A DNA stretch of 64,000 nucleotides, taken from IMG/VR virus record IMGVR_UViG_3300042455_001086, positions 1 to 64,000 of that record. One strand, 5' to 3'. Shown here in pieces: positions 1 through 64,000 of this stretch (its first letter is position 1; every line of letters begins with the position of its first letter). The notes beneath the pieces are model-generated. The model was not told the origin of the DNA and searched no databases. It was given only the letters and a program-made list of their open reading frames with translations. The position numbers and the translations under genes are program-made.

Positions 1-2012
1 GTGCAAACTCTGGTGATAATTTATGGGTTAATAGTAAAACATTACCAGGATCATATACTATTACTGGTGATACAAGTATTGGTGGAAATTTAACTGTTAG
101 TGGTAATACATCATTACAAGGTTTAACTGCTACTACAACAAATATTAATGGAAACTTAACAGTTACTGGTAATACTTCTTTACAATCATTTACCGGAACT
201 TCTGGAATAATTAATGGAAATCTTACCGTTACTGGTAATACTTCTTTACAATCATTTACCGGAACTTCTGGAATAATTAATGGAAATCTTACCGTTACTG
301 GTAATACTTCATTACAAGGTTTAACTGCTACTACAACAAATATTAATGGAAACTTAACTGTAACTGGTAATACTAGAACACAAACATTAAGAGTAACATC
401 AGGTTCAACTGCTGGATATGTTTTAACAGCAATTGATACTAGTGGTAATACTGAATGGAGGGCTTTAGGGTCTACAACAAGTAGTGAATTAGATCCTGTA
501 ATCTCAATAACAGGAACAAGTGCTACTACCGTAAATATTGGTGATAGATATCTAATAAGTGGTGGTACGGGTAGTTGGTCAACAAGAAACAATCAAATCG
601 CAGAATATACGGGAACATCATCACCTAACTGGTCATACACAACAGCGGTAACAGATAATATTGTATTTGTAACAAATACTTTAACAACATATAGGTTTGA
701 TGGTAATAATTGGATACCTTGGCAAGGAACATCAATACTTCAAAACGGTAACTCTTTAGGTACCGCAATTAATATTGGAACTAACGATAATCAAAACCTA
801 ACCTTTAAAACTTCTGGACAGACAAGGATGTTAATTTCCGGAAGTACTGGGAGAGTTTATATAGGAACCGGAACAACAATGCCAATAGATGAAACATTGG
901 TTATTGATGGTGGCGGATCAACAAATCCTGGTGGTAGTAATGGTGGTGGTAGTATAAAATTTGCAGATTCAAGATATTTTGGTTATAGAAATGGTAATCC
1001 CATTTCAGGAATAACTGGAACAACACTTACTATCGCACAAACAGCAGCTTCCACATTTAGAATTAACCATGATTTTAGAAGTAACGAAAATATTACATTT
1101 GGACCTTCAAATAGGATTTTTATTACAGCACCTGAAATTGTTGCCAATGGAGATTTTTTTATCAACCAACATCCATCCAACACTAGTAACCCTTCTAGAC
1201 TAATCGGTAGAAATTTAAATGGGTTTAATATTGATAATAGTTTAGGAATACAGAATAACACTACAATAAATGGAATTATACTTCAAGGTCGTACATCTTG
1301 GAATGGCGGCACAGGAACTACGGCAACATCTACAATAAATTCAGTAAAAATTAGTCCAGAGGCTAATATGATTGTTGGTACAACAAATGGTAATCTATTA
1401 GTATTAGACCCAACCATAAACTACACAGGCGGATCTTTAAGTTTAAGAGGAATTTATTATAATCCAATAATTTCTGCAACAACAAGTGCATTTACTGAAA
1501 CAGCTATTGAAACAGTAAGAGGTAATGTGTTATTTAACACTCTAACAGGAAACACCGGTATTGGTACGTCAAACCCAACGAGAAAGTTAGATGTGGCTGG
1601 TGATTACAAATTTGTTCACAACCCAGTAACTGGATTAACATCATCTGTTAGTGGTTATGGTGATATTGTTACCTTTGGTTCAGGTAGTTTAACTGCAGGT
1701 AATTTATACTATTTAAATAGTTCTTCAGTATGGACTATTGCCGATGCCGACTCAGTATCAGGATCAACAGGACTTTTAGCAATAGCTTTAGGTACAACTG
1801 CAAGTGCTGGTATGTTAATTAGAGGTTATGTTAGATCTGCAACATATACAGAGGCAACTGGTGCGATTTTATATGTATCAACAACCGATGGAGCAATTAC
1901 TGCAACCGCACCAATAGGTGCTGGTGACGTAGTTAGAATTGTTGGTTATCAAATTGATTCGGGAAATAATGTTATTTATTTTAATCCATCAAATGATTGG
2001 AGGACTATATAA
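1..2012 (+). CDS. Tail fibre / virion structural protein, 5'-truncated at the window edge
   Basis: The frame of ORF 828..2012 is open back to nt 3 (ANSGDNLWVN...). G/T/N-rich, with 22-aa GNTSLQ...INGNLTVT repeats, a GNTGIGTSNPTRKLDVAG fibre motif and a C-terminal VRIVGY domain. Confidence 0.7.
   Translation, partial: ANSGDNLWVNSKTLPGSYTITGDTSIGGNLTVSGNTSLQGLTATTTNINGNLTVTGNTSLQSFTGTSGIINGNLTVTGNTSLQSFTGTSGIINGNLTVTGNTSLQGLTATTTNINGNLTVTGNTRTQTLRVTSGSTAGYVLTAIDTSGNTEWRALGSTTSSELDPVISITGTSATTVNIGDRYLISGGTGSWSTRNNQIAEYTGTSSPNWSYTTAVTDNIVFVTNTLTTYRFDGNNWIPWQGTSILQNGNSLGTAINIGTNDNQNLTFKTSGQTRMLISGSTGRVYIGTGTTMPIDETLVIDGGGSTNPGGSNGGGSIKFADSRYFGYRNGNPISGITGTTLTIAQTAASTFRINHDFRSNENITFGPSNRIFITAPEIVANGDFFINQHPSNTSNPSRLIGRNLNGFNIDNSLGIQNNTTINGIILQGRTSWNGGTGTTATSTINSVKISPEANMIVGTTNGNLLVLDPTINYTGGSLSLRGIYYNPIISATTSAFTETAIETVRGNVLFNTLTGNTGIGTSNPTRKLDVAGDYKFVHNPVTGLTSSVSGYGDIVTFGSGSLTAGNLYYLNSSSVWTIADADSVSGSTGLLAIALGTTASAGMLIRGYVRSATYTEATGAILYVSTTDGAITATAPIGAGDVVRIVGYQIDSGNNVIYFNPSNDWRTI
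84..374 (+). repeat. 66-bp coding tandem repeat in A-B-B-A arrangement
   Basis: Units start at 96, 162, 228, 294 and 360. The two central units are identical; the outer units encode GLTATTTNIN. Confidence 0.9.
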
Positions 2013-2103
2013 TAATTTTAAAAATGATTTCTTTTGGATTAGCAAATACTTATAAGAAACAGATAAAAATTTAAATAGTGAATAAAAAATAAAAAAATAT
2101 AAA

Positions 2104-2721
2104 ATGGCAAATTTTTTAATAAAAAGTTGTGATGATTTAATTAATATTGTTGTTAATCCAGGAGAAAATACAATAACAATAGGTGATATATATTATGTCA
2201 ATTTTACTGGTGAAACAAACTCTGGTTGTTTTACGGTTATTTCAGAATCCACAGATTCAATAGAAGAAGGTATATCTTCTGTTGTAATGTATGATAGTTG
2301 TTTAGAATGTTATCAAGATAATAACTGGTCATATATTGTAAGTGCATGTACCGATAGTGAATTATTGGGACCCGTAAATGCTAATTTCTTTTATGAAAAT
2401 CCAATTGGTAAATATTATACGATTGAAGGTCCATTTTGGGAAGGACAATTGTGTTTTAATGTGATTGCGGTTGAGGATAATGATTTTGAAGCACCGTTTT
2501 TAGTGAGTGGATCTTTCACCGACTGTACTTGTACTGGTAATATACCAAGAAGTGCAAATACTGAAGTTTTAGTTTGTGAGATTTGTAATGATTTCACAAC
2601 TGGTGATATAACTCTAAATCAAATTACACCCCCACATCCGGTATGGACAGATGGATATGGAACATCAGTTACACAATTAAATATGATTACCCTTGGTGGT
2701 GTAGATGGGCTTAATAGTTAA
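2104..2721 (+). CDS. Cys-rich acidic hypothetical protein, probably virion-associated
   Basis: ORF track; repeated SC..GC..YDSCLEC modules. Confidence 0.6.
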   Translation: MANFLIKSCDDLINIVVNPGENTITIGDIYYVNFTGETNSGCFTVISESTDSIEEGISSVVMYDSCLECYQDNNWSYIVSACTDSELLGPVNANFFYENPIGKYYTIEGPFWEGQLCFNVIAVEDNDFEAPFLVSGSFTDCTCTGNIPRSANTEVLVCEICNDFTTGDITLNQITPPHPVWTDGYGTSVTQLNMITLGGVDGLNS

Positions 2722-2726
2722 TAGTT

Positions 2727-3161
2727 ATGAATTTAAATAGAATAATAAAAAAAGTTTTAAAAGAACAAGAAGAAAGGTCAACAAGATATATGTTCTTTTC
2801 TAACCTTGAGCAAATGAAAAGACAATGTGAGTTACTTCTTGACCTTGACGAGAATGAGGTAGAATCTATTTTAGAAGACGGACACGATTGGGCTCAAGAT
2901 CATATTGCTGAAGCCAAAAATAATATGGATCAAGTATTTGATTTTTTAATGAATGAAACCGAAGGTGGTGAAGATGGTGATTATGATGAGGATATGATGA
3001 TGGAAGGTAAAAAGAAAAAGAATGTTGCAACTAATAAAAAATTATGGCAACAATCTTTAGCTTGGGCTAGGGCTAGATATGATGTTTGTCCAAGTGCGTA
3101 TTGTAATGGTGCTGCAGTAAAGAGGTACAATTCTAAAGGTGGTAAGTGGACAAAAAAATAA
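2727..3161 (+). CDS. Hypothetical protein with a shared N-terminal IIKKVLKE leader
   Basis: ORF track; acidic middle and basic C-terminal domain. Confidence 0.7.
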   Translation: MNLNRIIKKVLKEQEERSTRYMFFSNLEQMKRQCELLLDLDENEVESILEDGHDWAQDHIAEAKNNMDQVFDFLMNETEGGEDGDYDEDMMMEGKKKKNVATNKKLWQQSLAWARARYDVCPSAYCNGAAVKRYNSKGGKWTKK

Positions 3162-3233
3162 TTTTTAAAATTTAATTTTTAGATTCAATTCTTTTGTTTA
3201 TATTTGTAGAATAAATCAATAAAAATATAAACT

Positions 3234-3689
3234 ATGATGTCTAAAGTTGAGAGGTTTTTCAAAAGATTAAAATTAAAATTTTACATTTGGTCAAAAAAAG
3301 GTGGTGTAAATTTTGCAAACCAAGAAGAAGAAATATCTTCTTATGAAAAGACTTGTTTTCTTATATGTCTTAAAGCAATCAAACACAAAAATACAAAATT
3401 TATGATTGCCCCAATGTCGAATAAAAGATATTTGGAGAACAAAGAAATGGATATATTCATCACAATGAATGATGGTCGAGTTGATTTAACAAATCACATA
3501 TATCACTACGATGTAAAATTATCAAAAAGAGATTGGGAACGAATTACTTATGTCTTTGATACGGAAACAGAAAAAAGAAGATTAAATTATGAGGACACAA
3601 TAAATTCTCAAATTAAAAATTCTCTACACAATATTCTAGAAAGAGTTTCTAATCTCACTGATAATTCTACCAACCAAGGAATCAATTGA
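3234..3689 (+). CDS. Hypothetical protein
   Basis: ORF track; TATATTTG promoter at 3199-3206. Confidence 0.65.
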   Translation: MMSKVERFFKRLKLKFYIWSKKGGVNFANQEEEISSYEKTCFLICLKAIKHKNTKFMIAPMSNKRYLENKEMDIFITMNDGRVDLTNHIYHYDVKLSKRDWERITYVFDTETEKRRLNYEDTINSQIKNSLHNILERVSNLTDNSTNQGIN

Positions 3690-4556
3690 TTCCTTTTTGG
3701 ATTTATATGATGTCATAACTGGTTTTTGTCCCTTACCACTTTGCGGATCTTTTTTCTCAGCTCTTCTTTTTTGTTGGCAAGCTGCTTTCTTTTGTGAATC
3801 GGACATTTTACCGGCAACACCAGCTGCTCTACATTTGGGATAAGATCCGGTGTCGGCATCTTTTCTACCACAAGGTGGATGTTTTCCATCAACTTTCCGA
3901 CAAATATCAACCCAAGGTCCCTTTGGTTGTGATGAACCCTTTGGTTTTTTCTTTTTTCCAAACCAAACCGCCAAATCTTCATTTATTGTGTGTGTGGGAT
4001 GTGTATCATCTTTTAATTTTTTAAAAAATTCTGAACCTTTATAATATGTTTTACTTTTTTTATTATTTTTTAGATTTGATTTTTTTGCATGGTGATTTGT
4101 GTGATGATCAACCACATAATCAAAAGGAGTTAGTGTTGATTTTGGCCATTTTTTTAAACCTAATGAAAATGGTCCATTAAATTCACCAGCAGTAACAGAT
4201 GAATTTGCTTCATTTATTGGGACAATTTTTTTATTTTTTCCTGGTGTTGCATTTATATTATTCCCATCGTCATCACTTGTAAAAACATCTGGGTGTTTTT
4301 TCATATAGTTTGTAACTTTTTTTGCTATCCCCTCAATTTTTTTTATTTTATTTTTAGGTGTATCCATTTTTCCATCATAACTGTCGTATTCTAACTCTGG
4401 TGAGTCATAGTTTGAAACTGGATTTATATAAGGACCATTTTGTGTGTCTTTAAATTTTCTAACTCCGGGAACCAAAGGTCCGATATAAGAACCTCTACTC
4501 CCACCAGATGATGTTGCCTCCCTTATTATTTCTTTTATCCTTATATCACTTATCAT
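3636..4556 (-). CDS. Hypothetical basic protein, putative head protein
   Basis: IKEIIRE leader, ATATTTAT motif upstream, Cys/Lys-rich C-terminal domain (GPWVDIC..PCGR..YPKCR). Confidence 0.7.
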   Translation of the reverse strand: MISDIRIKEIIREATSSGGSRGSYIGPLVPGVRKFKDTQNGPYINPVSNYDSPELEYDSYDGKMDTPKNKIKKIEGIAKKVTNYMKKHPDVFTSDDDGNNINATPGKNKKIVPINEANSSVTAGEFNGPFSLGLKKWPKSTLTPFDYVVDHHTNHHAKKSNLKNNKKSKTYYKGSEFFKKLKDDTHPTHTINEDLAVWFGKKKKPKGSSQPKGPWVDICRKVDGKHPPCGRKDADTGSYPKCRAAGVAGKMSDSQKKAACQQKRRAEKKDPQSGKGQKPVMTSYKSKKESIDSLVGRIISEIRNSF

Positions 4557-4578
4557 TATTTTATAAATATCTTAAAAT

Positions 4579-4788
4579 ATGGAAAACACAAAAACAAACT
4601 TTGGTAATTTATTTGGGACGATTGAACTTCTAAATGAGGAACATTTGGATGCAATCCTTACAACAATGGAAAAAGAAGCTGCAACATATTATTTAATAGA
4701 GTCCATTAAAGCAGCATATAGTAGAGGAGCATACACAATAGGTGAAACTGAAGTAATTTCAAAAGCAATTAGAGTGGTTTCAAAATAG
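4579..4788 (+). CDS. Hypothetical protein
   Basis: 69-aa ORF filling the gap between neighbours. Confidence 0.6.
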   Translation: MENTKTNFGNLFGTIELLNEEHLDAILTTMEKEAATYYLIESIKAAYSRGAYTIGETEVISKAIRVVSK

Positions 4789-4790
4789 AA

Positions 4791-6092
4791 TTATCTAATA
4801 ATTTTTTTAGAAGTTCCATCTTCGTATATCTCAAATAGAACGCCTTTATATTCAAATCCTACTTCTTGTCCTAATGAATTAACATATTTAATCACTGTTT
4901 TAGTTTTGGTTTCATTATTCAAAACAATTGGTCCATATATTTTAAAATATCCATCAATATCATATTGGACTAACCTATAATAATGAATTGTAAATTGATC
5001 AATTTTATCCGAATGAGAATAATCCAAATGAGTATTTGAATTTCCAGCGGCCGGACTTATACCAATTGTTTTCCAGTCAATTCCATTTGTTGATCGTTCT
5101 ATGTCAAAATAAAATGAGTTATGTTCCGAAGCTGTTGCCCATTTTAAAACATTATGTGTAGGGTATGCAATACCTTCAAAATACAATAACTCAACTGGAA
5201 GACCAATTGGCACACTTAATGTTGCAATAAATCCACCCCAAGAACCGGTGTTTGAAACATCCGTTGTCCATCTTAATGTTAGTTCTCCGTTTGCGTTGGT
5301 TGCCGTAATATCTGCTGGTGTTGTCGTACCAGTAAGAGTCCCCACAAGTGTTGCTGAAGTGTTGGGACCATCATAAACATATAAATAATCATAATTTGTT
5401 TCCAAATCTAAACTAGTAAAAGAAAGCTTTAATTTTTTTGTCGCATCAGATGGTGTGAATGTCAATGTTCTATTTAAACCGTTTCCACCCGTACCACCAT
5501 AATTACCAGATGCTGGTCCTAGATTATCTGTTATTGTATATGTGTAATTCACATTTAGTGTTTGATTACAAGCGGCTAAAAAAGGAATTAGTGTATTTTC
5601 ACTAGCATCCGTTGATGTCAAACCCAAATCATCAACATATCTTTCAGCACTACCTGACGCTCGTTTATCAACAATTCGTATAAAAATATTTGTTAAACCC
5701 AATGCACCCAAATCAACCGAAGCAAGAGTATATGTTGTTGAAAATGATGTGACAGCTAACCGTTCAGTCCAGACTAAACCATCGGTTGAGGTTTCAACTG
5801 AAAATTTCGGAGTACCGGTTGATGTGGAACTTCTTCGGTAATAAAAACTAAAAACACCAGGATTTGCTATTTGTGGTAATCGCATAGCGTCATTTACGGC
5901 GTTAAATGTTAAATAACTCACACCAGTACGAGCCGTCGATGCTGTAGTACCATATAAAACAGATGTATTAACCCAAGTGCCTTGTTGGGTTGGTAGAGAC
6001 GATGAAAAACTTTCGTAGATAAGATATTGGTTACACTGATTAAAACCAAAAAAGGATAATGAAATTAAAAATAAAAATAATATTGTTTTCAT
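4791..6092 (-). CDS. Secreted CUB-domain protein with a Bacteroidota T9SS-like C-terminal domain
   Basis: Signal peptide; CUB motif LSFTSLDLETNYDYLYVYDG...LTLRWTTD..GF; LPVELLYFEG...YYRLVQYDIDG module; CTD-like YVNSLGQEV...KKIIR. Confidence 0.75.
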   Translation of the reverse strand: MKTILFLFLISLSFFGFNQCNQYLIYESFSSSLPTQQGTWVNTSVLYGTTASTARTGVSYLTFNAVNDAMRLPQIANPGVFSFYYRRSSTSTGTPKFSVETSTDGLVWTERLAVTSFSTTYTLASVDLGALGLTNIFIRIVDKRASGSAERYVDDLGLTSTDASENTLIPFLAACNQTLNVNYTYTITDNLGPASGNYGGTGGNGLNRTLTFTPSDATKKLKLSFTSLDLETNYDYLYVYDGPNTSATLVGTLTGTTTPADITATNANGELTLRWTTDVSNTGSWGGFIATLSVPIGLPVELLYFEGIAYPTHNVLKWATASEHNSFYFDIERSTNGIDWKTIGISPAAGNSNTHLDYSHSDKIDQFTIHYYRLVQYDIDGYFKIYGPIVLNNETKTKTVIKYVNSLGQEVGFEYKGVLFEIYEDGTSKKIIR

Positions 6093-6185
6093 AGTGATTT
6101 AGTTATATATATAAATATAAATAAGATTATTCATTATCAAAATTTTTTACTAAATAAATGAACAATATTTGGATTTGAATTAATA

Positions 6186-7886
6186 TTATATATTTAAATC
6201 CAAAACATATTTAAATAACCCACAATTCCATATTTTATCAAATCCAAGTTCTTCAGTTAATTGTGATTCAGATTTGGTGAAATCAAGGTTGGGATATTTT
6301 TTTTTCAAATTATTTTTACCCATAGAAAACTTATGAAATCTTTTGTATTTATTAATTTTTGAACTATAGTAATAGTAAGATGGTTTAACAACTGATGTAA
6401 GTTTAAATCCCAATTTTGTATATAAATTATTTTCTGAACTAATTGTCCATCTTCTATCAGCAAAACTAATAATTTGTTTTGGGTTATGTTCTTTTATAAA
6501 TTTTTTAAGGATTTTTGAAGCCAAACCATTGACAATAAATCCAGAATTTGTTGAATATCTGGACAATTCAAACTCACCGGTTTGTGTTTTGGTCATATTT
6601 CTTTTTCTATTAAAGGTCATGACACCAACCATTGTATCCCCATAAAATGCACCATAAAATATATCAGATTTATCATTTCCTTGTATATGGAAATCATTCA
6701 AAAAATTGGTTTTTTGTTCCTTAGTTATATTTTTTATTTTTACTTGTCTCGCCCCAATTTTTATCCCATCATTTTTATTTAGAATATGTTTGATTTTATT
6801 TTTGACAAGTTCTTTATTTTTAACCCATTCATCTTCATAAATGTGATATAGTTTATAACCCATAAGAAAACAATCAATTGTTTTATTTAAATGATATTTT
6901 GAGTCTTTACCCATCTTTTCGGTATTGTAATATAAACCATCATATTCAAAACAAATTTTTAAACTAGGAATTACCAAATCAATTTCTTTACCTTCCAATA
7001 TTTTTCTATTTTTACCCTTAACAACATCAAACCCCAAGGTCTCCAAAAATTCTTTAATTTCGGATTCACCTTTTGATGTCCAAGTTGGTTCCAATGTTTG
7101 ATTTAATATTTTTGTGGACTCACTTAATTTTTTTGAGGTTGTTTCAGATACGATTTTTGAATTTGGAAATTTCATTTTATACTCCTCAATATCCATATTG
7201 TGTTTGTTTTTCAAATGTGTGTTTGTTATTGATTTCATTTTTTCATTACAAATTTGACAAACAACAATATTTTCACTTTTATTTAACTCACTCTTCTTAA
7301 CAAGAGTTGGATGAAACTTATATTCCAATGGAAATTCATCAAGATATTCTTTAATTGTAATATTATGTGTTTTAATGATATGTTGCTCAAAACAACCGGT
7401 TTTGTTGTTTATATCAGTTGTTTCCCATTTACATAACGAACATTTTCTTATTTCTTTTTTTTCCTTCTTTATTATATCAAAATATTCTTCATACCATTTT
7501 TTACCATATTGTATTTCATATTTTTTTCTTTGGTAATTATTAATGGGTATATTAACATCACCATAGTTCTCAATTATATGTTTTGTTAATTTACCAGATA
7601 AATTGTTTGGATCATTTATAGTTATTTTTGTTTTTTTACAGACAGCAACAAATTCATATTCATCTGTTTCATATTTTTTTGTCTTTACAGATTCGATTTC
7701 TAAAGTTTGGAAATCTTTTACTTGACCTCTTTTTTTGTTAATTTTAATATTGTTATTTTTTAAAATTTGTGAAATTTTTTTATGTCCTACTTTAAATTTT
7801 TCTGCTAATTTATGAGTACTGGGAATTTGATTTTGATATAAAGAAATGATTTCCAAAATATCATCATTAGATAGGATTGTTTTCAT
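6186..7886 (-). CDS. Free-standing putative homing endonuclease (zinc fingers plus PD-(D/E)XK-like domain)
   Basis: C2H2-like CxxC..H motifs; SKGESEI...EIDL...FEYDGLYY; C-terminal ELSRY..SFADRRW..IWNCG domain. Lies behind the capsid-gene terminator. Start taken at MKTILS. Confidence 0.65.
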   Translation of the reverse strand: MKTILSNDDILEIISLYQNQIPSTHKLAEKFKVGHKKISQILKNNNIKINKKRGQVKDFQTLEIESVKTKKYETDEYEFVAVCKKTKITINDPNNLSGKLTKHIIENYGDVNIPINNYQRKKYEIQYGKKWYEEYFDIIKKEKKEIRKCSLCKWETTDINNKTGCFEQHIIKTHNITIKEYLDEFPLEYKFHPTLVKKSELNKSENIVVCQICNEKMKSITNTHLKNKHNMDIEEYKMKFPNSKIVSETTSKKLSESTKILNQTLEPTWTSKGESEIKEFLETLGFDVVKGKNRKILEGKEIDLVIPSLKICFEYDGLYYNTEKMGKDSKYHLNKTIDCFLMGYKLYHIYEDEWVKNKELVKNKIKHILNKNDGIKIGARQVKIKNITKEQKTNFLNDFHIQGNDKSDIFYGAFYGDTMVGVMTFNRKRNMTKTQTGEFELSRYSTNSGFIVNGLASKILKKFIKEHNPKQIISFADRRWTISSENNLYTKLGFKLTSVVKPSYYYYSSKINKYKRFHKFSMGKNNLKKKYPNLDFTKSESQLTEELGFDKIWNCGLFKYVLDLNI

Positions 7887-7940
7887 ATGTATAATTATAT
7901 AAAAAATAAATTTATAATCCATTCAATTTTACACCAAATA

Positions 7941-7968
7941 AAAAAGGTCAGATTTCTCTGACCTTTTC
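7941..7968 (-). terminator. Intrinsic terminator after the major capsid gene
   Basis: AAAAGGTCAG/CTGACCTTTT inverted repeat with a U-tract on the minus strand. Confidence 0.75.
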
Positions 7969-7989
7969 CTTATATTTTTAAGATTTTGA

Positions 7990-9828
7990 TTATCTCAATT
8001 CTCTTAAATCAAATGTACGAACACCATCAACAGTGATACGAGCGTAGAAACGGTTATTAACCATTTTCTTCGCGTATCTTGTCATAATCCCTTTAATTGG
8101 TGTGAAATTAAATGGGTTATACATTGTAGGTGTTAATTGAAGAGGCACATACGGTGCGTAGATGTAACCTGTGTCAAGTAAAGATGTACCTTTGTGACCC
8201 AACAAGATTGTGTTTGGTGGGAAGTAAGGATCTCTATACACTTGGTAACGACCAGCTAATGTTCCAACTCTTTCAATACCCATATTGTATTGATCTTGCT
8301 CTGGAGATGCGTTAGATACGTGGAAGTATTCTAAATCATCAAAGATTGCAGAAACCTCAGAAGATACAACAATCCAGTTTGCACCACCTCTTAAAGTAGA
8401 TTTGTGGATTTGTGCAGACAATTGGTTGATTGCAGTAATCAATGTTTGGTTCCAATCTTTTTGAGTGTAAGAAGTTGTTAAGTTCAATCTTCTCCATCCG
8501 TTGTAATCCCATCTCAAAGTCCAAGCAGCACCTTTTCTAAGGTCTCTTAGGATTTCTCTGTCGATTTCAGCAGCAACTTGCTCAGAAAGTAAAGCAGTAA
8601 GTTCAGCTTCAGCGTCGATGTTATGGAATGCAGCAACATCTTGTGCAAGTTCTGGAGACCATTGAGCTCTTAATTTTCTTTCGGTTACAGAAACTGTTAC
8701 TGACTCAAGATCAAAAGATACTTCACCGATTTCATCTTGGAATTCCAAGTTTTCGTAAGTTCTATATACAGCAGTGAACGCATTTGCACCAAAACCTTCT
8801 TCATTTAATGTTGTTCCAGTATATCCATCAAGTGTGTCAGCACCACAAGTAGCACATGCTGGACAAGAAAGATCTACTTCTAAGTAGATACAACCTTCAG
8901 CATCACAGATGTCATAGTAAGAACCACCATTTCCACTATCAGGGAATGAAGTTGTTTTTTTAGAACCGTAATTTACGATTCCTTTACCATATTGTTGAGT
9001 AACAACTCTAAATAAAAGTGGTTGACCAACAACGATTTGACAAGCTTCGTCCTCAACACTAATTTCTGCGTTAGCGAAGATTTTAAGGTCAGAAAGGAAA
9101 GTTTCAGTATCAACTTCGTTTCCGTCAGGTCCGATTAATTTACCAGCACCTTCACCTAAAGTTCTAAAATTACAAAGTTGTAAAAGAACTTTTCTTACAT
9201 TAACTTTATCAAGGTAAGATTGAACAGCACCTGAAGTAGTTAAACCACCATCAGCACTCCACTTAATAACATCAGTAGCTACAGTAACTGCAGACCATTT
9301 TCCTTTTGAATAGTCAAATAAACCAGCAGGATCTAAACTAGCTTCAGCACCTTCATAAAATAAGTCATAAAGATTCTTTTTGTATGAACCAGCAGCAGGT
9401 GGATAACCAGCACCAAGAGCTTCTGGAATTTCATAATTGTTTGGTGAACCAATTGGTGGATAATGTGCGTTCCCAGCTTCAAGAGGATTATATCCTTGGA
9501 TACGAGGTACGAAGTAGAACAATTTACCGATAGGTAAGTTCATTGCTTGTACTGATACGATGTCGTTAGCTAACAATTTAGAGAAAACTCTTCTTACGAT
9601 AGGGAAAACAACTGTTTCAAAAGCTCCGTTTGAACCTTCTGAAGTTGCTTCGTTAATCAAGTGAGAAGCTTGGTTTTCATATAACTGTGCTACGTTCTCT
9701 TTTAGGTGGCCTTTAAGACCTTCTAGGAACCCTAATTTGTCCCATTTGTTAATTGTATCTTCTTTAATAACTTTAAGGTGTTTCAACCCAATGTTACCAA
9801 CAAGACCTGATTCTAATAATGCTCCCAT
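7990..9828 (-). CDS. Major capsid protein (T4 gp23-like)
   Basis: LYENQ, IVSVQAMNLP, RKLRAQWSPELAQD, EIDREI, YAPYVPL, GIMTRY motifs. Confidence 0.97.
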   Translation of the reverse strand: MGALLESGLVGNIGLKHLKVIKEDTINKWDKLGFLEGLKGHLKENVAQLYENQASHLINEATSEGSNGAFETVVFPIVRRVFSKLLANDIVSVQAMNLPIGKLFYFVPRIQGYNPLEAGNAHYPPIGSPNNYEIPEALGAGYPPAAGSYKKNLYDLFYEGAEASLDPAGLFDYSKGKWSAVTVATDVIKWSADGGLTTSGAVQSYLDKVNVRKVLLQLCNFRTLGEGAGKLIGPDGNEVDTETFLSDLKIFANAEISVEDEACQIVVGQPLLFRVVTQQYGKGIVNYGSKKTTSFPDSGNGGSYYDICDAEGCIYLEVDLSCPACATCGADTLDGYTGTTLNEEGFGANAFTAVYRTYENLEFQDEIGEVSFDLESVTVSVTERKLRAQWSPELAQDVAAFHNIDAEAELTALLSEQVAAEIDREILRDLRKGAAWTLRWDYNGWRRLNLTTSYTQKDWNQTLITAINQLSAQIHKSTLRGGANWIVVSSEVSAIFDDLEYFHVSNASPEQDQYNMGIERVGTLAGRYQVYRDPYFPPNTILLGHKGTSLLDTGYIYAPYVPLQLTPTMYNPFNFTPIKGIMTRYAKKMVNNRFYARITVDGVRTFDLRELR

Positions 9829-9865
9829 TTTTTTTATTTTTTTAGCTTTATTTTTATTGTTATGT

Positions 9866-9878
9866 ATAAATAAATATA
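9866..9878 (-). promoter_or_regulatory. Putative late promoter ATATTTAT (coding strand); over 20 copies
   Basis: Found 5-40 nt upstream of the capsid, scaffold, terminase and many other genes on both strands. Confidence 0.7.
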
Positions 9879-9910
9879 CGGTTATTTAAAAAAGTTTATT
9901 TTTTTTTTAT

Positions 9911-11410
9911 TTATTTTATTTTTGTCATCAAATCTTTCATTCTCAAGAACTGAGGATTTTCATATGTTTTTGATTCAATCAAATTAACAGCAGATCCAGA
10001 AGCAGGTGCTTTAGATACTTTTCTTTCAATTGACTCATTTAATGAAACACCTTCAGTTAATGAAGTGTTAGAAATTTCATTTTTGATGATTCTATAAAGA
10101 TTTTTAGATTCTTTTAAACTTTCAACATCATCAAATCTTCTTAAAATATTGATTTTTTCTTGTTTAGTTGTTGAATGTTCTGTGAATAATCTTGTAGCGT
10201 AAGCCAAGTTAGAGTTAAATACTGCAACCTCATTTAATTTAGTTCTGAACAAATCAAGAGCTTTTTTGTATTCATCATTTTTACTTCTTAATTCTTCAAC
10301 TTCTTCTTTTAAATGTTTTGGAGCAGCCATTAAACCTCTTTTAACTTTTCTGTCAATTGATTTAACGAATCTTGAAGCTTCTTTAGCTTCAACCTTTTTT
10401 GGTTTTACTTTAAAATCACCATCAAGATTTTCACCATCTTTGTACTCAAACTTTGCTTTACCGGTGCCAACAGCTTTAGTACCTTTACCGAATGCCTCTT
10501 TTTTCTTTTCGTCAAATCCACCTTTAGTGTTTGAAGTGTAATCTACTTTTTTAACTTTACCAATTCTACCTTTTGGTTTGAAAGATTTAGATTCGTACAT
10601 TACTTCTTCTTCCATTTCTTCCTCTTCCAATTCGTCCATTTCAATTTCGTAAATTGTTTCTTCTTCAGCTTCAAAGTCGAAATCGTCCATATCATCTTCT
10701 TCTGAGTCAAGGTCGTCCATATCATCTTCTTCTGAGTCAAGGTCGTCCATATCATCTTCTTCTGAGTCAAAATCGAAATCATCCATTTCAAAAAGTTCTT
10801 CATCTTCGTCTTCTTCCGAATCAAAAATATCAGACATATCTTCTTCTTCTTCTTCTTCTTCAGCTTCAAAGTCGAAATCATCCATATCTTCCCACTCTTC
10901 ACTAAACATTTCTTCTAATTCTTTTTCCATGTTCTCTTTTTCTAATTGTTCATTTATTTTAATTATGTATTCTTCATCACCATCGTTAAGTGTTATAATG
11001 TTGTCATCTTTTGTAACAACAATACCATCACTATCTCCCATAGCTTTGAATACTTTTAATACCTCAGCATCAGATGCTCCGGTTAAATCCACTGTCTCAT
11101 CATCATCAGCAGGTATTTCTTCAACATCGTCCATACCTAATTCATCACCTTCAATGTCAGCCGAATCACCATCAATCATTTCCGGTTCTTCACCTTCCAT
11201 ATCTGGCTCTGCTACCATTTCTGGTTCCGTAGGTTCAACTACTGTTTCAGGGTTTTCAATCTCCTCTTGTTCCATAAGAGATTCTTTTACTAGAGAACTG
11301 ATTTCTTTCTTCATTGTAGATGAAAGTATTCCTTCTGCATTTTTGTTAATAGCTTGTTCAACATTTTTAATCTGTAACAAAGCTTCTTCAACCATTGATT
11401 TTTTACTCAT
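9911..11410 (-). CDS. Prohead core/scaffold protein (gp22-like)
   Basis: Lies between protease and capsid genes; extremely acidic; coiled-coil C-terminus; many L/I-x-E sites. Confidence 0.8.
   Translation of the reverse strand: MSKKSMVEEALLQIKNVEQAINKNAEGILSSTMKKEISSLVKESLMEQEEIENPETVVEPTEPEMVAEPDMEGEEPEMIDGDSADIEGDELGMDDVEEIPADDDETVDLTGASDAEVLKVFKAMGDSDGIVVTKDDNIITLNDGDEEYIIKINEQLEKENMEKELEEMFSEEWEDMDDFDFEAEEEEEEEDMSDIFDSEEDEDEELFEMDDFDFDSEEDDMDDLDSEEDDMDDLDSEEDDMDDFDFEAEEETIYEIEMDELEEEEMEEEVMYESKSFKPKGRIGKVKKVDYTSNTKGGFDEKKKEAFGKGTKAVGTGKAKFEYKDGENLDGDFKVKPKKVEAKEASRFVKSIDRKVKRGLMAAPKHLKEEVEELRSKNDEYKKALDLFRTKLNEVAVFNSNLAYATRLFTEHSTTKQEKINILRRFDDVESLKESKNLYRIIKNEISNTSLTEGVSLNESIERKVSKAPASGSAVNLIESKTYENPQFLRMKDLMTKIK
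10683..10770 (-). repeat. 3 x 30-bp coding repeat (DSEEDDMDDL) in the scaffold gene
   Basis: tcgtccatatcatcttcttctgagtcaa repeated with a 30-nt period. Confidence 0.9.
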
Positions 11411-11526
11411 TTGTTAAGTTGTTTTCATAATAAATATATTGACTTTGTAAAAAATCATTTTTTTGACAATAAAAAAAGGGAATAATGTAAATTATCCCCT
11501 TTTCTAAAAAATTATAAAAGATTATT

Positions 11527-11742
11527 TTAATCTATAACTTCATCAATTTTACTTTCAGTTATTGATGTTATTCTCCAATCCATTGTGTAGTTTTCATACA
11601 CTTTTGTTACTTTGGCCTCAACATCTGTTGGTGTATAACCCAATACCAATTTTTCTTCTTTTACTTTTTTTACACGACCAGATTCACTATCCAAAAGATC
11701 TGATGCGATTTTTGCTACAAAATACTTTTCTCCTTGCTCCAT
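11527..11742 (-). CDS. Small conserved protein (DUF4494-like)
   Basis: KKVKEEKLV..YTPTDVEAKV...ITSITESKIDEV resembles the Bacteroidota DUF4494 family (from memory). Confidence 0.5.
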   Translation of the reverse strand: MEQGEKYFVAKIASDLLDSESGRVKKVKEEKLVLGYTPTDVEAKVTKVYENYTMDWRITSITESKIDEVID

Positions 11743-11777
11743 AATTATTTTTTTTTCAAATGATAGGAACACTTATT

Positions 11778-12563
11778 TTATTTATCAAGAAAAGATGAAA
11801 GTTTATCCATTAATTTTTTTGTCTTATCAAGACTTTCTTCTTCCATTCCGGAAATTCTCTGATTTCTAATTTTATTTTCTTCATCCAGATTCTCTTCAAA
11901 TTTGTGTCGATCACCCTTATCCAAAAATAAATAAGCACCAGGTGTTGATGGTGATGATACAAGGTCAAAACATATTAATTCAAAATCGTCTTGGACTTCA
12001 TTTTGTTCTCCAACTTTTTTTAAAGATCCCACACCACGAGAAGAAATACCCAAAGTAACCCCTTGTCTTAAATAATTGGCGGCCATATCCCCCTTTGTTG
12101 ATACAATTCCTCTTTCGTGAAAACCAGGTGAGGTAAGTAATTTTAATTTACCCAACAATACTGGTCCATCCCACCAAATATCAGTAATTATATGCGATAC
12201 TCTATCAAGGTCAATTAAAGAAGATTCTGGGTGATTAAGTTCGGAAAGTGATGTTCCCTTCTCAATCATTTTTTTATAATTGTCGGCTTCCCTTTTTAAT
12301 ATTTTTTCCGGATATACCCTTCCATTTCTATTTGGTGTGTTATATTTTTGTAAAACAGCGTAGAATTCAAATGGTTTTGAGTGGTCCAAAAATGATTTTG
12401 ACTCCATTATGAAATGGTTATTTTCACTCTTTGGGTTAATATAACCGGCGTCGTATTCGATAAGAATTAATTTTTTATTTAATTCGTTCTTTGTGTTTAT
12501 ATACATTTTTTTATTTAAATTTCCATTTATATCCACCAGCACTCTTTCGTTGATTATTTGCAC
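11778..12563 (-). CDS. Prohead protease (T4 gp21-like)
   Basis: NRNGRVYP, ELNHP, RVSH, LGISSRGVGS, FDLVSSPSTPGA. True start uncertain (possibly MYINTK). Confidence 0.93.
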   Translation of the reverse strand: MQIINERVLVDINGNLNKKMYINTKNELNKKLILIEYDAGYINPKSENNHFIMESKSFLDHSKPFEFYAVLQKYNTPNRNGRVYPEKILKREADNYKKMIEKGTSLSELNHPESSLIDLDRVSHIITDIWWDGPVLLGKLKLLTSPGFHERGIVSTKGDMAANYLRQGVTLGISSRGVGSLKKVGEQNEVQDDFELICFDLVSSPSTPGAYLFLDKGDRHKFEENLDEENKIRNQRISGMEEESLDKTKKLMDKLSSFLDK

Positions 12564-12927
12564 ACATCCTAATTGAGTTTCGGTTTATAGATAAATATTC
12601 TGATACTTCTTTTAGTGATTTCCAACTTTTTATAAAATCAACATTTAAATCATATTGATTTACTTGTTTATATTTACCTTCAATACAATTTTTTGATTGT
12701 TTTTTACCAAACATAGGGTTTTTTACACCTTTTCTTTTTTCAGATAATGATTTTCTACCTTCTTTAATTAGTTTTTGAATCCAAATATTTTTATATGTTT
12801 TTTTATACTTACTTTTTCTTATGTGTTCAATAATCCTTTCTTTTGGTTTATCAGATTTACCAACATATCTAACATCATTATTAACCGGATCTTTCAATAC
12901 ATAAATATATGTTACGGATTCTGACAT
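12511..12927 (-). CDS. GIY-YIG/NUMOD homing endonuclease, probably internally deleted
   Basis: YIYVLKDP..VRYVGKS..R..EH; NUMOD3-like KNPMFGKKQS; NUMOD1-like QYDL..SAGGYKWK. The catalytic Glu/Asn region appears to be missing. Confidence 0.7.
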   Translation of the reverse strand: MSESVTYIYVLKDPVNNDVRYVGKSDKPKERIIEHIRKSKYKKTYKNIWIQKLIKEGRKSLSEKRKGVKNPMFGKKQSKNCIEGKYKQVNQYDLNVDFIKSWKSLKEVSEYLSINRNSIRMCANNQRKSAGGYKWKFK

Positions 12928-12953
12928 TACTTAATATTACTTTCATATAAATA

Positions 12954-13421
12954 TCAAGTTTTTTCAGTTTTTAATACAGCAACCTTTGAATTTCCGTTTT
13001 TTGTTAAATAAAATTTAAAATATTCGTTATTTGAAAAGACATCAGAATATATATCTTTTGTTAATTTTTTTAGAGTTCGTTTTAATTTTAAAGATTTAAA
13101 ATCAATTTCTTGTGTTAAAAACAAATTTATCTCCAAGTTCATAAATGATTTCTTTTTTAATTGTAATCCAGATGTTCTTAAATCCAAATCAACAATAAAT
13201 TTGTCGTCAAACATTTTTTTATCAATGTGCTCATACACGGAATGTTTAACTGCTCGTGTTAAATTTAAAACAACACGAGTCCAATTTTCGGGGTCTTGTT
13301 TTGGTTCAACCCAAGTTTGAATGTTTAAATAGAGGGATTTAAATTCTTTCGAATCTACAGTTCCATAATGAACCTTGGATGTTCTAAAACCAGTTAGTTT
13401 TAATGTTTTTCCTTTTTTCAT
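12954..13421 (-). CDS. Conserved hypothetical protein of the head module
   Basis: ORF track. Confidence 0.7.
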   Translation of the reverse strand: MKKGKTLKLTGFRTSKVHYGTVDSKEFKSLYLNIQTWVEPKQDPENWTRVVLNLTRAVKHSVYEHIDKKMFDDKFIVDLDLRTSGLQLKKKSFMNLEINLFLTQEIDFKSLKLKRTLKKLTKDIYSDVFSNNEYFKFYLTKNGNSKVAVLKTEKT

Positions 13422-13487
13422 AAAAATTTTTCATAATTTTCGGTTTATTTTATTAAAATATATGTAATTTTGTGATATATATCAAAT

Positions 13488-13670
13488 ATGTTAATAGTAA
13501 ATGTTAAAAAGGGTGGGATTGAAAGGGCTCTAAAGGAATTAAAAGGTAAGGTAATTAAAACCAGACAAAGCTCACATCTAAACGAAAGAAAAGAATACAA
13601 AAAAAAATCTGTCATAAAAAGACAGATTTTAAATAAAGCAAAATTTAAACAAAAGTTTTTAAATTTATAA
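13488..13670 (+). CDS. rpsU: Ribosomal protein bS21
   Basis: MLIVNVKKGGIERALKELKGKVIKT...ERKEYKKKSVIKR matches bS21. Placement among head genes is as described for bS21 phages. Confidence 0.9.
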   Translation: MLIVNVKKGGIERALKELKGKVIKTRQSSHLNERKEYKKKSVIKRQILNKAKFKQKFLNL

Positions 13671-14378
13671 TTCTTTTTCCAGTTCTTTTAATTTTAAATA
13701 ATTTAACTTATCAAAATTTTCAGTTTGAACTTTATTGATTGTTTGATCTATTTTACTCAACACCTCATTATCATTTTCCTTTTCTTTGAGTTCTGTTAAT
13801 TTCTCAACAATCGTTTCTTTTAATAAATCAAATTTTACTTGTAGTTTGTCGTCAGATTCTTTTAAAACATTTTTTACTTTTAGTTTTTCAGATTCACTTA
13901 ATGTTGATAAATAATCATTTATTGTTTTATTCCCAACCTCAACTAATTCTGATAATGATGTATTAATTTCCACCTCATCCTCTGATTTTTTTTGTAAATT
14001 TTCCAAAATTAAATTTTTACTTTTTAATTTGTTTTCTAACAGAGAAACATTAGATGAGAATAAATTATCTATATCTTCATAATTATTTTTACCTTTTATT
14101 TCATTAGTCCAAAGTTCAAGTTCTTTAATTTCGTTTATTGTAATTTTATTTACAGTATTTTCAAATACAATAATACATTCGTTAATAAAACTTTCTGCCA
14201 AATTTTTGTCTAGACCTTTATTTGATGAAAGTTCATCATAAAGAAAATATAATTTTTTGATGTTTTTATTTTTCAAAACAAGTTCTTCAAAAACAAACAT
14301 TTGGTCTTTAAATGTGTTATTTGTGAAACCTTCTGTTAGTATATTTTCTATTCTACTTTTTATTAAACCAAATTTCAT
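13665..14378 (-). CDS. Hypothetical coiled-coil protein
   Basis: ORF track; ATATTTAT upstream. Confidence 0.7.
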   Translation of the reverse strand: MKFGLIKSRIENILTEGFTNNTFKDQMFVFEELVLKNKNIKKLYFLYDELSSNKGLDKNLAESFINECIIVFENTVNKITINEIKELELWTNEIKGKNNYEDIDNLFSSNVSLLENKLKSKNLILENLQKKSEDEVEINTSLSELVEVGNKTINDYLSTLSESEKLKVKNVLKESDDKLQVKFDLLKETIVEKLTELKEKENDNEVLSKIDQTINKVQTENFDKLNYLKLKELEKEL

Positions 14379-14399
14379 AACAATTTTTTTTTATAAATA

Positions 14400-17300
14400 T
14401 TACCCATTTAGTAATTTGTCCAATTCTTTTTCAATATCACCCAATGAATTACGACCTTTTGATAGATCAATATATTCATCTTCGACCAAATCATTACTCT
14501 CAAGTAAGATGTTAAAGTTTCTTTTTTCTACACTATCCATCATTGGTTCTCCTCCTCCTGGTGGTGGGGGTGGTGCTCCTTCTCCTCCTGGTGGTGGGGG
14601 TGGTGCTCCTCCTGCTGTTACAGTTTCACCCGATACTGTTTTATATAATTTATCAATATTATCAAACATACCAGTTTTAGTAATTACGGTTGCGGTATTT
14701 GCTAGCTCAGCGGCAACAGCTCTTTCTAATCTTATTTGTTGTATTTCAAGTTTAATTTCTTCGTCGGAGAACCCAAATATGTGTTTTTTAGCCCAAGTTG
14801 CAGAAGTTGGTTGTAATGTGTTTGCAATTTCTGTAACCATATCTTTATACAATAAAACTTTTTCTTTCCAAACTGAAACCATAAGTAAATCAGCTTGTTT
14901 TGAGGGATTAGTAAGTCCTAGAGTAAAGTTGTGTAGTTCGTCTTCAAAACCTAATAAAAATAAATGAATGATTGCAATTTTATTCAGTTCGGCAATCATA
15001 CTTTTTTGTATTTTATTTATGGTTCTAGCAAAACGAATATCAAGTAATGATAGATTATCACCATTTCCAACCGGTTCTTCAAAACCTAAAAATGCTTTTG
15101 GTATTCTTAACGCTGTTACAAGTTTCTTTTGGATATATTCAATATCGGCAATCTCCGATAAGTTTTGAGCACCAGGTAATGTTTCAATTGGCATAGTTGC
15201 CGCTGGATCTCTAACAGGAATAAAATAATCTTGATCTACGGCCATTTGATTAAATCTTAAATCAACATTACCAGTTTTAGAATCAACAACCTGATCCCTT
15301 TTAAATTTGTTTGCAACTCTTTGTACATAAGCCTCAACATCCTTATCATCCATATTTCCAACAAACACTTTAAACACCCTTCTTTCTGGTGCTCTTGATG
15401 TTCTATATATTAACATCGCATCTTCAGCCAAAACAAGTTGTTTCCAAATTCTACGAGCTTTTTCAAGCATTGATGTTCCGTATGGAAGTTTTCTATCATC
15501 ACCTAATAATCTGAAATGAGCCATTTCCCAAGTGTTAAACTCCATGTCTTTGTTTTTCCAAACAAACTTTAAATTTTTATTTTTGAATTGAACTTCAGGA
15601 CCCAAAACCGAATTCATAGTTCTGGCTTCCATTCCTCTTTCTAGTCTTTCAATTTCTATGTTTGGTAGTTGAAGACAGCCGACAACACCTTTTTCTGGGT
15701 CTAATTTTAAATAAACGAAATTATCGCCATATTTACAGTTGGACAAAAACACACCGGTTTCTCTTGAATGATTACCATTTACATCAAAACCACAGACTGG
15801 GAAATTATGTCTATCATGTTCTCCGTTCGGACCAACAGCTTCTAAACAATAAACATCAGATGTTTCATCTAACTTAATTACTGAAACAACTTTATGGTTA
15901 ATAACTTTTACTTTAGTTTTTCCTTCAAAAATTGACTTAGCTTTAATATATTTTTCATCTAAAATAATTTCTGGTTTAATATCAGATATAAAATCAAAAT
16001 AATTTTTATTTGTTTTTCTTAAAATAACTTTTTTTAATGTTGTTGGATTAATTGATTTTGTGATATTTTTATTTAATTTATAATTTTCTTTGAATAGTTT
16101 GATAAACTCATTATCTGATTTGAGAATTTTTGACAACTCATTTACTCCCACATATGTCTCACAATTTTTAATTAAATTAGAAATATACGATAAACAAGTA
16201 TCATTAATTTCAATTGTCATCCCCTTTTTTGTTTTTTCTATAAAATTATTATCTCTCCAATGATTTAACATTTTATTTGAACGAATTATATTGTGTTTGA
16301 CATGTAATTCACTATTATTATAATTTTCAAAATATCTATTATAGACACCAGTCATTTCTTTGGATAGTCTTTGTCTTCGTTTTTCTGAACGCAAATACCT
16401 ATCAATTCCATCCATTCTTTTTTTAACAACTTCTGGCGAACCTAATATTTTATTAAAATGTTCCACATGTAATTTAAAATGATCCGAATGTCTCATTCTA
16501 CTCAAATTTTTTGGGTGATTATTTAGTTTGTTAAAATCAATGTGATGTGTGTCAAATTGCTCACCAATTATTTTTTCATTTTCCAAATCTCTAACACATT
16601 CATGTGAAACCATTGTGTGGGTAAATTTATATTTTCCTGTACTTGGGTTAAATACCTTTTCATAACCGACAATTCGGTCTTTTTTCTTTTCACTTTTTTT
16701 AGTGTAAAACGGCATTAATGATTCACCTTTAGTTAATTTATCAGCTCGTTTAAATGACCCATCCCTAAGCATATATTCGTGATCTGGTGTCGTGTCAATA
16801 TATGTACCATCATCTAGTGTGACCCTATACAACTCACTATTTTTTCTAGTTAGGTCACACCATATAATTTTACTAGGAACAATTGCTTTAGTTCCATCTT
16901 GTATTGAGTAAGACCAAATCTCCTCACCATTCTTAATCCTATCACTCAATTCTTTTATTGATACTTCTGTACCATCTAATAATGGTATCATAGTATTCTC
17001 TCTAATTGGAGTGTTTCTTACCCACATTGGTAAATTGATTGATATGTCCAAAACATTATTAAACAAATCAGTTAAAATTGATTTGATTCTCTTTGATTCT
17101 GAATATATCTGTAGAACATAACCATCTTGATTTGGTGTTGTAGATTCCTCAGAATAAATGTCTAAAGCCGTTGATATTTCAGGAGTATTATGTGAAAATA
17201 TAGTATCAGTTGCAAAGTTTTTATATCCTGGAACTGTTAAATCATAAACAGGTATGACACCATTTTCTTCTATTGATACTATTTTATGATTAAATACTAA

Positions 17301-18422
17301 TGTGTTTCCCTTACTTTTTACTGTTGCGTATATTGATTTTTTAATCCCGTATGCTTCTAAAAATGTGGACCAATCTTTATACCCACTATTTACGATTTCT
17401 CTTTGTATTTTTCTATATGATACATTTAATTTTTTTGCAGTACCCTTTAATGTTTTTATTTCTCTGGCGGTTTCTATGATACTATCAAAAGGTATTTTAA
17501 AGTAAGCTGGGTTATTAATACCACTTCTCTTACCATCCCAACTATGTTCACCTGTTCTTTTTGCAACTTCAGACATTTTTTGTCTATACTCTGGGTTTGT
17601 CCACAATTTTTCGTTGTTTAATCTTGCGTGATAAGCTCTATGTTCGGAAATATTCATTATTTGTAAATTTTCCGGTTTGTTATTTTTACCGTTAAAATCT
17701 ATATGATGAACTTCTTCATCTTTGTTAATTTTTTTACCATAAAACCATTCTGCAATTAAATTATGTTCCGAAACCCATCCATTATGACCTTCTTCTGAAT
17801 TACAAGTATATACCCAATTATATTTTTCATTATTGTAAAATGATTTTCTATAAAAAGGCATCATTGAGTCCCCTTCTTTTAAGTTCATTACACGTTCAAA
17901 TGAACCATCTCTTTTCATTAGTTGATGTTCCCATGTTGTTACAATATATGAACCGTCGTCAAATGTAATTTTATATGTCATTTCATCTCTCGTATAATGA
18001 GCATTTCTAGCTAAAGCCGGAACAACTTTTTTTAAATTGTGGTCATATGCGTACGTAATAAATTCATAATCTCTACCTTTTTCGGCTAATTCTTTAATTG
18101 TTATAAAACCATCTGTGGTTGCGATTTTAGTATCTCCCGCAATACAATATTCCATTGATTCATAATCATAAAAAGCCGCAATTCTATTAGGTTCATAATA
18201 CACCGCTTGAGCATATAAATTATTCTCAATTTTTTGCCATTGATTACTTAAAAATAAACTTTGTTGGTATTCTAATTTTTCTTTTTCGTATTCTTGTTTA
18301 TCTGTTGTTTTTAATAAAACCGTTTTATCCAATTTAACTGTTGGTTGGTCTAGATTCAAAAGTGAGTTGGGGCCAAATGTTTTGGATAATTTCTGCCATA
18401 TTGTCAAGTTATTTTTTTCCAT
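14400..18422 (-). CDS. Portal protein (T4 gp20-like) with two inteins
   Basis: LAEDAMLIYRTSRAPERRVF, DYFIPVR, IETLPG, DIEYIQKKL, DIRFAR. Confidence 0.95.
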   Translation of the reverse strand: MEKNNLTIWQKLSKTFGPNSLLNLDQPTVKLDKTVLLKTTDKQEYEKEKLEYQQSLFLSNQWQKIENNLYAQAVYYEPNRIAAFYDYESMEYCIAGDTKIATTDGFITIKELAEKGRDYEFITYAYDHNLKKVVPALARNAHYTRDEMTYKITFDDGSYIVTTWEHQLMKRDGSFERVMNLKEGDSMMPFYRKSFYNNEKYNWVYTCNSEEGHNGWVSEHNLIAEWFYGKKINKDEEVHHIDFNGKNNKPENLQIMNISEHRAYHARLNNEKLWTNPEYRQKMSEVAKRTGEHSWDGKRSGINNPAYFKIPFDSIIETAREIKTLKGTAKKLNVSYRKIQREIVNSGYKDWSTFLEAYGIKKSIYATVKSKGNTLVFNHKIVSIEENGVIPVYDLTVPGYKNFATDTIFSHNTPEISTALDIYSEESTTPNQDGYVLQIYSESKRIKSILTDLFNNVLDISINLPMWVRNTPIRENTMIPLLDGTEVSIKELSDRIKNGEEIWSYSIQDGTKAIVPSKIIWCDLTRKNSELYRVTLDDGTYIDTTPDHEYMLRDGSFKRADKLTKGESLMPFYTKKSEKKKDRIVGYEKVFNPSTGKYKFTHTMVSHECVRDLENEKIIGEQFDTHHIDFNKLNNHPKNLSRMRHSDHFKLHVEHFNKILGSPEVVKKRMDGIDRYLRSEKRRQRLSKEMTGVYNRYFENYNNSELHVKHNIIRSNKMLNHWRDNNFIEKTKKGMTIEINDTCLSYISNLIKNCETYVGVNELSKILKSDNEFIKLFKENYKLNKNITKSINPTTLKKVILRKTNKNYFDFISDIKPEIILDEKYIKAKSIFEGKTKVKVINHKVVSVIKLDETSDVYCLEAVGPNGEHDRHNFPVCGFDVNGNHSRETGVFLSNCKYGDNFVYLKLDPEKGVVGCLQLPNIEIERLERGMEARTMNSVLGPEVQFKNKNLKFVWKNKDMEFNTWEMAHFRLLGDDRKLPYGTSMLEKARRIWKQLVLAEDAMLIYRTSRAPERRVFKVFVGNMDDKDVEAYVQRVANKFKRDQVVDSKTGNVDLRFNQMAVDQDYFIPVRDPAATMPIETLPGAQNLSEIADIEYIQKKLVTALRIPKAFLGFEEPVGNGDNLSLLDIRFARTINKIQKSMIAELNKIAIIHLFLLGFEDELHNFTLGLTNPSKQADLLMVSVWKEKVLLYKDMVTEIANTLQPTSATWAKKHIFGFSDEEIKLEIQQIRLERAVAAELANTATVITKTGMFDNIDKLYKTVSGETVTAGGAPPPPPGGEGAPPPPPGGGEPMMDSVEKRNFNILLESNDLVEDEYIDLSKGRNSLGDIEKELDKLLNG
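15738..17009 (-). mobile_element. Intein 2 in portal (424 aa, Pro1, class-3-like, HNH endonuclease)
   Basis: WVRNT|PIRENTMIP ... TTPDH ... DVYCLE ... FLSN|CKYGD; THHIDFNKLNN. Confidence 0.85.
17187..18146 (-). mobile_element. Intein 1 in portal (320 aa, HNH endonuclease)
   Basis: Y|CIAGDTKI ... VYDLTV..NF...SHN|T; EVHHIDFNGKNN. Confidence 0.92.
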
Positions 18423-18524
18423 AATTAAAATTTATTTATATTTTTTCAATTCTAAATGTTTAACACCAAATTAATTTATTATATAAATAGTTTAAAATTA
18501 TTTATGTGATATTATTGATTAAGC

Positions 18525-19475
18525 TTAAATTGTTGGGTAACATAAAGTTGTTACAAGGTTTTCTACTTCATAACCACCATCAAAAACCCAATTATCAAAC
18601 GTAGGACATAAAACATCAGCACTATTTGTATAAACAATATTATCTAAAGCTACTCCTTGTATTATTATTAGCCAATAAGTTTCATTCCAAAATATTTCAA
18701 TAAATACTGGAGCATCTGGATCGAAAGCATATTTATTTCTTCCATTAACTATTTCATCTGATTTTGGTACATCATATTCATAATCAACACCATTATAAGT
18801 AAAAGATACACGAATACATTCATCACAACTTATAGGTATTGGTGTTGGTGTAGGAGTAGGTGTTAGACCACATTCAGAAACTACAAATGATTCAAAAATA
18901 CTACCTTCTTGTATTGTGTATATCCCAAAAGGACAAAATGTATCGGATTCTAAATTTGCTTGGTAGAAGGGTCCTTCCCCATCTACATTTTCAACAACCC
19001 AATTTATATCGCCTTCAAAATCATTTCTCCAATATATTATATTGGTTTCTTCATTTACCTCGAATGAATAAACATTTTTACCATTATATGATTCAGGTTC
19101 TTTTATTACATTAACCGTAACAGGTTCTTCACCTATTAATTGATATGTAACTTGTATGCAGTCACAACTTATAGGTATTGGTGTCGGTGTAGGGGTAGGT
19201 GTTGGCGTTATATTACAAATATCCCAAACTAGTTTGAAGTTATCTTGTGTTATAATATCTTCATAAAATTGTGTTTCAATTCTACAAGTTTCTAAAGTTG
19301 GTATTGGTGTTGGTGTTGGGGTTGGAATTTCTTCACCATCAATAAATTCATCTAATTTTCTTTCTTTTTTAATATCTGGGATAAATTTTAATACGGAATA
19401 AATTGGTTCTCCATCAACAACCAATCTTGATCCACCAATCAATCTGCCAGATTTTTTTCGTCTTTCTAACCCCAT
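18525..19475 (-). CDS. Protein with Pro-Thr linker repeats, probably a virion surface protein
   Basis: Three TPTPTP linkers; two similar ISCD.CI.V...NG.N.Y modules. Confidence 0.6.
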   Translation of the reverse strand: MGLERRKKSGRLIGGSRLVVDGEPIYSVLKFIPDIKKERKLDEFIDGEEIPTPTPTPIPTLETCRIETQFYEDIITQDNFKLVWDICNITPTPTPTPTPIPISCDCIQVTYQLIGEEPVTVNVIKEPESYNGKNVYSFEVNEETNIIYWRNDFEGDINWVVENVDGEGPFYQANLESDTFCPFGIYTIQEGSIFESFVVSECGLTPTPTPTPIPISCDECIRVSFTYNGVDYEYDVPKSDEIVNGRNKYAFDPDAPVFIEIFWNETYWLIIIQGVALDNIVYTNSADVLCPTFDNWVFDGGYEVENLVTTLCYPTI

Positions 19476-19486
19476 ATAGATAAATA

Positions 19487-22400
19487 CTATCTTTTACCAA
19501 ATAACCAACCATATTCCATATAATCTCTTCTTGACGGTCCGGAATTATTTCTATTAAATCTATCGTTATTAACTCCCATATTTGGTATTACAGGATCAAA
19601 ATGAATTTGTTTTCCAATATTATCATTATTTGCAACAGTCCAAGATTCAATCATTATTTTTGTTTTTTCTGTAACTTTTTCAAGTTTTGAGAATGATGAC
19701 TCACCAACATATATTGCCATTGATATACCCATTATAAGATCATCGTGTTGTCCTTTTTGGTGATCTGGCCTTCCGTTTATATAGACAAACGTATTCATCT
19801 CATTATACAAACGAACACTTCTGATTTTAAATTTATGTCTTACATATTCCTCAAATGCCGCAATAATTTGAACTCTTTTGTTATTAAAATTTATTCCTGG
19901 TATTTTATCTGCCGATGTTTTATTAACAGCCCAAATATTCATAGAATCAACACCATCAATATAAAGGTTTTTATATCCAAGTTCTTGCATTTTTCTTACA
20001 GTTGTGATTCCCATACCACCGGTGATATCCACAACACAAAATGCGTTATACATTATCCCCCATTTATACGCAATTTCAGCTAAAGCATCAGGAGGGATCT
20101 TTCCAACATATTCTAATACTTGTTCTCTTTCATCAAAATCAATAATCTGGAGTGAGGAAAAGTCCTCACTATCACCACGAGAAACATCACAGTTGTGTGT
20201 GGTAATGTGGTGACACATAAAAGTATGTGTTTCACACTCAAAGTTATACACATTTCCAGTAAATTGATTCTTATCAATATCTTTAATCCTAAAGTAAATA
20301 TATTTATTATCCTTACTAAAATGACACCCACTTATAATCCTTTTATTATTAATACTAAAATCACTTAACTCAAATCTATTTAATTTGGGGTCAAGTTTAT
20401 CATTATTCAAAATTTTAATTAAATCCAAACTATCTTGATTTGATAATGATAAACTGTATGTTTCTTTATGTTTTATAGTTTTACCCTTTATTTGTGATTG
20501 TTTTTCATTTCGTAACTTACTTAACGATGAAACAACACCAAATGAAAACAATATGTCTTGGATTGACTCCAATAGTTCCAAATTTATACTAACAAATGTT
20601 ATTTTAGAATTTACTTTACCTTTTTTTTTGGTTTTCAACCAACAACCGTCACTAGCTAAATAACCTTTTATCAATTCAATTTTATATTCTTTAGGTATAA
20701 ATTTAACCCATTCTGATATTTTTTTACCATATGAATATTTACCAAAATTTTCTAATATAAAATGATATAGAAATTTTGAATTAAACACTAATTCATAACT
20801 ATTCTGATCTTTATCAAAAAATGACGGACTTCTGTCAAATAATCTTTTTATTATATTTTTTGTTTTATCCAAATAATACAAATCTTTAGAATCAAAACAG
20901 ATATTTATTGTAAAACTATGACCAACATCATACATACAACCATCACCTAACCACATACCTATAAACCACCAAAAATCTTTATCCTTTAATGGTGATTTAA
21001 TATTAAAATCGGTTCTAATATTTTCAGAAATAACCCATTTATCCTCTAATATATTTTCAATTTCTTTATTATAAATATTCGGAGTTTTAACCCAATCACC
21101 AACCTCAACTTCCTCAACCCTTGTGTATTTAAAATTAAAATCCCAATATCTTTCATTAAAATCTAATGAATTATGTTTTTTACTATAATTACGTTTTAAA
21201 ACTGGATTACTTATTAACAACGGATGTTCTTTTGTGAATGTCGTTTTTCTAAAAGTGTTGTCGACCTTAATTGTAAAAATATCCTCATCAACGACTGGGT
21301 ATATTTGTTTATTATAAATCTTAACATATTCACCATTTTCACTAACTAACTTATCATCTAATGTAACATCTTCAATATTTTTTAACCCACAATCAGTTAA
21401 TACTTTTTCACTAGGTGGCAAACAACCTAAAATGTATTTATGTCCCGGTACTGGTTCTTTCCAAATCCAAAGAGCATTACCCATCATTTTTGTTGGAGCT
21501 TCTTGTATTGTGTTTTGTTTTATGTAATCAAGTTGTTTTCCGTCAAATACATTATCTCCAGACCCTAAAAATTCACAATTTAACTCTTGGTTAATTTTTC
21601 TTTTATCGTATTTTAATTTTTTAACCATCTTCTCATACCAAGTAGAACATGGTTTATATCCTTGTGAAAAATATTCTCTTATTTTCTCATAATCCCTATT
21701 ATATGGATCCGAGTCCTCAAATGATATATTCCCAGAATGATCTCTTTCATCTTTATTAAGTAGATAATCAACCATATCATCAGTTGGAACTAAATATAAA
21801 TCTTTTGAATATCTTGGGTCTTTCCACCAAAACATTTCAGAAATTTTAAAATTGTTAATTCCTTTATTTGCCTGATTATATATTTCATAATAAATTGGAT
21901 CATAACCGTTTGGTGTTGAAACAACAATAACTTTACCACCGGTAGATAGGGACGCCATACAAGCTGCCCAGAAATCACCATCAGCTTCGATAAACGCCGC
22001 CTCATCAAATACAAGTATTGTTGGTGTATAACCCCTCAACGCATCTCGTGATGTTGCAACAGCTTTAACTTCACAACCATTTGTTAGTTTATAGTGTCTT
22101 TGTGAGTTTTTATCAGCTGAAAATCCGGTTCCAACCCAAGAAGGCCATTGTTCTACAAAGGCTCTAATTTTATTTGCCATCTCCATTGATGTATCAAGTT
22201 TGTTGGCAATAATCAATATTTTTTCTGGTCGTTCTTTTTTTGCAAAAACCAGTCTTTTTGATATCCAAGCAGCGGTTACTGTTGATACACCAGCCTGACG
22301 ATATTTTAAAGCTATATTTTCTTCAAAATCTTCATAATCTTTAAGTAGTGATATTTGATCTGGAAATAACTCTAATGGTACATATTTGGAAACGGTATTA

Positions 22401-22492
22401 TCATATGTTTGTAAATATGTTCTTAAAGCATATGGAGTGTCTTTCATACATCTCACATACTCCAACATCACCTGTTCTTTTGTTAAACCCAT
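19487..22492 (-). CDS. Terminase large subunit (gp17-like) with an intein
   Basis: KYRQAGVST Walker A, LVFDEAAF Walker B, STPNG, QELNCEF, G|CDVSRG..DFS, HDDLIM. Confidence 0.96.
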   Translation of the reverse strand: MGLTKEQVMLEYVRCMKDTPYALRTYLQTYDNTVSKYVPLELFPDQISLLKDYEDFEENIALKYRQAGVSTVTAAWISKRLVFAKKERPEKILIIANKLDTSMEMANKIRAFVEQWPSWVGTGFSADKNSQRHYKLTNGCEVKAVATSRDALRGYTPTILVFDEAAFIEADGDFWAACMASLSTGGKVIVVSTPNGYDPIYYEIYNQANKGINNFKISEMFWWKDPRYSKDLYLVPTDDMVDYLLNKDERDHSGNISFEDSDPYNRDYEKIREYFSQGYKPCSTWYEKMVKKLKYDKRKINQELNCEFLGSGDNVFDGKQLDYIKQNTIQEAPTKMMGNALWIWKEPVPGHKYILGCLPPSEKVLTDCGLKNIEDVTLDDKLVSENGEYVKIYNKQIYPVVDEDIFTIKVDNTFRKTTFTKEHPLLISNPVLKRNYSKKHNSLDFNERYWDFNFKYTRVEEVEVGDWVKTPNIYNKEIENILEDKWVISENIRTDFNIKSPLKDKDFWWFIGMWLGDGCMYDVGHSFTINICFDSKDLYYLDKTKNIIKRLFDRSPSFFDKDQNSYELVFNSKFLYHFILENFGKYSYGKKISEWVKFIPKEYKIELIKGYLASDGCWLKTKKKGKVNSKITFVSINLELLESIQDILFSFGVVSSLSKLRNEKQSQIKGKTIKHKETYSLSLSNQDSLDLIKILNNDKLDPKLNRFELSDFSINNKRIISGCHFSKDNKYIYFRIKDIDKNQFTGNVYNFECETHTFMCHHITTHNCDVSRGDSEDFSSLQIIDFDEREQVLEYVGKIPPDALAEIAYKWGIMYNAFCVVDITGGMGITTVRKMQELGYKNLYIDGVDSMNIWAVNKTSADKIPGINFNNKRVQIIAAFEEYVRHKFKIRSVRLYNEMNTFVYINGRPDHQKGQHDDLIMGISMAIYVGESSFSKLEKVTEKTKIMIESWTVANNDNIGKQIHFDPVIPNMGVNNDRFNRNNSGPSRRDYMEYGWLFGKR
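20192..21424 (-). mobile_element. LAGLIDADG intein in the terminase nuclease domain (411 aa)
   Basis: G|CLPPSEKV..TKEHP..IGMWLGDG..IKGYLASDG..VYNFE..THN|C. Confidence 0.93.
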
Positions 22493-22570
22493 AAAGATAT
22501 TTTAATATAAATATCAAAACCCCCAAATATAATAGATGGGGGTTTAAAAATATTCTAAAATAAATAATTA

Positions 22571-22678
22571 CTAAGCCGGTACCGCTGGTTGTCGTAAAGG
22601 TATTGTAACTGTAATTATTTTATTATTAGGTAATTTAACATCAAATTTAATGTAACTATTTTCAGGTGTTGTCTTCAT
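22571..22678 (-). CDS. 35-aa small ORF ending PAVPA
   Basis: Hand-translated: MKTTPENSYIKFDVKLPNNKIITVTIPLRQPAVPA. Confidence 0.45.
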   Translation of the reverse strand: MKTTPENSYIKFDVKLPNNKIITVTIPLRQPAVPA

Positions 22679-22711
22679 TTTTTTAATTTTCTTTTATTGT
22701 TTATTTTCTAG

Positions 22712-22999
22712 TTATGCTGGTATTTGTAGTTTAAAAGCACATCCACCAGTTGGTTTTTGATCAATCACAACTTCAATATCTGAATATTCTAAAAGTCCAA
22801 GACTTCCAACTAATTCTTCATCCCTATTTGATGCTGTAATTATCACACCATATTGGTTTAATAACTGTTGTGCTGTTAATTTTTGTGAAATCTCACCATT
22901 ACCATCTATCCAATATGTTCCTACTTGAACTTGGAAACTTCCTTCAACAATTGTTGATCCTTTTGGAAGTAATATTTTTTCTGTAAAACTTTGTCCCAT
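22712..22999 (-). CDS. Hypothetical protein
   Basis: ORF track. Confidence 0.6.
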   Translation of the reverse strand: MGQSFTEKILLPKGSTIVEGSFQVQVGTYWIDGNGEISQKLTAQQLLNQYGVIITASNRDEELVGSLGLLEYSDIEVVIDQKPTGGCAFKLQIPA

Positions 23000-23033
23000 A
23001 TTTTTATTTTTTTAATTTTTATTTATTTATTTA

Positions 23034-23318
23034 CTAAGCCGGTCCTCCTACATCAGTGCGAACACCAATATGGATTAAACCATTATTATCTTCGTAGAAT
23101 GAAAAAGGTTGGTTTGATAAGTTCCCAGAATTTAAAACTGATCCATCACCATAAAATAAATTGTTTTCAATTCCATAAAGATTAATAACACCACCGCTTT
23201 GATCCCCATTCAGTTGTAATGGAATCCAAATGTTTGTAAGAGATCCTTCTTTACCAGTAACCTCATTTCCGTCAACAAAAACTTCGGTTGCTATTAGTTT
23301 ATCAATTTTTAAAGGCAT
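23034..23318 (-). CDS. Hypothetical protein
   Basis: ORF track; ATATTTAT upstream. Confidence 0.6.
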   Translation of the reverse strand: MPLKIDKLIATEVFVDGNEVTGKEGSLTNIWIPLQLNGDQSGGVINLYGIENNLFYGDGSVLNSGNLSNQPFSFYEDNNGLIHIGVRTDVGGPA

Positions 23319-23451
23319 ATTTTTTTGTTTTTTAAATTGTTTATTTACTAATAAATATTTACAATTTTATAAAATTTAATATTTTTTATTTTTTTATTAA
23401 AAATAAAAAACCCCACCGGTTGGTAGGGTTTTAATTATTCTTATATATTAC

Positions 23452-24726
23452 TTATAATCCCAATTGAGAAAGAATATCATCATCTTCTTCGTCCTCTTCT
23501 TCGTCTTCGTCATTTTCTTCTAACTCTCTTACAAGTTCATCAACCATTCTTTGTATTTTTTGTTTTCCAGATGGTTTTTCTTCTAAAATTTCCTTAAATA
23601 AGTCAAAAAATTCTTTAGCCGGCATAGCACTTATTTTACTAAAAAGATATAGTTGAATGTGTTTTTTATCTTCATCACTTAAAATGTCAATTGGATATGA
23701 TCTTTGTAATAATTCCCAAAATACTGGACCTAACTTTAAATCCCAAGCTTCAGCTGGAACTGTATCTTCAGCTGCCATAACCATTTCAGCTTGTCTTGGG
23801 TCATCTGGTAATCCTTGTGTCCCAAGTATTTCGTGAACACCTTTAATAAGTTCATGAACTAATGTCGGAAAATTAACTCCTCTTGCGATTACTGTTGGTG
23901 GATCTGTTGTATCGTCAATTTCTGATGTTCCAGCTTCACTACCTCCTTGTGCTGACATTGCGGCTAAAGTTTGTTCTGGATACAACCAGTATAAGTGGTC
24001 TATAATAGCAGTTGATAAACTATAATATTCAATTAAATCTGGGTGAATGTCATTTAATTTTTCTGAAACCAAATGATACATATATTGTCCCTTTTTTGCT
24101 GCACCACCAATAAGAGCGTTAATCATTCTTCTTTTTGCTCTCTCCATATCAAAATTATCCATAGCATCCAAAAAAGCCTCAACATCATTTTCGTGTTTTT
24201 GCGCATTTTTAAATGCTTGTGTCATGTCTTCTCGTGAAGGTTCTTCAGCTTGTCTTCTCATTCTTTCATTTGACTCACTTTGACCCATACCAACAAGTTT
24301 TGCGTCAAATTGTAATTGTCCCGAAGGAATACCCAATTCTTTTTTAACCAATTCAACGGCCATATTTTCAAGATCTTCTTTATGTTGAGATTCAATTCTT
24401 GAAGTTTGGTTGATTGCTTGTGAAACCAACATCAATAAACTCACCATAGGATTACGACTCGTAAGTTGAGAAGTTGTTCCGGTTGTTCTTTGTAGAATAG
24501 TTCTTAATTTACTAACAGTATCTTTAAACCTTTTTGAAGAAATAAGTTCAACAAAATCTCTATCCATTTTTGGCATTGCCGGATGTTTTGAATATGGAGT
24601 TTCCTTACCCAATATTTTTCTTTCAATACTTGGATCCATTCTTTCTGGACCGTCATAATCAATCGGAGCTTCTTTTAAAACTCTTTTTACAATGTTGTCA
24701 ATTTCTCTATTTGTAATATTTCTCAT
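23452..24726 (-). CDS. Conserved virion-module protein with an HExxK metalloprotease-like motif
   Basis: IVKRVLKE leader; FPTLVHELIKG..E. Confidence 0.65.
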   Translation of the reverse strand: MRNITNREIDNIVKRVLKEAPIDYDGPERMDPSIERKILGKETPYSKHPAMPKMDRDFVELISSKRFKDTVSKLRTILQRTTGTTSQLTSRNPMVSLLMLVSQAINQTSRIESQHKEDLENMAVELVKKELGIPSGQLQFDAKLVGMGQSESNERMRRQAEEPSREDMTQAFKNAQKHENDVEAFLDAMDNFDMERAKRRMINALIGGAAKKGQYMYHLVSEKLNDIHPDLIEYYSLSTAIIDHLYWLYPEQTLAAMSAQGGSEAGTSEIDDTTDPPTVIARGVNFPTLVHELIKGVHEILGTQGLPDDPRQAEMVMAAEDTVPAEAWDLKLGPVFWELLQRSYPIDILSDEDKKHIQLYLFSKISAMPAKEFFDLFKEILEEKPSGKQKIQRMVDELVRELEENDEDEEEDEEDDDILSQLGL

Positions 24727-24732
24727 TTTAAA

Positions 24733-25806
24733 TTATTTTAAATTAACTCCAAGTTTATCCCAAGTTAAGAAGTTCGGTAAAGATGATTTTCCTGCTTTTG
24801 GTGCCGGTTTATGTTTTGGTTCAAAAGGATTTTTCTTCCCTGGATTTTTTTCTTTTGTTCTTTCCTTTGTTCCCGGTTTCGTTGGTGCTATAGTTTGTTC
24901 ATTATATTCGCCTTTTCCTGCTTTTGGTGCCGGTTTATGTTTTGGTTCAAAAGGATTTTTCTTCCCTGGATTTTTTTCTTTTTTGTCTGTATCTGTATCC
25001 GGTTTTGTTCTTGTTTTTTCTTTTGTTTCTTCTGACATTTCTCCACCCATAGAGAACATTCTTCCAATTGGTTTTTTCATTTCTTTTCCTTCGTCTTGTG
25101 AAAACATACTATTTTTTTTAGGTTGTTTCAACATAAAAGACTCAGAATTTTTTCTCTCATTAACAGATTGAATTAATTTTCCTTTTGTCATCGCAGGATT
25201 GATATAATCACCTAACATCTCAACAATTCTGTTTTCCAAAAACTTCTCATAATTTTCTTTTGTTGTTTTCTTTTTAACAGTTTTTTCTGGATGTTTTTTC
25301 TCCGGCATATCTTTGTATTGTTTTTTTGATGTACTATCAGAAAATTCTTTAGCCATCTTACACCATTTTTCTTTTGTTTTTCCGGTTGAGTTATTACACT
25401 TAGCCCAGAATAACCCTTGTTGTGCTTTAGATTCAAATTTTTCATTCATTTCACCTTCAGTTGTTGGCATACCATCAGCAGTAGCATCCGGATCATTAAC
25501 AATGTCCATTGTTTCGTCTTCTGTCATTTCACCTTCAGCTTGAGTAACCACAAGTTTTCCACCTTCAAGACCAACCATTGTTTTTTTGGAAGGATCTGTT
25601 GGTGGTGGAATAGCTGCTGGTTTTCCACCTTGTAAATTAGTAATCGGTGTTGAATATTTAATCTCGGTACTTTGTTGTTTTGTCCATTGTTCGGAAACAA
25701 TGAATCTTTTAGCCAAAACTTCAATTTGTGATAAGTTCAAATTTTCAATCGTGTTTGCTTTAATACCGTTTTCCAATAACACTTTTATGTATTCTTTAGT
25801 TTTCAT
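24733..25806 (-). CDS. Hypothetical Lys/Glu-rich protein with a duplicated basic tail
   Basis: ORF track; start taken at MKTKEY. Confidence 0.7.
   Translation of the reverse strand: MKTKEYIKVLLENGIKANTIENLNLSQIEVLAKRFIVSEQWTKQQSTEIKYSTPITNLQGGKPAAIPPPTDPSKKTMVGLEGGKLVVTQAEGEMTEDETMDIVNDPDATADGMPTTEGEMNEKFESKAQQGLFWAKCNNSTGKTKEKWCKMAKEFSDSTSKKQYKDMPEKKHPEKTVKKKTTKENYEKFLENRIVEMLGDYINPAMTKGKLIQSVNERKNSESFMLKQPKKNSMFSQDEGKEMKKPIGRMFSMGGEMSEETKEKTRTKPDTDTDKKEKNPGKKNPFEPKHKPAPKAGKGEYNEQTIAPTKPGTKERTKEKNPGKKNPFEPKHKPAPKAGKSSLPNFLTWDKLGVNLK
24787..24982 (-). repeat. 70-bp direct repeat (KEKNPGKKNPFEPKHKPAPKAGK x2)
   Basis: 24787-24856 equals 24913-24982. Confidence 0.9.
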
Positions 25807-26203
25807 AAACCATTTTTTTTTCAAATTCTAAAATTATGTCTCTTTCGTACAATTTGTCTTTTACTTCCTGTTCTGTTTCACCAAATTTAAAAACCAATCT
25901 TTTAACAACAGAAAAATCAACATCATTACTTTCTTTTTCCCATCCCAAACATAAAACACCATCCATTGAATCCAAAACAGAAAAAACATCAGACTCTTGA
26001 ACCAAATCTAATGTTATATTCCCTTTATGTAATATCCCAACCTTTTTGATGTATTCAATGTCCGGTGGTGATGGGTAACCATTTGCTGGTCTTGTTTCCC
26101 AATTTTCACCCCAAACTTCAGTTGTGTCGGAAAAAATAAATTCATAAATATTCTCACCCTTATAATTAGGACCCAAACCATTTATGTAAATTAAATAATT
26201 CAT
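25796..26203 (-). CDS. Conserved hypothetical protein
   Basis: ORF track; translationally coupled to its neighbours. Confidence 0.7.
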   Translation of the reverse strand: MNYLIYINGLGPNYKGENIYEFIFSDTTEVWGENWETRPANGYPSPPDIEYIKKVGILHKGNITLDLVQESDVFSVLDSMDGVLCLGWEKESNDVDFSVVKRLVFKFGETEQEVKDKLYERDIILEFEKKMVYEN

Positions 26204-27648
26204 AGTAATTTTCCAGTAGGTGAAACTCTATAATTTTTATTTTTATTTTGGAAAATCAAATTTCCAGTTTTTGATTTTCCTAATAAATTTGATGTTGGGT
26301 ATTGCTCAATAAACTTTAAAGAAGCTCTTTCTTGTGAAATACTCTCTGAAAGATTTTTGATTCTTTTTGAAGTAAGATTTATATTTTTTTCAATTTTTTT
26401 TCTATTTTCTTCTTCTTTTACTAAAATTTCGTTTTCGTCTATTTTGAAGTAGCTTGAAATTATTTTATCAACCTTTGACTCACCGAATGTTCCGTGTGCT
26501 AAATGTCTATGTCTTTTACCGGCAGCTCCGTGTTTTGGATAATCATCACCTTCTTCCATCATTTGGTCGGCAACATTTGCTGTATAAGCACCTTTAAACT
26601 TATTTGTAAAAGCATCTGAAAGATTTTCATAACCTTCTTCTAATTCTGGTTCTATTGCTGCCTCAGCATTACCTTCTGGTGGTACTGGTGCTCCTTCTAA
26701 TCCTGGTTCTGGCATTCCACCTTCTTCACCACCCATTTCTTCACCGGCCATTTCTTCTGGATCCATCCCTTCTTCTTCACCTTCAATTTCCTCACCTTCT
26801 AATCTGTCAATAATTTCATCAACATCTTCATCATCTAAAACATCCAATTCAAGGGACGATAAAATTGAGTTGATAATATATTTTGTATCATCAGAAGTCA
26901 TTTCTTCCTCTTCTGTGTATTTTCTAATTTTTTGTGTTAATCTACCTGTAAGTTTTTGAATTGACTTAAAAGAAACCTCTTCTTTTTTATCACCTTCAGT
27001 TTCACCTTCTGGTTCTTCCATATCCATATCTGGCTCTTCCATTGGAACTTCATCACCCGCAACCATATCTGGTTCTGCTGGTGCTGCCGTAGGGTCAACT
27101 GGAGCAGGAGCCGTAGTTGCAGTCGGATCAACTGGAGCAGGAGCTGGAACGGCAGTTGGGTCAACAGCTTGTTCACCCAATTCAGCTGTAGGAGCTGTCG
27201 CACCACTTACTGGTGTTGATACTTGAGCTGGCGTTGCCTCCTTTTTATCGGAACTTGGTGTTTTTAAAAAGTATTGTTTATCCTTTTTTTTTTCGTCTTG
27301 CTCAAACAAAGAAATACCTTTTTTATTACCGTGAAGAGTGTTTAACTCTTTGGTTATAATATTCAATCTTTTTAAAGCTTCAGAATATGATCTATAATAT
27401 TTTCTTTCCTGTATTGGTTCAATATAGTCAGTTTCATTTTCATTTATCGCAGATTTGATAATATACCCCAACTTCTCTCTTACAATAGCATAAACATTTC
27501 CATCAGCAAGTTTAACGGTGTATTCTGTGTTTCTATTCTCATTTACCGGATTTGGTATGTTTTCGTTATATGTGGCAATTTCCATAATTCTACGAATTTT
27601 GTCCATCCCTTGTAACTTTTCACTTCCGATAGGTCTTAATCCTCCCAT
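26200..27648 (-). CDS. Acidic Pro/Ala-rich hypothetical protein, putative prohead core
   Basis: ORF track; VDPTA repeats. Confidence 0.7.
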   Translation of the reverse strand: MGGLRPIGSEKLQGMDKIRRIMEIATYNENIPNPVNENRNTEYTVKLADGNVYAIVREKLGYIIKSAINENETDYIEPIQERKYYRSYSEALKRLNIITKELNTLHGNKKGISLFEQDEKKKDKQYFLKTPSSDKKEATPAQVSTPVSGATAPTAELGEQAVDPTAVPAPAPVDPTATTAPAPVDPTAAPAEPDMVAGDEVPMEEPDMDMEEPEGETEGDKKEEVSFKSIQKLTGRLTQKIRKYTEEEEMTSDDTKYIINSILSSLELDVLDDEDVDEIIDRLEGEEIEGEEEGMDPEEMAGEEMGGEEGGMPEPGLEGAPVPPEGNAEAAIEPELEEGYENLSDAFTNKFKGAYTANVADQMMEEGDDYPKHGAAGKRHRHLAHGTFGESKVDKIISSYFKIDENEILVKEEENRKKIEKNINLTSKRIKNLSESISQERASLKFIEQYPTSNLLGKSKTGNLIFQNKNKNYRVSPTGKLL

Positions 27649-27724
27649 AATATAATTTTTTTAGTTAAATTATTTTTTCTTAATAAATATATCAATATTT
27701 AAGATTATTTTATTTTTTAATAAA

Positions 27725-28456
27725 TTATTGGTTCATAGATAATTTTTTATCTATAATATCACTTGTCAAATTATGTAATTTTTCAATATATCCGTTTCTC
27801 CTTAATATTTTGAATACCAAATTTTCAGTTGAGTATTCACCGTCTTTTTCTAGTCCGCAAGTTCTATACTTTTTTAATTTTTCTTTATATTTTTTTACTA
27901 GATTTTTAGCCGAATCAATATCTTCGTCTTTTAAGCTATCAATTAGTTCATCAATCATTTTCATCCATTGTTTAGATTTTTCTTTCAATAGACTTTTGTC
28001 AATTTCAACGGTCTCCTTTTTTGGTTTATTTGACCATTCGTCAAATAAGATAGAATAGACACCACTAGAAAAATGTGTCTCGGCTTCACTTTGAACATAT
28101 AGTTCAACTTCATAACCTTTAATTTTAATATCGTGTTTTTGATTAAATAACATTTTTTTCAAGTTGAATAATTTTTCATATAGTTCAACTTGGTTTTCTG
28201 GGTATTGTTGAAAGTTTGCAACAATGTGAAGATCAAAATCCGAATATTTTGACCAGTTGTAGTTTGATAGTGATCCGGTTAGAATAATATCTGTTATAAC
28301 AATATCAACATCTAAAAAATCGATAAATTCATATGCGATTTCTAATAATTTTTTTCTAATATCATTTTTAATTTTTGGTTCCTCCCCACTAATATCCCAG
28401 ACATTTGGATTTAGTTCTTTTTTTGGTTCAAAACTTTTAATTAAATCTTTTTCCAT
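27725..28456 (-). CDS. Pol-beta superfamily nucleotidyltransferase
   Basis: IILTGSLSNYNW..SDFDLHI and a downstream VELY (hGS..DhD motif). Confidence 0.75.
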   Translation of the reverse strand: MEKDLIKSFEPKKELNPNVWDISGEEPKIKNDIRKKLLEIAYEFIDFLDVDIVITDIILTGSLSNYNWSKYSDFDLHIVANFQQYPENQVELYEKLFNLKKMLFNQKHDIKIKGYEVELYVQSEAETHFSSGVYSILFDEWSNKPKKETVEIDKSLLKEKSKQWMKMIDELIDSLKDEDIDSAKNLVKKYKEKLKKYRTCGLEKDGEYSTENLVFKILRRNGYIEKLHNLTSDIIDKKLSMNQ

Positions 28457-28481
28457 TATATATAAATATACCAGAAATGAT

Positions 28482-28727
28482 TTAACTTAATTTCTTATAT
28501 TTAAAAGTTTTTGAAATATTGGTGTTAAAAAAAGAACCTTGCGATTTTGCAACTCTAAATGCTGTATATGTTTGTAGTGGAACTTCATCGTATTCGTATT
28601 TCATACCATTTTTAAATTCGGTAATCAATTTTTTTGTTTCCACATCATATTCAGTTCTAACAATATTAGATGACTCAATTTCGTTTATAATTTTTGTTCC
28701 TTTAATTTCTTCTCTTGTGATTGCCAT
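28482..28727 (-). CDS. KTSC-domain protein
   Basis: ESSNI...YD...L..EFKNG..YEY..VP...Y..F..A.S.GSFFN..I. Confidence 0.85.
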   Translation of the reverse strand: MAITREEIKGTKIINEIESSNIVRTEYDVETKKLITEFKNGMKYEYDEVPLQTYTAFRVAKSQGSFFNTNISKTFKYKKLS

Positions 28728-28745
28728 ATTTTTTTTATTTTAATT

Positions 28746-30668
28746 TTACCAAATGGGACAATTAGTTTTTCTTTTTGGTATTACCGCTTTATTTCTAGTA
28801 ACAGCTCTTTTTAATCTTACAAAAGCAATATGTCTTGCGCTTTTTCTTTTGTTTGGTCCGTCACCGATATTTATATTTATATCCCAATTTATACTTGTCC
28901 AAGTAATCATAACACCCAATCCACCAGAAGTAGATACCACAAATTCTAATTCTTTCTCTTCTTTTGAAACCCCTTTTGGTGCTTCTATTGACATATTAAA
29001 TCCACAAGTTGCGTATCTAAATTCACTATATAAATTTTCATACTCTTCTGTCAATGCTACACCACCAATTTGTACGCCAGCCAATTTACTTGCATTTCTA
29101 ACAGCATTTCCGTCTCTTACACCATAAAATTGTCTTGGTGTTAAATTTGGGTTACGAGTACGAGCCTTCAAATATAATGGTGCGTTTGCATAAGCTGTTT
29201 TAAAATCCATTGGTGTACCATCTAAAAAAGTACTTTCTGTGTTATTCCAACCAGGACCTCTATTAGGATCTGATAAATCTAAAACCGTTATTTTTTCAAA
29301 AACATTTAATTCAGAATTATCGATAATTTCATTTAAATACTCTTTCATAGTCGCAATCCTATCAAGAGATAATGGTACATTATTGGTTTCCGAATATTCT
29401 CCTTTTTTATCTGAATATGCGGTTCTAACTTTACTTGTTGATGAATAAAAATTTAAATACAAACCTTTAGGTACTGCTTTATTTCCAGAATCGGCCATAA
29501 TTTTTTTGTATTCAGCAACAGCTTCATTTACTTTTTTCTGAAGTTCAGTTTTAGTCTCATCAGTTAATGTTACATCATCATCTTCAAAAAAGTTTCTGGA
29601 AATTTCATCTCTTTGTTCAACATTCATATTTTCTGGCGGCCAACTATATGTTGTTGTAATTAACTCAACACCAGTTTCATCATCCTTTTTCTTTTCTTCT
29701 TTATATTTTGATAAAACAGAAACATCAGCTGATTCAATAACAATATCTTTGGCTTTGATAATCATATCACTTAAAGTTGGGTTAATACCTCTAAAAAACC
29801 CATCCAAAAATGCTTTGTTTTGTAATTGTTTTCCAGCTTCAGTAGTCAATGTTGCAATAATACTTTCTTTATATGGTTCAACTTGTTTTTTTGAAAGTAC
29901 AACACGAGAATCACTTTCAGCCGAACTTCTTAAATCAACACCTTTTAAATATCCATTTATTTCATTTCCAGTCAATGACCCATAAGTTGGACTTTCGTAA
30001 TCTACTGAATATTGTACATCAGACCCAAAAGCACCCAATATGTGGTTCATTAGATTTATAATTTCATCACTTGTTTGTGTTGACATTATAACATTTTTAG
30101 AATTAAATGCCGTTAATTCTGTTAATAATCTATCCACTTGTTTTTTCATTTCAACATATAAACCCTGATTTACAATTGTAGATAGTTTAGTTTTTACTTT
30201 TGTAAGTAAATCTAATGCTTGTTTTTGTTTTATATTAGTTTGCTCTGTTGAAGAAGTTGTTTGGTTGTTTGAAAGTTTTTTTGTTTTATCAAAACCAGAA
30301 AGTGTTGATGCGTCTACAACTTTATTTAATGTTGTTTCAGGACTTTGTCCAATTCCAGATGTTAATTCATTACCAAGCCAATTTTTAAGAGATTGTCTGG
30401 TTTCTGATGAATCATTTTGTTCAAACCATTTTAACATCGCAAGATAAACTGGTGATTTTGAAAAATTATTTCCAGCATCTACTTCTTTTATATATTGAAT
30501 TATTTTTATAATATCGGCATTCTCAAATGTTTTAGAACCACCGTCAGTCCAATCTGTTACTTGTTCTTTTATTAACCAAGTATTTTTTTGTTCTGAAATA
30601 ACCTTACCCGGTTTATAGTCAAAATAGAATTTCATTCTATTTATTTCTTCTAAAATATTTTTTTTCAT
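28746..30668 (-). CDS. Large hypothetical protein, putative internal/ejection protein
   Basis: ILEEINRMK..ISEQ leader; possible OmpA-like segment (NVPLSLDRIATMKEYL). Confidence 0.6.
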   Translation of the reverse strand: MKKNILEEINRMKFYFDYKPGKVISEQKNTWLIKEQVTDWTDGGSKTFENADIIKIIQYIKEVDAGNNFSKSPVYLAMLKWFEQNDSSETRQSLKNWLGNELTSGIGQSPETTLNKVVDASTLSGFDKTKKLSNNQTTSSTEQTNIKQKQALDLLTKVKTKLSTIVNQGLYVEMKKQVDRLLTELTAFNSKNVIMSTQTSDEIINLMNHILGAFGSDVQYSVDYESPTYGSLTGNEINGYLKGVDLRSSAESDSRVVLSKKQVEPYKESIIATLTTEAGKQLQNKAFLDGFFRGINPTLSDMIIKAKDIVIESADVSVLSKYKEEKKKDDETGVELITTTYSWPPENMNVEQRDEISRNFFEDDDVTLTDETKTELQKKVNEAVAEYKKIMADSGNKAVPKGLYLNFYSSTSKVRTAYSDKKGEYSETNNVPLSLDRIATMKEYLNEIIDNSELNVFEKITVLDLSDPNRGPGWNNTESTFLDGTPMDFKTAYANAPLYLKARTRNPNLTPRQFYGVRDGNAVRNASKLAGVQIGGVALTEEYENLYSEFRYATCGFNMSIEAPKGVSKEEKELEFVVSTSGGLGVMITWTSINWDININIGDGPNKRKSARHIAFVRLKRAVTRNKAVIPKRKTNCPIW

Positions 30669-30752
30669 TTTTTTTAAATAAAATTTCTATTTGATAAATA
30701 TCATAATAAAAAAAAAGTGTTATATTTGTATTATAATTCTAAAATATATAAT

Positions 30753-31265
30753 ATGAAATCATTGACAAGTCTTTTTGTAATTTTTATTTCTGTCATTTGT
30801 TTTACCCAAACAAAAAATAGTAAATCAGATGAAATGTTTATCGCCAGAAATAAAAAAGAATACAACAAAACTAATTTTGATAGTTTGAATAATTGTTTAG
30901 TTGGTTTAATTAACGATTATAGAGTTAAAAATAAATTAAACAAATTGTCTGTTGATACTAATTTGATTCACTATTCCAAAAATTGGGCAAAAGTTTTGTG
31001 TGATAGAAATACACTTGTTCATTCAGATTTTAATGGAACAAACATAATTGGTGAAAACATTTATGGACTTTTTACTTACGGTACATTTATTTGTAGTGTT
31101 GAATATTTCAATAAACAGCCCCAAATAATTTTTGATTCTTGGAGGACATCAATTGTTGGTCACAATGAAAATATGTTAAATGTTAAAGCAACTAAAATTG
31201 GTTTGGTTATTTACACAGAATATAACACCAAATTTAAATTAAGAGCTGTGATGGTTGTTGAATAA
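30753..31265 (+). CDS. Secreted CAP/SCP-domain protein
   Basis: Signal peptide; INDYR...L..L..D, HS, GENI, W..S.GHNENML. Confidence 0.8.
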   Translation: MKSLTSLFVIFISVICFTQTKNSKSDEMFIARNKKEYNKTNFDSLNNCLVGLINDYRVKNKLNKLSVDTNLIHYSKNWAKVLCDRNTLVHSDFNGTNIIGENIYGLFTYGTFICSVEYFNKQPQIIFDSWRTSIVGHNENMLNVKATKIGLVIYTEYNTKFKLRAVMVVE

Positions 31266-31292
31266 AAAGACCCCCAAAAAATGGGGGTTTTT

Positions 31293-31661
31293 TTATTTTA
31301 GGGAGTTAATTTTATCTCTCACTTCTATAGCCCTCTCAAAGTTTTGTGTTTTAATACAATCTTCAAGTTCTTTATTGAGCTCACTTATTTTTTCTTTGTT
31401 TTCTTCTAGATTTTTTATTCTATCTCTTAACTCCACAGCTTCCTCAAAATTTTGTTCCTCAACCGCCATATCCAATTTTTGTTTTAATAGTGTTATTTCA
31501 TCGGATTTGGTTAAATTACCTCTTTTATTTGTAATGTAGGTAAATGAAATTGACCCATCTGGTGAATGATAAGTTTTTTTATCCCAATCATTAGTATTCC
31601 CAAATAATGGATCCGAATTAAAAAATTCATTAAATAATCTTTCTAAATTTCTGTTAAACAT
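31293..31661 (-). CDS. UVR (UvrB/C motif) coiled-coil protein, McsA-like Clp partner
   Basis: Two repeats of AVEEQNFEEAVELRDRI; divergent from the clp gene. Confidence 0.8.
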   Translation of the reverse strand: MFNRNLERLFNEFFNSDPLFGNTNDWDKKTYHSPDGSISFTYITNKRGNLTKSDEITLLKQKLDMAVEEQNFEEAVELRDRIKNLEENKEKISELNKELEDCIKTQNFERAIEVRDKINSLK

Positions 31662-31822
31662 TTTTTTATATTTTAAAGGTTTATTTTGTAATTTTTTTTA
31701 ACCAATTTTGTTCCAAACAAAAAAGTATGACAAAATGTCAGTATAAAATTTTAGTATATGACAAAAAGACAAATATTGACAACAAATCTATTTATATCTA
31801 AAATTAGATAAAACTTTTAGAT

Positions 31823-32110
31823 ATGGCAATAGAATTTGTAGATGATGGAGACAAAAACAAAAGAAAAGGTGATGGTAGCACACCTATTTTAGACAATTTC
31901 AGCAAAGATTTAATTAAAGCTGCTGAACAAGGAAAATTGGATCCTGTTATTGGGAGGCAAAAAGAAGTGTTAAGAATTGCACAGATATTATCAAGGAGAA
32001 AAAAAAATAATCCAATTATAATTGGTGAACCCGGATGTGTATTAGGAGACACTTGGATTGAGGTTGAGAAAGTATCTAATGTTGATACTCACAATTTTAA
32101 AAAGTTGTGA
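31823..32110 (+). CDS. ClpC-like ATPase N-fragment fused to a 24-aa N-intein
   Basis: [28 protein letters not shown]|CVLGDTWI...stop. Confidence 0.9.
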
Positions 32111-32126
32111 TATTTATTATTAGGTA

Positions 32127-33335
32127 TTGGTATATCCCAACACCTGGATTATTATGTTTATCAAGAAAAACGGTAAGAATTTAATTGAAATTAATACAGT
32201 CATTGAGTTTCAAAATTTTATATTAGATAAAAAATTTTATAAATATTTTATAAAATTTAGGGATTCAGACATCCAAAAAGTTAATGACTTAATTAATCAG
32301 ACTGAGTTTTTAAATTATAAAAAAATAAAACCAGTGTTAAGGTCGGTATTAAACTATCCTGAAAGTATCTATAATAAAGATTTTTTATTAAGTATGGGTT
32401 GGGAATTGGATATGATTGATATTTTTATATCCGAAAAACAAAGTAAAAATTCTAATATTTTAAAACAAAAGAAACAATCAAACCCAGAAAAATATAAAAG
32501 TAGTGAAACTACAAATATTGAATATTGGTTAAATAAGGGATATAACCTAAATGATGCTAAAATTAAATTGAGTGAGCGTCAATCAACTTTTAGTTTAAAA
32601 AAATGTATAGATAAATATGGTGAAGTTGTTGGGACTGAAAAATTCTTAAATAGACAAAAAAAATGGATAAACACATTAAAAAATAAAGAAAATTTTCAAG
32701 AAGTGCAGTTGAAAAAAAATGTATTTAAATATGATGTGAAAGAAACAAAATTGTTATTACAACACGCAAACTATAAAGAAAAAACAAAAGGAATTATTAT
32801 GGGTTGTTCTACCTATAATACAATTAATGAATTTATTGATTGTATCATTAAAAATGATGACATAAAAAAATATTCGGATTTGACACAGTATGTTAATAGT
32901 AAAGTCATTTGTAATATATTTAAAACAACACCAACAATCATAAAAAATTTATTTTATGAGAAAATAAATCTAAATCAAAATAGACAATATTATGGTATAT
33001 CTGTATATCATAATGGTATTAGATATAAAAGTGTTGGTGAATATAGAGTTGCGTTATTTTTGGAAGAAAATAAAATTAATTTCGACTACGAAAAAAATTA
33101 TCCAAACTCAAATTTAAAGTGTGATTTTTATCTAAAAGAGAAAGATACATACATTGAATTATATGGACTATTAAATAAGAAAAATTTAAACAAATTAGAT
33201 GATAATCAACAGATATATAAACAAAAAGTTGATTTTAAAAATCAATTTTGTATAGACAATAATATAAAATTGATTTATGATTTTGACTATAACTTATTAA
33301 TTAATAAAATACAAAATTATTATTATGAAAATTAA
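32127..33335 (+). CDS. Free-standing endonuclease between the split-intein halves
   Basis: EYWLNKGY / CIDKYGE repeats; KSVGEY..CDFYL....IELYG PD-(D/E)XK motif. Start may be ATG 32154. Confidence 0.7.
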   Translation: MVYPNTWIIMFIKKNGKNLIEINTVIEFQNFILDKKFYKYFIKFRDSDIQKVNDLINQTEFLNYKKIKPVLRSVLNYPESIYNKDFLLSMGWELDMIDIFISEKQSKNSNILKQKKQSNPEKYKSSETTNIEYWLNKGYNLNDAKIKLSERQSTFSLKKCIDKYGEVVGTEKFLNRQKKWINTLKNKENFQEVQLKKNVFKYDVKETKLLLQHANYKEKTKGIIMGCSTYNTINEFIDCIIKNDDIKKYSDLTQYVNSKVICNIFKTTPTIIKNLFYEKINLNQNRQYYGISVYHNGIRYKSVGEYRVALFLEENKINFDYEKNYPNSNLKCDFYLKEKDTYIELYGLLNKKNLNKLDDNQQIYKQKVDFKNQFCIDNNIKLIYDFDYNLLINKIQNYYYEN

Positions 33336-35574
33336 AATTAAAGATTTTTTCGAGTTAATTGAAAAAGAAGGGGGGACATATAAAATTAAAACTCCATCAG
33401 GATATAAATTAATTGGTAATTTATATGAAAAACAAAATAAACTTTGTTATGAAATAAAATTATCTAACGGTAATACTTTATCGGGTTCTGAAGATCATTT
33501 AGTTGAGGTTGATTCAACAACAACTAATGAAAATTCAGAATTGATAAATGAATCATTTTGGGTTAAATTAAAAAATATCAATTTGGGCGACTTTATTTTT
33601 TGTGAAGATAATAATTTATACGATGTTATTGAAAAAAATGAAATTGGTATTCATAATACATATGATCTTGAAGTTCTTGATAATGAGCGTAAATATATTT
33701 CAAACGGTATTGTGTCACACAATTGTGGTAAAACGGCCATTGTTGAAGGGTTAGCAATGATGATACATTCTGGTGAATGCCCAAAAAATTTAGCTGATAA
33801 AAGAATTGTATCATTAGATATTAACTCACTTGTTGCTGGAACAAAATATAGAGGACAATTTGAAGAAAGAATGAAGGTTATAATTGAAGAATTACAATCA
33901 AACCCAAATATTATAATCTTTATTGATGAAATTCATACAATGGTTGGTGCTGGTAATAGTTCTGGATCATTAGACGCTTCAAATATTCTTAAACCTTCAC
34001 TATCAAGGGGTGAAATTCAATGTATTGGTGCTACAACACTTGACGAATACAGAAAACATTTTGAAAAGGATGGTGCGTTAGAAAGAAGATTCCAAAAGAT
34101 AATTGTTGACCCTTCATCAAAAGAAGAGACATTTCAAATTTTAAAACAGAGTAAGGAAAAATATGAGGAACACCACAAAGTAAATTACACAGATGAATCA
34201 CTTTGGTTATGTGTTGAGTTAGCGGATAGATATATTACGGATCGTGAATTTCCAGATAAGGCTTTTGATATTTTAGATGAGATTGGTTCTCGTATGCAAA
34301 TTGATATTAAACTTCCGGAACATATAGAAAAATTAAAACAAGAAGCCGCAGATATTAAACTAGAAAAAGTTGATGTTATTAAAAAACAAAAATATGAATT
34401 AGCTGCCGAACTTCGTGATAGAGAAAAAAATATTTTATCTAAACTTGAGGAAGAAAAGAAAAAATTTGAGGACGAACTCAAAAATAGTAAAAGAGGTATT
34501 CCGGAGGACTTAATTTACGAAGTCGTTTCAAATATGACAAAAATTCCAGTTAGTAAGATTAATATAGACGAAAAAAATTCACTTGTTAATTTGGAAGACT
34601 CACTTAATGGTTCTGTTATTGGTCAAGAAGAAGCGGTTAAAAAGATTTCAAAAGCAATTAGACGAAATAGAGTAGGTATTAAGGATCCAAATAGACCAAT
34701 TGGTTCATTTATCTTCCTAGGATCTACTGGTGTGGGAAAAACATTTTTGGCGAAAAAGTTGGCAAAAGAAATTTTTGGGAGTAAAGATAGTTTAATTAGA
34801 GTAGATATGTCTGAATATCAAGAAAAACACACAATTTCACGACTAATCGGCTCACCTCCTGGTTATGTTAATTCAGACGAAGGTGGTCAATTAACAGAGC
34901 AAGTTAAAAATAAACCATATTCCGTGATATTATTTGATGAAATAGAAAAAGCACACAAAGACATTTTTTCAACACTTTTGCAAGTATTAGATGACGGACA
35001 TATTACTGATAGTCTTGGTAGAAAAATTAATTTTAAAAATTGTTTAATTATAATGACATCAAATATTGGTGTTAAAAAATTGCAAGATTTTGGTAGTGGT
35101 GTTGGTTTTAAAACATCAAATAATAGTGAAGCTGTTCAAGAAGAATATAAACGAGATGTTCTAAAGAAAGAACTAAGTAAGTTTTTTGCACCAGAATTTT
35201 TAAATAGAATTGATGATGTTGTTGTCTTTAATTCATTAAAAAAAGAACAAATCAATAAAATTGTTAAACTTGAAATTGATAAACTAATAAAACGGTTAGA
35301 TTCAATGAAGTATAAAATTTCGTATGAAAATTCAGTAATTGATTTAATTGCCAAAGTTGGGTTTGATGAACAATATGGTGCAAGACCAATAAAGAGAGCA
35401 ATCCAGGATAAAATTGAAGATTTAATTTCAGAAAAAATATTATTGAATGAAGTTATTGAAGAAAAGGAATATGTGTTATTTGTCAAAGGAGAAGGTGATG
35501 GCCAGACAATAGAAATTGAAGATAGATCAAAACCAGAACCGAAAAAAAGAGGTAGAAAGAAAAAGGAGGATTAA
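33325..35574 (+). CDS. 133-aa C-intein fused to the ClpC-like AAA+ ATPase C-fragment
   Basis: SEDH..TYDLEV..YISNGIVSHN|CGKTAIVEG; AGTKYRGQFEE, FIDEIH, UVR motif, GSTGVGKT, LFDEIEKAH, GARP. Confidence 0.92.
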   Translation: MKIKIKDFFELIEKEGGTYKIKTPSGYKLIGNLYEKQNKLCYEIKLSNGNTLSGSEDHLVEVDSTTTNENSELINESFWVKLKNINLGDFIFCEDNNLYDVIEKNEIGIHNTYDLEVLDNERKYISNGIVSHNCGKTAIVEGLAMMIHSGECPKNLADKRIVSLDINSLVAGTKYRGQFEERMKVIIEELQSNPNIIIFIDEIHTMVGAGNSSGSLDASNILKPSLSRGEIQCIGATTLDEYRKHFEKDGALERRFQKIIVDPSSKEETFQILKQSKEKYEEHHKVNYTDESLWLCVELADRYITDREFPDKAFDILDEIGSRMQIDIKLPEHIEKLKQEAADIKLEKVDVIKKQKYELAAELRDREKNILSKLEEEKKKFEDELKNSKRGIPEDLIYEVVSNMTKIPVSKINIDEKNSLVNLEDSLNGSVIGQEEAVKKISKAIRRNRVGIKDPNRPIGSFIFLGSTGVGKTFLAKKLAKEIFGSKDSLIRVDMSEYQEKHTISRLIGSPPGYVNSDEGGQLTEQVKNKPYSVILFDEIEKAHKDIFSTLLQVLDDGHITDSLGRKINFKNCLIIMTSNIGVKKLQDFGSGVGFKTSNNSEAVQEEYKRDVLKKELSKFFAPEFLNRIDDVVVFNSLKKEQINKIVKLEIDKLIKRLDSMKYKISYENSVIDLIAKVGFDEQYGARPIKRAIQDKIEDLISEKILLNEVIEEKEYVLFVKGEGDGQTIEIEDRSKPEPKKRGRKKKED

Positions 35575-36616
35575 AAACCCTCCTTTTTTTTATTAAAAAC
35601 CAACATAATCTAAATTATCAAATATTTATATAATATAAATTATATTATAGGATATGTTGGTTAATAAAGAACAATATTATAGTTATACTGAATTAAAAGA
35701 TTTAATTAAAAATCAAAACATAACAACAAAAGAATCATATATTTCTAATTATAAAAATCTTAAGATTTATGGTAAAAAGGCACCAATAAATCCAATAACA
35801 TTTTACGGTAAAAATATTTGTAAAAATTGGTCTGAATTTTTAGGAAAACCAATATATAAAAAAAATAAATATGGTGTGTACTACACATACGAAAAATGTA
35901 AAAAACAAATTAGACTTCTAAATATTAAAAGTAAAAATGATTATTATAATCAAATAAATAAAATTATGTCTGAAGAAACTGGGATACCATATAATCCGGT
36001 CTCAATATATAAATCAGAATGGGAAGGTTGGGGTATTTTTTTAGGAACTAACCGAATACAAGATAATCTTAAAAAATACAAACCATTTGATGAGGCTCGT
36101 GATTGGGCTCGTAGTTTAAATCTAAAAATGGGTAAAGAATGGACAAAATTAGAACTAACAAAATTACCAACCAACATACCAAAAAAACCAGAAAAAACAT
36201 ATAAAGATAAAGGATGGATTGATTATTACGATTGGCTGGGGATTGACAAAAGAACTAAAATTAGTTATGGTGAAAAGGTAATTTTTGATTTTCTAACTAA
36301 AAACAAAATAAAATTCCAGTACGACAAGTCTCTTTTAAATTGTAGAGATAAAAATAAACTTCGTTTTGATTTCTATCTCCCAGAAAAAAATATATGTATT
36401 GAATTTGATGGGATACAACATTTTAAACCTATTTCAATATTTGGTGGTGAAAGTGAGTTTGAAAAAGTTAAAATAAGAGATAGAATAAAAAATGATTTTT
36501 GTGAATTAAACAGTATAAAATTAATTAGAGTTAATTATTCACAATCAAATGACGAAATAATTAAAATATTGGGCTGTTTATAAAAAGGAGGATTAAAAAC
36601 CCTCCTTTTTTATTAA
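35560..36616. repeat. Duplicated ~30-bp bidirectional terminator flanking an endonuclease gene
   Basis: aaaaaggaggattaaaaaccctcctttttt starts at 35560 and at 36582. Confidence 0.85.
35654..36583 (+). CDS. Putative homing endonuclease (repeat domain plus Vsr/DUF559-like nuclease)
   Basis: IP.NP..Y..W.GW..FLG repeats; SYGE..FDFYL..IEFDGIQH..D..KN.FC. Confidence 0.75.
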   Translation: MLVNKEQYYSYTELKDLIKNQNITTKESYISNYKNLKIYGKKAPINPITFYGKNICKNWSEFLGKPIYKKNKYGVYYTYEKCKKQIRLLNIKSKNDYYNQINKIMSEETGIPYNPVSIYKSEWEGWGIFLGTNRIQDNLKKYKPFDEARDWARSLNLKMGKEWTKLELTKLPTNIPKKPEKTYKDKGWIDYYDWLGIDKRTKISYGEKVIFDFLTKNKIKFQYDKSLLNCRDKNKLRFDFYLPEKNICIEFDGIQHFKPISIFGGESEFEKVKIRDRIKNDFCELNSIKLIRVNYSQSNDEIIKILGCL

Positions 36617-37398
36617 TGTTTGGTATAACCTAGTTCTTCAATCATCAGCTTACCCACCTTAATTCCGTTGTATGTATCCTCAACAACAACATATTCATTT
36701 TTTGTGTGGTAGTTGTAATAACCAATTGATATGTTAAAACAAGATAAATCAAAATTTTTATTTAATGGATAAATGTCCGTATATGGATGACTATGATATT
36801 TTGTGTCACTTGGGAAATGTTCTGTAATCAAACGACCACCAACCTTAAAAAATTCAGAATTTCTATTAAACATAGGTTTGCTCATCAGATATTCGGAAAT
36901 CATATTATTCTCCGGGGCATCAAATTGAATCACATAACCAACATTCTTGAAAAATTCTGGGTCGGCGTTAAATGAACCTTTACAACCGGTTTCTTCAGCC
37001 ACAAAAAATGCTACCTTCAAGTTTGGCAATTCTTTTAGAAGTTCAAGACAAGCATAGACACCACACTTATCATCACCACCAATTCCGGTTGGGTTTCCTT
37101 TATCATTATACGCTTTAAGTGCCAGTTTTATTTCTTTCTGTGCGTTTGGTAATTGTTCCTCAACAACATTTATTGTGTCAATATTATGAACCGTATCCGT
37201 ATGTGCAACAACACAAGGAAAATAAGAAATATCTTCATCAGTTTGTTTTGTTGCATAAACATTATTAAACTGATCCACATAAAATGGTATATTGTTTTCG
37301 CTCAACCAATTACAAATGAATTCAACCATTAAACCTTCTTGATAAGTTTTTGTGGGAATTGATAATACTTCTTTTAATAATTCAAAATTTCTTTCCAT
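36613..37398 (-). CDS. Zn peptidase (M20/M28 family)
   Basis: AHTDTV, GGDDKCG, EETGC.GS, D, YH. Confidence 0.85.
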   Translation of the reverse strand: MERNFELLKEVLSIPTKTYQEGLMVEFICNWLSENNIPFYVDQFNNVYATKQTDEDISYFPCVVAHTDTVHNIDTINVVEEQLPNAQKEIKLALKAYNDKGNPTGIGGDDKCGVYACLELLKELPNLKVAFFVAEETGCKGSFNADPEFFKNVGYVIQFDAPENNMISEYLMSKPMFNRNSEFFKVGGRLITEHFPSDTKYHSHPYTDIYPLNKNFDLSCFNISIGYYNYHTKNEYVVVEDTYNGIKVGKLMIEELGYTKH

Positions 37399-37425
37399 AC
37401 CACAAATATAGAAACATTATTTGAT

Positions 37426-38472
37426 TTATAAAAGTTTTCTTAATATTTTTCTAACACTTTCAAATAATTCCGGATGATAGAGGATTAAGTTCAAATCATC
37501 AAGATTATTAACAGACCTTTTTTCTTGTTGGTTATTTTTCCAAAGTTTAATAATTAGTCTATTTGTTTTTAAATCCAAGGTTTCAAAAATAACCTCAATA
37601 TTTTTTTCCGGAATTTTAATTAATTTGTTAAAACCACCAAGGCTAATTACTTTTTTATATAATTTATTATATTCGTCAAAATTAGTATTTTCACCCATCA
37701 AATCATCTTCAATTGTTTCTAATATATCATCTAAAGCCTTACCTATATTTTTTTGTGTTTCCTCATTATCGTAATCATCACACCAAGAATTATATTCAAG
37801 TTCAGACCAATCCCCAACATTATTATTACCATATTTTTCATATAATAACTTTAATAAACCTTTTAAATCTTCATCTTCAGCGTTTAACATTTTATACAAT
37901 CTTAAAAGAATTCTAACATCAGTTATAAATTTATAGGCAGGTATCAACTCAAAAATACCAAATTTATAAAATGGATTTTTAACATCATTCAATATTTCTT
38001 CTTTAACTGCCCTTCCGATACATTCAGAATGTGTCGTACCATAGTCATATATTAAATTATCAATATGGTTTGAAAACATCTTATCAAGAAATTTGGCAAC
38101 ATTCGATTCATTTTCCTCAATTTCTAAAGTTGGATTTACAAGTTTTACTATTCTTTTAAGTTTTTCAAGATTTATTGGATTGAAGTCTTTAATAATATAC
38201 CCTTCTTTCCAATCATCTTCGTATTTATATCTATCATAATCATCATTATAATACTGACCACCAACAAATCTAGCCCAGGTATATCTATCTGGATTATCAC
38301 GATCAATATCAAAAATCGCTAGAAAGTCATCGTCATCGTCAAATGTTATTGTAATTTTTGGCGTTTTACTACTATAATCAACATACGAAATTAGATCATC
38401 AGGATAATGCCATCTACTAATTTCTTCACCTTTAGCAATTTTTTTTAAAAATTCATAAGTTTCACTTGCCAT
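37426..38472 (-). CDS. Hypothetical acidic protein
   Basis: ORF track. Confidence 0.7.
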   Translation of the reverse strand: MASETYEFLKKIAKGEEISRWHYPDDLISYVDYSSKTPKITITFDDDDDFLAIFDIDRDNPDRYTWARFVGGQYYNDDYDRYKYEDDWKEGYIIKDFNPINLEKLKRIVKLVNPTLEIEENESNVAKFLDKMFSNHIDNLIYDYGTTHSECIGRAVKEEILNDVKNPFYKFGIFELIPAYKFITDVRILLRLYKMLNAEDEDLKGLLKLLYEKYGNNNVGDWSELEYNSWCDDYDNEETQKNIGKALDDILETIEDDLMGENTNFDEYNKLYKKVISLGGFNKLIKIPEKNIEVIFETLDLKTNRLIIKLWKNNQQEKRSVNNLDDLNLILYHPELFESVRKILRKLL

Positions 38473-38523
38473 ATTAGATAAATATAATTATATTTGTATT
38501 TATATATAGTTCTTTGAAAATAT

Positions 38524-38914
38524 GGGGGTGTTTTTGGATTTGACAGGTATTGGCTGAGGAATAAGGGCATGTAGGGACTAAGTTAATCTCTTTAAAAACT
38601 GACTTGGAAAACAACTGGCAATGTGCTAAACAAAATGGAAACTCTTGGATTAGTAAGAGGTTCTGAAGTTACTGTAGCTTAAGATAAGTTCGGAAACGGG
38701 GGGTCGGCAGACATATAACCTAGCAACAGAAGTCGTAGTTTGATAGAGCACACCGGATGGCTCTCTAAATCCGATTCGGGACCATTGGTTGTTGATTTAC
38801 GATGGTGAAGAACAAATCAACTATTTTGGGATATTAGAAAATATCAACCTAAACATGTAGTCCTTATCTGACAGGATATTATGGACCGGAGTTCGACTCT
38901 CCGCACCTCCACCA
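38524..38914 (+). ncRNA. ssrA: tmRNA
   Basis: 5' GGGGGTG..GGATTTGAC; 3' T-arm CGGAGTTCGACTCTCCG and CACCTCCACCA with G3.U70; tag ORF 38617-38682; promoter and boxA upstream. Confidence 0.95.
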
Positions 38915-38977
38915 ATTGTAAAACCTCATCATAAGATGGGGTTTTTTTTATTTAAAATAAAATTGTATATTTGTAGA

Positions 38978-39703
38978 ATGAAAACAATAAAAACATATTT
39001 GACAAATTTACCAAGTGGTGTAAAAACTATTTTTGGAATCAATATTATTGTTTATATTATAAGTTGTATATCGTTATTTTTGTTTTCATTTGATATTAAC
39101 CAACATCTTGGATTTTACCCAACCGATTCTGGAAATTTTGTTATTTATCAGATTCTAACATTTATGTTCACACATTCATATGAACCGACACATATATTTA
39201 TCAATTTAATTTTATTTTTATTTTTTTCTGTTTCATTCGAAAAAAAATTCGGTACAGAAAACTACTACTGGATGTATGTTTTATCAAGTTTAACTTGTGT
39301 GTTGTTTTATAACACTTTGAAAAACCAAGAACTTGATTATTGTAAAAGACAATTAATAAGTAAAGATGTTAATATTTTTTCTGTAAAGTATAGTGATAGA
39401 TTTAAACATCCAAAAGAAGAAAGGGTTTTGATTGAACGGTATTACGATTCTAAATCGTATGGTATTGGTGCTTCGGGGGCTTTATTCGGATTTGTTGGTT
39501 CTTTTTTAGTTTTTAATCTAAGATTTACAAGAAAAATAAGAACAATACTACTATTATGTCTGGCATCATATATGGTCTATAGTAATTTAATTGTTCTCTA
39601 CCCATATGATTATACCTCATCTGGATCCTCAATTGGACATATAGGAGGGCTTATAACTGGATTGATATTTTCAATGTTTCTTAAAATAAAAAAGGAGGTT
39701 TAG
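38978..39703 (+). CDS. Rhomboid intramembrane serine protease
   Basis: YQILTFMFTH..HIFIN, GASG, GHIGG; several TM segments. Confidence 0.9.
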   Translation: MKTIKTYLTNLPSGVKTIFGINIIVYIISCISLFLFSFDINQHLGFYPTDSGNFVIYQILTFMFTHSYEPTHIFINLILFLFFSVSFEKKFGTENYYWMYVLSSLTCVLFYNTLKNQELDYCKRQLISKDVNIFSVKYSDRFKHPKEERVLIERYYDSKSYGIGASGALFGFVGSFLVFNLRFTRKIRTILLLCLASYMVYSNLIVLYPYDYTSSGSSIGHIGGLITGLIFSMFLKIKKEV

Positions 39704-39733
39704 ACCTCCTTTTTTAATATTTTAATTTTTTAA

Positions 39734-40192
39734 TTATCTAAGACCCTGGAATGGTTTTTTTTGTGAAGATTGTTGTGTTCTTCCATGTGCCGAACCTTGA
39801 GCTGAGAGTGTTTTAACTCTTTCTTCTGGGTTAAACTGTTGTAAATGTCTATTTATTTCACTTATAATTTTATTTTGTTTATCAGCAAAACCAAAAACAT
39901 TCATACCATAACTTACTTCTTCCATATCCGTTGAGATGTAAGATCCTATTGTGCTATATCCAAGTTTTTTTACGGCAGCCAAAGCTTCCATATAATCAGC
40001 TTTATTTTTGATCATATATACGGCGTTTAAAACACCTCTCTCATCAGTACCCAAACCAGCTATTCCTTTTTTAATCGCATTAACAGCATTTTGTCCGTTT
40101 CCTTCATTTAGAAGACTTGTATTATTTTCATTAATCACTCTTTTTACAATTCTCACCAAATCTGACTCAGTTAATTTTACTATTTTTTTCAT
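39734..40192 (-). CDS. Protein with LTESDL leader and an annexin-like repeat
   Basis: MKKIVKLTESDLVRIVKRVINE; IKKGIAGLGTDE. Confidence 0.7.
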   Translation of the reverse strand: MKKIVKLTESDLVRIVKRVINENNTSLLNEGNGQNAVNAIKKGIAGLGTDERGVLNAVYMIKNKADYMEALAAVKKLGYSTIGSYISTDMEEVSYGMNVFGFADKQNKIISEINRHLQQFNPEERVKTLSAQGSAHGRTQQSSQKKPFQGLR

Positions 40193-40252
40193 ATTTTAAT
40201 TTTAATTTGATTATTTACAATATAAATATATCGTGAATTGAAAAAGGAATAA

Positions 40253-41812
40253 TTATCCGTAAGTTTCCTCACTTCCTTCCTTATCAGTTGTTCCAACACC
40301 TTTAGTTATTGTTTTAGTCCCGGCTTTAGTTGCCCCTATAATTTTTTCAGCTTTCTCAATCCCAGTTTCAGCTTTTTTAATACCTTTTGCTAACTTTACA
40401 GTTTCTTTTCCGGTTTTTTTAGTTCCTTTTACAGAATGTGTAGCAACAACACCATTCATAATAACATCAAAAGTGTCACAATATGTTTTACCAGCTTGAC
40501 AAATCAAGGGTCTTACATTTTCTGTTGTTGCATTAGAACCAAGTTCAAATATTTTATCTTTAATCCAACTAACAGTTTTTTCATTTAACTTACTCATTAT
40601 ATCTTTACCCAGAACATTTTCAATGGATTGGAATATTGGTCCTAAATTTGTTTTTGCGTATGTTGTAAAATATGCTGTTCCCTTTTGTAGTAATGTTGTT
40701 GTTTTTGGTATTGTTTTGGTTACTACTTTTCCTGCTGTTCCTTTTATTGCATTTACAATCTCATCCAAAAAAGCTGTAATCTTATTTAAAGATCCCAATA
40801 ACATATTACCAAAATTCTTTAGAAAGGATAATTTTGTAATTAACCAATTTACACCTTTTTTAATACCATCAATAACCCACTTTGCACCACCGGCGATTTT
40901 ACCAATAATACTATTAAAAAATTGACTTAATTTTGGGAATTTTTGTGCCATTTTTCCAAAAAAACCAACTGCGGTTTTTTCAGCACCAAGAACTGCTTTA
41001 GTCCCTTGTAGTGGTTTTAAAGAGGTCTGTAATCCAATTCCAGACAATAATAATGAAAATGTGTCTAAAATTGCATCAAAAAAACTACCTTTACCTTTAT
41101 CCATTTGAACAAAATCCCAAGCTGTTAAAGCACCATAAATTAACATATTTGCCGCTTGCCCACCTGGTATAGCGGTTAAAATTAATGTTGCAACAGTTCC
41201 ACCAATACCATTTACAATATCCCTAAATCCTTCCATTATTTGTTCTAAAGATAAACTTCTTAAAGAATCAATTGCTTTATCAGCACCTTTTACTACCATA
41301 CCAACTGGTGTATATCCCACAACCTTTAGTAATACATTTCTATTGGCGCCGGCATAACCCATTTTCTCAAGATTGTTCCAGATATTACCGTATTCACTAT
41401 CAAAATCACTCATTTCCGCATTCAACCAAGACTTTAAATTTGGATATTGTTTCCAACTTGCGATATACTTGTTTAAAGCATCAAGAGTTTCTTTATTCTG
41501 AATTTTTTTGATTGCAGCTAAAGCTACACCCTCATTCGTTCCATCATTATCTTTTAGATCCTTATCACCATCCATATCGAAGGCTTTCATTAATTCACCA
41601 AAAACGGCATAAGCTGTTTTATTAGCACTTGCTTGGATTTTTTGTTTTGCTGCTTGGATTTGTTCTGGTGTTAATTGTTGAGGTTGTGTTTGTTCAAATA
41701 TAGTTTGCTCGGATATTTGAACTTCTTTTTGGTCTTCGATACTTTTATTAATATCAAAATTCATTAAGTAGTTAATTCTATTGACCTCTTCTATTAATAG
41801 GGATTTTTCCAT
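40253..41812 (-). CDS. Putative internal/ejection protein with an annexin-like repeat and hydrophobic helices
   Basis: LIEEVNRI leader; GTNEGVALAAIKKI; Gly/Ala-rich helices. Confidence 0.6.
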   Translation of the reverse strand: MEKSLLIEEVNRINYLMNFDINKSIEDQKEVQISEQTIFEQTQPQQLTPEQIQAAKQKIQASANKTAYAVFGELMKAFDMDGDKDLKDNDGTNEGVALAAIKKIQNKETLDALNKYIASWKQYPNLKSWLNAEMSDFDSEYGNIWNNLEKMGYAGANRNVLLKVVGYTPVGMVVKGADKAIDSLRSLSLEQIMEGFRDIVNGIGGTVATLILTAIPGGQAANMLIYGALTAWDFVQMDKGKGSFFDAILDTFSLLLSGIGLQTSLKPLQGTKAVLGAEKTAVGFFGKMAQKFPKLSQFFNSIIGKIAGGAKWVIDGIKKGVNWLITKLSFLKNFGNMLLGSLNKITAFLDEIVNAIKGTAGKVVTKTIPKTTTLLQKGTAYFTTYAKTNLGPIFQSIENVLGKDIMSKLNEKTVSWIKDKIFELGSNATTENVRPLICQAGKTYCDTFDVIMNGVVATHSVKGTKKTGKETVKLAKGIKKAETGIEKAEKIIGATKAGTKTITKGVGTTDKEGSEETYG

Positions 41813-41910
41813 ATATTATAATATATAAACTATAAATATATGATATATATAAAAAAAGGATAACCAACCGTTATCCCCAATTTTTTTTTAATAAGATCTT
41901 ATATTTTTAA

Positions 41911-42765
41911 AAAAAGCCTGAGATTACAGCTTGGTTTGAGAACCTTTTGAAGGATTATTTTTTCCCTTCGTATCCACCATCTTTTGAATGGTATTTCTCA
42001 GTGACGGTTTTTTAGGTATACCACTCCTTTAGGTTTGAATTACTCTCATCTTACTTGACTCTTTCCGAGGATGCCTCCCCAGTTCGTCCTTGCGGGATTA
42101 AAGGTTTTTCGGATAATTACACATCGACTTGGGATCTTTGTGTGCAATGAACGGCTCATTACTATGTAGTCACCTTTCATCCAAACCTGACGGACACTTT
42201 TCCTTTCTGTAGTTAATAATAGAATCATTACTTTCCATAAAGTATTTGTGTTGTGGATTGTGAAAGTAGTGGTCCGTCAACCAAGCCAACCCATCTTTTG
42301 AACGGATCGATACTTAACTACTCTCTGAAATGTCCCCATTTCCATATTTTTAGACTACTTCAAAACAATTCCCTTGGTAAGGAATAATTAGGGTTGGTAA
42401 CAGCACCATCTGTACACGAACATACCTTTCGGTTTTAAGTATCCTATTATATTGGAACACGCAATAATAAAATTGGATAATTCTATTTTTTGCAATATTC
42501 CTACGAGTTATTCCTATTGGTGTTCCCACCTCAAACTGACAACCCACATTGCCAGTTCATCTAACCACTTTCCCTACAGCGTTGCCCTCGGTACTAAAGG
42601 TTAAACGGTATCCCGCTTGTGTACTCAAGTTCAGTTACCCAAACCGCAAACCATTTACACGAATGATTCACTTTATCCCACTTTCGTGGTTTATTTTATG
42701 GACTATACACGGCCCAATATCTTTATCAGTTTCATTTCTTACTCCTGAAAGGATAATCTAATTTT
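41911..42765 (-). ncRNA. Large (~850 nt) structured ncRNA, probably GOLLD-class
   Basis: No credible ORF; GC richer than its surroundings; TAACTTTG promoter at 42803-42810 and boxA at 42766-42775; many hairpins; 3' hairpin plus U-run. Size and tRNA-proximal phage context fit GOLLD. Family assignment not verified. Confidence 0.65.
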
Positions 42766-42851
42766 TCAAAGAACTTTTTCGGACTTTTCCGAATTTGTTT
42801 TACAAAGTTACGACATTTATTCTAATTTGTCAAGTGCTTTGTGATTATTTT

Positions 42852-43001
42852 TTAATATTTTTCGATATAAAGCTTACCGTTACCATATTTATTTACCATA
42901 ATTTTGGCAAACTCTAAATTAGGTGTATAAACTTTTTGACCTTTATCGTTGATATATCCGTAGATTTCAACTTCAACTAATTCATTTTGTGTTTCACTCA
43001 T
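42852..43001 (-). CDS. 49-aa hypothetical protein
   Basis: Hand-translated MSETQNELVEVEIYGY...YIEKY. Confidence 0.55.
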   Translation of the reverse strand: MSETQNELVEVEIYGYINDKGQKVYTPNLEFAKIMVNKYGNGKLYIEKY

Positions 43002-43061
43002 TTTGTTTGTTTTTTAAATACATTACAAACATATAATAAATATTTGGGTGAGTCAAGAAAA

Positions 43062-43796
43062 TTAAAACATTTTTCTAATTCTTTCTATTTCCTCATTCAG
43101 TTTTGACGATCTTTTTTGCAAACCATTATTTTCATTTAAAGAAAACACCTTACTTATCAATTCTCTATATTTTTCTTTTCTTTGTTCTTCAGGCATATTA
43201 AAAATATCCGAAAGTGAATTGATAATACTATTTTGTTTTGAGGTTCTGTCTATATGTTGTATTTCTTCTTCGTCATCTTTTGTTGGGAAACCGGGTATGT
43301 CGGAAATTGTTAAGTTTGATTCGTCAGGAATGGTTAAATCCTCAATACTTTTTGGTTCTGAACTTGCTCCACTTTTTCTTGATATATGTATGTGATTTTC
43401 GTGATTTGGAAACCCAAAAGTTAAAACGGCTTTATCATTACCTTTTTCGCTATTTTTTTTATAACCCATAGAAACTAAAGTGTCGACAAACTTTTGAATA
43501 GCATCATATATTCCTTTTTGTTTTGCATCTGAAACACCACCAGAAAATCCTTTACCATTAACAATAGCAATATCTACAGCATTTCCAGTTTCGTGTCTTG
43601 TACCCTTTTTGTGTCCAGTGATTGCAGTAGTAATTGTAACCTCCACACCAGCTTTTTTTGCTGCATCACTAACATCTTTTAAAAGTTCTGGATTTATTTT
43701 GTCTTTGGATGGTGTTGCACTACCAACAATATTATCACCAAACATAACATTTGACAATCCAGAAGACTTTACTGATTCACGAATTTTAAATTTCAT
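43062..43796 (-). CDS. Peptidase M15-like peptidoglycan hydrolase
   Basis: ITTAITGH...RHETGNAVDI...HENHIHIS. Start taken at MKFKIRES behind ATATTTAT. Confidence 0.7.
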   Translation of the reverse strand: MKFKIRESVKSSGLSNVMFGDNIVGSATPSKDKINPELLKDVSDAAKKAGVEVTITTAITGHKKGTRHETGNAVDIAIVNGKGFSGGVSDAKQKGIYDAIQKFVDTLVSMGYKKNSEKGNDKAVLTFGFPNHENHIHISRKSGASSEPKSIEDLTIPDESNLTISDIPGFPTKDDEEEIQHIDRTSKQNSIINSLSDIFNMPEEQRKEKYRELISKVFSLNENNGLQKRSSKLNEEIERIRKMF

Positions 43797-43797
43797 A

Positions 43798-44268
43798 TTA
43801 TATAAATATGAACCAATCTGGAATTTGTCTATTTTTCCATCTTGCAAAATCTTTTTTTGCTCTCATATAATAATTTCTATAAGATTTAATAACATCATTA
43901 CCAATTTTAAATTCATCACCCATTGCTAGTGGTGGTGTTGTAAAATTAATATCGTTAATATTTGGTTTATTGGTTAAACACCATTCAATTACATCCTGTG
44001 ATTTATGTCTTTTACCATATCGGTAGGTATATTCTTTACAGAGTTCCAAACCTAAATCACACAAATAAAGATAATTTGATAATGATTCTCTAACCCAAAT
44101 AGAACAAGGGTGATTTTTGTGGGATAATTTATATGGGGCTTCAGAACCTAAAACCCAATGAGAACCACATAATAATTGTGCTGATTCAACTATTAGCTTA
44201 CAAACATGCTTATCACAATGGTATTGAGCACATTTTTTTGTGTCAAAATCAAGGAAAAATATATTCAT
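43798..44268 (-). CDS. Pyrimidine-dimer DNA glycosylase (DenV-like) family protein
   Basis: MNIFFLD..AQYHCDKHV.K...E.AQLL, HKNHPC..W, EYTYRYGK.H. Confidence 0.8.
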   Translation of the reverse strand: MNIFFLDFDTKKCAQYHCDKHVCKLIVESAQLLCGSHWVLGSEAPYKLSHKNHPCSIWVRESLSNYLYLCDLGLELCKEYTYRYGKRHKSQDVIEWCLTNKPNINDINFTTPPLAMGDEFKIGNDVIKSYRNYYMRAKKDFARWKNRQIPDWFIFI

Positions 44269-44308
44269 ACCACAAAGATATAAAATAATATATTAACTAG
44301 AAAAAAAA

Positions 44309-44920
44309 TTATTGTGATAAATGATTCATTAAAACACCACCCAAAGATGTTGCATGCACTTGTAGATGATTTATCGATTCCATATCAAGTTTTGTTTTTC
44401 TTTTTGTAAAATCAATACCCAAAGTTCCGATAAATTTATCATCAATAGTTTTAATTGCAAATAAATAACCGGATTTACAACCAGTATCTTCGGCAATATA
44501 TTTTAATCCATAAGTTGCAATTGATTCATCTTTATAATCAGGAATTTCAATTACATCATTCCGATATAGTTGATTAATTGATTTTGAAAATAGATTTACC
44601 GGAATGTTATAAAAATTTGATTGCACTGAAGATATACCAAGACCTACAGTTTCATAAATAATTGAAAACTTTGCCATAGATTTTCCTGTTGGATAAAAAT
44701 TACCACCATTATGAAATTGTGTTACCCAAACTCTATCAGCATTAAATTCATCTTTTATATGTTCTATTCTTGAATTTATTAACTCGCTCACACGAAGTGT
44801 GTCTGTAACCATATCTGGTTTTTGTTTTCTTTTGTCCAAAAAATTTTTTAAAAAAATAACCGATAAAGGACCCAAAATACCGGTTATAAATGCAATTGTT
44901 ATTTCTACCCAATTCTCCAT
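44309..44920 (-). CDS. N-terminal TM plus GAF-like domain protein (T4 gp t-like holin candidate)
   Basis: Single TM; ADRVWVTQFHNGG...IGTLGIDF. Confidence 0.55.
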   Translation of the reverse strand: MENWVEITIAFITGILGPLSVIFLKNFLDKRKQKPDMVTDTLRVSELINSRIEHIKDEFNADRVWVTQFHNGGNFYPTGKSMAKFSIIYETVGLGISSVQSNFYNIPVNLFSKSINQLYRNDVIEIPDYKDESIATYGLKYIAEDTGCKSGYLFAIKTIDDKFIGTLGIDFTKRKTKLDMESINHLQVHATSLGGVLMNHLSQ

Positions 44921-45002
44921 TCACATAAATTTACTTAATAAATATATTGTAATATTAAAAAACCCCACCTAAAAAGATGGGGTTTATAAAATTTTGTTAA
45001 AA

Positions 45003-45170
45003 TTACTTCTTAACAACCACTGACCAAACAGCCCCAATTAGTGTTAAAATACCACCAATAGTTTGAGTTACGACCGCTTCACTAGCATAACCTTTCATTA
45101 TGACAATACCACCAACAAAGGTTAATATGTGTCTTGCAATCCCAAGGACTTGTTCTTGTGTAAGTTTCAT
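45003..45170 (-). CDS. 55-aa two-TM holin-like protein
   Basis: MKLTQEQVLGIARHILTFVGGIVIMKG...IGAVWSVVVKK; ATATTTAT upstream and a terminator downstream. Confidence 0.65.
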   Translation of the reverse strand: MKLTQEQVLGIARHILTFVGGIVIMKGYASEAVVTQTIGGILTLIGAVWSVVVKK

Positions 45171-45231
45171 AAAATTTTGTTTTTTATGGTTTATTTGTTA
45201 TAGATAAATATCTAAAAAACCATAAAAAGTT

Positions 45232-45438
45232 TTAATCTTTAATTTTGAACAAACGTCTGAACACTTCTTCCCACTGATTAATTGCTGGATTTATTGCAAT
45301 AAAAAAACCAATTAATCCGATCAAAAATGGAAAAACTCCACCGTCACCTTTAATAAAATACATAGCCATTTGAAGCCCAATCCCAACAACAATTACTGAT
45401 AATACAGTAGATAAAATAGTAAAAAAAACATCTCTCAT
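45232..45438 (-). CDS. Small membrane protein
   Basis: Two hydrophobic segments. Confidence 0.6.
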   Translation of the reverse strand: MRDVFFTILSTVLSVIVVGIGLQMAMYFIKGDGGVFPFLIGLIGFFIAINPAINQWEEVFRRLFKIKD

Positions 45439-45454
45439 AATATATAAATTTTAG

Positions 45455-45570
45455 ATGCCAGGGTGGGATTCGAACCCACATTTAGCAACCTTATAACTTC
45501 TCGCGTCCAAATTGCTCTTGGACCATGGTGTCTTTAGGACTTGGCACCGTGCCGCATTACGCTCCTGACA
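45455..45570 (-). ncRNA. tRNA-like RNA (acceptor and T-arm, non-canonical interior)
   Basis: TGTCAGG/CCTGGCA and GTGGGTTCGAATCCCAC; no standard anticodon arm. Confidence 0.6.
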
Positions 45571-45573
45571 AAC

Positions 45574-45652
45574 CAGGGTTGAGAAGACCTCAGTGTTGTA
45601 GTGGTTACTTGGTCCACTATTTCCGGCATTCCTTTCTCAAGGGAACAACACG
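45574..45652 (-). ncRNA. Structured RNA motif, copy 1
   Basis: 24-nt identity with 47967-47990; kissing loop UUGAG/CUCAA. Confidence 0.6.
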
Positions 45653-45789
45653 ACTCTTCAGCTTTCTACTCCCAGCACCGAGGAATTGTATCTAACTTAG
45701 CCCGTCTCACCGCTGTATGGGAACTGAAGTTCATCGTCTTTTTCTTACCGTAAAGATAAACAAAATAAATAATATAAACAATAATGGTG

Positions 45790-46200
45790 TCATAATTTAT
45801 CTGTATTTTCCAAAAGTTCTTTTGCAATCATAGATACTGTTTTATTATCAACAAGTCCTTTATAGTTTTTATTAAACTCACCCATAATCTGTCCGAGATT
45901 GGTCAATCCACTCATTATATATGTGGTAACCTTTTCACGGATTAGATTTTCACTCATCATTTGTGGTAAATATGGTTTAATATATTCCAATTCTTTTAAA
46001 GATTCCGGTGTATTAGTTTGTGTTAAAGATTTTTCCATTTTCTTTAATATACCTAATACCACATCATCAGATGCAATACCTGATCTTCCTTCTTCGTTTT
46101 GGATTTCACCCTTAACAACTCCAAGGAAGTTTTTCTTTTCCATTTCTTTGTTCTTAAATGCTGACATAAAATCGGCATTTATTTGTTCTTTTAATGTCAT
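45790..46200 (-). CDS. GatB/YqeY-domain protein
   Basis: MTLKEQINADFMSAFKNKE...YLPQMMSE...GQIMG. Confidence 0.85.
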   Translation of the reverse strand: MTLKEQINADFMSAFKNKEMEKKNFLGVVKGEIQNEEGRSGIASDDVVLGILKKMEKSLTQTNTPESLKELEYIKPYLPQMMSENLIREKVTTYIMSGLTNLGQIMGEFNKNYKGLVDNKTVSMIAKELLENTDKL

Positions 46201-46379
46201 AATTTTTTTAATTTAAAAAAAAGGTGGAGATTTGTAACCAACATATGATCACCCATATGTCTCGTTTCTTTTGTCTTAGGCACTCCACCATTGCAAGTTC
46301 TTCTTTGCTTGCGCCCCCATTCACGGATTTCCGATTTCCCAATGGGTTTTACCGTCCTATCGGAGTCAGGTAACCGCTG

Positions 46380-46480
46380 AAGTCAGGACCGGATTTGAAC
46401 CGGTATGTCATATATCTGGGCACCCATACGTTGCCCCATTTTGACACTTGTCGTTGCGTCTACCATTCCGCCACCTGACT
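46380..46480 (-). ncRNA. Leu-type tRNA shell with replaced anticodon arm
   Basis: AGTCAGGTGGCGGAATGGTAGACGC ... ACCGGTTCAAATCCGGTCCTGACT. Confidence 0.65.
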
Positions 46481-46589
46481 ATTTTATGATAGTATCATAA
46501 TTGTTATAGCTACACCCAGTACGATTACTGTAAGTAAAGCTACTGCCGCTCTAATAAATGTTTTGTCGTGTTCTTTCATAGTATATGTT

Positions 46590-46988
46590 TTATTCTGGTT
46601 TGTATGTTAAGATCAATGGTGTTCCATTCTCATCTAAAACATTGAAGAATCGTTTTTCTCTAGTGCCATCAAATTCACCAAACATTATTTTGTATACTTC
46701 ATCTTCGTATAGGAGAATGCTTATGTACATTGTTCGGGCTTCAGCTGGTTTCTTAAAGAATCCGAAATCAATGGGATTCACCATTATGTCGTAAACAAAT
46801 CCACTTGTATCAGCACCCAATTTATCAATTACCGTGTTGTATTTAATTATTGCCGCTCGCGGATTGGTGAATCTCATCTCATAGAGATCATATTCATTTT
46901 TCTTGAATCCGCTCATATTACGTAACTGAAACTGACCGATTACCGTACTGGTAACGAGCAAACTAAATGCTAAAATTAATTTTTTCAT
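46590..46988 (-). CDS. Secreted hypothetical protein
   Basis: Signal peptide. Confidence 0.65.
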   Translation of the reverse strand: MKKLILAFSLLVTSTVIGQFQLRNMSGFKKNEYDLYEMRFTNPRAAIIKYNTVIDKLGADTSGFVYDIMVNPIDFGFFKKPAEARTMYISILLYEDEVYKIMFGEFDGTREKRFFNVLDENGTPLILTYKPE

Positions 46989-47004
46989 ATAACTTTTATT
47001 TTTG

Positions 47005-47079
47005 CCGTCAGGAGTGGATTCGAACCACTTACCGATTCAGATTTGAGTACTGTCCGCTCTGCCATTGAGCTACCTGACT
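47005..47079 (-). ncRNA. Aberrant tRNA, anticodon unresolved
   Basis: Normal D and T arms; 3-bp anticodon stem with a 9-nt loop UACUCAAAU. Confidence 0.55.
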
Positions 47080-47088
47080 ATTGTTTTA

Positions 47089-47121
47089 CAAAGATATGTA
47101 TTTTATTTCAATCTACCAAAT
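47089..47121 (-). promoter_or_regulatory. Bacteroidota sigma70 promoter cassette (TTTG-N20-TATCTTTG); copies at 48455 and 48960, variants at 52485 and 54730
   Basis: caaagatatgtattttatttcaatctaccaaat is repeated. Other TAnnTTTG sites: 3199, 30721, 37403, 38489, 38966, 42803, 44273, 52858, 58447, 58861, 60671. Confidence 0.85.
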
Positions 47122-47331
47122 GTTTTTTTTAAAAATAAAAGGGGGAATTAAGGTGTTACCCCCTTTTTGTTTCTGTCGTTTGAAGTTTCGATTTTAGGTC
47201 TTGGAAACCCCATTCGGTAAAAAAAGAGACCGCAGTTTCTGGAAACTTACCTAACCCCAACATTTCTACCTTGTTACTTTAACGTCTCAACAATGGGACT
47301 CACTTGGGCGAGCATCAAAAAAGACGACCTG

Positions 47332-47417
47332 TAGTCAGGACCGGATTTGAACCGGTATTGTTGAATTACCCAGCTTCAACTGCTTAAGTATAGCGTCTAC
47401 CATTCCGCCACCTGACT
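47332..47417 (-). ncRNA. Leu-type tRNA shell with truncated anticodon arm
   Basis: Acceptor, D and T arms identical to 46380-46480; different interior. Confidence 0.65.
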
Positions 47418-47424
47418 ATTTTTT

Positions 47425-47664
47425 TTACTTAGATAATTCAAATTGATAAACACAACTTTGAATTCCCAATTCATTCTTCACCAAATAATCGTGTCTTCCA
47501 GTTTCAATTATTGTGACAGATTCACCTGGTGTAAATCCGGTGTTTTCGGTGTAACAAAAATGAATCTTACACTTTTCACCGATCTTAAATCGTTGTTGGA
47601 TTGGTGTTGAATAACCCCAATTATCGTCAACCAATTTTAATAATTTCCAAAGTAACTTTTTCAT
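47425..47664 (-). CDS. Hypothetical protein
   Basis: ORF track; start taken at MKKLLW, downstream of the tRNA-like element. Confidence 0.5.
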   Translation of the reverse strand: MKKLLWKLLKLVDDNWGYSTPIQQRFKIGEKCKIHFCYTENTGFTPGESVTIIETGRHDYLVKNELGIQSCVYQFELSK

Positions 47665-47680
47665 AATTTTAATTTTTTCG

Positions 47681-47799
47681 TAGTCAGTCAAGGAATCGAA
47701 CCTGTATTCAACCCAATCTCGATGTTGGCATTGTTATTCCCAGCGTCTACCAATCACAGTCAATCCAATTGACATATATGGCTATTCCGCCACCTGACT
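47681..47799 (-). ncRNA. Leu-type tRNA shell with ~30-nt D-loop insertion
   Basis: GGCGGAAT[insert hairpin]TGGTAGACGC; T-loop GGTTCGATTCC. Confidence 0.55.
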
Positions 47800-47899
47800 A
47801 AAAATAAGATTGATTTAGTGGACATATATAATCCCGCCTTGAGCAATTCGTTTCCACTAAGCTTTGACTTTACGGGCTTAGCTTTAAATCAATCTATAC

Positions 47900-47990
47900 G
47901 AGGTTGAGGTCCTCTATGTTGTAAGTTGCCTACCATAAATGGTATCCTTTATCGTCTACTCAAGCAATTCCTTTCTCAAGGGAACAACAC
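47900..47990 (-). ncRNA. Structured RNA motif, copy 2
   Basis: See copy 1 at 45574. Confidence 0.6.
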
Positions 47991-48153
47991 AATAATGTTG
48001 ATAGTGTTGGTGTACCCGCCTATTTCCAATCTTAACTGCCTTTTTAAGTTTTATGGTGCACCGGCAGTGGGCCATATCTATCCTTAACCTACGTAGTTTG
48101 TCGACAACTTCCGTAGAGGCGATCACTATCAATTTTTTCAAAGAACTTTCTTT

Positions 48154-48227
48154 TGGCGGGCTATGACGGTTACAATCCGTCGACTTACGGTAGACAGCCG
48201 TATATGATATCATTTCACCAATAGCCC
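48154..48227 (-). tRNA. tRNA-Asp(GUC), atypical T-loop AUUGUAA, encoded CCA
   Basis: TACGG-CTGTCTA-CCGTA anticodon arm. Confidence 0.85.
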
Positions 48228-48288
48228 AAAATTAACACTTTAAAACCATAGAGGTACAACTTGTGTGTATGTGTTGTTCATTTCATTG

Positions 48289-48362
48289 TAGTCCGTATGA
48301 GAATCGAACTCATGTTGCCGGGATGAAAACCCGGATTCCTGTAACCACTAGAAGAACGGACC
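48289..48362 (-). tRNA. tRNA-Glu(UUC)
   Basis: CCGGG-TTTTCAT-CCCGG. Confidence 0.92.
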
Positions 48363-48648
48363 GTTTAAGATGAGTCGTGGACTTGTGTACCACTTGTCCC
48401 CCTTTAAGTTTCTCACTAACCCCGGATGTAGGGAAACTCACCTTATTTGTCTTACAAAGATATGTATTTTATTTCAATCTACCAAATCTTTTTTTAATTT
48501 TTGTTGAGGATTAATCCTAAATTTTTTCTTTAAGGCCCTTAATAAATCAGTTTTTATGTTAGTTTTAACAAATTTAACCCTTCCTGATTCACAAGTCCCT
48601 GATAAAACTTCCTTCATCATTCATTGTTTTTAATTGTTTATTTTTTGA

Positions 48649-48725
48649 ACTACCCATAGGACTCGAACCTACAACCTTCGGGCCGAAGTAGACCCGTGTG
48701 CAAACCAAATTTACACCATAAGTAG
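48649..48725 (-). ncRNA. tRNA-like RNA with an 8-nt anticodon loop
   Basis: CGGGT-CTACTTCG-GCCCG; intact D and T arms. Confidence 0.6.
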
Positions 48726-48819
48726 TTACGCAAGAAGACAGACAGGAATTAGTGTCGACAAATTTCCTTAGGCTATATGACCCATCTTCTTGTTAGGTTC
48801 GGTTAATTACTCCGAACTT

Positions 48820-48951
48820 TGCTGATTAAAAAGGATTCGAACCAGCGGTTTCAGATTGACATTGAGTACCACAATACTTGTTACTCCGATTTCACGTTCT
48901 TGACTCAATACGCTTCTTATTCAATCTTCCATACTCCCGTCCACCTGACTA
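48820..48951 (-). pseudogene. Degenerate tRNA-like element
   Basis: 5' AGTCAGGTGG and GGTTCGAATCC are retained; the acceptor is unpaired. Confidence 0.4.
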
Positions 48952-48978
48952 TTGTTTAACAAAGATATGTATTTTATT

Positions 48979-49776
48979 TCAATCTACCAAATATTTCTTA
49001 TCCCAATCTTCAATTTTTTTCAAAAGTTCATCAATTGTGATGTCTGATTTTTTATTTTTAGATATATTATCATTATGAATCATCAATCTACAATTTGCGG
49101 GATGAGATATGATTTTTGGATCAATATTATTTTTAAATCCTTCATTTACAGAATAAATATGATCCCTACTTATTCCACCTAAATTGTTACCCCTATTTTT
49201 AGGTTTATACCAACCATATTTCTCAATAAGAGAAAATTCAAATTCACTTGGGAAGTCGGACAAATTAAAATTAAATTTAGAGTCTTGTTTGTATTTGCAA
49301 TATTCCGTCATCAAATGTCTCTCATGTATCCTTCTACATTCAACGCAACAGAATTTATTGTTTCGTTTTTTAAAATTTAATGGTATATCACAATTACTAC
49401 ATTTACTTGGGTTTAATTTATAGTCGTTATACTCATCCAAAATACCTAATCTTTTAAAATTAGATTGGATTATATTTTGTTTACCTTCTTCGGACATATT
49501 ATATTTAAGTCCTTTTTTGTTTACCTGATTTATTACAGATTTACTACATTCTTTGGAACAATATAAATTAAGTCTATTTTCATAATCTATAAAATTTTCG
49601 CATTTTTTACATTTTTTAGGATTTTGTAAATATTTTTCCCTTGAGTTTTTTTTTAAACTTTCTCCTACTTTAGTGTAGTCTCTTAAATTTTTATTTACAT
49701 ATATATTTCTACAAGTTAAAGAACAATATGTATTTTTTTCTTTAATATCTTTACCACAATTTTTACAATTTTTCAT
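48979..49776 (-). CDS. Zn-finger HNH homing endonuclease in the tRNA cluster
   Basis: CxxC..YCS..C repeats; SRDHIYSV..HPANC..N..K. Confidence 0.8.
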   Translation of the reverse strand: MKNCKNCGKDIKEKNTYCSLTCRNIYVNKNLRDYTKVGESLKKNSREKYLQNPKKCKKCENFIDYENRLNLYCSKECSKSVINQVNKKGLKYNMSEEGKQNIIQSNFKRLGILDEYNDYKLNPSKCSNCDIPLNFKKRNNKFCCVECRRIHERHLMTEYCKYKQDSKFNFNLSDFPSEFEFSLIEKYGWYKPKNRGNNLGGISRDHIYSVNEGFKNNIDPKIISHPANCRLMIHNDNISKNKKSDITIDELLKKIEDWDKKYLVD

Positions 49777-49828
49777 ATAAGTATTTATATATAAATATCT
49801 GAATTTGTGGAAAAAGTGAATAACGAAG

Positions 49829-49905
49829 TGGAGGAGGTGGGACTCGAACCCACATAAAACCCTCTCGTTGCAAACGAGCCGCTCAGCCAATTGAGCTACA
49901 CCCCC
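49829..49905 (-). tRNA. tRNA-Ala(UGC)
   Basis: G3.U70; CTCG-TTTGCAA-CGAG. Confidence 0.88.
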
Positions 49906-49911
49906 AAATTT

Positions 49912-50120
49912 CCCCCTCCTGAGATTACAGAGGAGTAGTTAATTCGGTTTTTTCTGTTTCAAAAACCTGCGGGGCATCCCCCATAAAAAAGTCAGTTCTT
50001 ACTTGGGGGTGGGAGAACTTTCCGACCTTATTCCCAATGAGTACTCCGTCACGTAGTAGTACCAGCTCCGTTAAGTTTTTATGAAGAAAACTTAAAAACT
50101 TCGGGCATCTCTTTCCCATT
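49912..50120 (-). ncRNA. ~200-nt structured RNA sharing its 3' motif with the large ncRNA
   Basis: 13-nt identity with 41917-41929; bounded by tRNA-Gly and tRNA-Ala. Confidence 0.5.
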
Positions 50121-50123
50121 TTG

Positions 50124-50194
50124 AGCGGGTAGAGAGAATCGAACTCTCGTCTTCAGATTGGAAGTCTGAAGTAATACCATTATACGATACCCGC
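50124..50194 (-). tRNA. tRNA-Gly(UCC)
   Basis: TCAGA-CTTCCAA-TCTGA. Confidence 0.93.
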
Positions 50195-50409
50195 AAGTTG
50201 TGACAACTTTGGGTTGGTTGTCACATTTACGTGAATGAGGGGATCAATCCTACTAACATCACGGGTATAAGTTCGTCACATCAAACTATTACCAAAAACA
50301 ACGTCAGTTTTTATCCGACAAAACTGATTAAACGACCTGATCTCTTGTTACCCCCCTTTTAAGTGCGTGAACTCCTTCTCAAGTTGAACTCTACTGTATA
50401 CACTCCCAG

Positions 50410-50483
50410 TACCGAAGACGGGACTCGAACCCATAACCTTGACGATATAAGCGTCCTGCTCTCACCAATTGAGCTACGTCGGC
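50410..50483 (-). tRNA. tRNA-Ile(UAU)
   Basis: GACG-CTTATAT-CGTC. Confidence 0.85.
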
Positions 50484-50488
50484 ATAGT

Positions 50489-51115
50489 TTATTTTTTTCT
50501 TCTGTAAACCTCACCTTTATAGTGTTTATCAACAAATCTTTTTACTTGTGAATGTGTTAAACCTAAAATATCAGATACTTTTTTTACCCACCCATACGTT
50601 GTCATATCAACACCTTTAATTAAATCTAACCTTTCACTAACAATATCTTCAGTCAATTTATTAAAACCACCGAATTTATCACCCATTTTTTTTGCATTAT
50701 TAATTCTAAATTCTAAAGGTACCGATTCCCAAGTTTTTTTTCTTTTTTCTTTGTTATCCCACGAGCCGGCAATACTTCCATATTTTAATCCGTGTAACCG
50801 TCTTTTTTCTTCTGTCCAATAATTTTTATTTACATGATCAAAAGAACCTAAACCACCCAAAGAAATGTTATATGTGTTTTTATTAGTTACAAAACTTTCA
50901 TTAACTATTTCACTTTCCATCTGAAACATTTGTGTTGGGTTGTCGAATATTGCTAAATATTTTTTATCAAAGTTATTAATCCCGTATTTTTTAATAGCAT
51001 CTTTTATGTTTTTTCCAGAACCCATATACCCATCGTTAATATTATCAGTTTTATGTACACCAACATAAATCTTACCATTAACTTTATTTCTTATTTCATA
51101 AACTATGTATTTCAT
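50489..51115 (-). CDS. GIY-YIG homing endonuclease (Seg-like)
   Basis: YIVYEIRNKVNGKIYVGVH...YMGSG...E...YNISLGG. Confidence 0.88.
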   Translation of the reverse strand: MKYIVYEIRNKVNGKIYVGVHKTDNINDGYMGSGKNIKDAIKKYGINNFDKKYLAIFDNPTQMFQMESEIVNESFVTNKNTYNISLGGLGSFDHVNKNYWTEEKRRLHGLKYGSIAGSWDNKEKRKKTWESVPLEFRINNAKKMGDKFGGFNKLTEDIVSERLDLIKGVDMTTYGWVKKVSDILGLTHSQVKRFVDKHYKGEVYRRKK

Positions 51116-51378
51116 TTTGAACCTCCGTTTATATATAAATATAACGATAGTTCAAAAAATGTCAGTCTTTCCTGACCGTCACCCCTAACCCACAGGTATG
51201 AACCCGTATTGTAGTAAAGCTTGGTTAGCTATAAAGTAAGGATGAACACGGGCCTAGCAAGCCATCTTTCAGGAAAGGCCCTTCCACCTATTCATCCTAT
51301 TATTAAAAGTTTCGTTAAAAAGGTTTAGAAAACATACTTTTTTACAAAACCAAGATATTTATATATACACTTTTTAAT

Positions 51379-52062
51379 ATGAAAACACTATTCACAGAAG
51401 AAGAATATAAAAATTCAAAATCAACATCTAAATTACCTTGTGAATGTTTACTATGTAAAAAATCATTTCTTGTTGAAAAAAAACTAATAACTTATGAATT
51501 AAAAAATAATCGTAATCGTCATATCTATTGTTCTACCGAATGTTATTATAATGCTCAAAAAGTATTACCAATAATTTTTAAATGTAAAAATTGTAATTGT
51601 GAGTTTGACAGAAAAGAATCCTCAAATAAAAAAGATTCTTCTGGTAACTATTTTTGTTCTCAATCGTGTTCGACCACATTTAATAATAAAAACAAAACAC
51701 ACGGAAATCGACGCTCTAAACTTGAAATTTGGTTGGAGGACCAATTAAAAGTTATTTATCCCAACCTTCCAATCGACTTTAATAAAAAAGAAGTTATCGG
51801 TTCTGAATTAGACATTTATTTCCCAACACTTAATTTTGCAGTAGAATTAAATGGTATTTTTCATTATGAACCTATCTATGGTATAGATAAGTTAAATAAA
51901 ATCCAAGAAAACGACCAATCTAAAACTAAACTTTGTCACGATTTAAAAATAGACCTCTGTATTATTGATGTTTCGGAACAAAAATATGTCAAACCCTCAA
52001 CATCAAAAAAATACCTTGATATTATCACCAATATTGTCAATGAACGTTTGTTAATCTCTTAG
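51379..52062 (+). CDS. Zn-finger PD-(D/E)XK endonuclease, antisense to the tRNA operon
   Basis: CxxC/FCS..C; RSKLE..ELDIY..AVELNGIFH. Confidence 0.75.
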   Translation: MKTLFTEEEYKNSKSTSKLPCECLLCKKSFLVEKKLITYELKNNRNRHIYCSTECYYNAQKVLPIIFKCKNCNCEFDRKESSNKKDSSGNYFCSQSCSTTFNNKNKTHGNRRSKLEIWLEDQLKVIYPNLPIDFNKKEVIGSELDIYFPTLNFAVELNGIFHYEPIYGIDKLNKIQENDQSKTKLCHDLKIDLCIIDVSEQKYVKPSTSKKYLDIITNIVNERLLIS

Positions 52063-52118
52063 CCGGCTTTACCCGTTTCCAACAATCACCTCGTGGCGGT
52101 GGATTAACTCCGATTGTT

Positions 52119-52190
52119 TAGCGTGTTGTGGACTCGAACCACCCCGTAGACGTTATGAGCGTCCCATGCAACCAATTACACCTTCACGCG
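52119..52190 (-). tRNA. tRNA-Met(CAU), initiator-like
   Basis: C1xU72 mismatch; GGACG-CTCATAA-CGTCT; lacks the three consecutive G-C pairs. Confidence 0.75.
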
Positions 52191-52195
52191 ATATG

Positions 52196-52302
52196 TAGTC
52201 AAAGAAGGATTCGAACCTATCACGAGATAAGTGTGAAATTCACCTTATCCCAAGGACTTTTGAGTATTGTGTCCCAGCGTCTACCAATTCCGCCACTTGA
52301 CT
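52196..52302 (-). ncRNA. Leu(CAA)-like tRNA with a 13-nt anticodon loop and extended V-arm
   Basis: GGGAC-ACAATACTCAAAA-GTCCT. Confidence 0.6.
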
Positions 52303-52525
52303 GTTTTTTGTAGTTTAGTAGTTAGATTAAACTCTCGTTTCACTATCTTAATCTAACAGGTTGATACACTTAACGAGTTTCCCGTTTCTTACAACCACAA
52401 TATTTCTAATTTCAATGAACTTCCTTCCTTTTTCTGGAGGTGGGGTTACCATCCCTAACTTCCCCACCTCCGTTGTTTGTTTTACAAAGATATGAAGAAT
52501 TTTTTAATCTACCAAATCTTTTTTG

Positions 52526-52817
52526 TACTTGGAGCGGGAATCGAACCCGCACGGGCAAATGCCCACAGGATTTTCTTACCACTATAGTTTTCACTACCAA
52601 CCAAATTGTTGTTTGTGGTCTGGACTATACCTTAACCTTATCTTTTTAGACTTAGGTTCTCCGTGTCTAGTCTCTACACCTTACTCATTTCTGAGTCTTG
52701 GCTCGGTATTCCCATTTTAAAAGGTTCACCGAATTTACGGAGTTCTACTCAGAGGGTTTCCACTCTGGCACTCAAATTATATAAGTCCGGCGTGTCTACC
52801 TATTCCACCACCCAAGC
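52526..52817 (-). tRNA. tRNA-Leu(UAA) interrupted by a group I intron
   Basis: Exon 1 ends GGACTT and exon 2 begins AAAATCC; long V-arm. Confidence 0.92.
52575..52782 (-). mobile_element. Group I intron (IC3-like, 208 nt) at U^AA
   Basis: AAATTCGGTGAA (P), AATACCGAGC (Q), GTAGAGACTAGAC (R), GTATAGTCC (S), terminal G. Confidence 0.92.
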
Positions 52818-52900
52818 ATTTTACCAATATGTCAAAGAACCTTTGTCTTTTGTTTTACAAATATAAAAACTTTTTTTCAATTACACAATACCCTTAAACG

Positions 52901-52929
52901 AAAAAACCCCTCTTTTTTGGAGAGGGGTT
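52901..52929 (-). terminator. Attenuator terminator A
   Basis: AACCCCTCT/AGAGGGGTT stem plus U-tract. Confidence 0.85.
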
Positions 52930-52955
52930 CATTTTAATTTTGTATGTATAAAATA

Positions 52956-53024
52956 TTACACCCTCTTCTTAAAAGTTGCCTCAGCTAAATCGCCCCCTAT
53001 CAATAATATGTGTAAATTTTTCAT
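52956..53024 (-). CDS. Leader peptide A (22 aa) of tRNA operon A
   Basis: MKNLHILLIGGDLAEATFKKRV; follows ATATTTAT and precedes a terminator. Confidence 0.75.
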   Translation of the reverse strand: MKNLHILLIGGDLAEATFKKRV

Positions 53025-53091
53025 TTGCGGTTTTATTTGTTTTGTTATAAATATATGATACTTTTTAAAAGTGTCAAGTTATTTAATTATT

Positions 53092-53598
53092 TTAATCTTC
53101 AATACTATCAAGTAATTCCACAACAGCATCTACTGATTTTTCTAACGCCTTTAAATTTCTTATTGTTACATCATCTTCTACCAAATCTTCTAAATCCCTA
53201 ACTTTATCATAAGCAGATTCCAAGTCATTTAATATTTCATTAAGATCTATATCGTAATCTTCAAAATCACTTTTATGAAGTTTAACATCTTTTTCTTTAT
53301 AAGATTTAACTAATTGTTTAATAGTGCTTAATGTTTTTTTCATTTTAATAAAATCATCCATCAACCCTTCAGCAACTTTATATTGACTATGTTCAAAAGA
53401 ATCGCCTTTTATCATTGTTTTTAATTTACCAAATGCGATCATCATTCTACCAATACCATTGAATAATCCCATAGTAATGTTGTTTGCGGTTTTTCTGACT
53501 TTCAAATCTTTTTTTACACTTTCATAACCACCTTCGTTGATTACTCTTTTAACAATTCTTGTTAAATCTGATTCTGTTAATCTTATTACTTTTTTCAT
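53092..53598 (-). CDS. LTESDL-leader protein
   Basis: MKKVIRLTESDLTRIVKRVINE. Confidence 0.7.
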   Translation of the reverse strand: MKKVIRLTESDLTRIVKRVINEGGYESVKKDLKVRKTANNITMGLFNGIGRMMIAFGKLKTMIKGDSFEHSQYKVAEGLMDDFIKMKKTLSTIKQLVKSYKEKDVKLHKSDFEDYDIDLNEILNDLESAYDKVRDLEDLVEDDVTIRNLKALEKSVDAVVELLDSIED

Positions 53599-53767
53599 AA
53601 TGTTATTTAATTATTTTATTATTAAGTTTCCCCAAATGTTAATCATTTTTTTAATTTCATCTTCAGTATAAATATCAAATACTGGTAAATTTTTCATTTC
53701 TTTTTATTTATAATAAATATTCAACTTTTCAATTATTAATGTATTTATTGGTTAAATACATAATATT

Positions 53768-54277
53768 GTGAAACGAACAATAAGACTAACCGAATCTGAA
53801 TTAATTAATGTAATTCAACGAGTAATTGAAGAATCAAAAGGTGGAAATTTGATGGAAGATGTCAGACTTTTATTTGTCACAATGAATCTTTTTATTCCTT
53901 TAATTGAAAAAGATGGAAAAAAATCATTAGATTACAATGGTGAGATTAAATTTTCTATACCAAAAACTAAAATGGAACAAGACCCTAAAAAAACTGGTTC
54001 GTGGTGGGACGGAAAAAAAGTTAAAAACCTAAGTATTGACATCGCTGGTGATGAGAAATATATGATATTAAAAGAACTTACAAACGACACTAATCAAATT
54101 TCTGGTGTTGGTCCTAGGGTTAGTGAAATTGTTAGACCAAACTCAAATGGTTCATCTGCTCTTTTTGGTTTAATAGGTAAACAAATTGATGGTACAAAAA
54201 ACAAACGTACACAAGTTAATTTTAATGATGGTCTAGTATATGGTGTCGTTAATTTTATAGCAAAACCAACCCAGTAA
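53768..54277 (+). CDS. LTESEL-leader protein
   Basis: MKRTIRLTESELINVIQRVIEE (GTG start). Confidence 0.7.
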   Translation: MKRTIRLTESELINVIQRVIEESKGGNLMEDVRLLFVTMNLFIPLIEKDGKKSLDYNGEIKFSIPKTKMEQDPKKTGSWWDGKKVKNLSIDIAGDEKYMILKELTNDTNQISGVGPRVSEIVRPNSNGSSALFGLIGKQIDGTKNKRTQVNFNDGLVYGVVNFIAKPTQ

Positions 54278-54700
54278 CTAGGATGGTTTTATTATTTCAA
54301 AATTTGTCATAACATTTATTTCCGTTAATGAAGAATAAAAAACATAACGTGTAACGGATTCGTTTTTAATATCGGTGTTTACAATCAACCCATAATCAAA
54401 TCCCTCCTCCAAGATTTCAATTTGAAATTGTGTTTGGTTTAATTTAATTATATTGATAGGTAAAACTGAAACAAGTTTGCCGTTTCTGTAAAATGAGGAT
54501 GTTTTTTCATCAAAATCAATAAGATATTGAGTGTTTACAACATCATTTGACACCAAAGAAGAATTCTCTAATAAAACTTTAAGATTTTTTGACTCAGAAT
54601 ATGAGTAAAAGGTGTTTGATTCCTGAATTTTTATTATCAATTTTTGTGAGAATGAAAATGTCGAAATAAGTAAACCAACTAAAAGAATTAAATTTTTCAT
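54278..54700 (-). CDS. Secreted hypothetical protein
   Basis: Signal peptide ending SFSQ; host-type promoter at 54730. Confidence 0.65.
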   Translation of the reverse strand: MKNLILLVGLLISTFSFSQKLIIKIQESNTFYSYSESKNLKVLLENSSLVSNDVVNTQYLIDFDEKTSSFYRNGKLVSVLPINIIKLNQTQFQIEILEEGFDYGLIVNTDIKNESVTRYVFYSSLTEINVMTNFEIIKPS

Positions 54701-54782
54701 AAATTTTGTTTTTATATTAGTTATATCAACAAAGATATGTACTTTATTTTAATCTGCCAAATTTTTTTCAAACTTTTTTTTG

Positions 54783-54856
54783 TACCCCCAGCAGGACTCG
54801 AACCTGCAAAAATATGAGCCTAAATCATACTCGTATGCCAATTCCGACATAGGGGC
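54783..54856 (-). tRNA. tRNA-Leu(UAG), short variable loop
   Basis: TATGA-TTTAGGC-TCATA. Confidence 0.85.
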
Positions 54857-54868
54857 GTTTTTTTTTTG

Positions 54869-54953
54869 AGTAAGTGGCCAGATTCGAACTGACGTAAGAC
54901 TTTCGTCTATCGGTTTTGCAGACCGACGGTTTCAACCGCTCACCCACACTTAC
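54869..54953 (-). tRNA. tRNA-Cys(GCA) with a long variable arm
   Basis: TCGGT-CTGCAAA-ACCGA; U73; AGAC-GAAA-GTCT V-arm. Confidence 0.8.
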
Positions 54954-54956
54954 ATA

Positions 54957-55412
54957 TTAACGGCAGTGGTGATCTGCCGCTCTTGTTGCAATTTGATTAT
55001 GGGGTTTTATATTTGTTTTATACCCCAATGACATTGCCCATCCTGTTGCCGGTTGAACCAACTTTGAACTAAAATGTTTATCATCACTATTATAATCCAA
55101 ATCTATTTCAACTTTAACACTAACTTTTTGTGTTAGCCATTCAGCAACTTCAATTGAATAATCGGCCTCATTCCATAATCGTGTCCATTTGTCTTTTACT
55201 TTTTTCACTTTTTGTTTGTGGTAAATATAGTGGACACCTCTATTACCATACCTATATGCTATTGCAGTTACATAAACAGTACTTCTTCTATGATTTTGAG
55301 AATCAGTTCCTATGTGAACCTCAGCCCAGGGACAATCTTTAAGAATGTCTATTGTATGTTTTACAATGTCTGACACAGGTTCACCAGTGACTTTTCTGAA
55401 TACTCTGTTCAT
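54957..55412 (-). CDS. RNase H-like YkuK (DUF458) family protein
   Basis: IGTDSQ..YVTAI..RL..E...S...IDLD.N...A..AAD. Confidence 0.8.
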   Translation of the reverse strand: MNRVFRKVTGEPVSDIVKHTIDILKDCPWAEVHIGTDSQNHRRSTVYVTAIAYRYGNRGVHYIYHKQKVKKVKDKWTRLWNEADYSIEVAEWLTQKVSVKVEIDLDYNSDDKHFSSKLVQPATGWAMSLGYKTNIKPHNQIATRAADHHCR

Positions 55413-55434
55413 TTTAGTTAATTTTAATTGTTTG

Positions 55435-55509
55435 TGGAACCCAACCGATTCGAACGGTTACCTTCTGATCTTCAGTCAGACGTGACACACCTGCTTACAC
55501 CAGGGTTCC
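55435..55509 (-). tRNA. tRNA-Phe(GAA)
   Basis: TCTGA-CTGAAGA-TCAGA. Confidence 0.88.
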
Positions 55510-55515
55510 TTTTAG

Positions 55516-55587
55516 CGCAAAACTTCCGAGTCGAACAGAAATTTGATGGTTTGGAATCATCCGTGTTAGCCATTACACTAGTCTTGC
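55516..55587 (-). tRNA. tRNA-Trp(CCA)
   Basis: GATGA-TTCCAAA-CCATC. Confidence 0.85.
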
Positions 55588-55625
55588 AGTAGTGCCCGAC
55601 CTAGCTCGGGACCGACATCGGATTG

Positions 55626-55699
55626 TACCCCCACCAAGATTCAAACTTGGATAAAACATCTTAGAAGGATGTTGCATTATTCAATTATGCTATGGAGGC
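55626..55699 (-). tRNA. tRNA-Arg(UCU)
   Basis: ACATC-CTTCTAA-GATGT. Confidence 0.88.
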
Positions 55700-55881
55700 A
55701 AATAAAAGATGATAAATGACTTTATCAGGAATCTGGGATTCGTATTTCTACGACGCTTCACACACCATTAGAGAGTTGGGTTATTACATCAATACAATTA
55801 AGATTGAATACCTATCCTTAGTGTGTACCCTTGCGACACGTCTCTCCACGTCTGTCATTCTACGCTTTGTATCATCTTTTG

Positions 55882-55954
55882 TATCCTCGGAGAGATTCGA
55901 ACTCCCATCTTATGGTCCGTAGCCATAGGTTCTTCTCCGTTGAACTACGAGGAT
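55882..55954 (-). tRNA. tRNA-Arg(ACG)
   Basis: TATGG-CTACGGA-CCATA. Confidence 0.9.
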
Positions 55955-55960
55955 ATGTTG

Positions 55961-56034
55961 TGTGTATGATGGGTCACGATCCCATGGCCTCCACTTTCAC
56001 AGAGTGGTACTCTACCAACTGAGCTACATACACC
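55961..56034 (-). tRNA. tRNA-His(GUG)
   Basis: CCACT-CTGTGAA-AGTGG; T-loop AUCGUGA. Confidence 0.87.
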
Positions 56035-56040
56035 ATGTTG

Positions 56041-56108
56041 TCCCGTATGTTGGACTTGAACCAACCTCAAGTCGGATATGAGCCAACTTTGATCCCTGAT
56101 CATACGGG
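56041..56108 (-). tRNA. tRNA(CAU) Met with a minimal D-arm
   Basis: AGTTGG-CTCATAT-CCGACT; D-arm GATC-AGG-GATC. Confidence 0.7.
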
Positions 56109-56114
56109 TTGTTG

Positions 56115-56198
56115 CGGAAGACATTGGAATCGAACCAAATACCCGAAGGTACATCTCGCTTAGCAGGCGGACCCTATCGCCATCAAGGTTTATCTTCC
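56115..56198 (-). tRNA. tRNA-Ser(GCU), 8/4 fold
   Basis: GGAAGATA/TGTCTTCC acceptor; 4-bp T-stem. Confidence 0.82.
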
Positions 56199-56202
56199 GT
56201 AG

Positions 56203-56279
56203 TCGGCACAGTAGGAATCGAACCTACATGGGACCTATTAACCTTTCAACCGCGTATCAGGCGGAGGGTATATGTACCG
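56203..56279 (-). tRNA. D-armless tRNA-Ile(GAU)-like RNA
   Basis: CGGTACA/TGTGCCG acceptor; CCGC-CTGATAC-GCGG only 8 nt after the acceptor; canonical T-arm. Confidence 0.65.
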
Positions 56280-56447
56280 TGGTACGTATTTAGGGGTATT
56301 TCTTAACCACCCCCCTCAGCTCGTCAGCATCTCGGTGGTCGATACTTTAGTCGTGACGAACCCATCTGTCACTTCTTACTAGATTCTTGTGGCTTACTTA
56401 CCTAGGTTTAATCCGTTACCACTACAGGGAGCCCAACATTGTATCTT

Positions 56448-56523
56448 TGGCGGACAAGGTAGGGTACGATCCTACACCTTTCATATTAACAGTATGACGC
56501 TCTCCCAATTGAGCTACTTGTCC
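56448..56523 (-). tRNA. tRNA-Asn(GUU), encoded CCA
   Basis: TCATA-CTGTTAA-TATGA. Confidence 0.9.
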
Positions 56524-56527
56524 AGTG

Positions 56528-56608
56528 TGGAAGTGGTAGGGTTCGAACCTACACGCCTTTCGGACTTGATTTACAGTCAAGCGAGCCAGCCAATTGCTCA
56601 ACACTTCC
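56528..56608 (-). tRNA. tRNA-Tyr(GUA)
   Basis: CTTGA-CTGTAAA-TCAAG. Confidence 0.9.
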
Positions 56609-56614
56609 TTATTG

Positions 56615-56688
56615 TACACCCTACAGGGATCGAACCTGTGACCTGTTGTATGTAAAACAACCGCTACTACCATCTGAGCTAAGAGTGT
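56615..56688 (-). tRNA. tRNA-Val(UAC)
   Basis: GTTGT-TTTACAT-ACAAC. Confidence 0.9.
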
Positions 56689-56842
56689 GTAAAGATAATA
56701 CTTTTTTTTAATTATTCAGACATTTTCTGAATTTTTTTAAGAATCCCTTCGTTGGTACTCGTCGTTTCTATAGTCGTCACTTTCCCCGTTTTTGTTTTTT
56801 AAGTGTACTTCCCTACTGGGACTTGAAGTCAACACTTGTTTG

Positions 56843-56916
56843 TGTCCCCGGTGAGACTCGAACTCACACTCTTTCCATTAAAAGTGGAAAGCTTTAACCA
56901 GTTAAGCTACGAGGAC
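56843..56916 (-). tRNA. tRNA-Lys(UUU)
   Basis: TTCCA-CTTTTAA-TGGAA. Confidence 0.92.
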
Positions 56917-56956
56917 TTCTGTTTGTCATACTTGTCACTTTCCATAACACTTATTT

Positions 56957-57733
56957 TTATTTGTTTATTATTTCATTTAATTGGTTAATTAAGTAATTAA
57001 CATCACCAAAAATTATTTTATATTTTTTTGATACAACTTCCATTTTTTCTTTATCTAACACCAAACAATGTGGGTTTTTAGGATCCAAAAATAAATCATA
57101 TTTAGGGAGATAAAAGTCTGGATAATATAATTTATTTTTACCATTACTATTCACCCACTTTAATGGTTTAGGTCTAACCCAATCTACATTTTTTTCATCA
57201 AGGTACATCGCAACCTCTAACTCCCAAGTAGATTCTAAAGTCACATTTTTGTATTTTATAGTTTTTCTACTACCATTTCTGTATTTTCTACTTGTTGACG
57301 CTTCAATTCTACAATGTTCGGAACAAGTAACTTTATTACTATAATTTCTTTGTGTGAATAATTTATTACAAATTTTACAGTTAGTGTATTTTATTTTACA
57401 AGTTCCAAATTTTATAGTTTTAGATAATGATAATAAAATTTTATCTCTTGTTTCTTGTGATAAAGTCCTACCTACCAATGTTTTTGATATTTTATCTTTT
57501 GTTTCTTCATTACGCCTCCCTCTTTTTATGTTATTATATGTTGCCGCACAAGAATTACCACAAAATTTGTTTCTTTTTTTGTAGAAATCTAAATCACAAT
57601 CACATTGTAAACATTTATTTGGGTTTTTATAATATTCATCTCTTATAAGTTTTTTATTATTCTTAATAACTTCTACCGCAATTTTTTGTGCTTTTAATGC
57701 GTTTTCATAATGTCCAACATATAGTTCTTTCAT
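56957..57733 (-). CDS. Zn-finger/NUMOD3 PD-(D/E)XK homing endonuclease in the tRNA cluster
   Basis: CxxC, ETKDKIS repeats, ESTWE..YYPDFYL..LDPK. Confidence 0.78.
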   Translation of the reverse strand: MKELYVGHYENALKAQKIAVEVIKNNKKLIRDEYYKNPNKCLQCDCDLDFYKKRNKFCGNSCAATYNNIKRGRRNEETKDKISKTLVGRTLSQETRDKILLSLSKTIKFGTCKIKYTNCKICNKLFTQRNYSNKVTCSEHCRIEASTSRKYRNGSRKTIKYKNVTLESTWELEVAMYLDEKNVDWVRPKPLKWVNSNGKNKLYYPDFYLPKYDLFLDPKNPHCLVLDKEKMEVVSKKYKIIFGDVNYLINQLNEIINK

Positions 57734-57801
57734 AATCTACTTTCTATATAAATATCTCAAAAGTCAAAAAAAGTTAGTCGAACCTATAAATTATTTATCG
57801 T

Positions 57802-57874
57802 TGCAAGTGCCGGATTCGAACCGTTCTTGAATGTCCCAAACATCCCGTGCTCACCTGTTTACACCACACTCGCA
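57802..57874 (-). tRNA. tRNA-Pro(UGG)
   Basis: GGATG-TTTGGGA-CATTC. Confidence 0.8.
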
Positions 57875-57943
57875 ATAAAAATCAATACCCTGACTCCTTT
57901 CGAGTTTTGGAGGACTCGTATCATTCATTCTGTATTGATTTAG

Positions 57944-58029
57944 AGGAAGCCTGAGGTGTCGATCCCCATACCGGTCAAGGTACCGCCCGTTTTCAAGACG
58001 GGGTTGCAGACCGCTGCAATTAGACTTCC
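57944..58029 (-). tRNA. tRNA-Ser(UGA), SelC-like 8/4 fold
   Basis: 8-bp acceptor; 6-bp D-stem with CGGT loop; CCCGT-CTTGAAA-ACGGG. Confidence 0.82.
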
Positions 58030-58038
58030 AATTTATTG

Positions 58039-58109
58039 TTGTTCCCCAAGGACTCGAACCTCGATTCCACGGACCAAAACCGCGTGTCCTGCCATTAGAC
58101 GAGGGAACA
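58039..58109 (-). tRNA. tRNA-Gln(UUG)
   Basis: CGCGG-TTTTGGT-CCGTG. Confidence 0.92.
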
Positions 58110-58119
58110 TTATGAAGCC

Positions 58120-58135
58120 AATATGTCAAAGAACT
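58120..58135 (-). promoter_or_regulatory. rrn-type boxA (AGTTCTTTGACATATT); also at 38508(+), 42766, 48138, 52037, 52412, 52832
   Basis: GTTC(T/A)TTGA occurs ahead of RNA genes. Confidence 0.75.
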
Positions 58136-58147
58136 TTTTCTTTTTTG

Positions 58148-58220
58148 AGGTTTCTATCGGGTTCGAACCGATGACTCCGGGTTACAAAGCCGGGATATTA
58201 CCAAACTATACTAAGAAACC
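58148..58220 (-). tRNA. tRNA-Thr(UGU)
   Basis: CCGGC-TTTGTAA-CCCGG. Confidence 0.88.
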
Positions 58221-58230
58221 AATATAAAAC

Positions 58231-58260
58231 AAAAAACCCAAGGTTTGTCGCCTTGGGTCT
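58231..58260 (-). terminator. Attenuator terminator B
   Basis: AGACCCAAGG/CCTTGGGTTT stem plus U-tract, directly before tRNA-Thr. Confidence 0.85.
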
Positions 58261-58291
58261 TATATTTCTTTATTATGTTTGTTAATCGTTA

Positions 58292-58399
58292 TTAACTCAT
58301 AAATGAAAATGCCCTCGACGGTTTAAGCGTGTTATAACAGAACGACCACTGATTGCGCGGTTGCTTGCTAATGACCATATGTCTAAGATTTGTTTTCAT
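58292..58399 (-). CDS. Leader peptide B (35 aa) of tRNA operon B
   Basis: MKTNLRHMVISKQPRNQWSFCYNTLKPSRAFSFMS; rich in rare G/C-ending codons. Confidence 0.78.
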   Translation of the reverse strand: MKTNLRHMVISKQPRNQWSFCYNTLKPSRAFSFMS

Positions 58400-58493
58400 T
58401 TTTGTTATAAATATATCGTTATTTCTAAAAGTTTTAATTTACTCTACAAAGATAGGTATTTTTTTCTAATAAACAAGTGTTTTTGGAAAAAAA

Positions 58494-58784
58494 TTAGTGC
58501 AATCTCAATATATGTTTAATTATTTTATTTATATCTTCTTCTGTTTGGTAACCTAATACGTCATTTGTTAGTTCCGTATCGTAACAAATTTCCCACTGAT
58601 CTTTTGTTCCTTTTAAAATTGCAACTTCCCAAGTATCATCATCTGCGTAAGACGAATATCTGTTACTATAAGGAATTTTACATCTAACAACAGAAAGTCC
58701 GTATCCACCAGGAAAGAAAATTAATCCGTGTAACCCATTACCAGATTTGTTTGGTATAAACTCTATATCATTAAATGTAATCAT
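58494..58784 (-). CDS. Hypothetical phage protein
   Basis: F..GYG.SVV...WEVAIL...DVLGY. Confidence 0.7.
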   Translation of the reverse strand: MITFNDIEFIPNKSGNGLHGLIFFPGGYGLSVVRCKIPYSNRYSSYADDDTWEVAILKGTKDQWEICYDTELTNDVLGYQTEEDINKIIKHILRLH

Positions 58785-58872
58785 AGAACAAATGTAAGTT
58801 TTTTTTTAAATAAAAAATCAATAATATTAAATTTTATTTTTTTAATTCAAACTAATATTATATATTTGTATA

Positions 58873-59292
58873 ATGAAGACAATAAAAGTATATAAAATTA
58901 AAATTGACAACCAAGAGTTGGCAAATGATATTATGGACGATTTTACTAATATTGTTATTGGTGACGATATTTTAAATGTGATTTTTAATTCAATTAGTGA
59001 AACTGAAGATTTTGTTTTTTGTTTTTTAACTGATGATAAACAAGAGATGATTTTTAATTTGTTTATTGATTATGGTGTTTTAAGATCACACTTTGATATA
59101 ACAAAAGATGTTTTATATCAAAAAGATACGGGCATTGTTGTTGAATGTCTAAGTGATATTAAATTGATTAAAAATTTTATTAGTGAGTTTTTGGATTCCG
59201 ATACGGTTTTGGATAAAATTATTGAACTTGGTATTGATTCGTTAAATGATATTGATTACCAAGTATTACAAAATGAGAATCCCCAAGTATAA
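58873..59292 (+). CDS. Hypothetical protein
   Basis: D.VLDKI.E.GIDSL motif; host-type promoter at 58861. Confidence 0.7.
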   Translation: MKTIKVYKIKIDNQELANDIMDDFTNIVIGDDILNVIFNSISETEDFVFCFLTDDKQEMIFNLFIDYGVLRSHFDITKDVLYQKDTGIVVECLSDIKLIKNFISEFLDSDTVLDKIIELGIDSLNDIDYQVLQNENPQV

Positions 59293-59306
59293 CCTGGGGA
59301 TTTTTT

Positions 59307-59729
59307 TTATTTATTTCTTTTTCTACTTTCTGACATTGTTCCAGGACTAAATGGTGATCCAGCACCTAATCTTCTTTTTGGGTCAGAATGACGAGGAACC
59401 CATTTAACATATTTGTCTTTGTTACCAACAATTTCCCATCTTCCTCTATAATTATCTTCTTCAGCTTGACGCATAAGGGATTCTTTTTTTCTATCCCAAT
59501 TATCATAAAACACATCTTCTTCTGGTATAGAGTCTAATTCAGATTTTAAATCATCACGCTTAGCATCTTTTTCTGATTCATCACCGTAACCAGTAAAACC
59601 TCTTTTAATTCCTTTTCCTAAATCACCAAAGAAACCTTCCTCTACTTCAACATCTTGTTGTTCTTTGATTATTCTCTCAACCAAATGAATTAGTTCTGAT
59701 TCGGTTAATCTAACTATTTTCTTTCCCAT
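59307..59729 (-). CDS. LTESEL-leader protein
   Basis: MGKKIVRLTESELIHLVERIIKE. Confidence 0.7.
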   Translation of the reverse strand: MGKKIVRLTESELIHLVERIIKEQQDVEVEEGFFGDLGKGIKRGFTGYGDESEKDAKRDDLKSELDSIPEEDVFYDNWDRKKESLMRQAEEDNYRGRWEIVGNKDKYVKWVPRHSDPKRRLGAGSPFSPGTMSESRKRNK

Positions 59730-59903
59730 ATTTTTATTTTTTATTTCTTATTTTAATAATAAATATATGGGAGACTAAAAAAAAACAAAAAAAGGAGATA
59801 AAAATCTCCTTTTAATTTTTTTGTTCTTCTAAGATTTTAAGATAGACTATATAATCTTCAGATGTTATAAACTCGTAATGTATCTGTTCAAAAATATCTT
59901 CCA

Positions 59904-60641
59904 TTATTCGTTGTATAACATTTTAATAATTTCAACATCGATAGGTGCGTATTCAGTTGTAGTAGTCCAACCTTGGTAAAACATACTATTTGGATAATCG
60001 TAAGAATCTTGTTTGAAACCTAAAGCTTGAGTAAATTCTTCACGAAGTAAGTGTTTTTGACCGTCAATATCTGTACATCTAAAAATATCAACAAACATAT
60101 TTGCATCATAAATAACAGAACCAGAATTTGTAGTAAATAAACCCCAATTGTCCTCAACATAATTAGCAGCATATGGTTCTACATTTACATAATCTTGAGC
60201 TGAACCGAAAACAACAACAAAATTAGCCTCACTTCTTGAATTAACAAATTTGATGTTAATCGGATCAATATAAGAATTTAATTCATTTACAATACTTTTA
60301 AATTCGTCCATAAGGTAATCACGCTTTTGACCCATAACATATACCTTAACATCACTATTCCACTTTGAGATTTGGTCACCTGAACCATACTCTGAACCTC
60401 TACAAATAGTATTAAAGTAGTTGATTGCTTCTTTTGAATGTTCAACAGGCTCACTAGGTTCAGTAGGTTGATTATCACTTTCAGTTTGAGTTTGTGTTTT
60501 ATTACCACTACCATATTGAGTTGATAATGTATCAACCAAATCTGAAATATTGTTTAAATCAGATAATGACTTATTTTTTGAGTTTTCATACATAAAAAAT
60601 GCTACACCCAAAACTACGACTAAAGAGAAAACTGTTTTCAT
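59904..60641 (-). CDS. Membrane-anchored DUF2927-like zincin-fold protein
   Basis: KW..D..V, LLREEFTQALG..D....SMF...D.EII.MLY. Confidence 0.7.
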   Translation of the reverse strand: MKTVFSLVVVLGVAFFMYENSKNKSLSDLNNISDLVDTLSTQYGSGNKTQTQTESDNQPTEPSEPVEHSKEAINYFNTICRGSEYGSGDQISKWNSDVKVYVMGQKRDYLMDEFKSIVNELNSYIDPINIKFVNSRSEANFVVVFGSAQDYVNVEPYAANYVEDNWGLFTTNSGSVIYDANMFVDIFRCTDIDGQKHLLREEFTQALGFKQDSYDYPNSMFYQGWTTTTEYAPIDVEIIKMLYNE

Positions 60642-60996
60642 ATTTTTTATTGTTTTAATTGATTACAATACAAAGATATATGTTTTATTTGGATTTACAA
60701 AACATTTTTTGAAAAAAATATTAAATTCTTTTAAGATTTGATATGGTCATCACTAATATGAACTCATTGTATAAATTCTTTATTACAGTTAATACAGTTT
60801 GATTTTTTTATTTTACCATAGTTATGTAGTTTAAAATCAATAGGTAAATTCTTCATTTTTTTTAAAGTTATACCTAATTTATTTGCAATTTTTTTTATAT
60901 ATGTATCACTTACAGAATAAATTCTTCCTATTTCTCGATAAGATTTACCATCAACAAAAATTAATCTTTCTAAATCTTCTTTATTATATTTTTTTG

Positions 60997-61069
60997 TATC
61001 CCTATCAGGGTTCGAACCTGAATAATTTCTTTAGAAGAGAAATATGTTATCCAGTTACATCATAGAGAC
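60997..61069 (-). tRNA. tRNA-Arg(UCU), second solitary copy
   Basis: TTTCT-CTTCTAA-AGAAA. Confidence 0.87.
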
Positions 61070-61074
61070 ATATA

Positions 61075-61251
61075 TTAAATCTTTTTAACTTCGTATTTAT
61101 GTCCAGAATCCGAGTTGAGTTGAAATGTATCTTTCATTTTTTCCGCTTCTTTTTCTGTATCAAATTCCCATATTTCACCTTGACTATCTAATAAAATAAC
61201 CGGGACTCTTTTTTTATTTTCAGTTTTTACATGTTTAACAATTACATACAT
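61075..61251 (-). CDS. 58-aa hypothetical protein
   Basis: MYVIVKHVK...SGHKYEVKKI. Confidence 0.6.
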   Translation of the reverse strand: MYVIVKHVKTENKKRVPVILLDSQGEIWEFDTEKEAEKMKDTFQLNSDSGHKYEVKKI

Positions 61252-61461
61252 AGCTTATCTTTTTTATTCAATTATGAGTAATTGATTTTGTTTTGTCAAA
61301 TTAAATATTAAATTTTTAATCTTTTTTCCCTTAACCAAATCTAATATAAAACAAAATAGGAACCGAAGTTCCTACTTTGCTAGATAATTAACACCTCCTT
61401 CTTTTGTTGGTTTATCCTTACCGGACAACTACATCCAGTAAGTGTTTTTGAGACATTATCC

Positions 61462-62868
61462 TTATCTCATTGTTTTTCTTTTTATTTCTTTCAAACTCAA
61501 TCTAATGTTTCTTGAAAGAGATTCCTCAAGTTGTGTTCCTGCTTGTTGTGATGCTTTATTTTCTTCGGCATTAGGGCTAAATCTATTTGTTGATGTATTT
61601 AATTCTCTTAACATTGTTTCATAATCTTTTCCACCAACACCAAGGAAACCTTTTAGATTTACTCTACCACATTTTCTAACCAATTTTTTTAATGTTGTTA
61701 AAGTATCAAAATATTCATTCTCACCACCTTTATAATTACTACTATAAGTTTGGTTCATTGAATCAGCACATTCAGCGTCATCATTAGATGCCATACAAGC
61801 ATGTAATACTGTTATTGCAGCTCTACACGAATCTTTATCAGCATATTGACTTTGGACATCTTTTATTGCTCTTTTAGCTTGTCTTCCAGATGCTGAGGTT
61901 TTTACAAATTCTTTATAATCTGAAACATTTATACCTTGTTTTCTAGCATCTTCTTTTTGTTTTGCATTCATCGGCCATATTTGTCTATCACCCTCAATCT
62001 CATTTGCATATTTTAATAAGACTTCATCACAATCACCACCTTGACAAAGTTTTTTAACTGAAGTTGGGTTTTTCGCCTCCTGTGTTCCCGGTAATGCAGC
62101 GTCTCTTGTATAACCCATTCTTTTTAACATACTCTCAACTTCATCTGGAATATCAAAACCTCTTTCTTCCCCACCTAAACTCACCCAAATAAAATATTTT
62201 CCTGGTTCTGTAAATTCTTGTTTTAAACCATCCAATGATGTTTTTTTAATATATTGTTTTTTATCATTTACACCCATACCAGTATTCAAATCAACAGGTT
62301 CATATAGTGTTCCGATTCCAGATTTTGGTCTAACTTTTGTATAACTAAAACCGGTTTCTTTAGCACCACTCGGACCAACAAGTTCATCAACTCTAATTGA
62401 TTGCTCAGCAGAAAGATTTTTAACATCAGACACAAAACTTTCACCTCTTTTTAATTCTGGACATACTAACTGATTTTCAGAATATGGTTTTTCTTTATTT
62501 CCAGTATCTTGTTTTACAAGTAAAAAAGCTCCTTTTGAATTTCTTTTGGCAAATACAAAAAATCTAAGATCATTTAACATAAATGATACATATTGGTCAC
62601 CGGCGTTGACATTATTAACACCAGAATTTCTTAATTTTTGAATATTCTCTGGTTTAATATTTCCGATTTTACTTATATTTTTAGCCCCTTTATTCGTTAA
62701 ACAACCAGCAGGTCCTGAAATCCAGGTTAGCCATTCTTCTGGTGTTTTAAAAGAAATAGCACTATCTTGTTCATTTAATATTTGTTCAGAAATAAGTGGT
62801 TTTACATCACCCATTTTTGTTTCAAGAAGTCCAAGCATTCTTTTAATTTCTAAATTAACATTTTTCAT
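61462..62868 (-). CDS. Putative internal virion protein
   Basis: LLETKMGDVKPLISEQILNEQ leader. Confidence 0.6.
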   Translation of the reverse strand: MKNVNLEIKRMLGLLETKMGDVKPLISEQILNEQDSAISFKTPEEWLTWISGPAGCLTNKGAKNISKIGNIKPENIQKLRNSGVNNVNAGDQYVSFMLNDLRFFVFAKRNSKGAFLLVKQDTGNKEKPYSENQLVCPELKRGESFVSDVKNLSAEQSIRVDELVGPSGAKETGFSYTKVRPKSGIGTLYEPVDLNTGMGVNDKKQYIKKTSLDGLKQEFTEPGKYFIWVSLGGEERGFDIPDEVESMLKRMGYTRDAALPGTQEAKNPTSVKKLCQGGDCDEVLLKYANEIEGDRQIWPMNAKQKEDARKQGINVSDYKEFVKTSASGRQAKRAIKDVQSQYADKDSCRAAITVLHACMASNDDAECADSMNQTYSSNYKGGENEYFDTLTTLKKLVRKCGRVNLKGFLGVGGKDYETMLRELNTSTNRFSPNAEENKASQQAGTQLEESLSRNIRLSLKEIKRKTMR

Positions 62869-62887
62869 TTTCTTATATATTTAAATT

Positions 62888-63754
62888 TTATAATTCACCA
62901 CAAATATCAGAAATATCGGATGTGGTTATTTTACTTTTTTTAATTTCACTTTGAACCAATTTATCAAGTTCATCATCATATTTACCTGTTTGTTCAAGAC
63001 CTAAACATCCTTGAAGTTTTTTAATCTGGCCACCAGAAATTCCATCTTTACATCCTTTATAAAACTCACCAGAACAAACAACATAAGATAGATCATCATC
63101 TTTTTCCGTTTCTGAACCCTTATTACCCCCACCTGGATCACGAAGACCTTCGTCCTCTTTGGTTTTATTTTCAATTTTTTTATAACCTGGAACATCTCCA
63201 TCAACTTCCATTGTTTTCTTTACAGCACCTGATAAACCATTCATTACAATTGTGTCAAAATTTTGATAAACCTCATCCATCAAAACTTCACCCAAGTCTT
63301 GAGTATAAAGTTTTTCATATTCTTTTTTAACTTTACAATAATCACCAATTGATCTTATTTTCTTTAATAATTTTGTTACAGTTTCATTATATGTTCCCCA
63401 ATCCATCCCCAATGTGTACCAATCACTCCAATTAAAAGACTTATTTAATTTTTTTGCAATATATTGATAATCATTTGGGTTGTTAAATGTTTTTAATTTA
63501 CTAGAAGTTGGTATATCACACCCTTTATTGATTTGACTAAAAGCATCTTTACTTTTTTGTCCGGTTAATGAATCCCAATTTTTATAAAGTGCCGCAGCAC
63601 CACCAGCCGCAAGACCAATACCAAGTAATGTCAAAAAAAACTCGTTTAGTGGTTCTTTATCCTCCTTTAGATACAATTGGTTTGTTGCTTTTTTGTGCAT
63701 TTCAAGGATTCTCTGTTTCTCATATTGATCCAAAAAATATAAAGGTTTTTTCAT
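62888..63754 (-). CDS. Putative internal protein: TM, annexin-like repeat and PG-binding-like tail
   Basis: EKQRILEMH leader; WGTYNE..YEKLYTQDL; IKKLQGCLGL..TGKYD. Confidence 0.55.
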   Translation of the reverse strand: MKKPLYFLDQYEKQRILEMHKKATNQLYLKEDKEPLNEFFLTLLGIGLAAGGAAALYKNWDSLTGQKSKDAFSQINKGCDIPTSSKLKTFNNPNDYQYIAKKLNKSFNWSDWYTLGMDWGTYNETVTKLLKKIRSIGDYCKVKKEYEKLYTQDLGEVLMDEVYQNFDTIVMNGLSGAVKKTMEVDGDVPGYKKIENKTKEDEGLRDPGGGNKGSETEKDDDLSYVVCSGEFYKGCKDGISGGQIKKLQGCLGLEQTGKYDDELDKLVQSEIKKSKITTSDISDICGEL

Positions 63755-63999
63755 AATAATGTATTTGCTTTTCCTCTTGTTAATTTATTTAAAGATTTCC
63801 AGGTTACTTTATAGTCAATTTGATTTGCAACACTCCTTGTAAGTCCGGTTTCCCACTTTGTTACAGTCGGATAACCATTGCCACCACCAGAAGTCGCCGT
63901 TGATCCACCACCTTCTTCTTGTTCATCAATTTCACCTTCGCTTTTATCACTAAAAGTAAATTTTTGCATAATTGAAATTAAATCTTCAAGATTATCCAT
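63751..63999 (-). CDS. Small hypothetical protein
   Basis: KWETGLTRSVANQI / LTRGKAN repeat. Confidence 0.6.
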   Translation of the reverse strand: MDNLEDLISIMQKFTFSDKSEGEIDEQEEGGGSTATSGGGNGYPTVTKWETGLTRSVANQIDYKVTWKSLNKLTRGKANTLL

Positions 64000-64000
64000 A

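Follow-up and report, generated by a model that had tools for sequence, protein, structure and literature searches.

A predicted kissing-loop RNA of previously uncatalogued type in the tRNA arrays of uncultured phages

Phage tRNA islands harbor enigmatic RNAs, such as GOLLD, ROOL and the species 1 and 2 RNAs of phage T4, whose functions remain open. The T4 species (rnaC/rnaD) are small stable RNAs encoded among the phage tRNA genes, co-transcribed and matured with them. GOLLD and ROOL are ornate phage RNAs of 400-800 nt located next to tRNA islands, built around pseudoknots and kissing loops and forming homo-oligomeric cages (PMC12286853). Theta, or minimal HDV-like, ribozymes are small pseudoknotted RNAs starting with G1 of P1, which lie 3' of phage tRNA genes, within 5 nt of them, and have been proposed to free the 3' end of the upstream tRNA (PMC10879173). 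Among RNAs outside the phage arrays, loop-loop contacts fix the geometry of the three-way junctions of the purine riboswitch and the hammerhead ribozyme, and kissing complexes of 7 nt are formed by ColE1 RNA I/RNA II. Here we describe a small RNA family which resembles each of these systems in part, and which matched no Rfam 15 family.

The initial annotation of the window (i.e., the whole analyzed stretch of 64,000 nt from the virus record IMGVR_UViG_3300042455_001086) pointed out two copies of an unknown RNA motif with a P1 helix, a variable middle arm and a 3' hairpin whose loop complements an upstream loop. This observation was confirmed. The strand, which had not been specified, is the minus one, the same as that of all 24 tRNA genes, and the copies (45651->45575 and 47990->47900) lie at the downstream end of the 24-tRNA array of a 257-kb freshwater jumbo phage. 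The 24-nt string GTGTTGTTCCCTTGAGAAAGGAAT occurs exactly twice in the window, at 45628-45651 and 47967-47990 (both on the minus strand), as well as exactly twice in the whole 257,166-bp record, while none of 100 dinucleotide-preserving shuffles gave a match even with 3 mismatches allowed. A covariance model built from 38 homologues recognized copy 1 (hit 45567-45655, 64.4 bits, E 8e-11) and copy 2 (hit 47892-47994, 68.2 bits, E 1.3e-11), whereas the next best hit in the window reached only 15.6 bits (E 0.7).

In copy 1 (45575-45651, minus strand throughout), the P1 5' strand GUGUUG (45646-45651) pairs with CAACAC (45593-45598), and the helix can be extended by one U-A pair; it encloses the P2 hairpin UUCC-CUUGAGAAA-GGAA (45629-45645, with the loop L2 at 45633-45641) and the segment 45599-45628, comprising the J2/3 linker and the variable P3 hairpin (GUGG...CCAC at 45601-45617). 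The 3' hairpin P4 (45575-45591) carries the loop L4 (45579-45587) containing the sequence UUCUCAA, which is complementary to L2 over 7 nt (-7.4 kcal/mol), although its stem (AGG/CCU, with one non-standard pair flagged by the covariance model) is weaker here than the family consensus. Copy 2 (47900-47990, minus strand) consists of the P1 5' strand GUGUUG (47985-47990) paired with CAACAU (47916-47921) via a terminal G-U pair and likewise extendable by one U-A pair, the P2 hairpin (47968-47984, L2 at 47972-47980), the J2/3 linker with the P3 arm (47922-47967), and the 3' hairpin GAGG-ACCUCAA-CCUC (47900-47914, L4 at 47904-47910), in which CUCAA gives 5 bp with L2 (-4.5 kcal/mol). The middle arms of the two copies (28 and 44 nt, respectively) differ completely; an arm class related to that of copy 2, with internal hairpin changes, occurs in the homologous locus L075 (homologous loci are hereafter designated by L with a number). 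Minimum free energy folding alone recovered P1, the middle arm and the 3' hairpin and paired P2 in a shifted register (CCCU/AGGG), but was not significant against shuffles (z +0.44 and -1.21), nor was thermodynamic significance found for any other single sequence folded. The support for the structure, therefore, comes from comparison rather than from thermodynamics.

The motif belongs to a large family. The exact P2 17-mer is shared with at least 120 loci in IMG/VR, nearly all of which carry the whole architecture, i.e., P1 (GUGUUG/CAACAC), P2 (UUCC/GGAA) with the loop CUUGAGAAA, an A-rich linker, a variable hairpin and a 3' hairpin whose loop (UUCUCA) pairs with the P2 loop; covariance model searches gave 111 and 28 hits, and the unit was found in more than 130 otherwise unrelated phage contigs. 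The arm differs in every lineage, with 96 clusters among 131 instances and a hairpin of 20-110 nt closing 0-1 nt before the P1 3' strand, whereas about 45 nucleotides of the core are nearly invariant. Across 100 distinct homologues P1 is 99.3% paired, 98% of cells are paired overall, and 0 of 500 shuffles reached the observed covariation measures, although it should be taken into account that the set was seeded by an exact 17-mer. Compensatory variants were revealed in P1 (GUGUUC/GAACAC, GCGUUG/CAACGC), in P2 (CUCC/GGAG in L112) and in the 3' stem (AAGG/CCUU, GAAG/CUUC, GGUG/CACC). The absence of covariation in the loop-loop pairing had been named beforehand as the condition refuting the model, and such covariation was found in rare variants: the loop UUUGGAA pairs with UUCCAAG in L125, L143, L148, L161 and L163, which have differing arms, and UUUAGAA pairs with UUCUAGG in L123 and L159, the cognate duplexes being more stable than the crossed ones. 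Two variants lacking the 3' hairpin (L149, L154) also have a drifted P2 loop. On the other hand, L145, L152, L142 and L100 carry uncompensated loop changes, and L105, where two pairs change on both sides, was not counted as kissing-loop covariation in the short form, since its cognate duplex is weak (-1.6 kcal/mol) and no better than the crossed ones. A second, long form of the family embeds the same core in an RNA of roughly 300 nt.

No Rfam 15 model (of 4227) gave a hit overlapping either copy at the gathering score, or at E<=10 on a 3-kb slice; a canonical homologue scanned alone (116 nt) yielded only noise (snoU49 at 11.9 bits and STAXI at 7.6 bits), the long form (401 nt) yielded nothing, and the other Rfam scans performed gave no match to the motif either. 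The GOLLD model RF02032 matches only 41915-42325, 3 kb away in the same window; in contrast to GOLLD and ROOL, the present motif is of about 90 nt, and its loops can pair within one molecule. Neither ARAGORN nor RF00005 recognizes the units as tRNAs; only their neighbors are tRNAs. BLAST against 50,697 records of cultured phages returned a single 20-nt hit in Pseudoalteromonas phage HM1, located in coding-looking sequence without P1 or a 3' hairpin and, hence, regarded as a chance one, so that no cultured phage in this set carries the motif, and only 8 MAG contigs do. Full-text literature searches revealed no description of the motif, although an anonymous entry in the catalogue of 10,006 viral candidate RNAs (PMC10690425) cannot be excluded. 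No sequence or structural relation to the T4 species 1 and 2 RNAs is apparent, the family having its own invariant core and kissing loop.

The genomic context, which had escaped the initial annotation, is that of a tRNA-sized unit within tRNA arrays. Within 3 kb of the units 466 tRNAs lie on the same strand and 2 on the opposite one; about 39 of 63 units are followed within roughly 8 nt by a tRNA or a tRNA-Leu-like 5' end, and in several loci tRNA 3' ends lie 3-4 nt upstream. Directly downstream of copy 1, 4 nt after the 3' hairpin, starts a 117-nt tRNA-Cys-like RNA (45454-45570, minus strand), which ARAGORN calls as 45454-45546 and in which the full acceptor stem and T arm fold. The spacers of the motif (-3 A 75%, -1 U 70%, or 86% in the long form, +1 G 99%, and AA after the 3' hairpin in 89%) match those of the 492 tRNAs of the same loci (-4 A 70%, -1 U 67%, +1 G 66%, with A-rich trailers and no CCA). 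Contigs of metatranscriptome runs covering the non-coding modules of this stretch had depths of about 14-400, against 0-4 over the ORFs, but these contigs, which show neither RNA ends nor strand, originated largely from relatives, some of them lacking copy 1.

Taken together, these results support the structural part of the initial interpretation, and its proposal of a functional RNA is strongly supported by the conservation of the unit, whereas the choice it offered between a ribozyme, an aptamer and a protein sponge is not settled by the computations, so that the interpretation is supported only in part. We consider the two repeats to be genes for a phage-specific small structured RNA of about 75-160 nt, in which a three-way junction joins P1 (6-7 bp), P2 (4 bp with a 9-nt loop) and the variable P3 hairpin, preceded by an A-rich linker of roughly 9-14 nt, while the 3' hairpin follows P1 after one nucleotide and its loop forms a kissing helix of 5-7 bp with the P2 loop, clamping the junction. 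In our tentative view, the unit would be transcribed with the tRNAs and released as a discrete, compact RNA by the host tRNA-maturation enzymes, RNase P cutting at the 5' end of the next unit and possibly at the motif's own U(-1)/G(+1) site, and RNase Z or exonucleases trimming the short A-rich trailers. Considering that the primary sequence of P1, P2 and both loops is almost invariant, while the arm varies freely and the neighboring genes are unrelated, we assume that the clamped core may be a sequence-specific binding surface for a conserved partner, either a protein or RNA of the translation or tRNA-processing machinery or a tRNA-directed host defence factor, the RNA acting in trans as a decoy, sponge or cofactor. 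Of these statements, the fold, the family, the array context and the spacer signature are established by our analysis, whereas the release by RNase P, the stability and the binding role are inferred from sequence and context without observed RNA ends, abundance or partner, and any self-cleavage (see below) would likewise be an inference. Moreover, the resemblance of the spacers could reflect array composition rather than shared processing; RNase P normally wants a free 3' strand after the acceptor-like helix, whereas here a hairpin follows after one nucleotide, and in the long form a hairpin sits 2 nt upstream of G1, which fits poorly with cleavage at that site. The near-invariant stems could also result from frequent horizontal spread of a cassette, and no candidate partner gene co-occurs consistently: no protein family is present in more than 13 of 120 loci, a YkuK-type RNase H-like protein (12 loci, also inside this array) and a cREC domain protein (7 loci) being only leads.

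Less likely, the unit could be a new class of self-cleaving ribozyme, cutting at the U(-1)/G1 boundary, as HDV-like and hatchet ribozymes do, or at its 3' edge, thereby separating units of the array and freeing the 3' end of the upstream tRNA. Its compact pseudoknotted fold with a dispensable arm, the 99% conserved G1 preceded by U, the tRNA 3' ends 3-4 nt upstream in several loci and the presence of the cyclic-phosphate-processing cREC domain protein in 7 loci and in this genome agree with such a role, and the order P1a < L2 < P1b < L4 means that P1 and the loop-loop helix cross as P1 and P2 do in HDV-like ribozymes. This similarity is, however, of topology only: the nucleotides before the pseudoknot strand vary (AC, AU, A or none), so that there is no conserved C between the 3' stem and this strand comparable to the catalytic C of J4/2, the place of the 3-bp P3 with its conserved L3 is occupied by the variable hairpin, P1.1 is absent, and G1 pairs with C (in 96 of 100 sequences) rather than U. 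A hammerhead is not supported either, as the junction strands are of 0, about 9-14 and 0-1 nt instead of 7/3/1, the core motifs (CUGANGA, GAAA, UH) are absent from the unit and no RF00008/RF00163 hit was found. Adjacent tRNAs of the same arrays use identical spacers without any ribozyme, so that none is needed, only 2 copies serve 24 tRNAs here, G1 of the long form lies in the middle of a larger conserved RNA, invariant helices are unusual for small ribozymes, no ribozyme family matches even at E<=10 on short slices, and no known ribozymes occur nearby. Equally unlikely appears a cis-acting 5' leader guiding folding or RNase P cleavage of the unusual downstream unit, mostly a tRNA-Leu-like scaffold with odd inserts, and having no role after removal. 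It is favored by the tight and conserved spacing to the next 5' end (1-6 nt), by two variants lacking the 3' hairpin which are still fused directly to a tRNA, and by the fact that about 44% of followers start with GUCAGGUGGCGG-type tRNA-Leu-like sequence (many scoring poorly as tRNAs), a roughly four-fold enrichment over our estimate of about 11% of array units; yet copy 2 and about a third of family members are followed by non-tRNA modules or other sequence, the long form is usually not next to a tRNA, the spacer after the motif is the ordinary inter-tRNA one, and the loops are invariant while the downstream units vary.

A ligand-binding aptamer, in which a small molecule or ion would bind at the junction and the kissing loops would lock the bound state as in the purine riboswitch, modulating processing or stability of the array, seems improbable. 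The junction organized by a loop-loop contact, the invariant helices adjacent to it, the long purine-rich linker and the freely varying peripheral hairpin speak for it, but there is no expression platform, terminator or downstream ORF (tRNAs follow instead), no riboswitch family matches, and the linker sequence itself is poorly conserved. In contrast to the known loop-loop organized junctions, the second hairpin here lies outside P1, so that the fold is a pseudoknot. Similarly improbable is a selfish or passively hitch-hiking DNA/RNA cassette spreading between phage tRNA arrays by recombination, possibly with the help of the homing endonucleases there, and benefiting no one; GIY-YIG and HNH endonuclease genes lie inside this array. 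Copy 1 is indeed a clean 76-nt presence/absence difference between relatives, RNA-run contigs of close relatives match copy 2 up to 47967 and then diverge abruptly right after the 24-nt core, and the core is identical in phages with unrelated neighboring genes; however, compensatory changes and G-U pairs show selection on the RNA fold of one strand, the divergence of the arms into 96 classes around a fixed core indicates long purifying selection rather than recent spread, and there are no terminal repeats, no target duplication and no associated transposase or reverse transcriptase. The boldest possibility, unlikely but not excluded, is that the clamped core represents a new catalytic or ligand-sensing RNA class, for example a ribozyme cutting at U(-1)/G1 and maturing phage tRNA arrays independently of host enzymes, with the long form as its elaborated relative.

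Two further ideas were rejected. The variable arms of both copies fold on themselves and have no antisense match in the 257-kb genome beyond a chance 12-mer, which does not support guide RNAs, while a promoter was ruled out from the sequence, as no consistent -10 element lies at a fixed distance from the loop TTGAGA and helices with G-U pairs are not expected of a promoter. The family is small enough to be studied easily and is more conserved in sequence than almost anything else in the genomes carrying it, pointing to a strong and general selective pressure. Identification of its partner or chemistry could show how phages manage, protect or exploit their own tRNA supply, and could add a compact kissing-loop module to the RNA structure repertoire. 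The family is widespread, appearing in freshwater samples, with hits also bearing TARA (marine) and activated-sludge labels, and in genomes ranging from contig fragments to complete jumbo phages of 270-362 kb. In the window analyzed it also marks a whole island of further uncatalogued RNA modules.

The window is the first 64 kb of a 257,166-bp IMG/VR virus record, which possesses inverted terminal repeats and a G+C content of 30% and encodes 24 tRNA genes recognized by ARAGORN, and all of them are located at 45.4-61.1 kb on the minus strand. A full-length match to the GOLLD RNA 3' domain (41915-42325, minus strand, 321.6 bits) and a phage tmRNA (38524-38914, plus strand, 110.2 bits) lie next to this tRNA island. 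The 24-nt string on which the initial annotation was based occurs exactly twice, at 45628-45651 and 47967-47990, both on the minus strand; none of the shuffled sequences gave a match, and no further copies were found in the genome. Reading of the minus strand confirmed every element that had been described for the two copies: a P1 helix of GUGUUG with CAACAC or CAACAU, a UUCC/GGAA hairpin (P2) with a 9-nt loop (L2), CUUGAGAAA, a middle arm that is unrelated between the two copies, and, one nucleotide after P1, a short hairpin whose loop (L4) is complementary to L2 over 7 nt in copy 1 and 5 nt in copy 2. Since the folding energies of the single sequences were not better than those of shuffled ones, the case rests on the comparison with other sequences.

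An exact scan of IMG/VR with the 17-mer comprising P2 and its loop retrieved at least 120 loci (designated below by L and a number). In all but about three of the 134 matches, the flanks carry GUGUUG directly upstream, a variable arm, CAACAC, and a downstream partner for L2. A covariance model built from 38 of these sequences found only the two copies in the window, at 68 and 64 bits, with the next hit at 15.6 bits, while in the retrieved loci the same model gave 111 and 28 hits, including a few that lack the exact 17-mer. The copy number is 1-4 per phage record, with complete 270-kb and 362-kb genomes having one copy each. The motif is absent from 50,697 GenBank phage records, the single 20-nt hit being a chance match, and among 185,579 prokaryotic species genomes it occurs on only 8 MAG contigs assigned to unrelated phyla, which we take for phage contigs binned by mistake. 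Sequencing runs containing this phage come from lake water and freshwater, and variant hits also come from records labelled TARA (marine) and activated sludge.

Two forms of the RNA were distinguished. The short form, to which both copies in the window belong, comprises 73 clear cases and most of 12 instances left unclassified by our rule, i.e., 85 non-long instances in all; it ends in a 4-bp hairpin, usually GAGG/CCUC, that presents UUCUCA and is followed by AA. The long form comprises 46 instances (L004, L006, L009, L012, L057, L082 and about 40 other loci, e.g., L082:860-1170) and embeds the same P1, P2 and arm in a conserved RNA of roughly 300 nt, with a 5' hairpin domain, a hairpin with the loop AGUAAU 2 nt before G1, and the partner strand UUCUCAG followed by a multi-stem 3' domain (GACCCUAC ... 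GAGGGUGCUAA). No Rfam family matched the long form, which in several loci lies about 60-260 nt upstream of a phage tmRNA. Some arm classes occur in both forms.

In the model-fitted alignment of 100 distinct sequences, 98% of cells form standard pairs and six of 14 pairs show double changes; none of 500 shuffles reached the observed values, and sliding the partners destroyed the pairing. As this set was seeded by an exact 17-mer, P2 and L2 are invariant in it by construction. Searches aimed at variants revealed compensatory changes in P2 (CUCC/GGAG in L112), in P1 (GUGUUC/GAACAC in L047 and GCGUUG/CAACGC in L090 and L105) and in the 3' stem (AAGG/CCUU, GAAG/CUUC, AAGGG/CCCUU and GGUG/CACC). For the loop-loop helix, scanning of IMG/VR and metagenomes for L2 variants showed that L2 changes are rare, but two compensated haplotypes exist. 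UUUGGAA pairs with UUCCAAG in L125, L143, L148, L161 and L163, the arms of which differ except for L125 and L161, which share one; here two pairs change on both sides and 7 of 7 bp are kept. UUUAGAA pairs with UUCUAGG in L123 and L159. Cognate duplexes are more stable than crossed ones (-6.6 against -4.5 and -1.9 kcal/mol). Uncompensated intermediates also exist (L145, L152, L142 and L100), and two variants with a drifted L2 (L149 and L154) have lost the 3' hairpin altogether, being P1/P2/arm units fused directly to a tRNA, while a partial version of another kind, a 3' hairpin with the UUCUCA loop alone, lies upstream of a tRNA in L121 (13601-13686). The lack of covariation in the loop-loop pairing, named beforehand as the outcome that would refute the proposed motif, was therefore not observed. 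It should be considered, however, that the clean compensations are in the long form, and that for the short form the helix is inferred from the identical L2 and the universally retained complementarity, whose core UCUC/GAGA is near-invariant. Beyond the structure initially proposed, the arm consists of a linker, which usually starts with U, is A-rich and is typically about 9-14 nt long, and of a hairpin that closes 0-1 nt before CAACAC. The arms fall into 96 sequence clusters among 131 instances and have no antisense targets in this genome; they look like a structurally tolerated peripheral stem rather than a guide.

Within 3 kb of the units, ARAGORN recognized 466 tRNAs on the same strand and 2 on the other, a tRNA being that close for 67 of 85 short-form units but only for 13 of 46 long-form units. 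In the short form, the next unit starts 1-6 nt after the hairpin and its AA. In about 39 of 63 distinct cases this unit is a tRNA or a tRNA-Leu-like scaffold beginning with GUCAGGUGGCGG, many of which are long, score poorly as tRNAs or are missed by ARAGORN, and in others it is one of two further recurrent non-tRNA modules. Upstream, tRNA 3' ends lie 3-4 nt before G1 in several loci. The spacers flanking the motif have the same statistics as those of 492 tRNAs from the same loci: an A-rich leader (A in 75% at position -3 of the motif and in 70% at position -4 of the tRNAs) with almost no G in either case, U at position -1 in 70% (86% in the long form) against 67%, G at position +1 in 99% against 66%, and a trailer with AA after the 3' hairpin in 89% of motifs against A-rich trailers without encoded CCA in the tRNAs. 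The unit thus occupies a slot in the array exactly as a tRNA does.

In this genome, copy 1 is followed after 4 nt by a 117-nt tRNA-Cys-like RNA with extra hairpins (45454-45570, minus strand), while copy 2 is followed by a hairpin-like module (47812-47890, minus strand) and then by an odd tRNA. Both copies are preceded by other conserved modules. Directly upstream of copy 1 lies a second uncatalogued RNA module (45655-45730, minus strand; CUUCAG ... CCCAUACAGCGG ... GGGCUAAGU ... CUGAAG), which recurs in 7 other loci with compensatory changes (CUUCGG/CCGAAG). Directly upstream of copy 2 lies a third module (47995-48140, minus strand), closed by UUGAUAGUG/CACUAUCAA, the 3' end of which (CUAUCAAC-AUAUU) precedes the motif in 11 loci. 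Other tRNA-like units of the array are unusual as well: at 46380-46480, 47680-47800 and 48647-48726 (minus strand) there are two AGUCAGGUGGCGG-type units with long internal inserts (one apparently in the D-loop region), which are called by neither ARAGORN nor Rfam, and one ARAGORN call with a 4-nt anticodon. Similar tRNA-Leu-like scaffolds with variable interiors are common in the related loci (72 in 51 loci). A further non-coding stretch between array units is found at 46210-46380 (minus strand); neither this stretch nor the hairpin-like module after copy 2 is significant by folding energy alone.

Metatranscriptome contigs that match the non-coding modules of 45.4-45.8 kb and 47.9-48.0 kb have depths of about 14-400, while contigs over the ORFs have 0-4, although contigs allow no claim on RNA ends, strand or levels. 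Contigs of relatives reach a depth of about 400 over the module upstream of copy 1 in one metatranscriptome run, and the stretch at 46210-46380 is covered at a depth of about 30. Contigs of relatives join 45573 to 45650 with one extra letter, and copy 1 is therefore a clean 76-nt presence/absence difference, whereas other relatives match perfectly up to the 24-nt core of copy 2 and then diverge. The island is thus mosaic, and the unit behaves as a cassette.

Neighboring proteins are unrelated across the loci, as no family occurs in more than 13 of 120 loci, yet about 45 nucleotides of the RNA are fixed, helices included. This points to readout of the sequence by a conserved partner or to chemistry, and not just to a scaffold. 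RNase P alone separates closely spaced bacterial tRNAs, prefers U(-1)/G(+1), and processes some phage non-tRNA RNAs. Considering this, and that the unit carries tRNA-type spacers, we take its release by the tRNA-maturation machinery as the most economical route. Our preferred, though tentative, explanation is a stable, trans-acting small RNA whose clamped core would bind a conserved component. The observation of two copies of one RNA motif holds, and its interpretation is supported only in part: the structural model, including the kissing loop, is supported by the comparative analysis, whereas the processing of the RNA, its stability, its action in trans and its binding of a partner are inferred.

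The alternatives appear less likely. A new self-cleaving ribozyme and a cis-acting leader for the odd downstream tRNA-like units are both possible but doubtful, and about equally so, while an aptamer and a selfish cassette are less probable still. The crossing topology of the fold is similar to that of HDV-like ribozymes, but the HDV-defining residues are absent and no ribozyme family was matched. It also argues against a ribozyme that there are only two copies for 24 tRNAs, that adjacent tRNAs use identical spacers without a ribozyme, and that in the long form G1 is internal to a larger RNA.

The closest known RNAs are the stable non-tRNA RNAs of the T4 tRNA cluster, the ornate GOLLD and ROOL RNAs of phage tRNA islands (PMC12286853), and the theta ribozymes that abut phage tRNAs (PMC10879173). 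The motif apparently belongs to none of them and represents a separate, new family among the orphan structured RNAs of phage tRNA islands, a kind of RNA already known; full-text literature searches found no description of it, although an unnamed entry in a bulk catalogue of viral candidate RNAs (PMC10690425) cannot be excluded. Protein genes also lie inside the tRNA array (54963-55322, 45790-46200, 48979-49890 and 50489-51115, all on the minus strand), namely those of a YkuK-type RNase H-like protein (PF04308), which also neighbors the motif in 12 other loci, of a YqeY-like protein between the two copies, and of an HNH-like and a GIY-YIG homing endonuclease. A cyclic-phosphate-processing cREC domain protein is encoded elsewhere in the genome (135720-136097 of the record, minus strand) and in 7 related loci.

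What the first reader, a model, noticed from the sequence alone, without database searches (positions are those of the whole stretch)
45655..57940. Nearly every inter-tRNA spacer is a discrete closed-stem RNA
Terminal inverted repeats bracket 45656-45729, 46223-46289, 47807-47895, 48366-48445, 51239-51298 (loop complementary to downstream UCAGGAAAG), 52310-52399 and 57880-57940 (H-type pseudoknot potential). Other spacers are GC-rich and ORF-free (46290-46378 and 47165-47330, both with CCCAUU/AAUGGG; 50197-50408; 56290-56445). This suggests a polycistronic array of small RNAs cut out by tRNA maturation.
Basis: partly seen in the sequence, partly recalled or inferred. Interest (0 to 1): 0.6.

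Follow-up and report, generated by a model that had tools for sequence, protein, structure and literature searches.

The report
Small structured RNAs between phage tRNAs
A giant lake-water phage carries, wedged between its tRNA genes, about a dozen conserved, intricately folded small RNA genes that no RNA family database lists and whose function is unknown; trimming of the neighbouring tRNAs probably sets them free.

Summary
The window is the start of a 257-kb, 30% GC jumbo phage from lake water. Its tRNA array lies on the minus strand. Folding energy of single sequences is only weakly better than chance (z -0.5 to -2.4), but related phage contigs settle the matter. Elements A, B, H, E, F and J, and a 181-nt RNA at 55700-55880, are conserved modules with compensatory base changes, for example A with 12 of 22 pairs and 97.8% of cells paired against 46% or less in slid controls. 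In other phages they sit in tRNA-sized slots 0-7 nt from varying tRNA neighbours. None matches any Rfam 15 family. A is a 74-nt double pseudoknot. The 181-nt RNA has a pseudoknot and a tetraloop-receptor-like motif, occurs in at least 119 viral contigs, and stands alone with its own terminator in Bacteroidales MAG contigs. "Nearly every spacer" and "one polycistron" are overstated. The array also holds homing-endonuclease ORFs, at least six Bacteroidota-type promoters, terminators, aberrant tRNAs, a group I intron in tRNA-Leu(UAA), and an HDV-like ribozyme next to tRNA-Met. No RNA-level data were available, so release by tRNA processing is inferred and function is unknown.

The parts
45656..45729 (-). 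Element A: 74-nt RNA. It has an 8-bp closing helix, a central two-part hairpin, and two pseudoknots (CCC:GGG and AUUC:GAGU) between the 23-nt apical loop and both strands of the internal loop.
   Evidence: 98 matches and 54 distinct sequences. 97.8% of cells paired against 46% or less in slid controls. 12 of 22 pairs are compensatory, including one pseudoknot pair (C-G to U-A in 13 sequences). 14 of 29 unpaired columns are invariant. No Rfam match.
45589..45653 (-).
   Evidence: Fold z -1.34. No homologue found in 99 loci. Unverified.
46223..46289 (-). Element B: 67-nt closed hairpin RNA with a 7-bp closing stem, an A-rich internal loop and a covarying apical hairpin.
   Evidence: Present in 21 loci, always 1 nt after H. 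Compensatory changes occur in the closing stem and the apical hairpin.
46290..46378 (-). Element H: three consecutive hairpins, including the CCCAUU/AAUGGG stem. It starts directly after a Leu-like tRNA.
   Evidence: H+B alignment of 13 sequences: 11 of 43 pairs compensatory. In other phages H-B-A are contiguous; here the YqeY ORF (45790-46200) sits between B and A.
46380..46480 (-). Leu-like tRNA that ARAGORN missed. Acceptor, D and T arms are intact; the middle part is aberrant.
   Evidence: Rfam tRNA model, 37.8 bits, E 4e-6.
47177..47330 (-). Element I: 154-nt GC-rich RNA after the Leu-like tRNA at 47331-47417. It has a CCCAUU...AAUGGG long-range stem and is followed by a hairpin plus U-run terminator at 47129-47176.
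   Evidence: Found in 7 loci, 5 distinct sequences, 1 compensatory pair. The terminator hairpin is seen.
47807..47895 (-). Element C: 89-nt RNA with an 11-bp closing stem, directly upstream of a Leu-like tRNA with a D-loop insertion (about 47680-47800).
   Evidence: Fold z -2.40. Only one near-identical homologue, so conservation of the structure is untested.
48366..48445 (-). Element D: 80-nt closed-stem RNA starting at the predicted transcription start of a promoter repeat and ending 3 nt before tRNA-Glu.
   Evidence: Found in 7 loci, 5 distinct sequences, 2 compensatory pairs, none broken. The promoter copy at 48438-48494 overlaps its first bases.
50197..50408 (-). Element J: roughly 212-nt multi-helix RNA that fills the gap between tRNA-Ile(UAU) and tRNA-Gly(UCC).
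   Evidence: Found in 27 loci, 17 distinct sequences, 17 of 33 predicted pairs compensatory. Gaps to the flanking tRNAs are 0-5 nt in other phages.
51239..51298 (-). Element E: 60-nt closed-stem RNA with an invariant UUUCCUGAAAGA loop.
   Evidence: Found in 22 loci, 5 of 16 pairs compensatory. It lies 5-6 nt after tRNA-Met(CAU) in other phages.
51160..51238 (-). Module after E (sp51116): roughly 79-nt RNA ending in the hairpin GUCAGGAAAGACUGAC.
   Evidence: Found in 25 loci, 5 compensatory pairs. It occurs without E, directly after tRNA-Met, in 14 loci.
52050..52118 (-). HDV-like (theta-type) self-cleaving ribozyme candidate abutting the 3' end of tRNA-Met(CAU) at 52119-52190.
   Evidence: Rfam HDV-F-prausnitzii model, 29.4 bits (gathering score 44), E 0.0045, full-length alignment. 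The homologue in L017 keeps P4 through a compensatory change.
52310..52399 (-). Element F: 90-nt RNA with a covarying 9-bp hairpin, an invariant 19-nt loop and possible CUCGU:ACGAG pseudoknot. It lies 7-13 nt upstream of a Leu-like tRNA (52196-52302).
   Evidence: Found in 48 loci, 25 distinct sequences, 5 of 12 hairpin pairs compensatory. The closing stem changes compensatorily by eye. The pseudoknot is invariant and so untested.
52527..52836 (-). tRNA-Leu(UAA) split by a 208-nt group I intron (52575-52782) between U34 and A35. This is not a spacer RNA.
   Evidence: Rfam Intron_gpI, 53.7 bits (gathering score 50), E 1e-12. Exons were read. DNA contigs of other runs skip exactly 52574-52781.
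55700..55880 (-). The 55700 RNA: a 130-215-nt family. It has a 10-bp closing helix, a junction of P2, P3, P4 and a variable hairpin, a GGAGAG:CUCUCU pseudoknot, a CUAAG/UAUGG receptor-like motif, and two variable hairpins often capped by GNRA loops.
   Evidence: 33 distinct sequences, 96.2% of cells paired against 65% or less in slid controls, 10 of 31 pairs compensatory, P2 6 of 6. At least 119 IMG/VR contigs. 97 of 116 copies have a tRNA within 30 nt. It also occurs in 5 Bacteroidota MAG contigs, in some as a stand-alone gene with a terminator.
56290..56445 (-). Element K: 156-nt GC-rich RNA between tRNA-Asn and tRNA-Ile(GAU).
   Evidence: Found in 13 loci, 6 distinct full-length sequences, 3 compensatory pairs. 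Gaps to the tRNAs are 2-11 nt in other phages.
57880..57940 (-). Element G: 61-nt RNA with a 9-bp closing stem and an inner hairpin whose CCUC loop could pair with the downstream GGAG. It sits between tRNA-Ser(UGA) (57945-58029) and tRNA-Pro.
   Evidence: Fold z -2.27. Three other contigs hold it with the same neighbours and one compensatory change in the inner hairpin. The pseudoknot is untested.
52468..52524 (-). One of at least six copies of a roughly 50-nt promoter-like repeat (TTTG, 20 nt, TAtcTTTG on the minus strand). Other copies are at 47072-47128, 48438-48494, 48943-48999, 54713-54769 and 60654-60710.
   Evidence: Direct-repeat families D1 and D2. The match to the Bacteroidota -33/-7 consensus rests on my own knowledge.

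Best explanation
The region is the tRNA gene array, on the minus strand, of a 257-kb lake-water jumbo phage that probably infects Bacteroidota. Interleaved with about 33 tRNA and tRNA-like genes are at least ten unrelated families of small RNA genes of 60-215 nt. Each family folds on its own, and most are closed by a terminal helix.

The proposed mechanism has three steps.
- The RNAs are transcribed together with neighbouring tRNAs from several phage promoters.
- They are released as discrete molecules when host RNase P cuts at the 5' end of the next tRNA and 3'-end processing cuts after the previous one. The tRNAs encode no CCA, so RNase Z is the likely 3' enzyme.
- The terminal helix brings the two cut ends together and shields them from exonucleases, so the RNA persists.

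The invariant loops and the pseudoknotted, receptor-containing cores indicate a sequence-specific job in trans, such as binding a protein, an RNA or a small ligand. The company they keep (tRNAs, tmRNA, GOLLD, YqeY) points to translation or tRNA biology.

What is shown: conserved structure, modular placement in tRNA slots, and the coding strand. What is inferred: co-transcription, excision, stability and action in trans.
For: Structure is under selection:
- A: 12 of 22 pairs compensatory, 97.8% paired against 46% or less.
- 55700 RNA: 10 of 31 pairs, 96.2% against 65% or less.
- H+B: 11 of 43. J: 17 of 33. E: 5 of 16. F: 5 of 12.

The strand is that of the tRNAs, since G.U pairs far outnumber A.C pairs.

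Unpaired nucleotides are as conserved as paired ones. In A, 14 of 29 unpaired columns are invariant; in the 55700 RNA, 34 of 81.

The modules are portable. They keep 0-7 nt junctions to tRNAs while the neighbours change. In this phage, ORFs have been inserted between modules that are adjacent elsewhere.

The 55700 family also exists as a free-standing gene with its own closing stem and intrinsic terminator in Bacteroidales MAG contigs. This shows it is a gene in its own right.

Each element is single-copy in the genome, and indels are not multiples of three, so the elements are neither repeats nor coding.

There is a precedent. T4 RNAs C and D are small RNAs of unknown function (PMC9697503). 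Their position in the T4 tRNA cluster and their release by RNase P are from my own knowledge.
Against: There is no transcript evidence at all. The runs that clearly hold this DNA are DNA metagenomes, and the one labelled RNA-Seq held 6% of the words and was judged probably DNA. The array has internal promoters and terminators, so some elements may be 5' leaders (D) or 3' ends (I, sp51116) rather than tRNA-flanked inserts. In this window A, B, C and E do not directly abut tRNAs on both sides. C, G and A2 have too few relatives for a test. Single-sequence folding energies are unremarkable. No target, partner or ligand is known.
Confidence: 0.6

Rival explanations
1. Passive structured spacers. 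The closed stems only insulate neighbouring tRNAs from misfolding, or present the junctions to RNase P, Z or E. After cleavage the pieces are discarded.
For: Junctions to tRNAs are tight. Closing stems bring the upstream tRNA's 3' end next to the downstream tRNA's 5' end. Many arrays in related phages lack a given element.
Against: Half of the unpaired positions are invariant across 33-54 distinct sequences. The pseudoknots, the receptor-like motif and the 130-215-nt size far exceed what an insulator needs. The 55700 family also occurs away from tRNAs with its own terminator.
Confidence: 0.15
2. One or more elements (A, E, sp51116, G, the 55700 RNA) are new classes of self-cleaving ribozyme. 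They would make tRNA ends in the array, as the neighbouring HDV-like ribozyme is thought to do.
For: An HDV-like ribozyme sits in the same array 0 nt after tRNA-Met. In other phages the slot after tRNA-Met holds E or sp51116 instead, and A follows tRNA-Leu(UAA) by 9-18 nt. Theta ribozymes are mostly next to tRNA-Met, suppressor tRNAs and tRNA-Leu (PMC10879173). A is a compact 74-nt double pseudoknot with many invariant junction nucleotides.
Against: No hit to any Rfam ribozyme family at E up to 5. The topology of A differs from both twister and HDV, judged by eye. Closed 5' and 3' ends are not typical of ribozymes that cleave at their own 5' end. No cleavage data exist.
Confidence: 0.12
3. Cis-regulatory leaders or attenuators for the downstream ORFs or tRNAs: B for YqeY, sp51116 for the GIY-YIG gene, D for tRNA-Glu.
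For: B ends 22 nt before the YqeY start. sp51116 ends in a weak terminator-like hairpin before the GIY-YIG gene. In one MAG a truncated 55700-type RNA plus terminator lies upstream of a class I aminoacyl-tRNA synthetase gene.
Against: In related phages the same elements have other downstream neighbours, or tRNAs, and the ORFs are absent. No element is consistently paired with a particular gene.
Confidence: 0.05
4. DNA-level features: miniature inverted-repeat mobile elements, homing-endonuclease target sites, or decayed tRNA pseudogenes.
For: Terminal inverted repeats of 7-11 bp. Homing endonuclease genes lie in the array. Arrays are mosaic between phages.
Against: Each element is single-copy in the genome. 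The inverted repeats covary instead of being conserved. The excess of G.U pairs shows a strand-specific RNA. No tRNA-model hit and no T-loop.
Confidence: 0.03

Closest known systems
Bacteriophage T4 RNA C and RNA D (species 1 and 2 stable RNAs of the T4 tRNA gene cluster)
   Same: Both are small non-coding RNAs of unknown function encoded by a large virulent phage (PMC9697503). From my own knowledge, the T4 RNAs lie inside the tRNA cluster, are co-transcribed with tRNAs and are released from precursors by RNase P. The T4 tRNA cluster also harbours a homing endonuclease gene (segB), as this array does.
   Different: There is no sequence similarity: searches against 50,697 GenBank phage records found nothing. 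This array holds ten or more families rather than two. Several have pseudoknotted cores, and at least one (the 55700 RNA) also occurs in bacterial MAG contigs.
Theta (minimal HDV-like) ribozymes next to phage tRNAs (Kienbeck et al. 2024, PMC10879173)
   Same: Both are small structured RNAs placed within a few nucleotides of the 3' end of phage tRNAs, especially tRNA-Met and tRNA-Leu. The array contains one HDV-like candidate of this kind at 52050-52118.
   Different: They are closed by a 5'/3' terminal helix, which the HDV fold is not. The phage uses the standard genetic code, so no recoding role is implied.
GOLLD and ROOL RNAs (large ornate phage and prophage RNAs near tRNA islands)
   Same: Both are structured non-coding RNAs of unknown function encoded by phages 'often near tRNA islands' (bioRxiv 10.1101/2024.12.08.627333). 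A GOLLD RNA lies 3 kb from this array.
   Different: GOLLD and ROOL are 400-800 nt and form multimeric cages. The present RNAs are 60-215 nt, belong to unrelated families, and sit inside the array between individual tRNAs.
tRNA-punctuated release of other RNAs (mitochondrial punctuation, plant tRNA-snoRNA units, MHV68 tRNA-miRNA, mascRNA)
   Same: The logic is the same: tRNA-processing enzymes cut out whatever lies between or beside tRNA structures (own knowledge). Several Leu-like tRNAs here keep acceptor, D and T arms but have aberrant anticodon arms, as expected of processing handles.
   Different: Those systems are eukaryotic or organellar. Processing here has not been demonstrated.
Candidate structured RNAs predicted from IMG/VR (Fremin et al. 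2023, PMC10690425)
   Same: That survey predicted 8,495 unnamed 29-151-nt motifs from the same collection in which these elements abound. Some may coincide with A, B or E.
   Different: Overlap could not be checked, because no supplementary files are held. The paper's text does not describe families interleaved with tRNAs in arrays.

Membership tests
   No tRNA-model hit overlaps any of the eleven intervals, even at E up to 5-10 on short stretches. ARAGORN finds none there either. Other gaps did hold missed tRNAs: 46380-46480, 52119-52190, 52196-52302, 56116-56279 and 57945-58029.
Known self-cleaving ribozyme classes (hammerhead, twister, twister-sister, pistol, hatchet, hairpin, HDV-like) | Match to the family covariance model (conserved core plus helices) | tested here: not met
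   The only ribozyme hit in the array is the HDV-F-prausnitzii model at 52050-52118. Elements A-K and the 55700 RNA give nothing.
Known self-cleaving ribozyme classes | Site-specific self-cleavage | not testable with these tools
   This needs in vitro transcription assays.
HDV-like / theta ribozyme (for 52050-52118 only) | Nested P1, P2, P3 and P4 helices with a J4/2 cytosine, and a score above the family threshold | tested here: inconclusive
   Full-length alignment at 29.4 bits, against a gathering score of 44. P1 AACAAUC/GAUUGUU, P2 GUUAAUC/GAUUAAC, P4 CGG/CCG and J4/2 GCUAAGA can all be read. P4 is kept by a G-C to A-U change in L017.
HDV-like / theta ribozyme (for 52050-52118 only) | Cleavage site within +/-5 nt of a tRNA 3' end | tested here: met
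   The ribozyme's first base (52118) directly follows the discriminator base of tRNA-Met(CAU) at 52119.
T4-type tRNA-cluster stable RNAs (RNA C/D) | Encoded inside a phage tRNA gene cluster on the tRNA strand | tested here: met
T4-type tRNA-cluster stable RNAs (RNA C/D) | Sequence or structure homology to T4 RNA C/D | tested here: not met
   Distant blastn of A+A2, J and the 55700 RNA against GenBank phages found no match.
T4-type tRNA-cluster stable RNAs (RNA C/D) | Co-transcription with tRNAs, release by RNase P, and stable accumulation | not testable with these tools
   No usable RNA run was available.
Group I intron (for 52575-52782) | Match to Intron_gpI above threshold, a U.G pair at the 5' splice site, a terminal G, and insertion in a tRNA anticodon loop | tested here: met
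   53.7 bits against a gathering score of 50. Exon 1 ends ...GGACUU, the intron ends in G, and exon 2 starts AAAAUCC. Intron-less DNA alleles skip exactly these 208 nt.
Miniature inverted-repeat transposable element | Multiple copies per genome with conserved terminal inverted repeats | tested here: not met
   Each element is single-copy in the 257-kb genome. The terminal repeats change by compensatory substitutions.
Intrinsic terminator | GC-rich hairpin directly followed by a U-run | tested here: not met
   None of the seven closed-stem elements is called. Terminator-like sites lie elsewhere, at 47129-47176, 52904-52930 and 58233-58261, with a weak one at the end of sp51116 (51161-51178).

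The most novel reading that the evidence does not exclude
At least one of the compact, pseudoknotted elements is a previously unknown class of catalytic or tRNA-binding RNA. The candidates are A (the 74-nt double pseudoknot), E or sp51116 (which occupy the same slot after tRNA-Met as the HDV-like ribozyme), and the 55700 RNA (junction, pseudoknot and tetraloop-receptor-like motif). Such an RNA might be a new self-cleaving ribozyme that makes tRNA ends in phage arrays. If so, the array would be a natural cluster of ribozymes: a group I intron, an HDV-like ribozyme and new classes.
Probability: 0.15. Interest if true: 0.85.

Novelty: new variant of a known kind. Interest (0 to 1): 0.65.

Why it matters
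Phage tRNA arrays are usually annotated as tRNAs plus filler. Here the filler is a set of ten or more conserved, complex-folded RNA families that are absent from Rfam 15.

If these RNAs are released by tRNA processing, this would be a natural prokaryotic version of the tRNA-punctuated expression that synthetic biology uses for guide-RNA arrays. It would also revive the 50-year-old open question of what T4 RNA C and D do, with far more comparative data.

Compact pseudoknotted RNAs with invariant junctions, sitting beside a group I intron and an HDV-like ribozyme, are good candidates for new ribozyme or ligand-binding classes. The elements are short, so cleavage and processing assays are cheap.

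Tried and rejected
- **Rfam.** All eight Rfam searches, including permissive scans of 0.8-2.5 kb, gave no family for any listed element.
- **GenBank phages.** Near and distant blastn found nothing beyond one 56-nt tRNA-like hit to a 642-kb uncultured phage.
- **RNA evidence.** The look-up of sequencing runs returned lake-water DNA metagenomes. One run labelled RNA-Seq held 6% of the words and was judged probably DNA. Read laying on 6,000 bases therefore showed only contigs, with no ends or strand information.
- **E loop pairing.** Long-range pairing of the E loop with UCAGGAAAG downstream was rejected as a conserved feature. The two modules occur separately and both motifs are invariant.
- **Hand-fitting known folds.** I tried to fit A, E and sp51116 to HDV-like, twister, hammerhead, hairpin-ribozyme and k-turn patterns by eye. 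None fits. This is inference, not a formal test.
- **Alternative genetic code.** Rejected. The standard code already gives 97% coverage by frames of 100 codons or more.
- **Closed-stem enrichment.** The shuffling test is only marginal: 34 against 23 +/- 4.7.
- **A core pattern scan.** The replacement pattern is loose and returned many chance matches, so hits were filtered with nhmmer and then with a covariance model.
- **Overlap with published candidates.** Overlap with the IMG/VR candidate RNAs of Fremin et al. could not be checked, because no supplements are held.
- **C, G and A2.** Too few homologues for any conclusion.

Full report
**Setting**

The window is the first 64 kb of a single 257,166-bp contig with 30% GC. 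The standard genetic code already gives 97% coverage by frames of 100 codons or more. It encodes a major head protein, a portal protein and a large terminase. Near-identical DNA is held by lake-water metagenomes. This is therefore a jumbo phage from fresh water.

ARAGORN finds 24 tRNA genes, all on the minus strand between 45454 and 61069. Rfam adds a GOLLD RNA at 41915-42325 and a tmRNA at 38524-38914.

**What lies between the tRNAs**

The array is not tRNAs plus spacers. It contains several other kinds of feature.

- **Protein genes.** These are a YqeY-like protein (45790-46200), a GIY-YIG endonuclease (50489-51115), HNH-type endonucleases (51379-52062 on the plus strand, and about 48979-49770), and an RNase H-like PF04308 protein (54957-55412).
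- **Promoters and terminators.** A roughly 50-nt repeat occurs at least six times. On the minus strand it reads TTTG, 20 nt, TAtcTTTG. From my own knowledge this fits the Bacteroidota -33/-7 promoter consensus. Terminator-like hairpins lie at 47129-47176, 52904-52930 and 58233-58261.
- **tRNAs that ARAGORN missed**. Their anticodons were read by eye from the sequence. They are Ser(UGA) at 57945-58029, Ser(GCU) at 56116-56198, Ile(GAU) at 56203-56279, a Met(CAU) with a tiny D loop at 56034-56115, Met(CAU) at 52119-52190, and several Leu-like paralogues.
- **A split tRNA.** tRNA-Leu(UAA) at 52527-52836 carries a 208-nt group I intron. DNA contigs of other runs lack exactly these 208 nt.
- **A ribozyme candidate.** An HDV-like element at 52050-52118 starts at the base after tRNA-Met.

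So "nearly every spacer" and "a polycistronic array" are overstated.

**Checking the observation**

All seven terminal inverted repeats are present. Taken one sequence at a time they are not impressive. Fold z-scores run from -0.5 to -2.4. A count of closed stems of 7 bp or more in the non-coding parts is 34, against 23.0 +/- 4.7 in dinucleotide shuffles.

The decisive evidence is comparative. Two array proteins served as handles to fetch 99 related loci from IMG/VR. Motif scans then added about 230 more loci. nhmmer finds A in 35 of the first 99 loci, B and H in 21 each, E in 22, the module after E in 25, F in 48, J in 27, K in 13, D and I in 7 each, C in 2 and G in 1. It also finds an unlisted 181-nt spacer at 55700-55880 in 31 loci. 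Every hit is on the tRNA strand.

**Covariation**

| Element | Distinct sequences | Cells paired | Best slid control | Compensatory pairs |
|---|---|---|---|---|
| A | 54 | 97.8% | 46% or less | 12 of 22 |
| 55700 RNA | 33 | 96.2% | 65% or less | 10 of 31 |
| H+B | 13 | not counted | not counted | 11 of 43 |
| J | 17 | not counted | not counted | 17 of 33 |
| E | 11 | not counted | not counted | 5 of 16 |
| F hairpin | 25 | not counted | not counted | 5 of 12 |

For A, six of the eight closing-helix pairs are compensatory. For the 55700 RNA, all six pairs of helix P2 are. D, K and I have few sequences but show 2, 3 and 1 compensatory pairs. G has one. C cannot be tested.

G.U pairs greatly outnumber A.C pairs: 11.0% against 0.2% in A, and 6.9% against 2.1% in the 55700 RNA. 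The structures are therefore RNA structures of the minus strand. Unpaired positions are as conserved as paired ones, with 14 of 29 invariant in A and 34 of 81 in the 55700 RNA. Indels are not multiples of three.

**Anatomy of the two best-sampled families**

Element A is 74 nt. It has an 8-bp closing helix and a central two-part hairpin. Its 23-nt apical loop pairs with both strands of the internal loop next to the closing helix. One of these pairings is CCC with GGG. The other is AUUC with GAGU, in which one pair switches from C-G to U-A in 13 sequences. A is thus a compact double pseudoknot.

The 55700 RNA has a 10-bp closing helix and a junction of P2, P3, P4 and a variable hairpin. The P3 hexaloop GGAGAG is complementary to an invariant CUCUCU. 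A CUAAG/(U/A)AUGG motif flanking P4 resembles the 11-nt GAAA-tetraloop receptor; that resemblance is from my own knowledge. Two variable-length hairpins are often capped by GNRA loops.

Variable hairpins grafted onto a fixed core are typical of RNAs with a defined three-dimensional fold.

**Placement**

In related phages the modules sit in tRNA-sized slots with 0-7 nt junctions:

- Arg(ACG)-1-[55700 RNA]-1-Arg(UCU)
- Ile(UAU)-0-[J]-4-Gly
- Asn-2-[K]-3-Ile(GAU)
- Met-5-[E]-5-[sp51116]-7-Ile(UAU)
- [H]-1-[B]-28 to 90-[A]
- Leu(UAA)-9 to 18-[A]
- [D]-5-Glu

For the 55700 family, 97 of 116 further copies have a tRNA within 30 nt, and the neighbours vary widely. In the present phage, the YqeY and homing-endonuclease genes have been inserted between modules that are adjacent elsewhere.

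It is also found in five Bacteroidota MAG contigs. In a Schleiferiaceae contig it lies between tRNA-Ser and tRNA-Tyr. In Tannerella and Tannerellaceae contigs it is a stand-alone gene with a different, complementary closing stem (UCCGGC/GCCGGA) and its own intrinsic terminator. This shows that the family is a gene in its own right. Together with the promoter type, it also points to Bacteroidota hosts.

**Comparison with known families**

No element matches any of the 4,227 Rfam 15 families, even in permissive scans of short stretches. None has a relative in 50,697 GenBank phage records.

- **T4 RNA C and D** are the nearest precedent. They are small RNAs still described as being of unknown function (PMC9697503). 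From my own knowledge they lie in the T4 tRNA cluster and are released by RNase P.
- **GOLLD and ROOL** are phage RNAs "often near tRNA islands" (bioRxiv 10.1101/2024.12.08.627333).
- **Theta ribozymes** are minimal HDV-like ribozymes next to phage tRNA-Met, suppressor tRNAs and tRNA-Leu (PMC10879173).
- **A survey of IMG/VR** predicted 8,495 unnamed candidate structured RNAs (PMC10690425). Some may overlap these elements, but this could not be checked.

**Mechanism**

I propose that the RNAs are co-transcribed with tRNAs and are freed by RNase P and tRNA 3'-end processing. The tRNAs encode no CCA. The terminal helix would define and protect the ends, and the invariant cores would act in trans.

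One side observation fits this. Several Leu-like tRNAs keep acceptor, D and T arms, which are the parts that processing enzymes recognise, but have aberrant anticodon arms. One has a conserved 13-nt loop with a covarying stem. They may serve mainly as processing handles.

Conserved structure, strand and placement are shown. Transcription, cleavage, stability and function are inferred, because no RNA data could be obtained.

**Rivals**

- **Insulating spacers.** These are unlikely given the invariant loops and complex cores.
- **New self-cleaving ribozymes.** This reading is not excluded. In other phages E or sp51116 occupies the slot after tRNA-Met that the HDV-like element fills here, and A follows tRNA-Leu(UAA). 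These are the tRNAs that theta ribozymes favour.
- **Cis-regulatory leaders.** These do not fit the changing neighbours.
- **Mobile DNA elements or decayed tRNAs.** These are excluded by single-copy status, covarying rather than conserved termini, and the wobble-pair asymmetry.

**Verdict**

The families are absent from Rfam and from cultured phages, and they are common in lake phages. The kind of thing, small RNAs embedded in phage tRNA clusters, has a precedent. I therefore rate this a new variant of a known kind, with a real but minority chance that it hides new ribozyme or ligand-binding classes.

Noticed in passing
window 52527-52836 (-), intron 52575-52782: tRNA-Leu(UAA) is interrupted by a 208-nt group I intron between U34 and A35, the same site as the cyanobacterial and plastid tRNA-Leu intron. 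DNA contigs of other lake runs carry the intron-less allele with exactly these 208 nt missing. ARAGORN calls intact Leu(UAA) in many related loci.
   Followed up: yes
window 52050-52118 (-): An HDV-like (theta-type) ribozyme candidate starts at the base after tRNA-Met(CAU). It scores below the Rfam threshold (29.4 against 44 bits), but all helices can be read. The P4 helix is kept by a compensatory change in L017, where it follows a quite different tRNA-Met.
   Followed up: partly
window 52196-52302, 46380-46480, 47331-47417, 47004-47079, about 47680-47800, 48647-48726, 45454-45546 (-): A set of tRNA-like genes, mostly Leu-like, has normal acceptor, D and T arms but abnormal anticodon regions. 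One has a conserved 13-nt loop AYAAUACUCAAAA with a covarying stem. Others have a 9-nt loop, an 8-nt loop (ARAGORN anticodon 'actt'), a roughly 27-nt insertion in the D loop, or form a 93-nt 'tRNA-Cys'. They could be processing handles, decoys, or tRNAs altered to escape anticodon nucleases.
   Followed up: partly
window 41915-42325 (-) and 38524-38914 (+): A GOLLD RNA (321.6 bits) and a phage-encoded tmRNA (110.2 bits) lie just outside the tRNA array.
   Followed up: no
L221, L224, L225, L222, L223 (Bacteroidota MAG contigs): The 55700-type RNA occurs in contigs binned to Schleiferiaceae, Crocinitomicaceae, Tannerellaceae, Tannerella and Candidatus Symbiothrix. In L225 it is a stand-alone gene with its own terminator next to an AbiEii-like ATPase gene. 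In L224 a 3'-truncated copy plus terminator lies between an HTH gene and a class I aminoacyl-tRNA synthetase gene.
   Followed up: partly
window 47072-47128, 48438-48494, 48943-48999, 52468-52524, 54713-54769, 60654-60710 (and a weaker copy at 52841-52897): A repeated roughly 50-nt element reads TTTG-N20-TAtcTTTG on the minus strand. This fits the Bacteroidota promoter consensus and suggests both the host phylum and several transcription units within the array.
   Followed up: partly
window 45198-45231, 49784-49815, 51128-51159, 57741-57772, 58400-58431: A second repeated AT-rich motif of about 30 nt lies 8-15 nt upstream of minus-strand ORF starts inside the array. It contains TATAAATA when read on the plus strand. 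It may be a second promoter class or a translation-initiation region.
   Followed up: no
window 54957-55412 (-): An RNase H-like protein (PF04308/DUF458) is encoded between tRNA-Phe and tRNA-Cys. It is conserved at 61-98% identity inside the tRNA arrays of 67 IMG/VR contigs, which makes it a candidate array-associated nuclease.
   Followed up: no
G000:C1 ends (window 1-127 and contig 257040-257166): The contig ends are a perfect 127-nt inverted repeat of each other. This is most likely an assembly artefact (k-mer-length hairpin end) rather than real terminal repeats.
   Followed up: partly
window 14400-18422 (-) and 19487-22492 (-): The portal ORF (1,340 aa) carries an HNH endonuclease domain in its N-terminal third. 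The large terminase ORF is unusually long at 1,001 aa. These may reflect inteins or fused endonucleases.
   Followed up: no
window 52434-52471 (-): A 10-bp GC-rich hairpin (GGAGGUGGGG...CCCCACCUCC) lies directly after the predicted start of the transcript that carries F, the Leu-like tRNA, tRNA-Met and the HDV-like element. It may be a protective 5' stem-loop.
   Followed up: no

Follow-up and report, generated by a model that had tools for sequence, protein, structure and literature searches.

A structured RNA family with two predicted pseudoknots in the tRNA gene arrays of large uncultivated phages

The window analysed here is the first 64 kb (64,000 nt) of a 257-kb IMG/VR contig, 3300042455_001086, and its coordinates are those of the contig. 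It belongs to an uncultivated phage that encodes a T4-type major head protein and a terminase, and whose capsid protein has only ~45% identity to that of the nearest relatives in GenBank. ARAGORN identifies 24 tRNA genes on the minus strand of the window, and Rfam places the 3' domain of GOLLD at 41915-42325 (-), with 321.6 bits. The phage also carries a tmRNA of its own at 38524-38914 (+; 110.2 bits), ~3 kb from GOLLD, as does one related locus (L056, 374-755), and a tmRNA-like fragment of 17 nt lies at 52534-52550. Most tRNAs of these arrays are spaced by a few nucleotides only. A spacer of 217 nt, 49906-50122 (-), separates tRNA-Gly(UCC), directly upstream at 50123-50194 (-) (Rfam tRNA, 68.9 bits), from tRNA-Ala(UGC), directly downstream at 49828-49905 (-) (52.8 bits); ARAGORN and Rfam both identify these tRNAs, bearing out the location given in the original prediction. 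The whole spacer is the RNA considered below, and its position i is window coordinate 50123 - i. Homing-endonuclease genes of the HNH-like and GIY-YIG types surround the tRNAs and the spacer RNA (48979-49776 (-), 50489-51115 (-) and 51379-52062 (+)), a placement that parallels segB in the T4 tRNA cluster, and another, 6186-7922 (-), adjoins the major head gene.

Searching IMG/VR with the translation of a 64-codon ORF in the spacer gave a first relative, with 81.7% DNA identity. Blocks conserved between it and the window copy were converted into gapped patterns, which retrieved a large family; altogether, relatives were collected by four independent gapped pattern scans and one translated search. 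The first gapped pattern, built from the two motifs of the original prediction, had yielded 40 loci, comprising 39 chance matches in coding DNA and the source contig. nhmmer gives 145 matches, distributed over 133 viral loci that each have one full-length copy; the unique full-length viral members number 83 and measure 201-225 nt. In one metagenome scan, 86 of 90 loci, from freshwater, activated-sludge and marine assemblies, match the family model. The homologue collection called for in the original prediction has thus returned 137 unique sequences, viral and metagenomic, all from uncultivated phage and metagenome contigs. It is important to note that collection by exact patterns imposes part of the apparent invariance of GGGGAUGCCC, GUAAUCUCA and ACUACUC; each pattern left other blocks free, and all gave the same picture. 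The window copy, the sole copy in the window, scores 163.6 bits (E 7.5e-40, model positions 1-223) against the family covariance model, R1, a score that is partly circular because this copy is among the 52 training sequences. With nhmmer it gives E 3.6e-41, using a profile from 26 sequences, the window copy included.

Catalogued sequences offered no relative of this RNA. A blastn comparison with 50,697 GenBank phages picked up the T4-like tRNA-Gly alone and no relative of the RNA itself, and a typical family member had no match in the GenBank phages. The exact family pattern was absent from 185,579 bacterial and archaeal genomes. No Rfam 15 family (of 4227) matched the window copy or a typical member, at gathering thresholds or at E up to 10, nor did any match the new RNA in 13 whole family loci. 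A literature search found no description of an RNA of this kind.

A structure was proposed on a MAFFT alignment of 52 viral sequences (A2). Covariation in two separately collected sets supports a predicted fold of five hairpins and two H-type pseudoknots. In the viral set (n=52), 92.8% of cells are paired; shuffles give 82.2%, and sliding the partners leaves no more than 55.7%. Of the 49 pairs, 28 show changes on both sides, and the covariation score is 0.303 against 0.127 (0 of 500 shuffles). In the metagenome set (72 distinct sequences) the corresponding figures are 89.8% paired against 74.9% in shuffles, compensatory changes in 24 of 37 pairs, and a score of 0.356 against 0.124, bearing in mind that alignments A3 and A4, the metagenome alignment included, were fitted to the model and are biased in its favour. 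The window copy can form all of the helices, both pseudoknots and a GAGAU/AUCUC pair between loops. Its sole non-pair is a C-C in stem B, a position that is canonical in 21 of 52 members and unpaired in many others. Folding of the window copy as a single sequence was no better than that of its shuffles (z = -0.56).

Following the RNA from its 5' end, all elements being on the minus strand, the P1 hairpin (GGG/CCC, 50103-50117) has the loop AAAGAGAUG and compensatory changes in all four pairs; GAGAU within this loop (50107-50111) is the predicted partner of the 3'-terminal loop. The P2 hairpin (GAAG/CUUC) and the first pseudoknot occupy 50071-50102, the P2 loop UUAAGUUUU being predicted to pair with the downstream AAAACUUAA. 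Each of the five homologous pairs of this pseudoknot shows covariation in the viral set (up to five pair types) and again in the metagenome set (up to four), and the P2 stem itself occurs in subfamily B as GAAG/CUUC, AGGG/CCCU, GAG/CUC or AUG/CAU. P4 (GGUACU/AGUACU, 50040-50063) is a variable hairpin, all seven pairs of which have both-side changes in the family; an insertion of ~50 nt in the P4 region of L072, L051, L096 and L127 gives copies of ~265 nt. Stem A (UUGGG/CCCAA) and, nested with it, stem B (GGUCGG/CCCACC, with the one C-C mismatch) lie in 49994-50037, and both covary. The same region holds a conserved GUA (50000-50002) and the second pseudoknot, in which AGUUCU in the stem B loop would pair with AGAACU in the segment after GUA. 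When partners were swapped among sequences, the mean helix of this pseudoknot was 4.14 +/- 0.12 bp, against 5.21 bp with each sequence's own partner, and the maximum in 500 permutations was 4.54.

The 3' half begins with P6 (GGGG/CCCC, 49971-49982), which has a GAUG tetraloop, replaced in subfamily B by a GUAAGA loop; of the pairs counted, the outermost is always formed (100%), by G-C in 38 sequences and by A-U in 14. In P7 (GGUUUUU/AAAAACC, 49946-49967) 91% of cells are paired, and covariation is weak because the sequence is mostly conserved, both-side changes being found in two pairs in the metagenome set. P8 (CUCCUC/GAGGGG, 49913-49935) is the 3'-terminal hairpin and the element in common with GOLLD; its loop is UGUAAUCUCAG, with the core AUCUC at 49921-49925, and its stem covaries, with both-side changes in three of six pairs in the viral set and five of six in the metagenome set. 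A half-copy consisting of the 3' half only, P6-P7-P8, is found at L044 8634-8719, and likewise in L042, L139 and L157, where it is fused behind a non-canonical tRNA-like gene and has an intrinsic terminator after it.

The comparative data support base pairing of the AUCUC core of the P8 loop with GAGAU in the P1 loop. Of the 125 unique sequences that could be scored, 95 show GAGAU/AUCUC, 13 retain a G-U pair after A-to-G changes in P1, and eight contain one or two mismatches. The P8 core is changed in nine, and all nine carry a matching change in P1: GAAGU/ACUUC (4), GAAGU/AUUUC (1), GUGAU/AUCAC (1) and AAGAC/GUCUC (3), the last of which re-registers as AGACA/UGUCU. Given that these variants come from few lineages, the matching changes amount to about four independent compensatory events in support of the pairing. 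In the half-copy, which lacks the 5' half and with it P1, the terminal loop has drifted to GUUAUCUUUAA, and the AUCUC core is absent.

There are two possible arrangements for this predicted contact. The first is that it ties together the two ends of one molecule, while the second is that it joins copies head to tail. In the second case, copies would chain into rings, cages or filaments in the manner of larger phage RNAs of tRNA arrays, an outcome we hold to be a lesser possibility but one to be taken seriously. The covariation fits cis and trans pairing alike, and the complementary loops are at opposite ends of the chain. Moreover, the L20-J13/15 kissing loop of GOLLD, for which covariation had been the basis of the prediction, turned out to bridge separate molecules (PMC12286853); the 3' domain of GOLLD assembles into decamers by itself (PMC12990946); and natural RNAs of <200 nt are reported to form cages, trimers and filaments (2026 preprint, 10.64898/2026.07.01.735769). 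However, the same loop in GOLLD, L27, is in the solved structure an intramolecular hub that pairs with P23 and J24/26 (PMC12286853), and single RNAs are commonly compacted by a contact that closes their 5' and 3' ends. A contact between molecules could give rings or cages that are kin to the GOLLD and ROOL nanocages by kind and not by descent, and GAGAU could in addition dock on GOLLD; for this fuller version we see a slimmer chance. If true, the small RNA docked on GOLLD could be its cargo, its cap or a regulator of its assembly.

The original prediction had presented the spacer as a miniature relative of the giant RNA, here identified as GOLLD, and as its possible minimal core or partner. 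Its starting point was a 13-mer, CTGTAATCTCAGG, and this part of the claim is sound: even with one mismatch allowed, the 13-mer occurs in the window only at 49918-49930 and 41917-41929, both (-), which are in the spacer RNA and at the extreme 3' end of GOLLD. That CUGUAAUCUCAGG is shared is beyond chance, with no match in any of 100 shuffles when one mismatch was allowed. In GOLLD it falls in the last hairpin of the Rfam model, where the loop consensus is GUAaUCUCA. The hairpins are also, as claimed, equivalent 3'-terminal elements with different stems, CCUC/GAGG in the spacer and AGC/GCU in GOLLD. All 52 aligned family sequences have AAUCUC in this loop, and in 51 of them an A comes next. Relatives thus keep the L27-like loop, and the objection anticipated in the original prediction, that the shared motifs might not be conserved in related phages, does not apply to this motif.

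The second shared motif fared differently. The 9-mer CAAGTAAGA is at chance level, with three occurrences in the window against 0.56 expected and three or more in 3 of 100 shuffles. It lies in the 49994-50037 region (CAAGUAAGA) and is not kept across the family: because it covers the 3' strand of a helix, the conserved GUA and a strand of the covarying pseudoknot, it is retained in one subfamily only. A third collinear 9-mer common to the spacer and GOLLD, AAAAAACCG, was likewise discarded as chance (four found, 2.07 expected), as was a resemblance seen by eye, hairpin-ACCG-N-UGAC, which is due to chance or undetectable by model. The two RNAs have 18 8-mers in common, where shuffles average 6.4 and 8 in 1000 reach 18; six of these are inside the 13-mer, and the excess is modest and owes much to it.

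Covariance models gave the same answer in both directions. The Rfam GOLLD model (RF02032, gathering score 150 bits, which the spacer RNA does not reach) finds nothing in 49900-50125 at E up to 10 with lax filters, and the 3'-domain model search that had been suggested gave no local GOLLD match in the spacer. Conversely, R1 run without filters on the GOLLD locus aligns only its model positions 196-212, a terminal hairpin of 17 nt, with 9.5 bits and E 0.013. This match is P27/L27, the terminal hairpin of GOLLD at 41915-41931 (-) and the sole part of GOLLD that resembles the small RNA. The architecture of the GOLLD 3' domain (P14-P27) is absent from the small RNA, the helices and two pseudoknots being without counterpart. 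At the level of sequence and of structure models, there is no detectable homology to GOLLD beyond the terminal hairpin, and the notion of a minimal core does not survive. Since one hairpin loop alone is common to both, we regard the small RNA as a new class and not as a shrunken GOLLD.

What the two RNAs have in common is nonetheless specific. GOLLD occupies the same phage tRNA-array setting, on the tRNA strand, and the 13-mer and both consensus loops place the same conserved 9-nt loop, GUAAUCUCA (L27), in its 3'-terminal hairpin; in both RNAs the loop makes, or is predicted to make, long-range base pairs that organise the fold. The partners of the loop differ, being P23 and J24/26 in GOLLD and the first hairpin loop in the small RNA. 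So does size: GOLLD is often >800 nt long, with separate 5' and 3' domains, and measures ~880 nt here, whereas the small RNA has 217 nt (201-225 nt in the family). Sharing of a 9-nt loop at the 3' terminus by two RNAs of tRNA arrays is unlikely to be chance, and the loop may be a reusable tertiary module, a site for a shared partner, or the result of an old exchange of hairpins.

Kinship with GOLLD, or a dedicated partnership in which the small RNA would dock on it by way of the shared loop, has some points in its favour. The 13-mer is identical in equivalent hairpins, the 9-nt loop is conserved in both families, and tRNA arrays of phages are home to both RNAs. At least nine contigs, the window's and eight or more others, carry the two together, and the GAGAU of the small RNA is complementary both to the P8 loop of that RNA and to L27 of GOLLD. 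On the other side, model searches in both directions show nothing beyond 17 nt, the helix architecture is different, and the second shared motif is not conserved. A copy of the small RNA lies near GOLLD at only 4 of 100 among the GOLLD loci listed (965 kb), GOLLD lies in the fetched flanks of none of 13 family loci, and L27 is buried as an intramolecular hub in the solved GOLLD structure (PMC12286853). We judge both versions of this idea improbable.

Members of the family reside in arrays of tRNA genes, in large uncultivated phages sampled from fresh water, the sea and sludge. All 130 tRNAs found within 300 nt of the 83 unique viral members are on the strand of the RNA. A downstream tRNA starts within 25 nt in 49 of the 83, representing 11 identities, and a called tRNA ends within 25 nt upstream in 30, representing 10 identities; in 64 members a T-loop-like motif lies within 45 nt upstream. 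The window copy conforms, being in a tRNA array, on the tRNA strand and abutted by tRNAs on both sides, while a few copies finish at a terminator and not at a tRNA (L093, for example). Release by tRNA processing, as proposed in the original prediction, is plausible in view of the abutting tRNAs in the window, the close downstream tRNAs in 49 of 83 members and the uniform strand. Around the window copy no promoter or terminator signal stands above chance. No neighbouring protein gene is conserved, the largest cluster occurring in 16 of 115 non-redundant loci and consisting mostly of homing endonucleases and small ORFs.

A number of unusual tRNA-like genes were seen in these arrays. In several related phages a non-canonical one stands directly before the family copy (L044 8554-8632, L093 ~12065-12145 and L056 9351-9457); these have a normal T arm and either an anticodon loop of 11-13 nt or a long insertion, and Rfam tRNA scores of 33-44 bits, and are missed by ARAGORN. 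In the closest relative (L044, 1538-1766 and 2157-2234), a truncated tRNA-Gly stands upstream of the family copy, after which comes an insertion of ~200 nt that adjoins this tRNA, and the phage has a suppressor-type tRNA with anticodon CUA, labelled tRNA-Pyl by ARAGORN. The window itself contains an odd tRNA-like pair, 48647-48726 (-) and 57945-58029 (-), for which ARAGORN gives a four-base anticodon (actt) and Rfam a selenocysteine-tRNA-like match of 46.6 bits, where gathering is 47.

The array setting is also compatible with a cis-acting role, in which the spacer would be a structured part of the tRNA precursor that orders or enhances processing of the tRNAs on either side and is functionless after release. 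Such a role would suit an element that is placed between tRNAs of the same strand, often 5-7 nt from the next one, and for which no promoter or terminator of its own stands out. However, the identities of the flanking tRNAs vary freely (11 downstream, 10 upstream), some copies finish at a terminator (L093), and the tRNAs of the same arrays are mostly a few nucleotides apart. Furthermore, a spacer would need far less than a pair of pseudoknots, a contact between distant loops and numerous unpaired bases that never vary. We are therefore very doubtful of a purely cis-acting spacer. As for a small protein gene, the ATG-initiated 64-codon ORF (49925-50119 (-)) does cover nearly the whole spacer, yet the comparative data refute a coding function, which we put at next to nil: the ORF lacks a Shine-Dalgarno sequence because its ATG is 3 nt after the tRNA, it has no PHROG match, its closest relative has three in-frame stops and a "protein" identity of 46% at 81.7% DNA identity, a sense ORF of at least 50 aa exists in only 2 of 72 members, and substitutions track base pairing and not codon position.

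Our preferred interpretation, which we consider likely, is that 49906-50122 (-) is one copy of an uncatalogued family of structured RNAs of ~215 nt that are processed from tRNA transcripts, stable and trans-acting. Judging from its context, the RNA would be transcribed together with the tRNAs as part of a tRNA precursor. Its 3' end would be created where RNase P matures the 5' end of tRNA-Ala downstream, and its 5' end by 3'-end processing of tRNA-Gly upstream. The species 1 and 2 RNAs of T4 are held to be released by tRNA-processing enzymes. Once free, the stable and compactly folded RNA would act in trans during infection, apparently with no dedicated phage protein partner encoded nearby; our best guess is that its action is probably linked to the tRNA and translation programme of the phage.

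RNAs already known from phage tRNA arrays include GOLLD, ROOL and the T4 species 1 and 2 RNAs, all large and of unknown function. What is new here is a compact, abundant and strongly constrained class, absent from Rfam 15, in phages of lakes, the sea and sludge, in which two predicted pseudoknots and a covarying long-range loop contact are contained within ~215 nt. An RNA this short is amenable to probing, mutagenesis, crystallography and cryo-EM, offering a small handle on the GOLLD problem and a direct test of self-assembly by small tRNA-array RNAs.

Other spacers of the arrays are conserved as well. One tRNA upstream lies the 214-nt spacer 50195-50408 (-), from tRNA-Ile to tRNA-Gly; at least 12 fetched loci, among them L293 3316-3506, L064 9167-9380 and L062 5404-5620, conserve it over its full length at 75-87% identity. 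RNAalifold (n=9) predicts several hairpins, some of them bearing compensatory changes, and there is no Rfam match; we consider this spacer a candidate second RNA family of the same arrays. Given this further conserved and structured spacer, these tRNA arrays, largely unread so far, may prove rich in new RNAs. Within spacer 47080-47330 (-), positions 1-191 are conserved in L095, L142 and L068, and the last ~50 nt are a short element repeated many times in many loci; positions 11-190 of spacer 47418-48153 (-) are conserved in L044, L284 and L170. A weak HDV-like ribozyme match (RF02682) at 52050-52118 (-), with 29.4 bits (gathering 44) and E 0.048, adjoins two sub-threshold tRNA-like matches at 52119-52302.

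Among known systems other than GOLLD, ROOL is an RNA of phages and prophages that occurs close to tRNA islands, contains several pseudoknots and kissing loops and has no known protein partner (PMC12286853). It resembles the new RNA as a pseudoknotted phage RNA of tRNA islands and differs in its size of ~580 nt; no Rfam match to ROOL is found in the new RNA at any threshold. The manA and EGFOA motifs (10.64898/2026.07.01.735769) are similar in being natural structured RNAs of ~200 nt or less that form compact interaction modules. The new RNA has no match to their Rfam families and is hence unrelated to them in sequence and structure; assembly is for it only a candidate property. Homology to the T4 species 1 and 2 RNAs (rnaC and rnaD), whose function is still unknown (PMC9697503), was considered and rejected: R1 has no match in the T4 tRNA cluster, rnaD and rnaC included, at E up to 10. 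The T4 RNAs also differ in size (139 and 119 nt), and rnaC ends in a tRNA-like T arm, which the new RNA lacks. They are, however, small stable RNAs, as ours is a candidate to be, that likewise lie in the tRNA cluster of a phage with a T4-type capsid, beside homing-endonuclease genes, and by analogy rnaC and rnaD are the closest counterparts in kind to the RNA described here.
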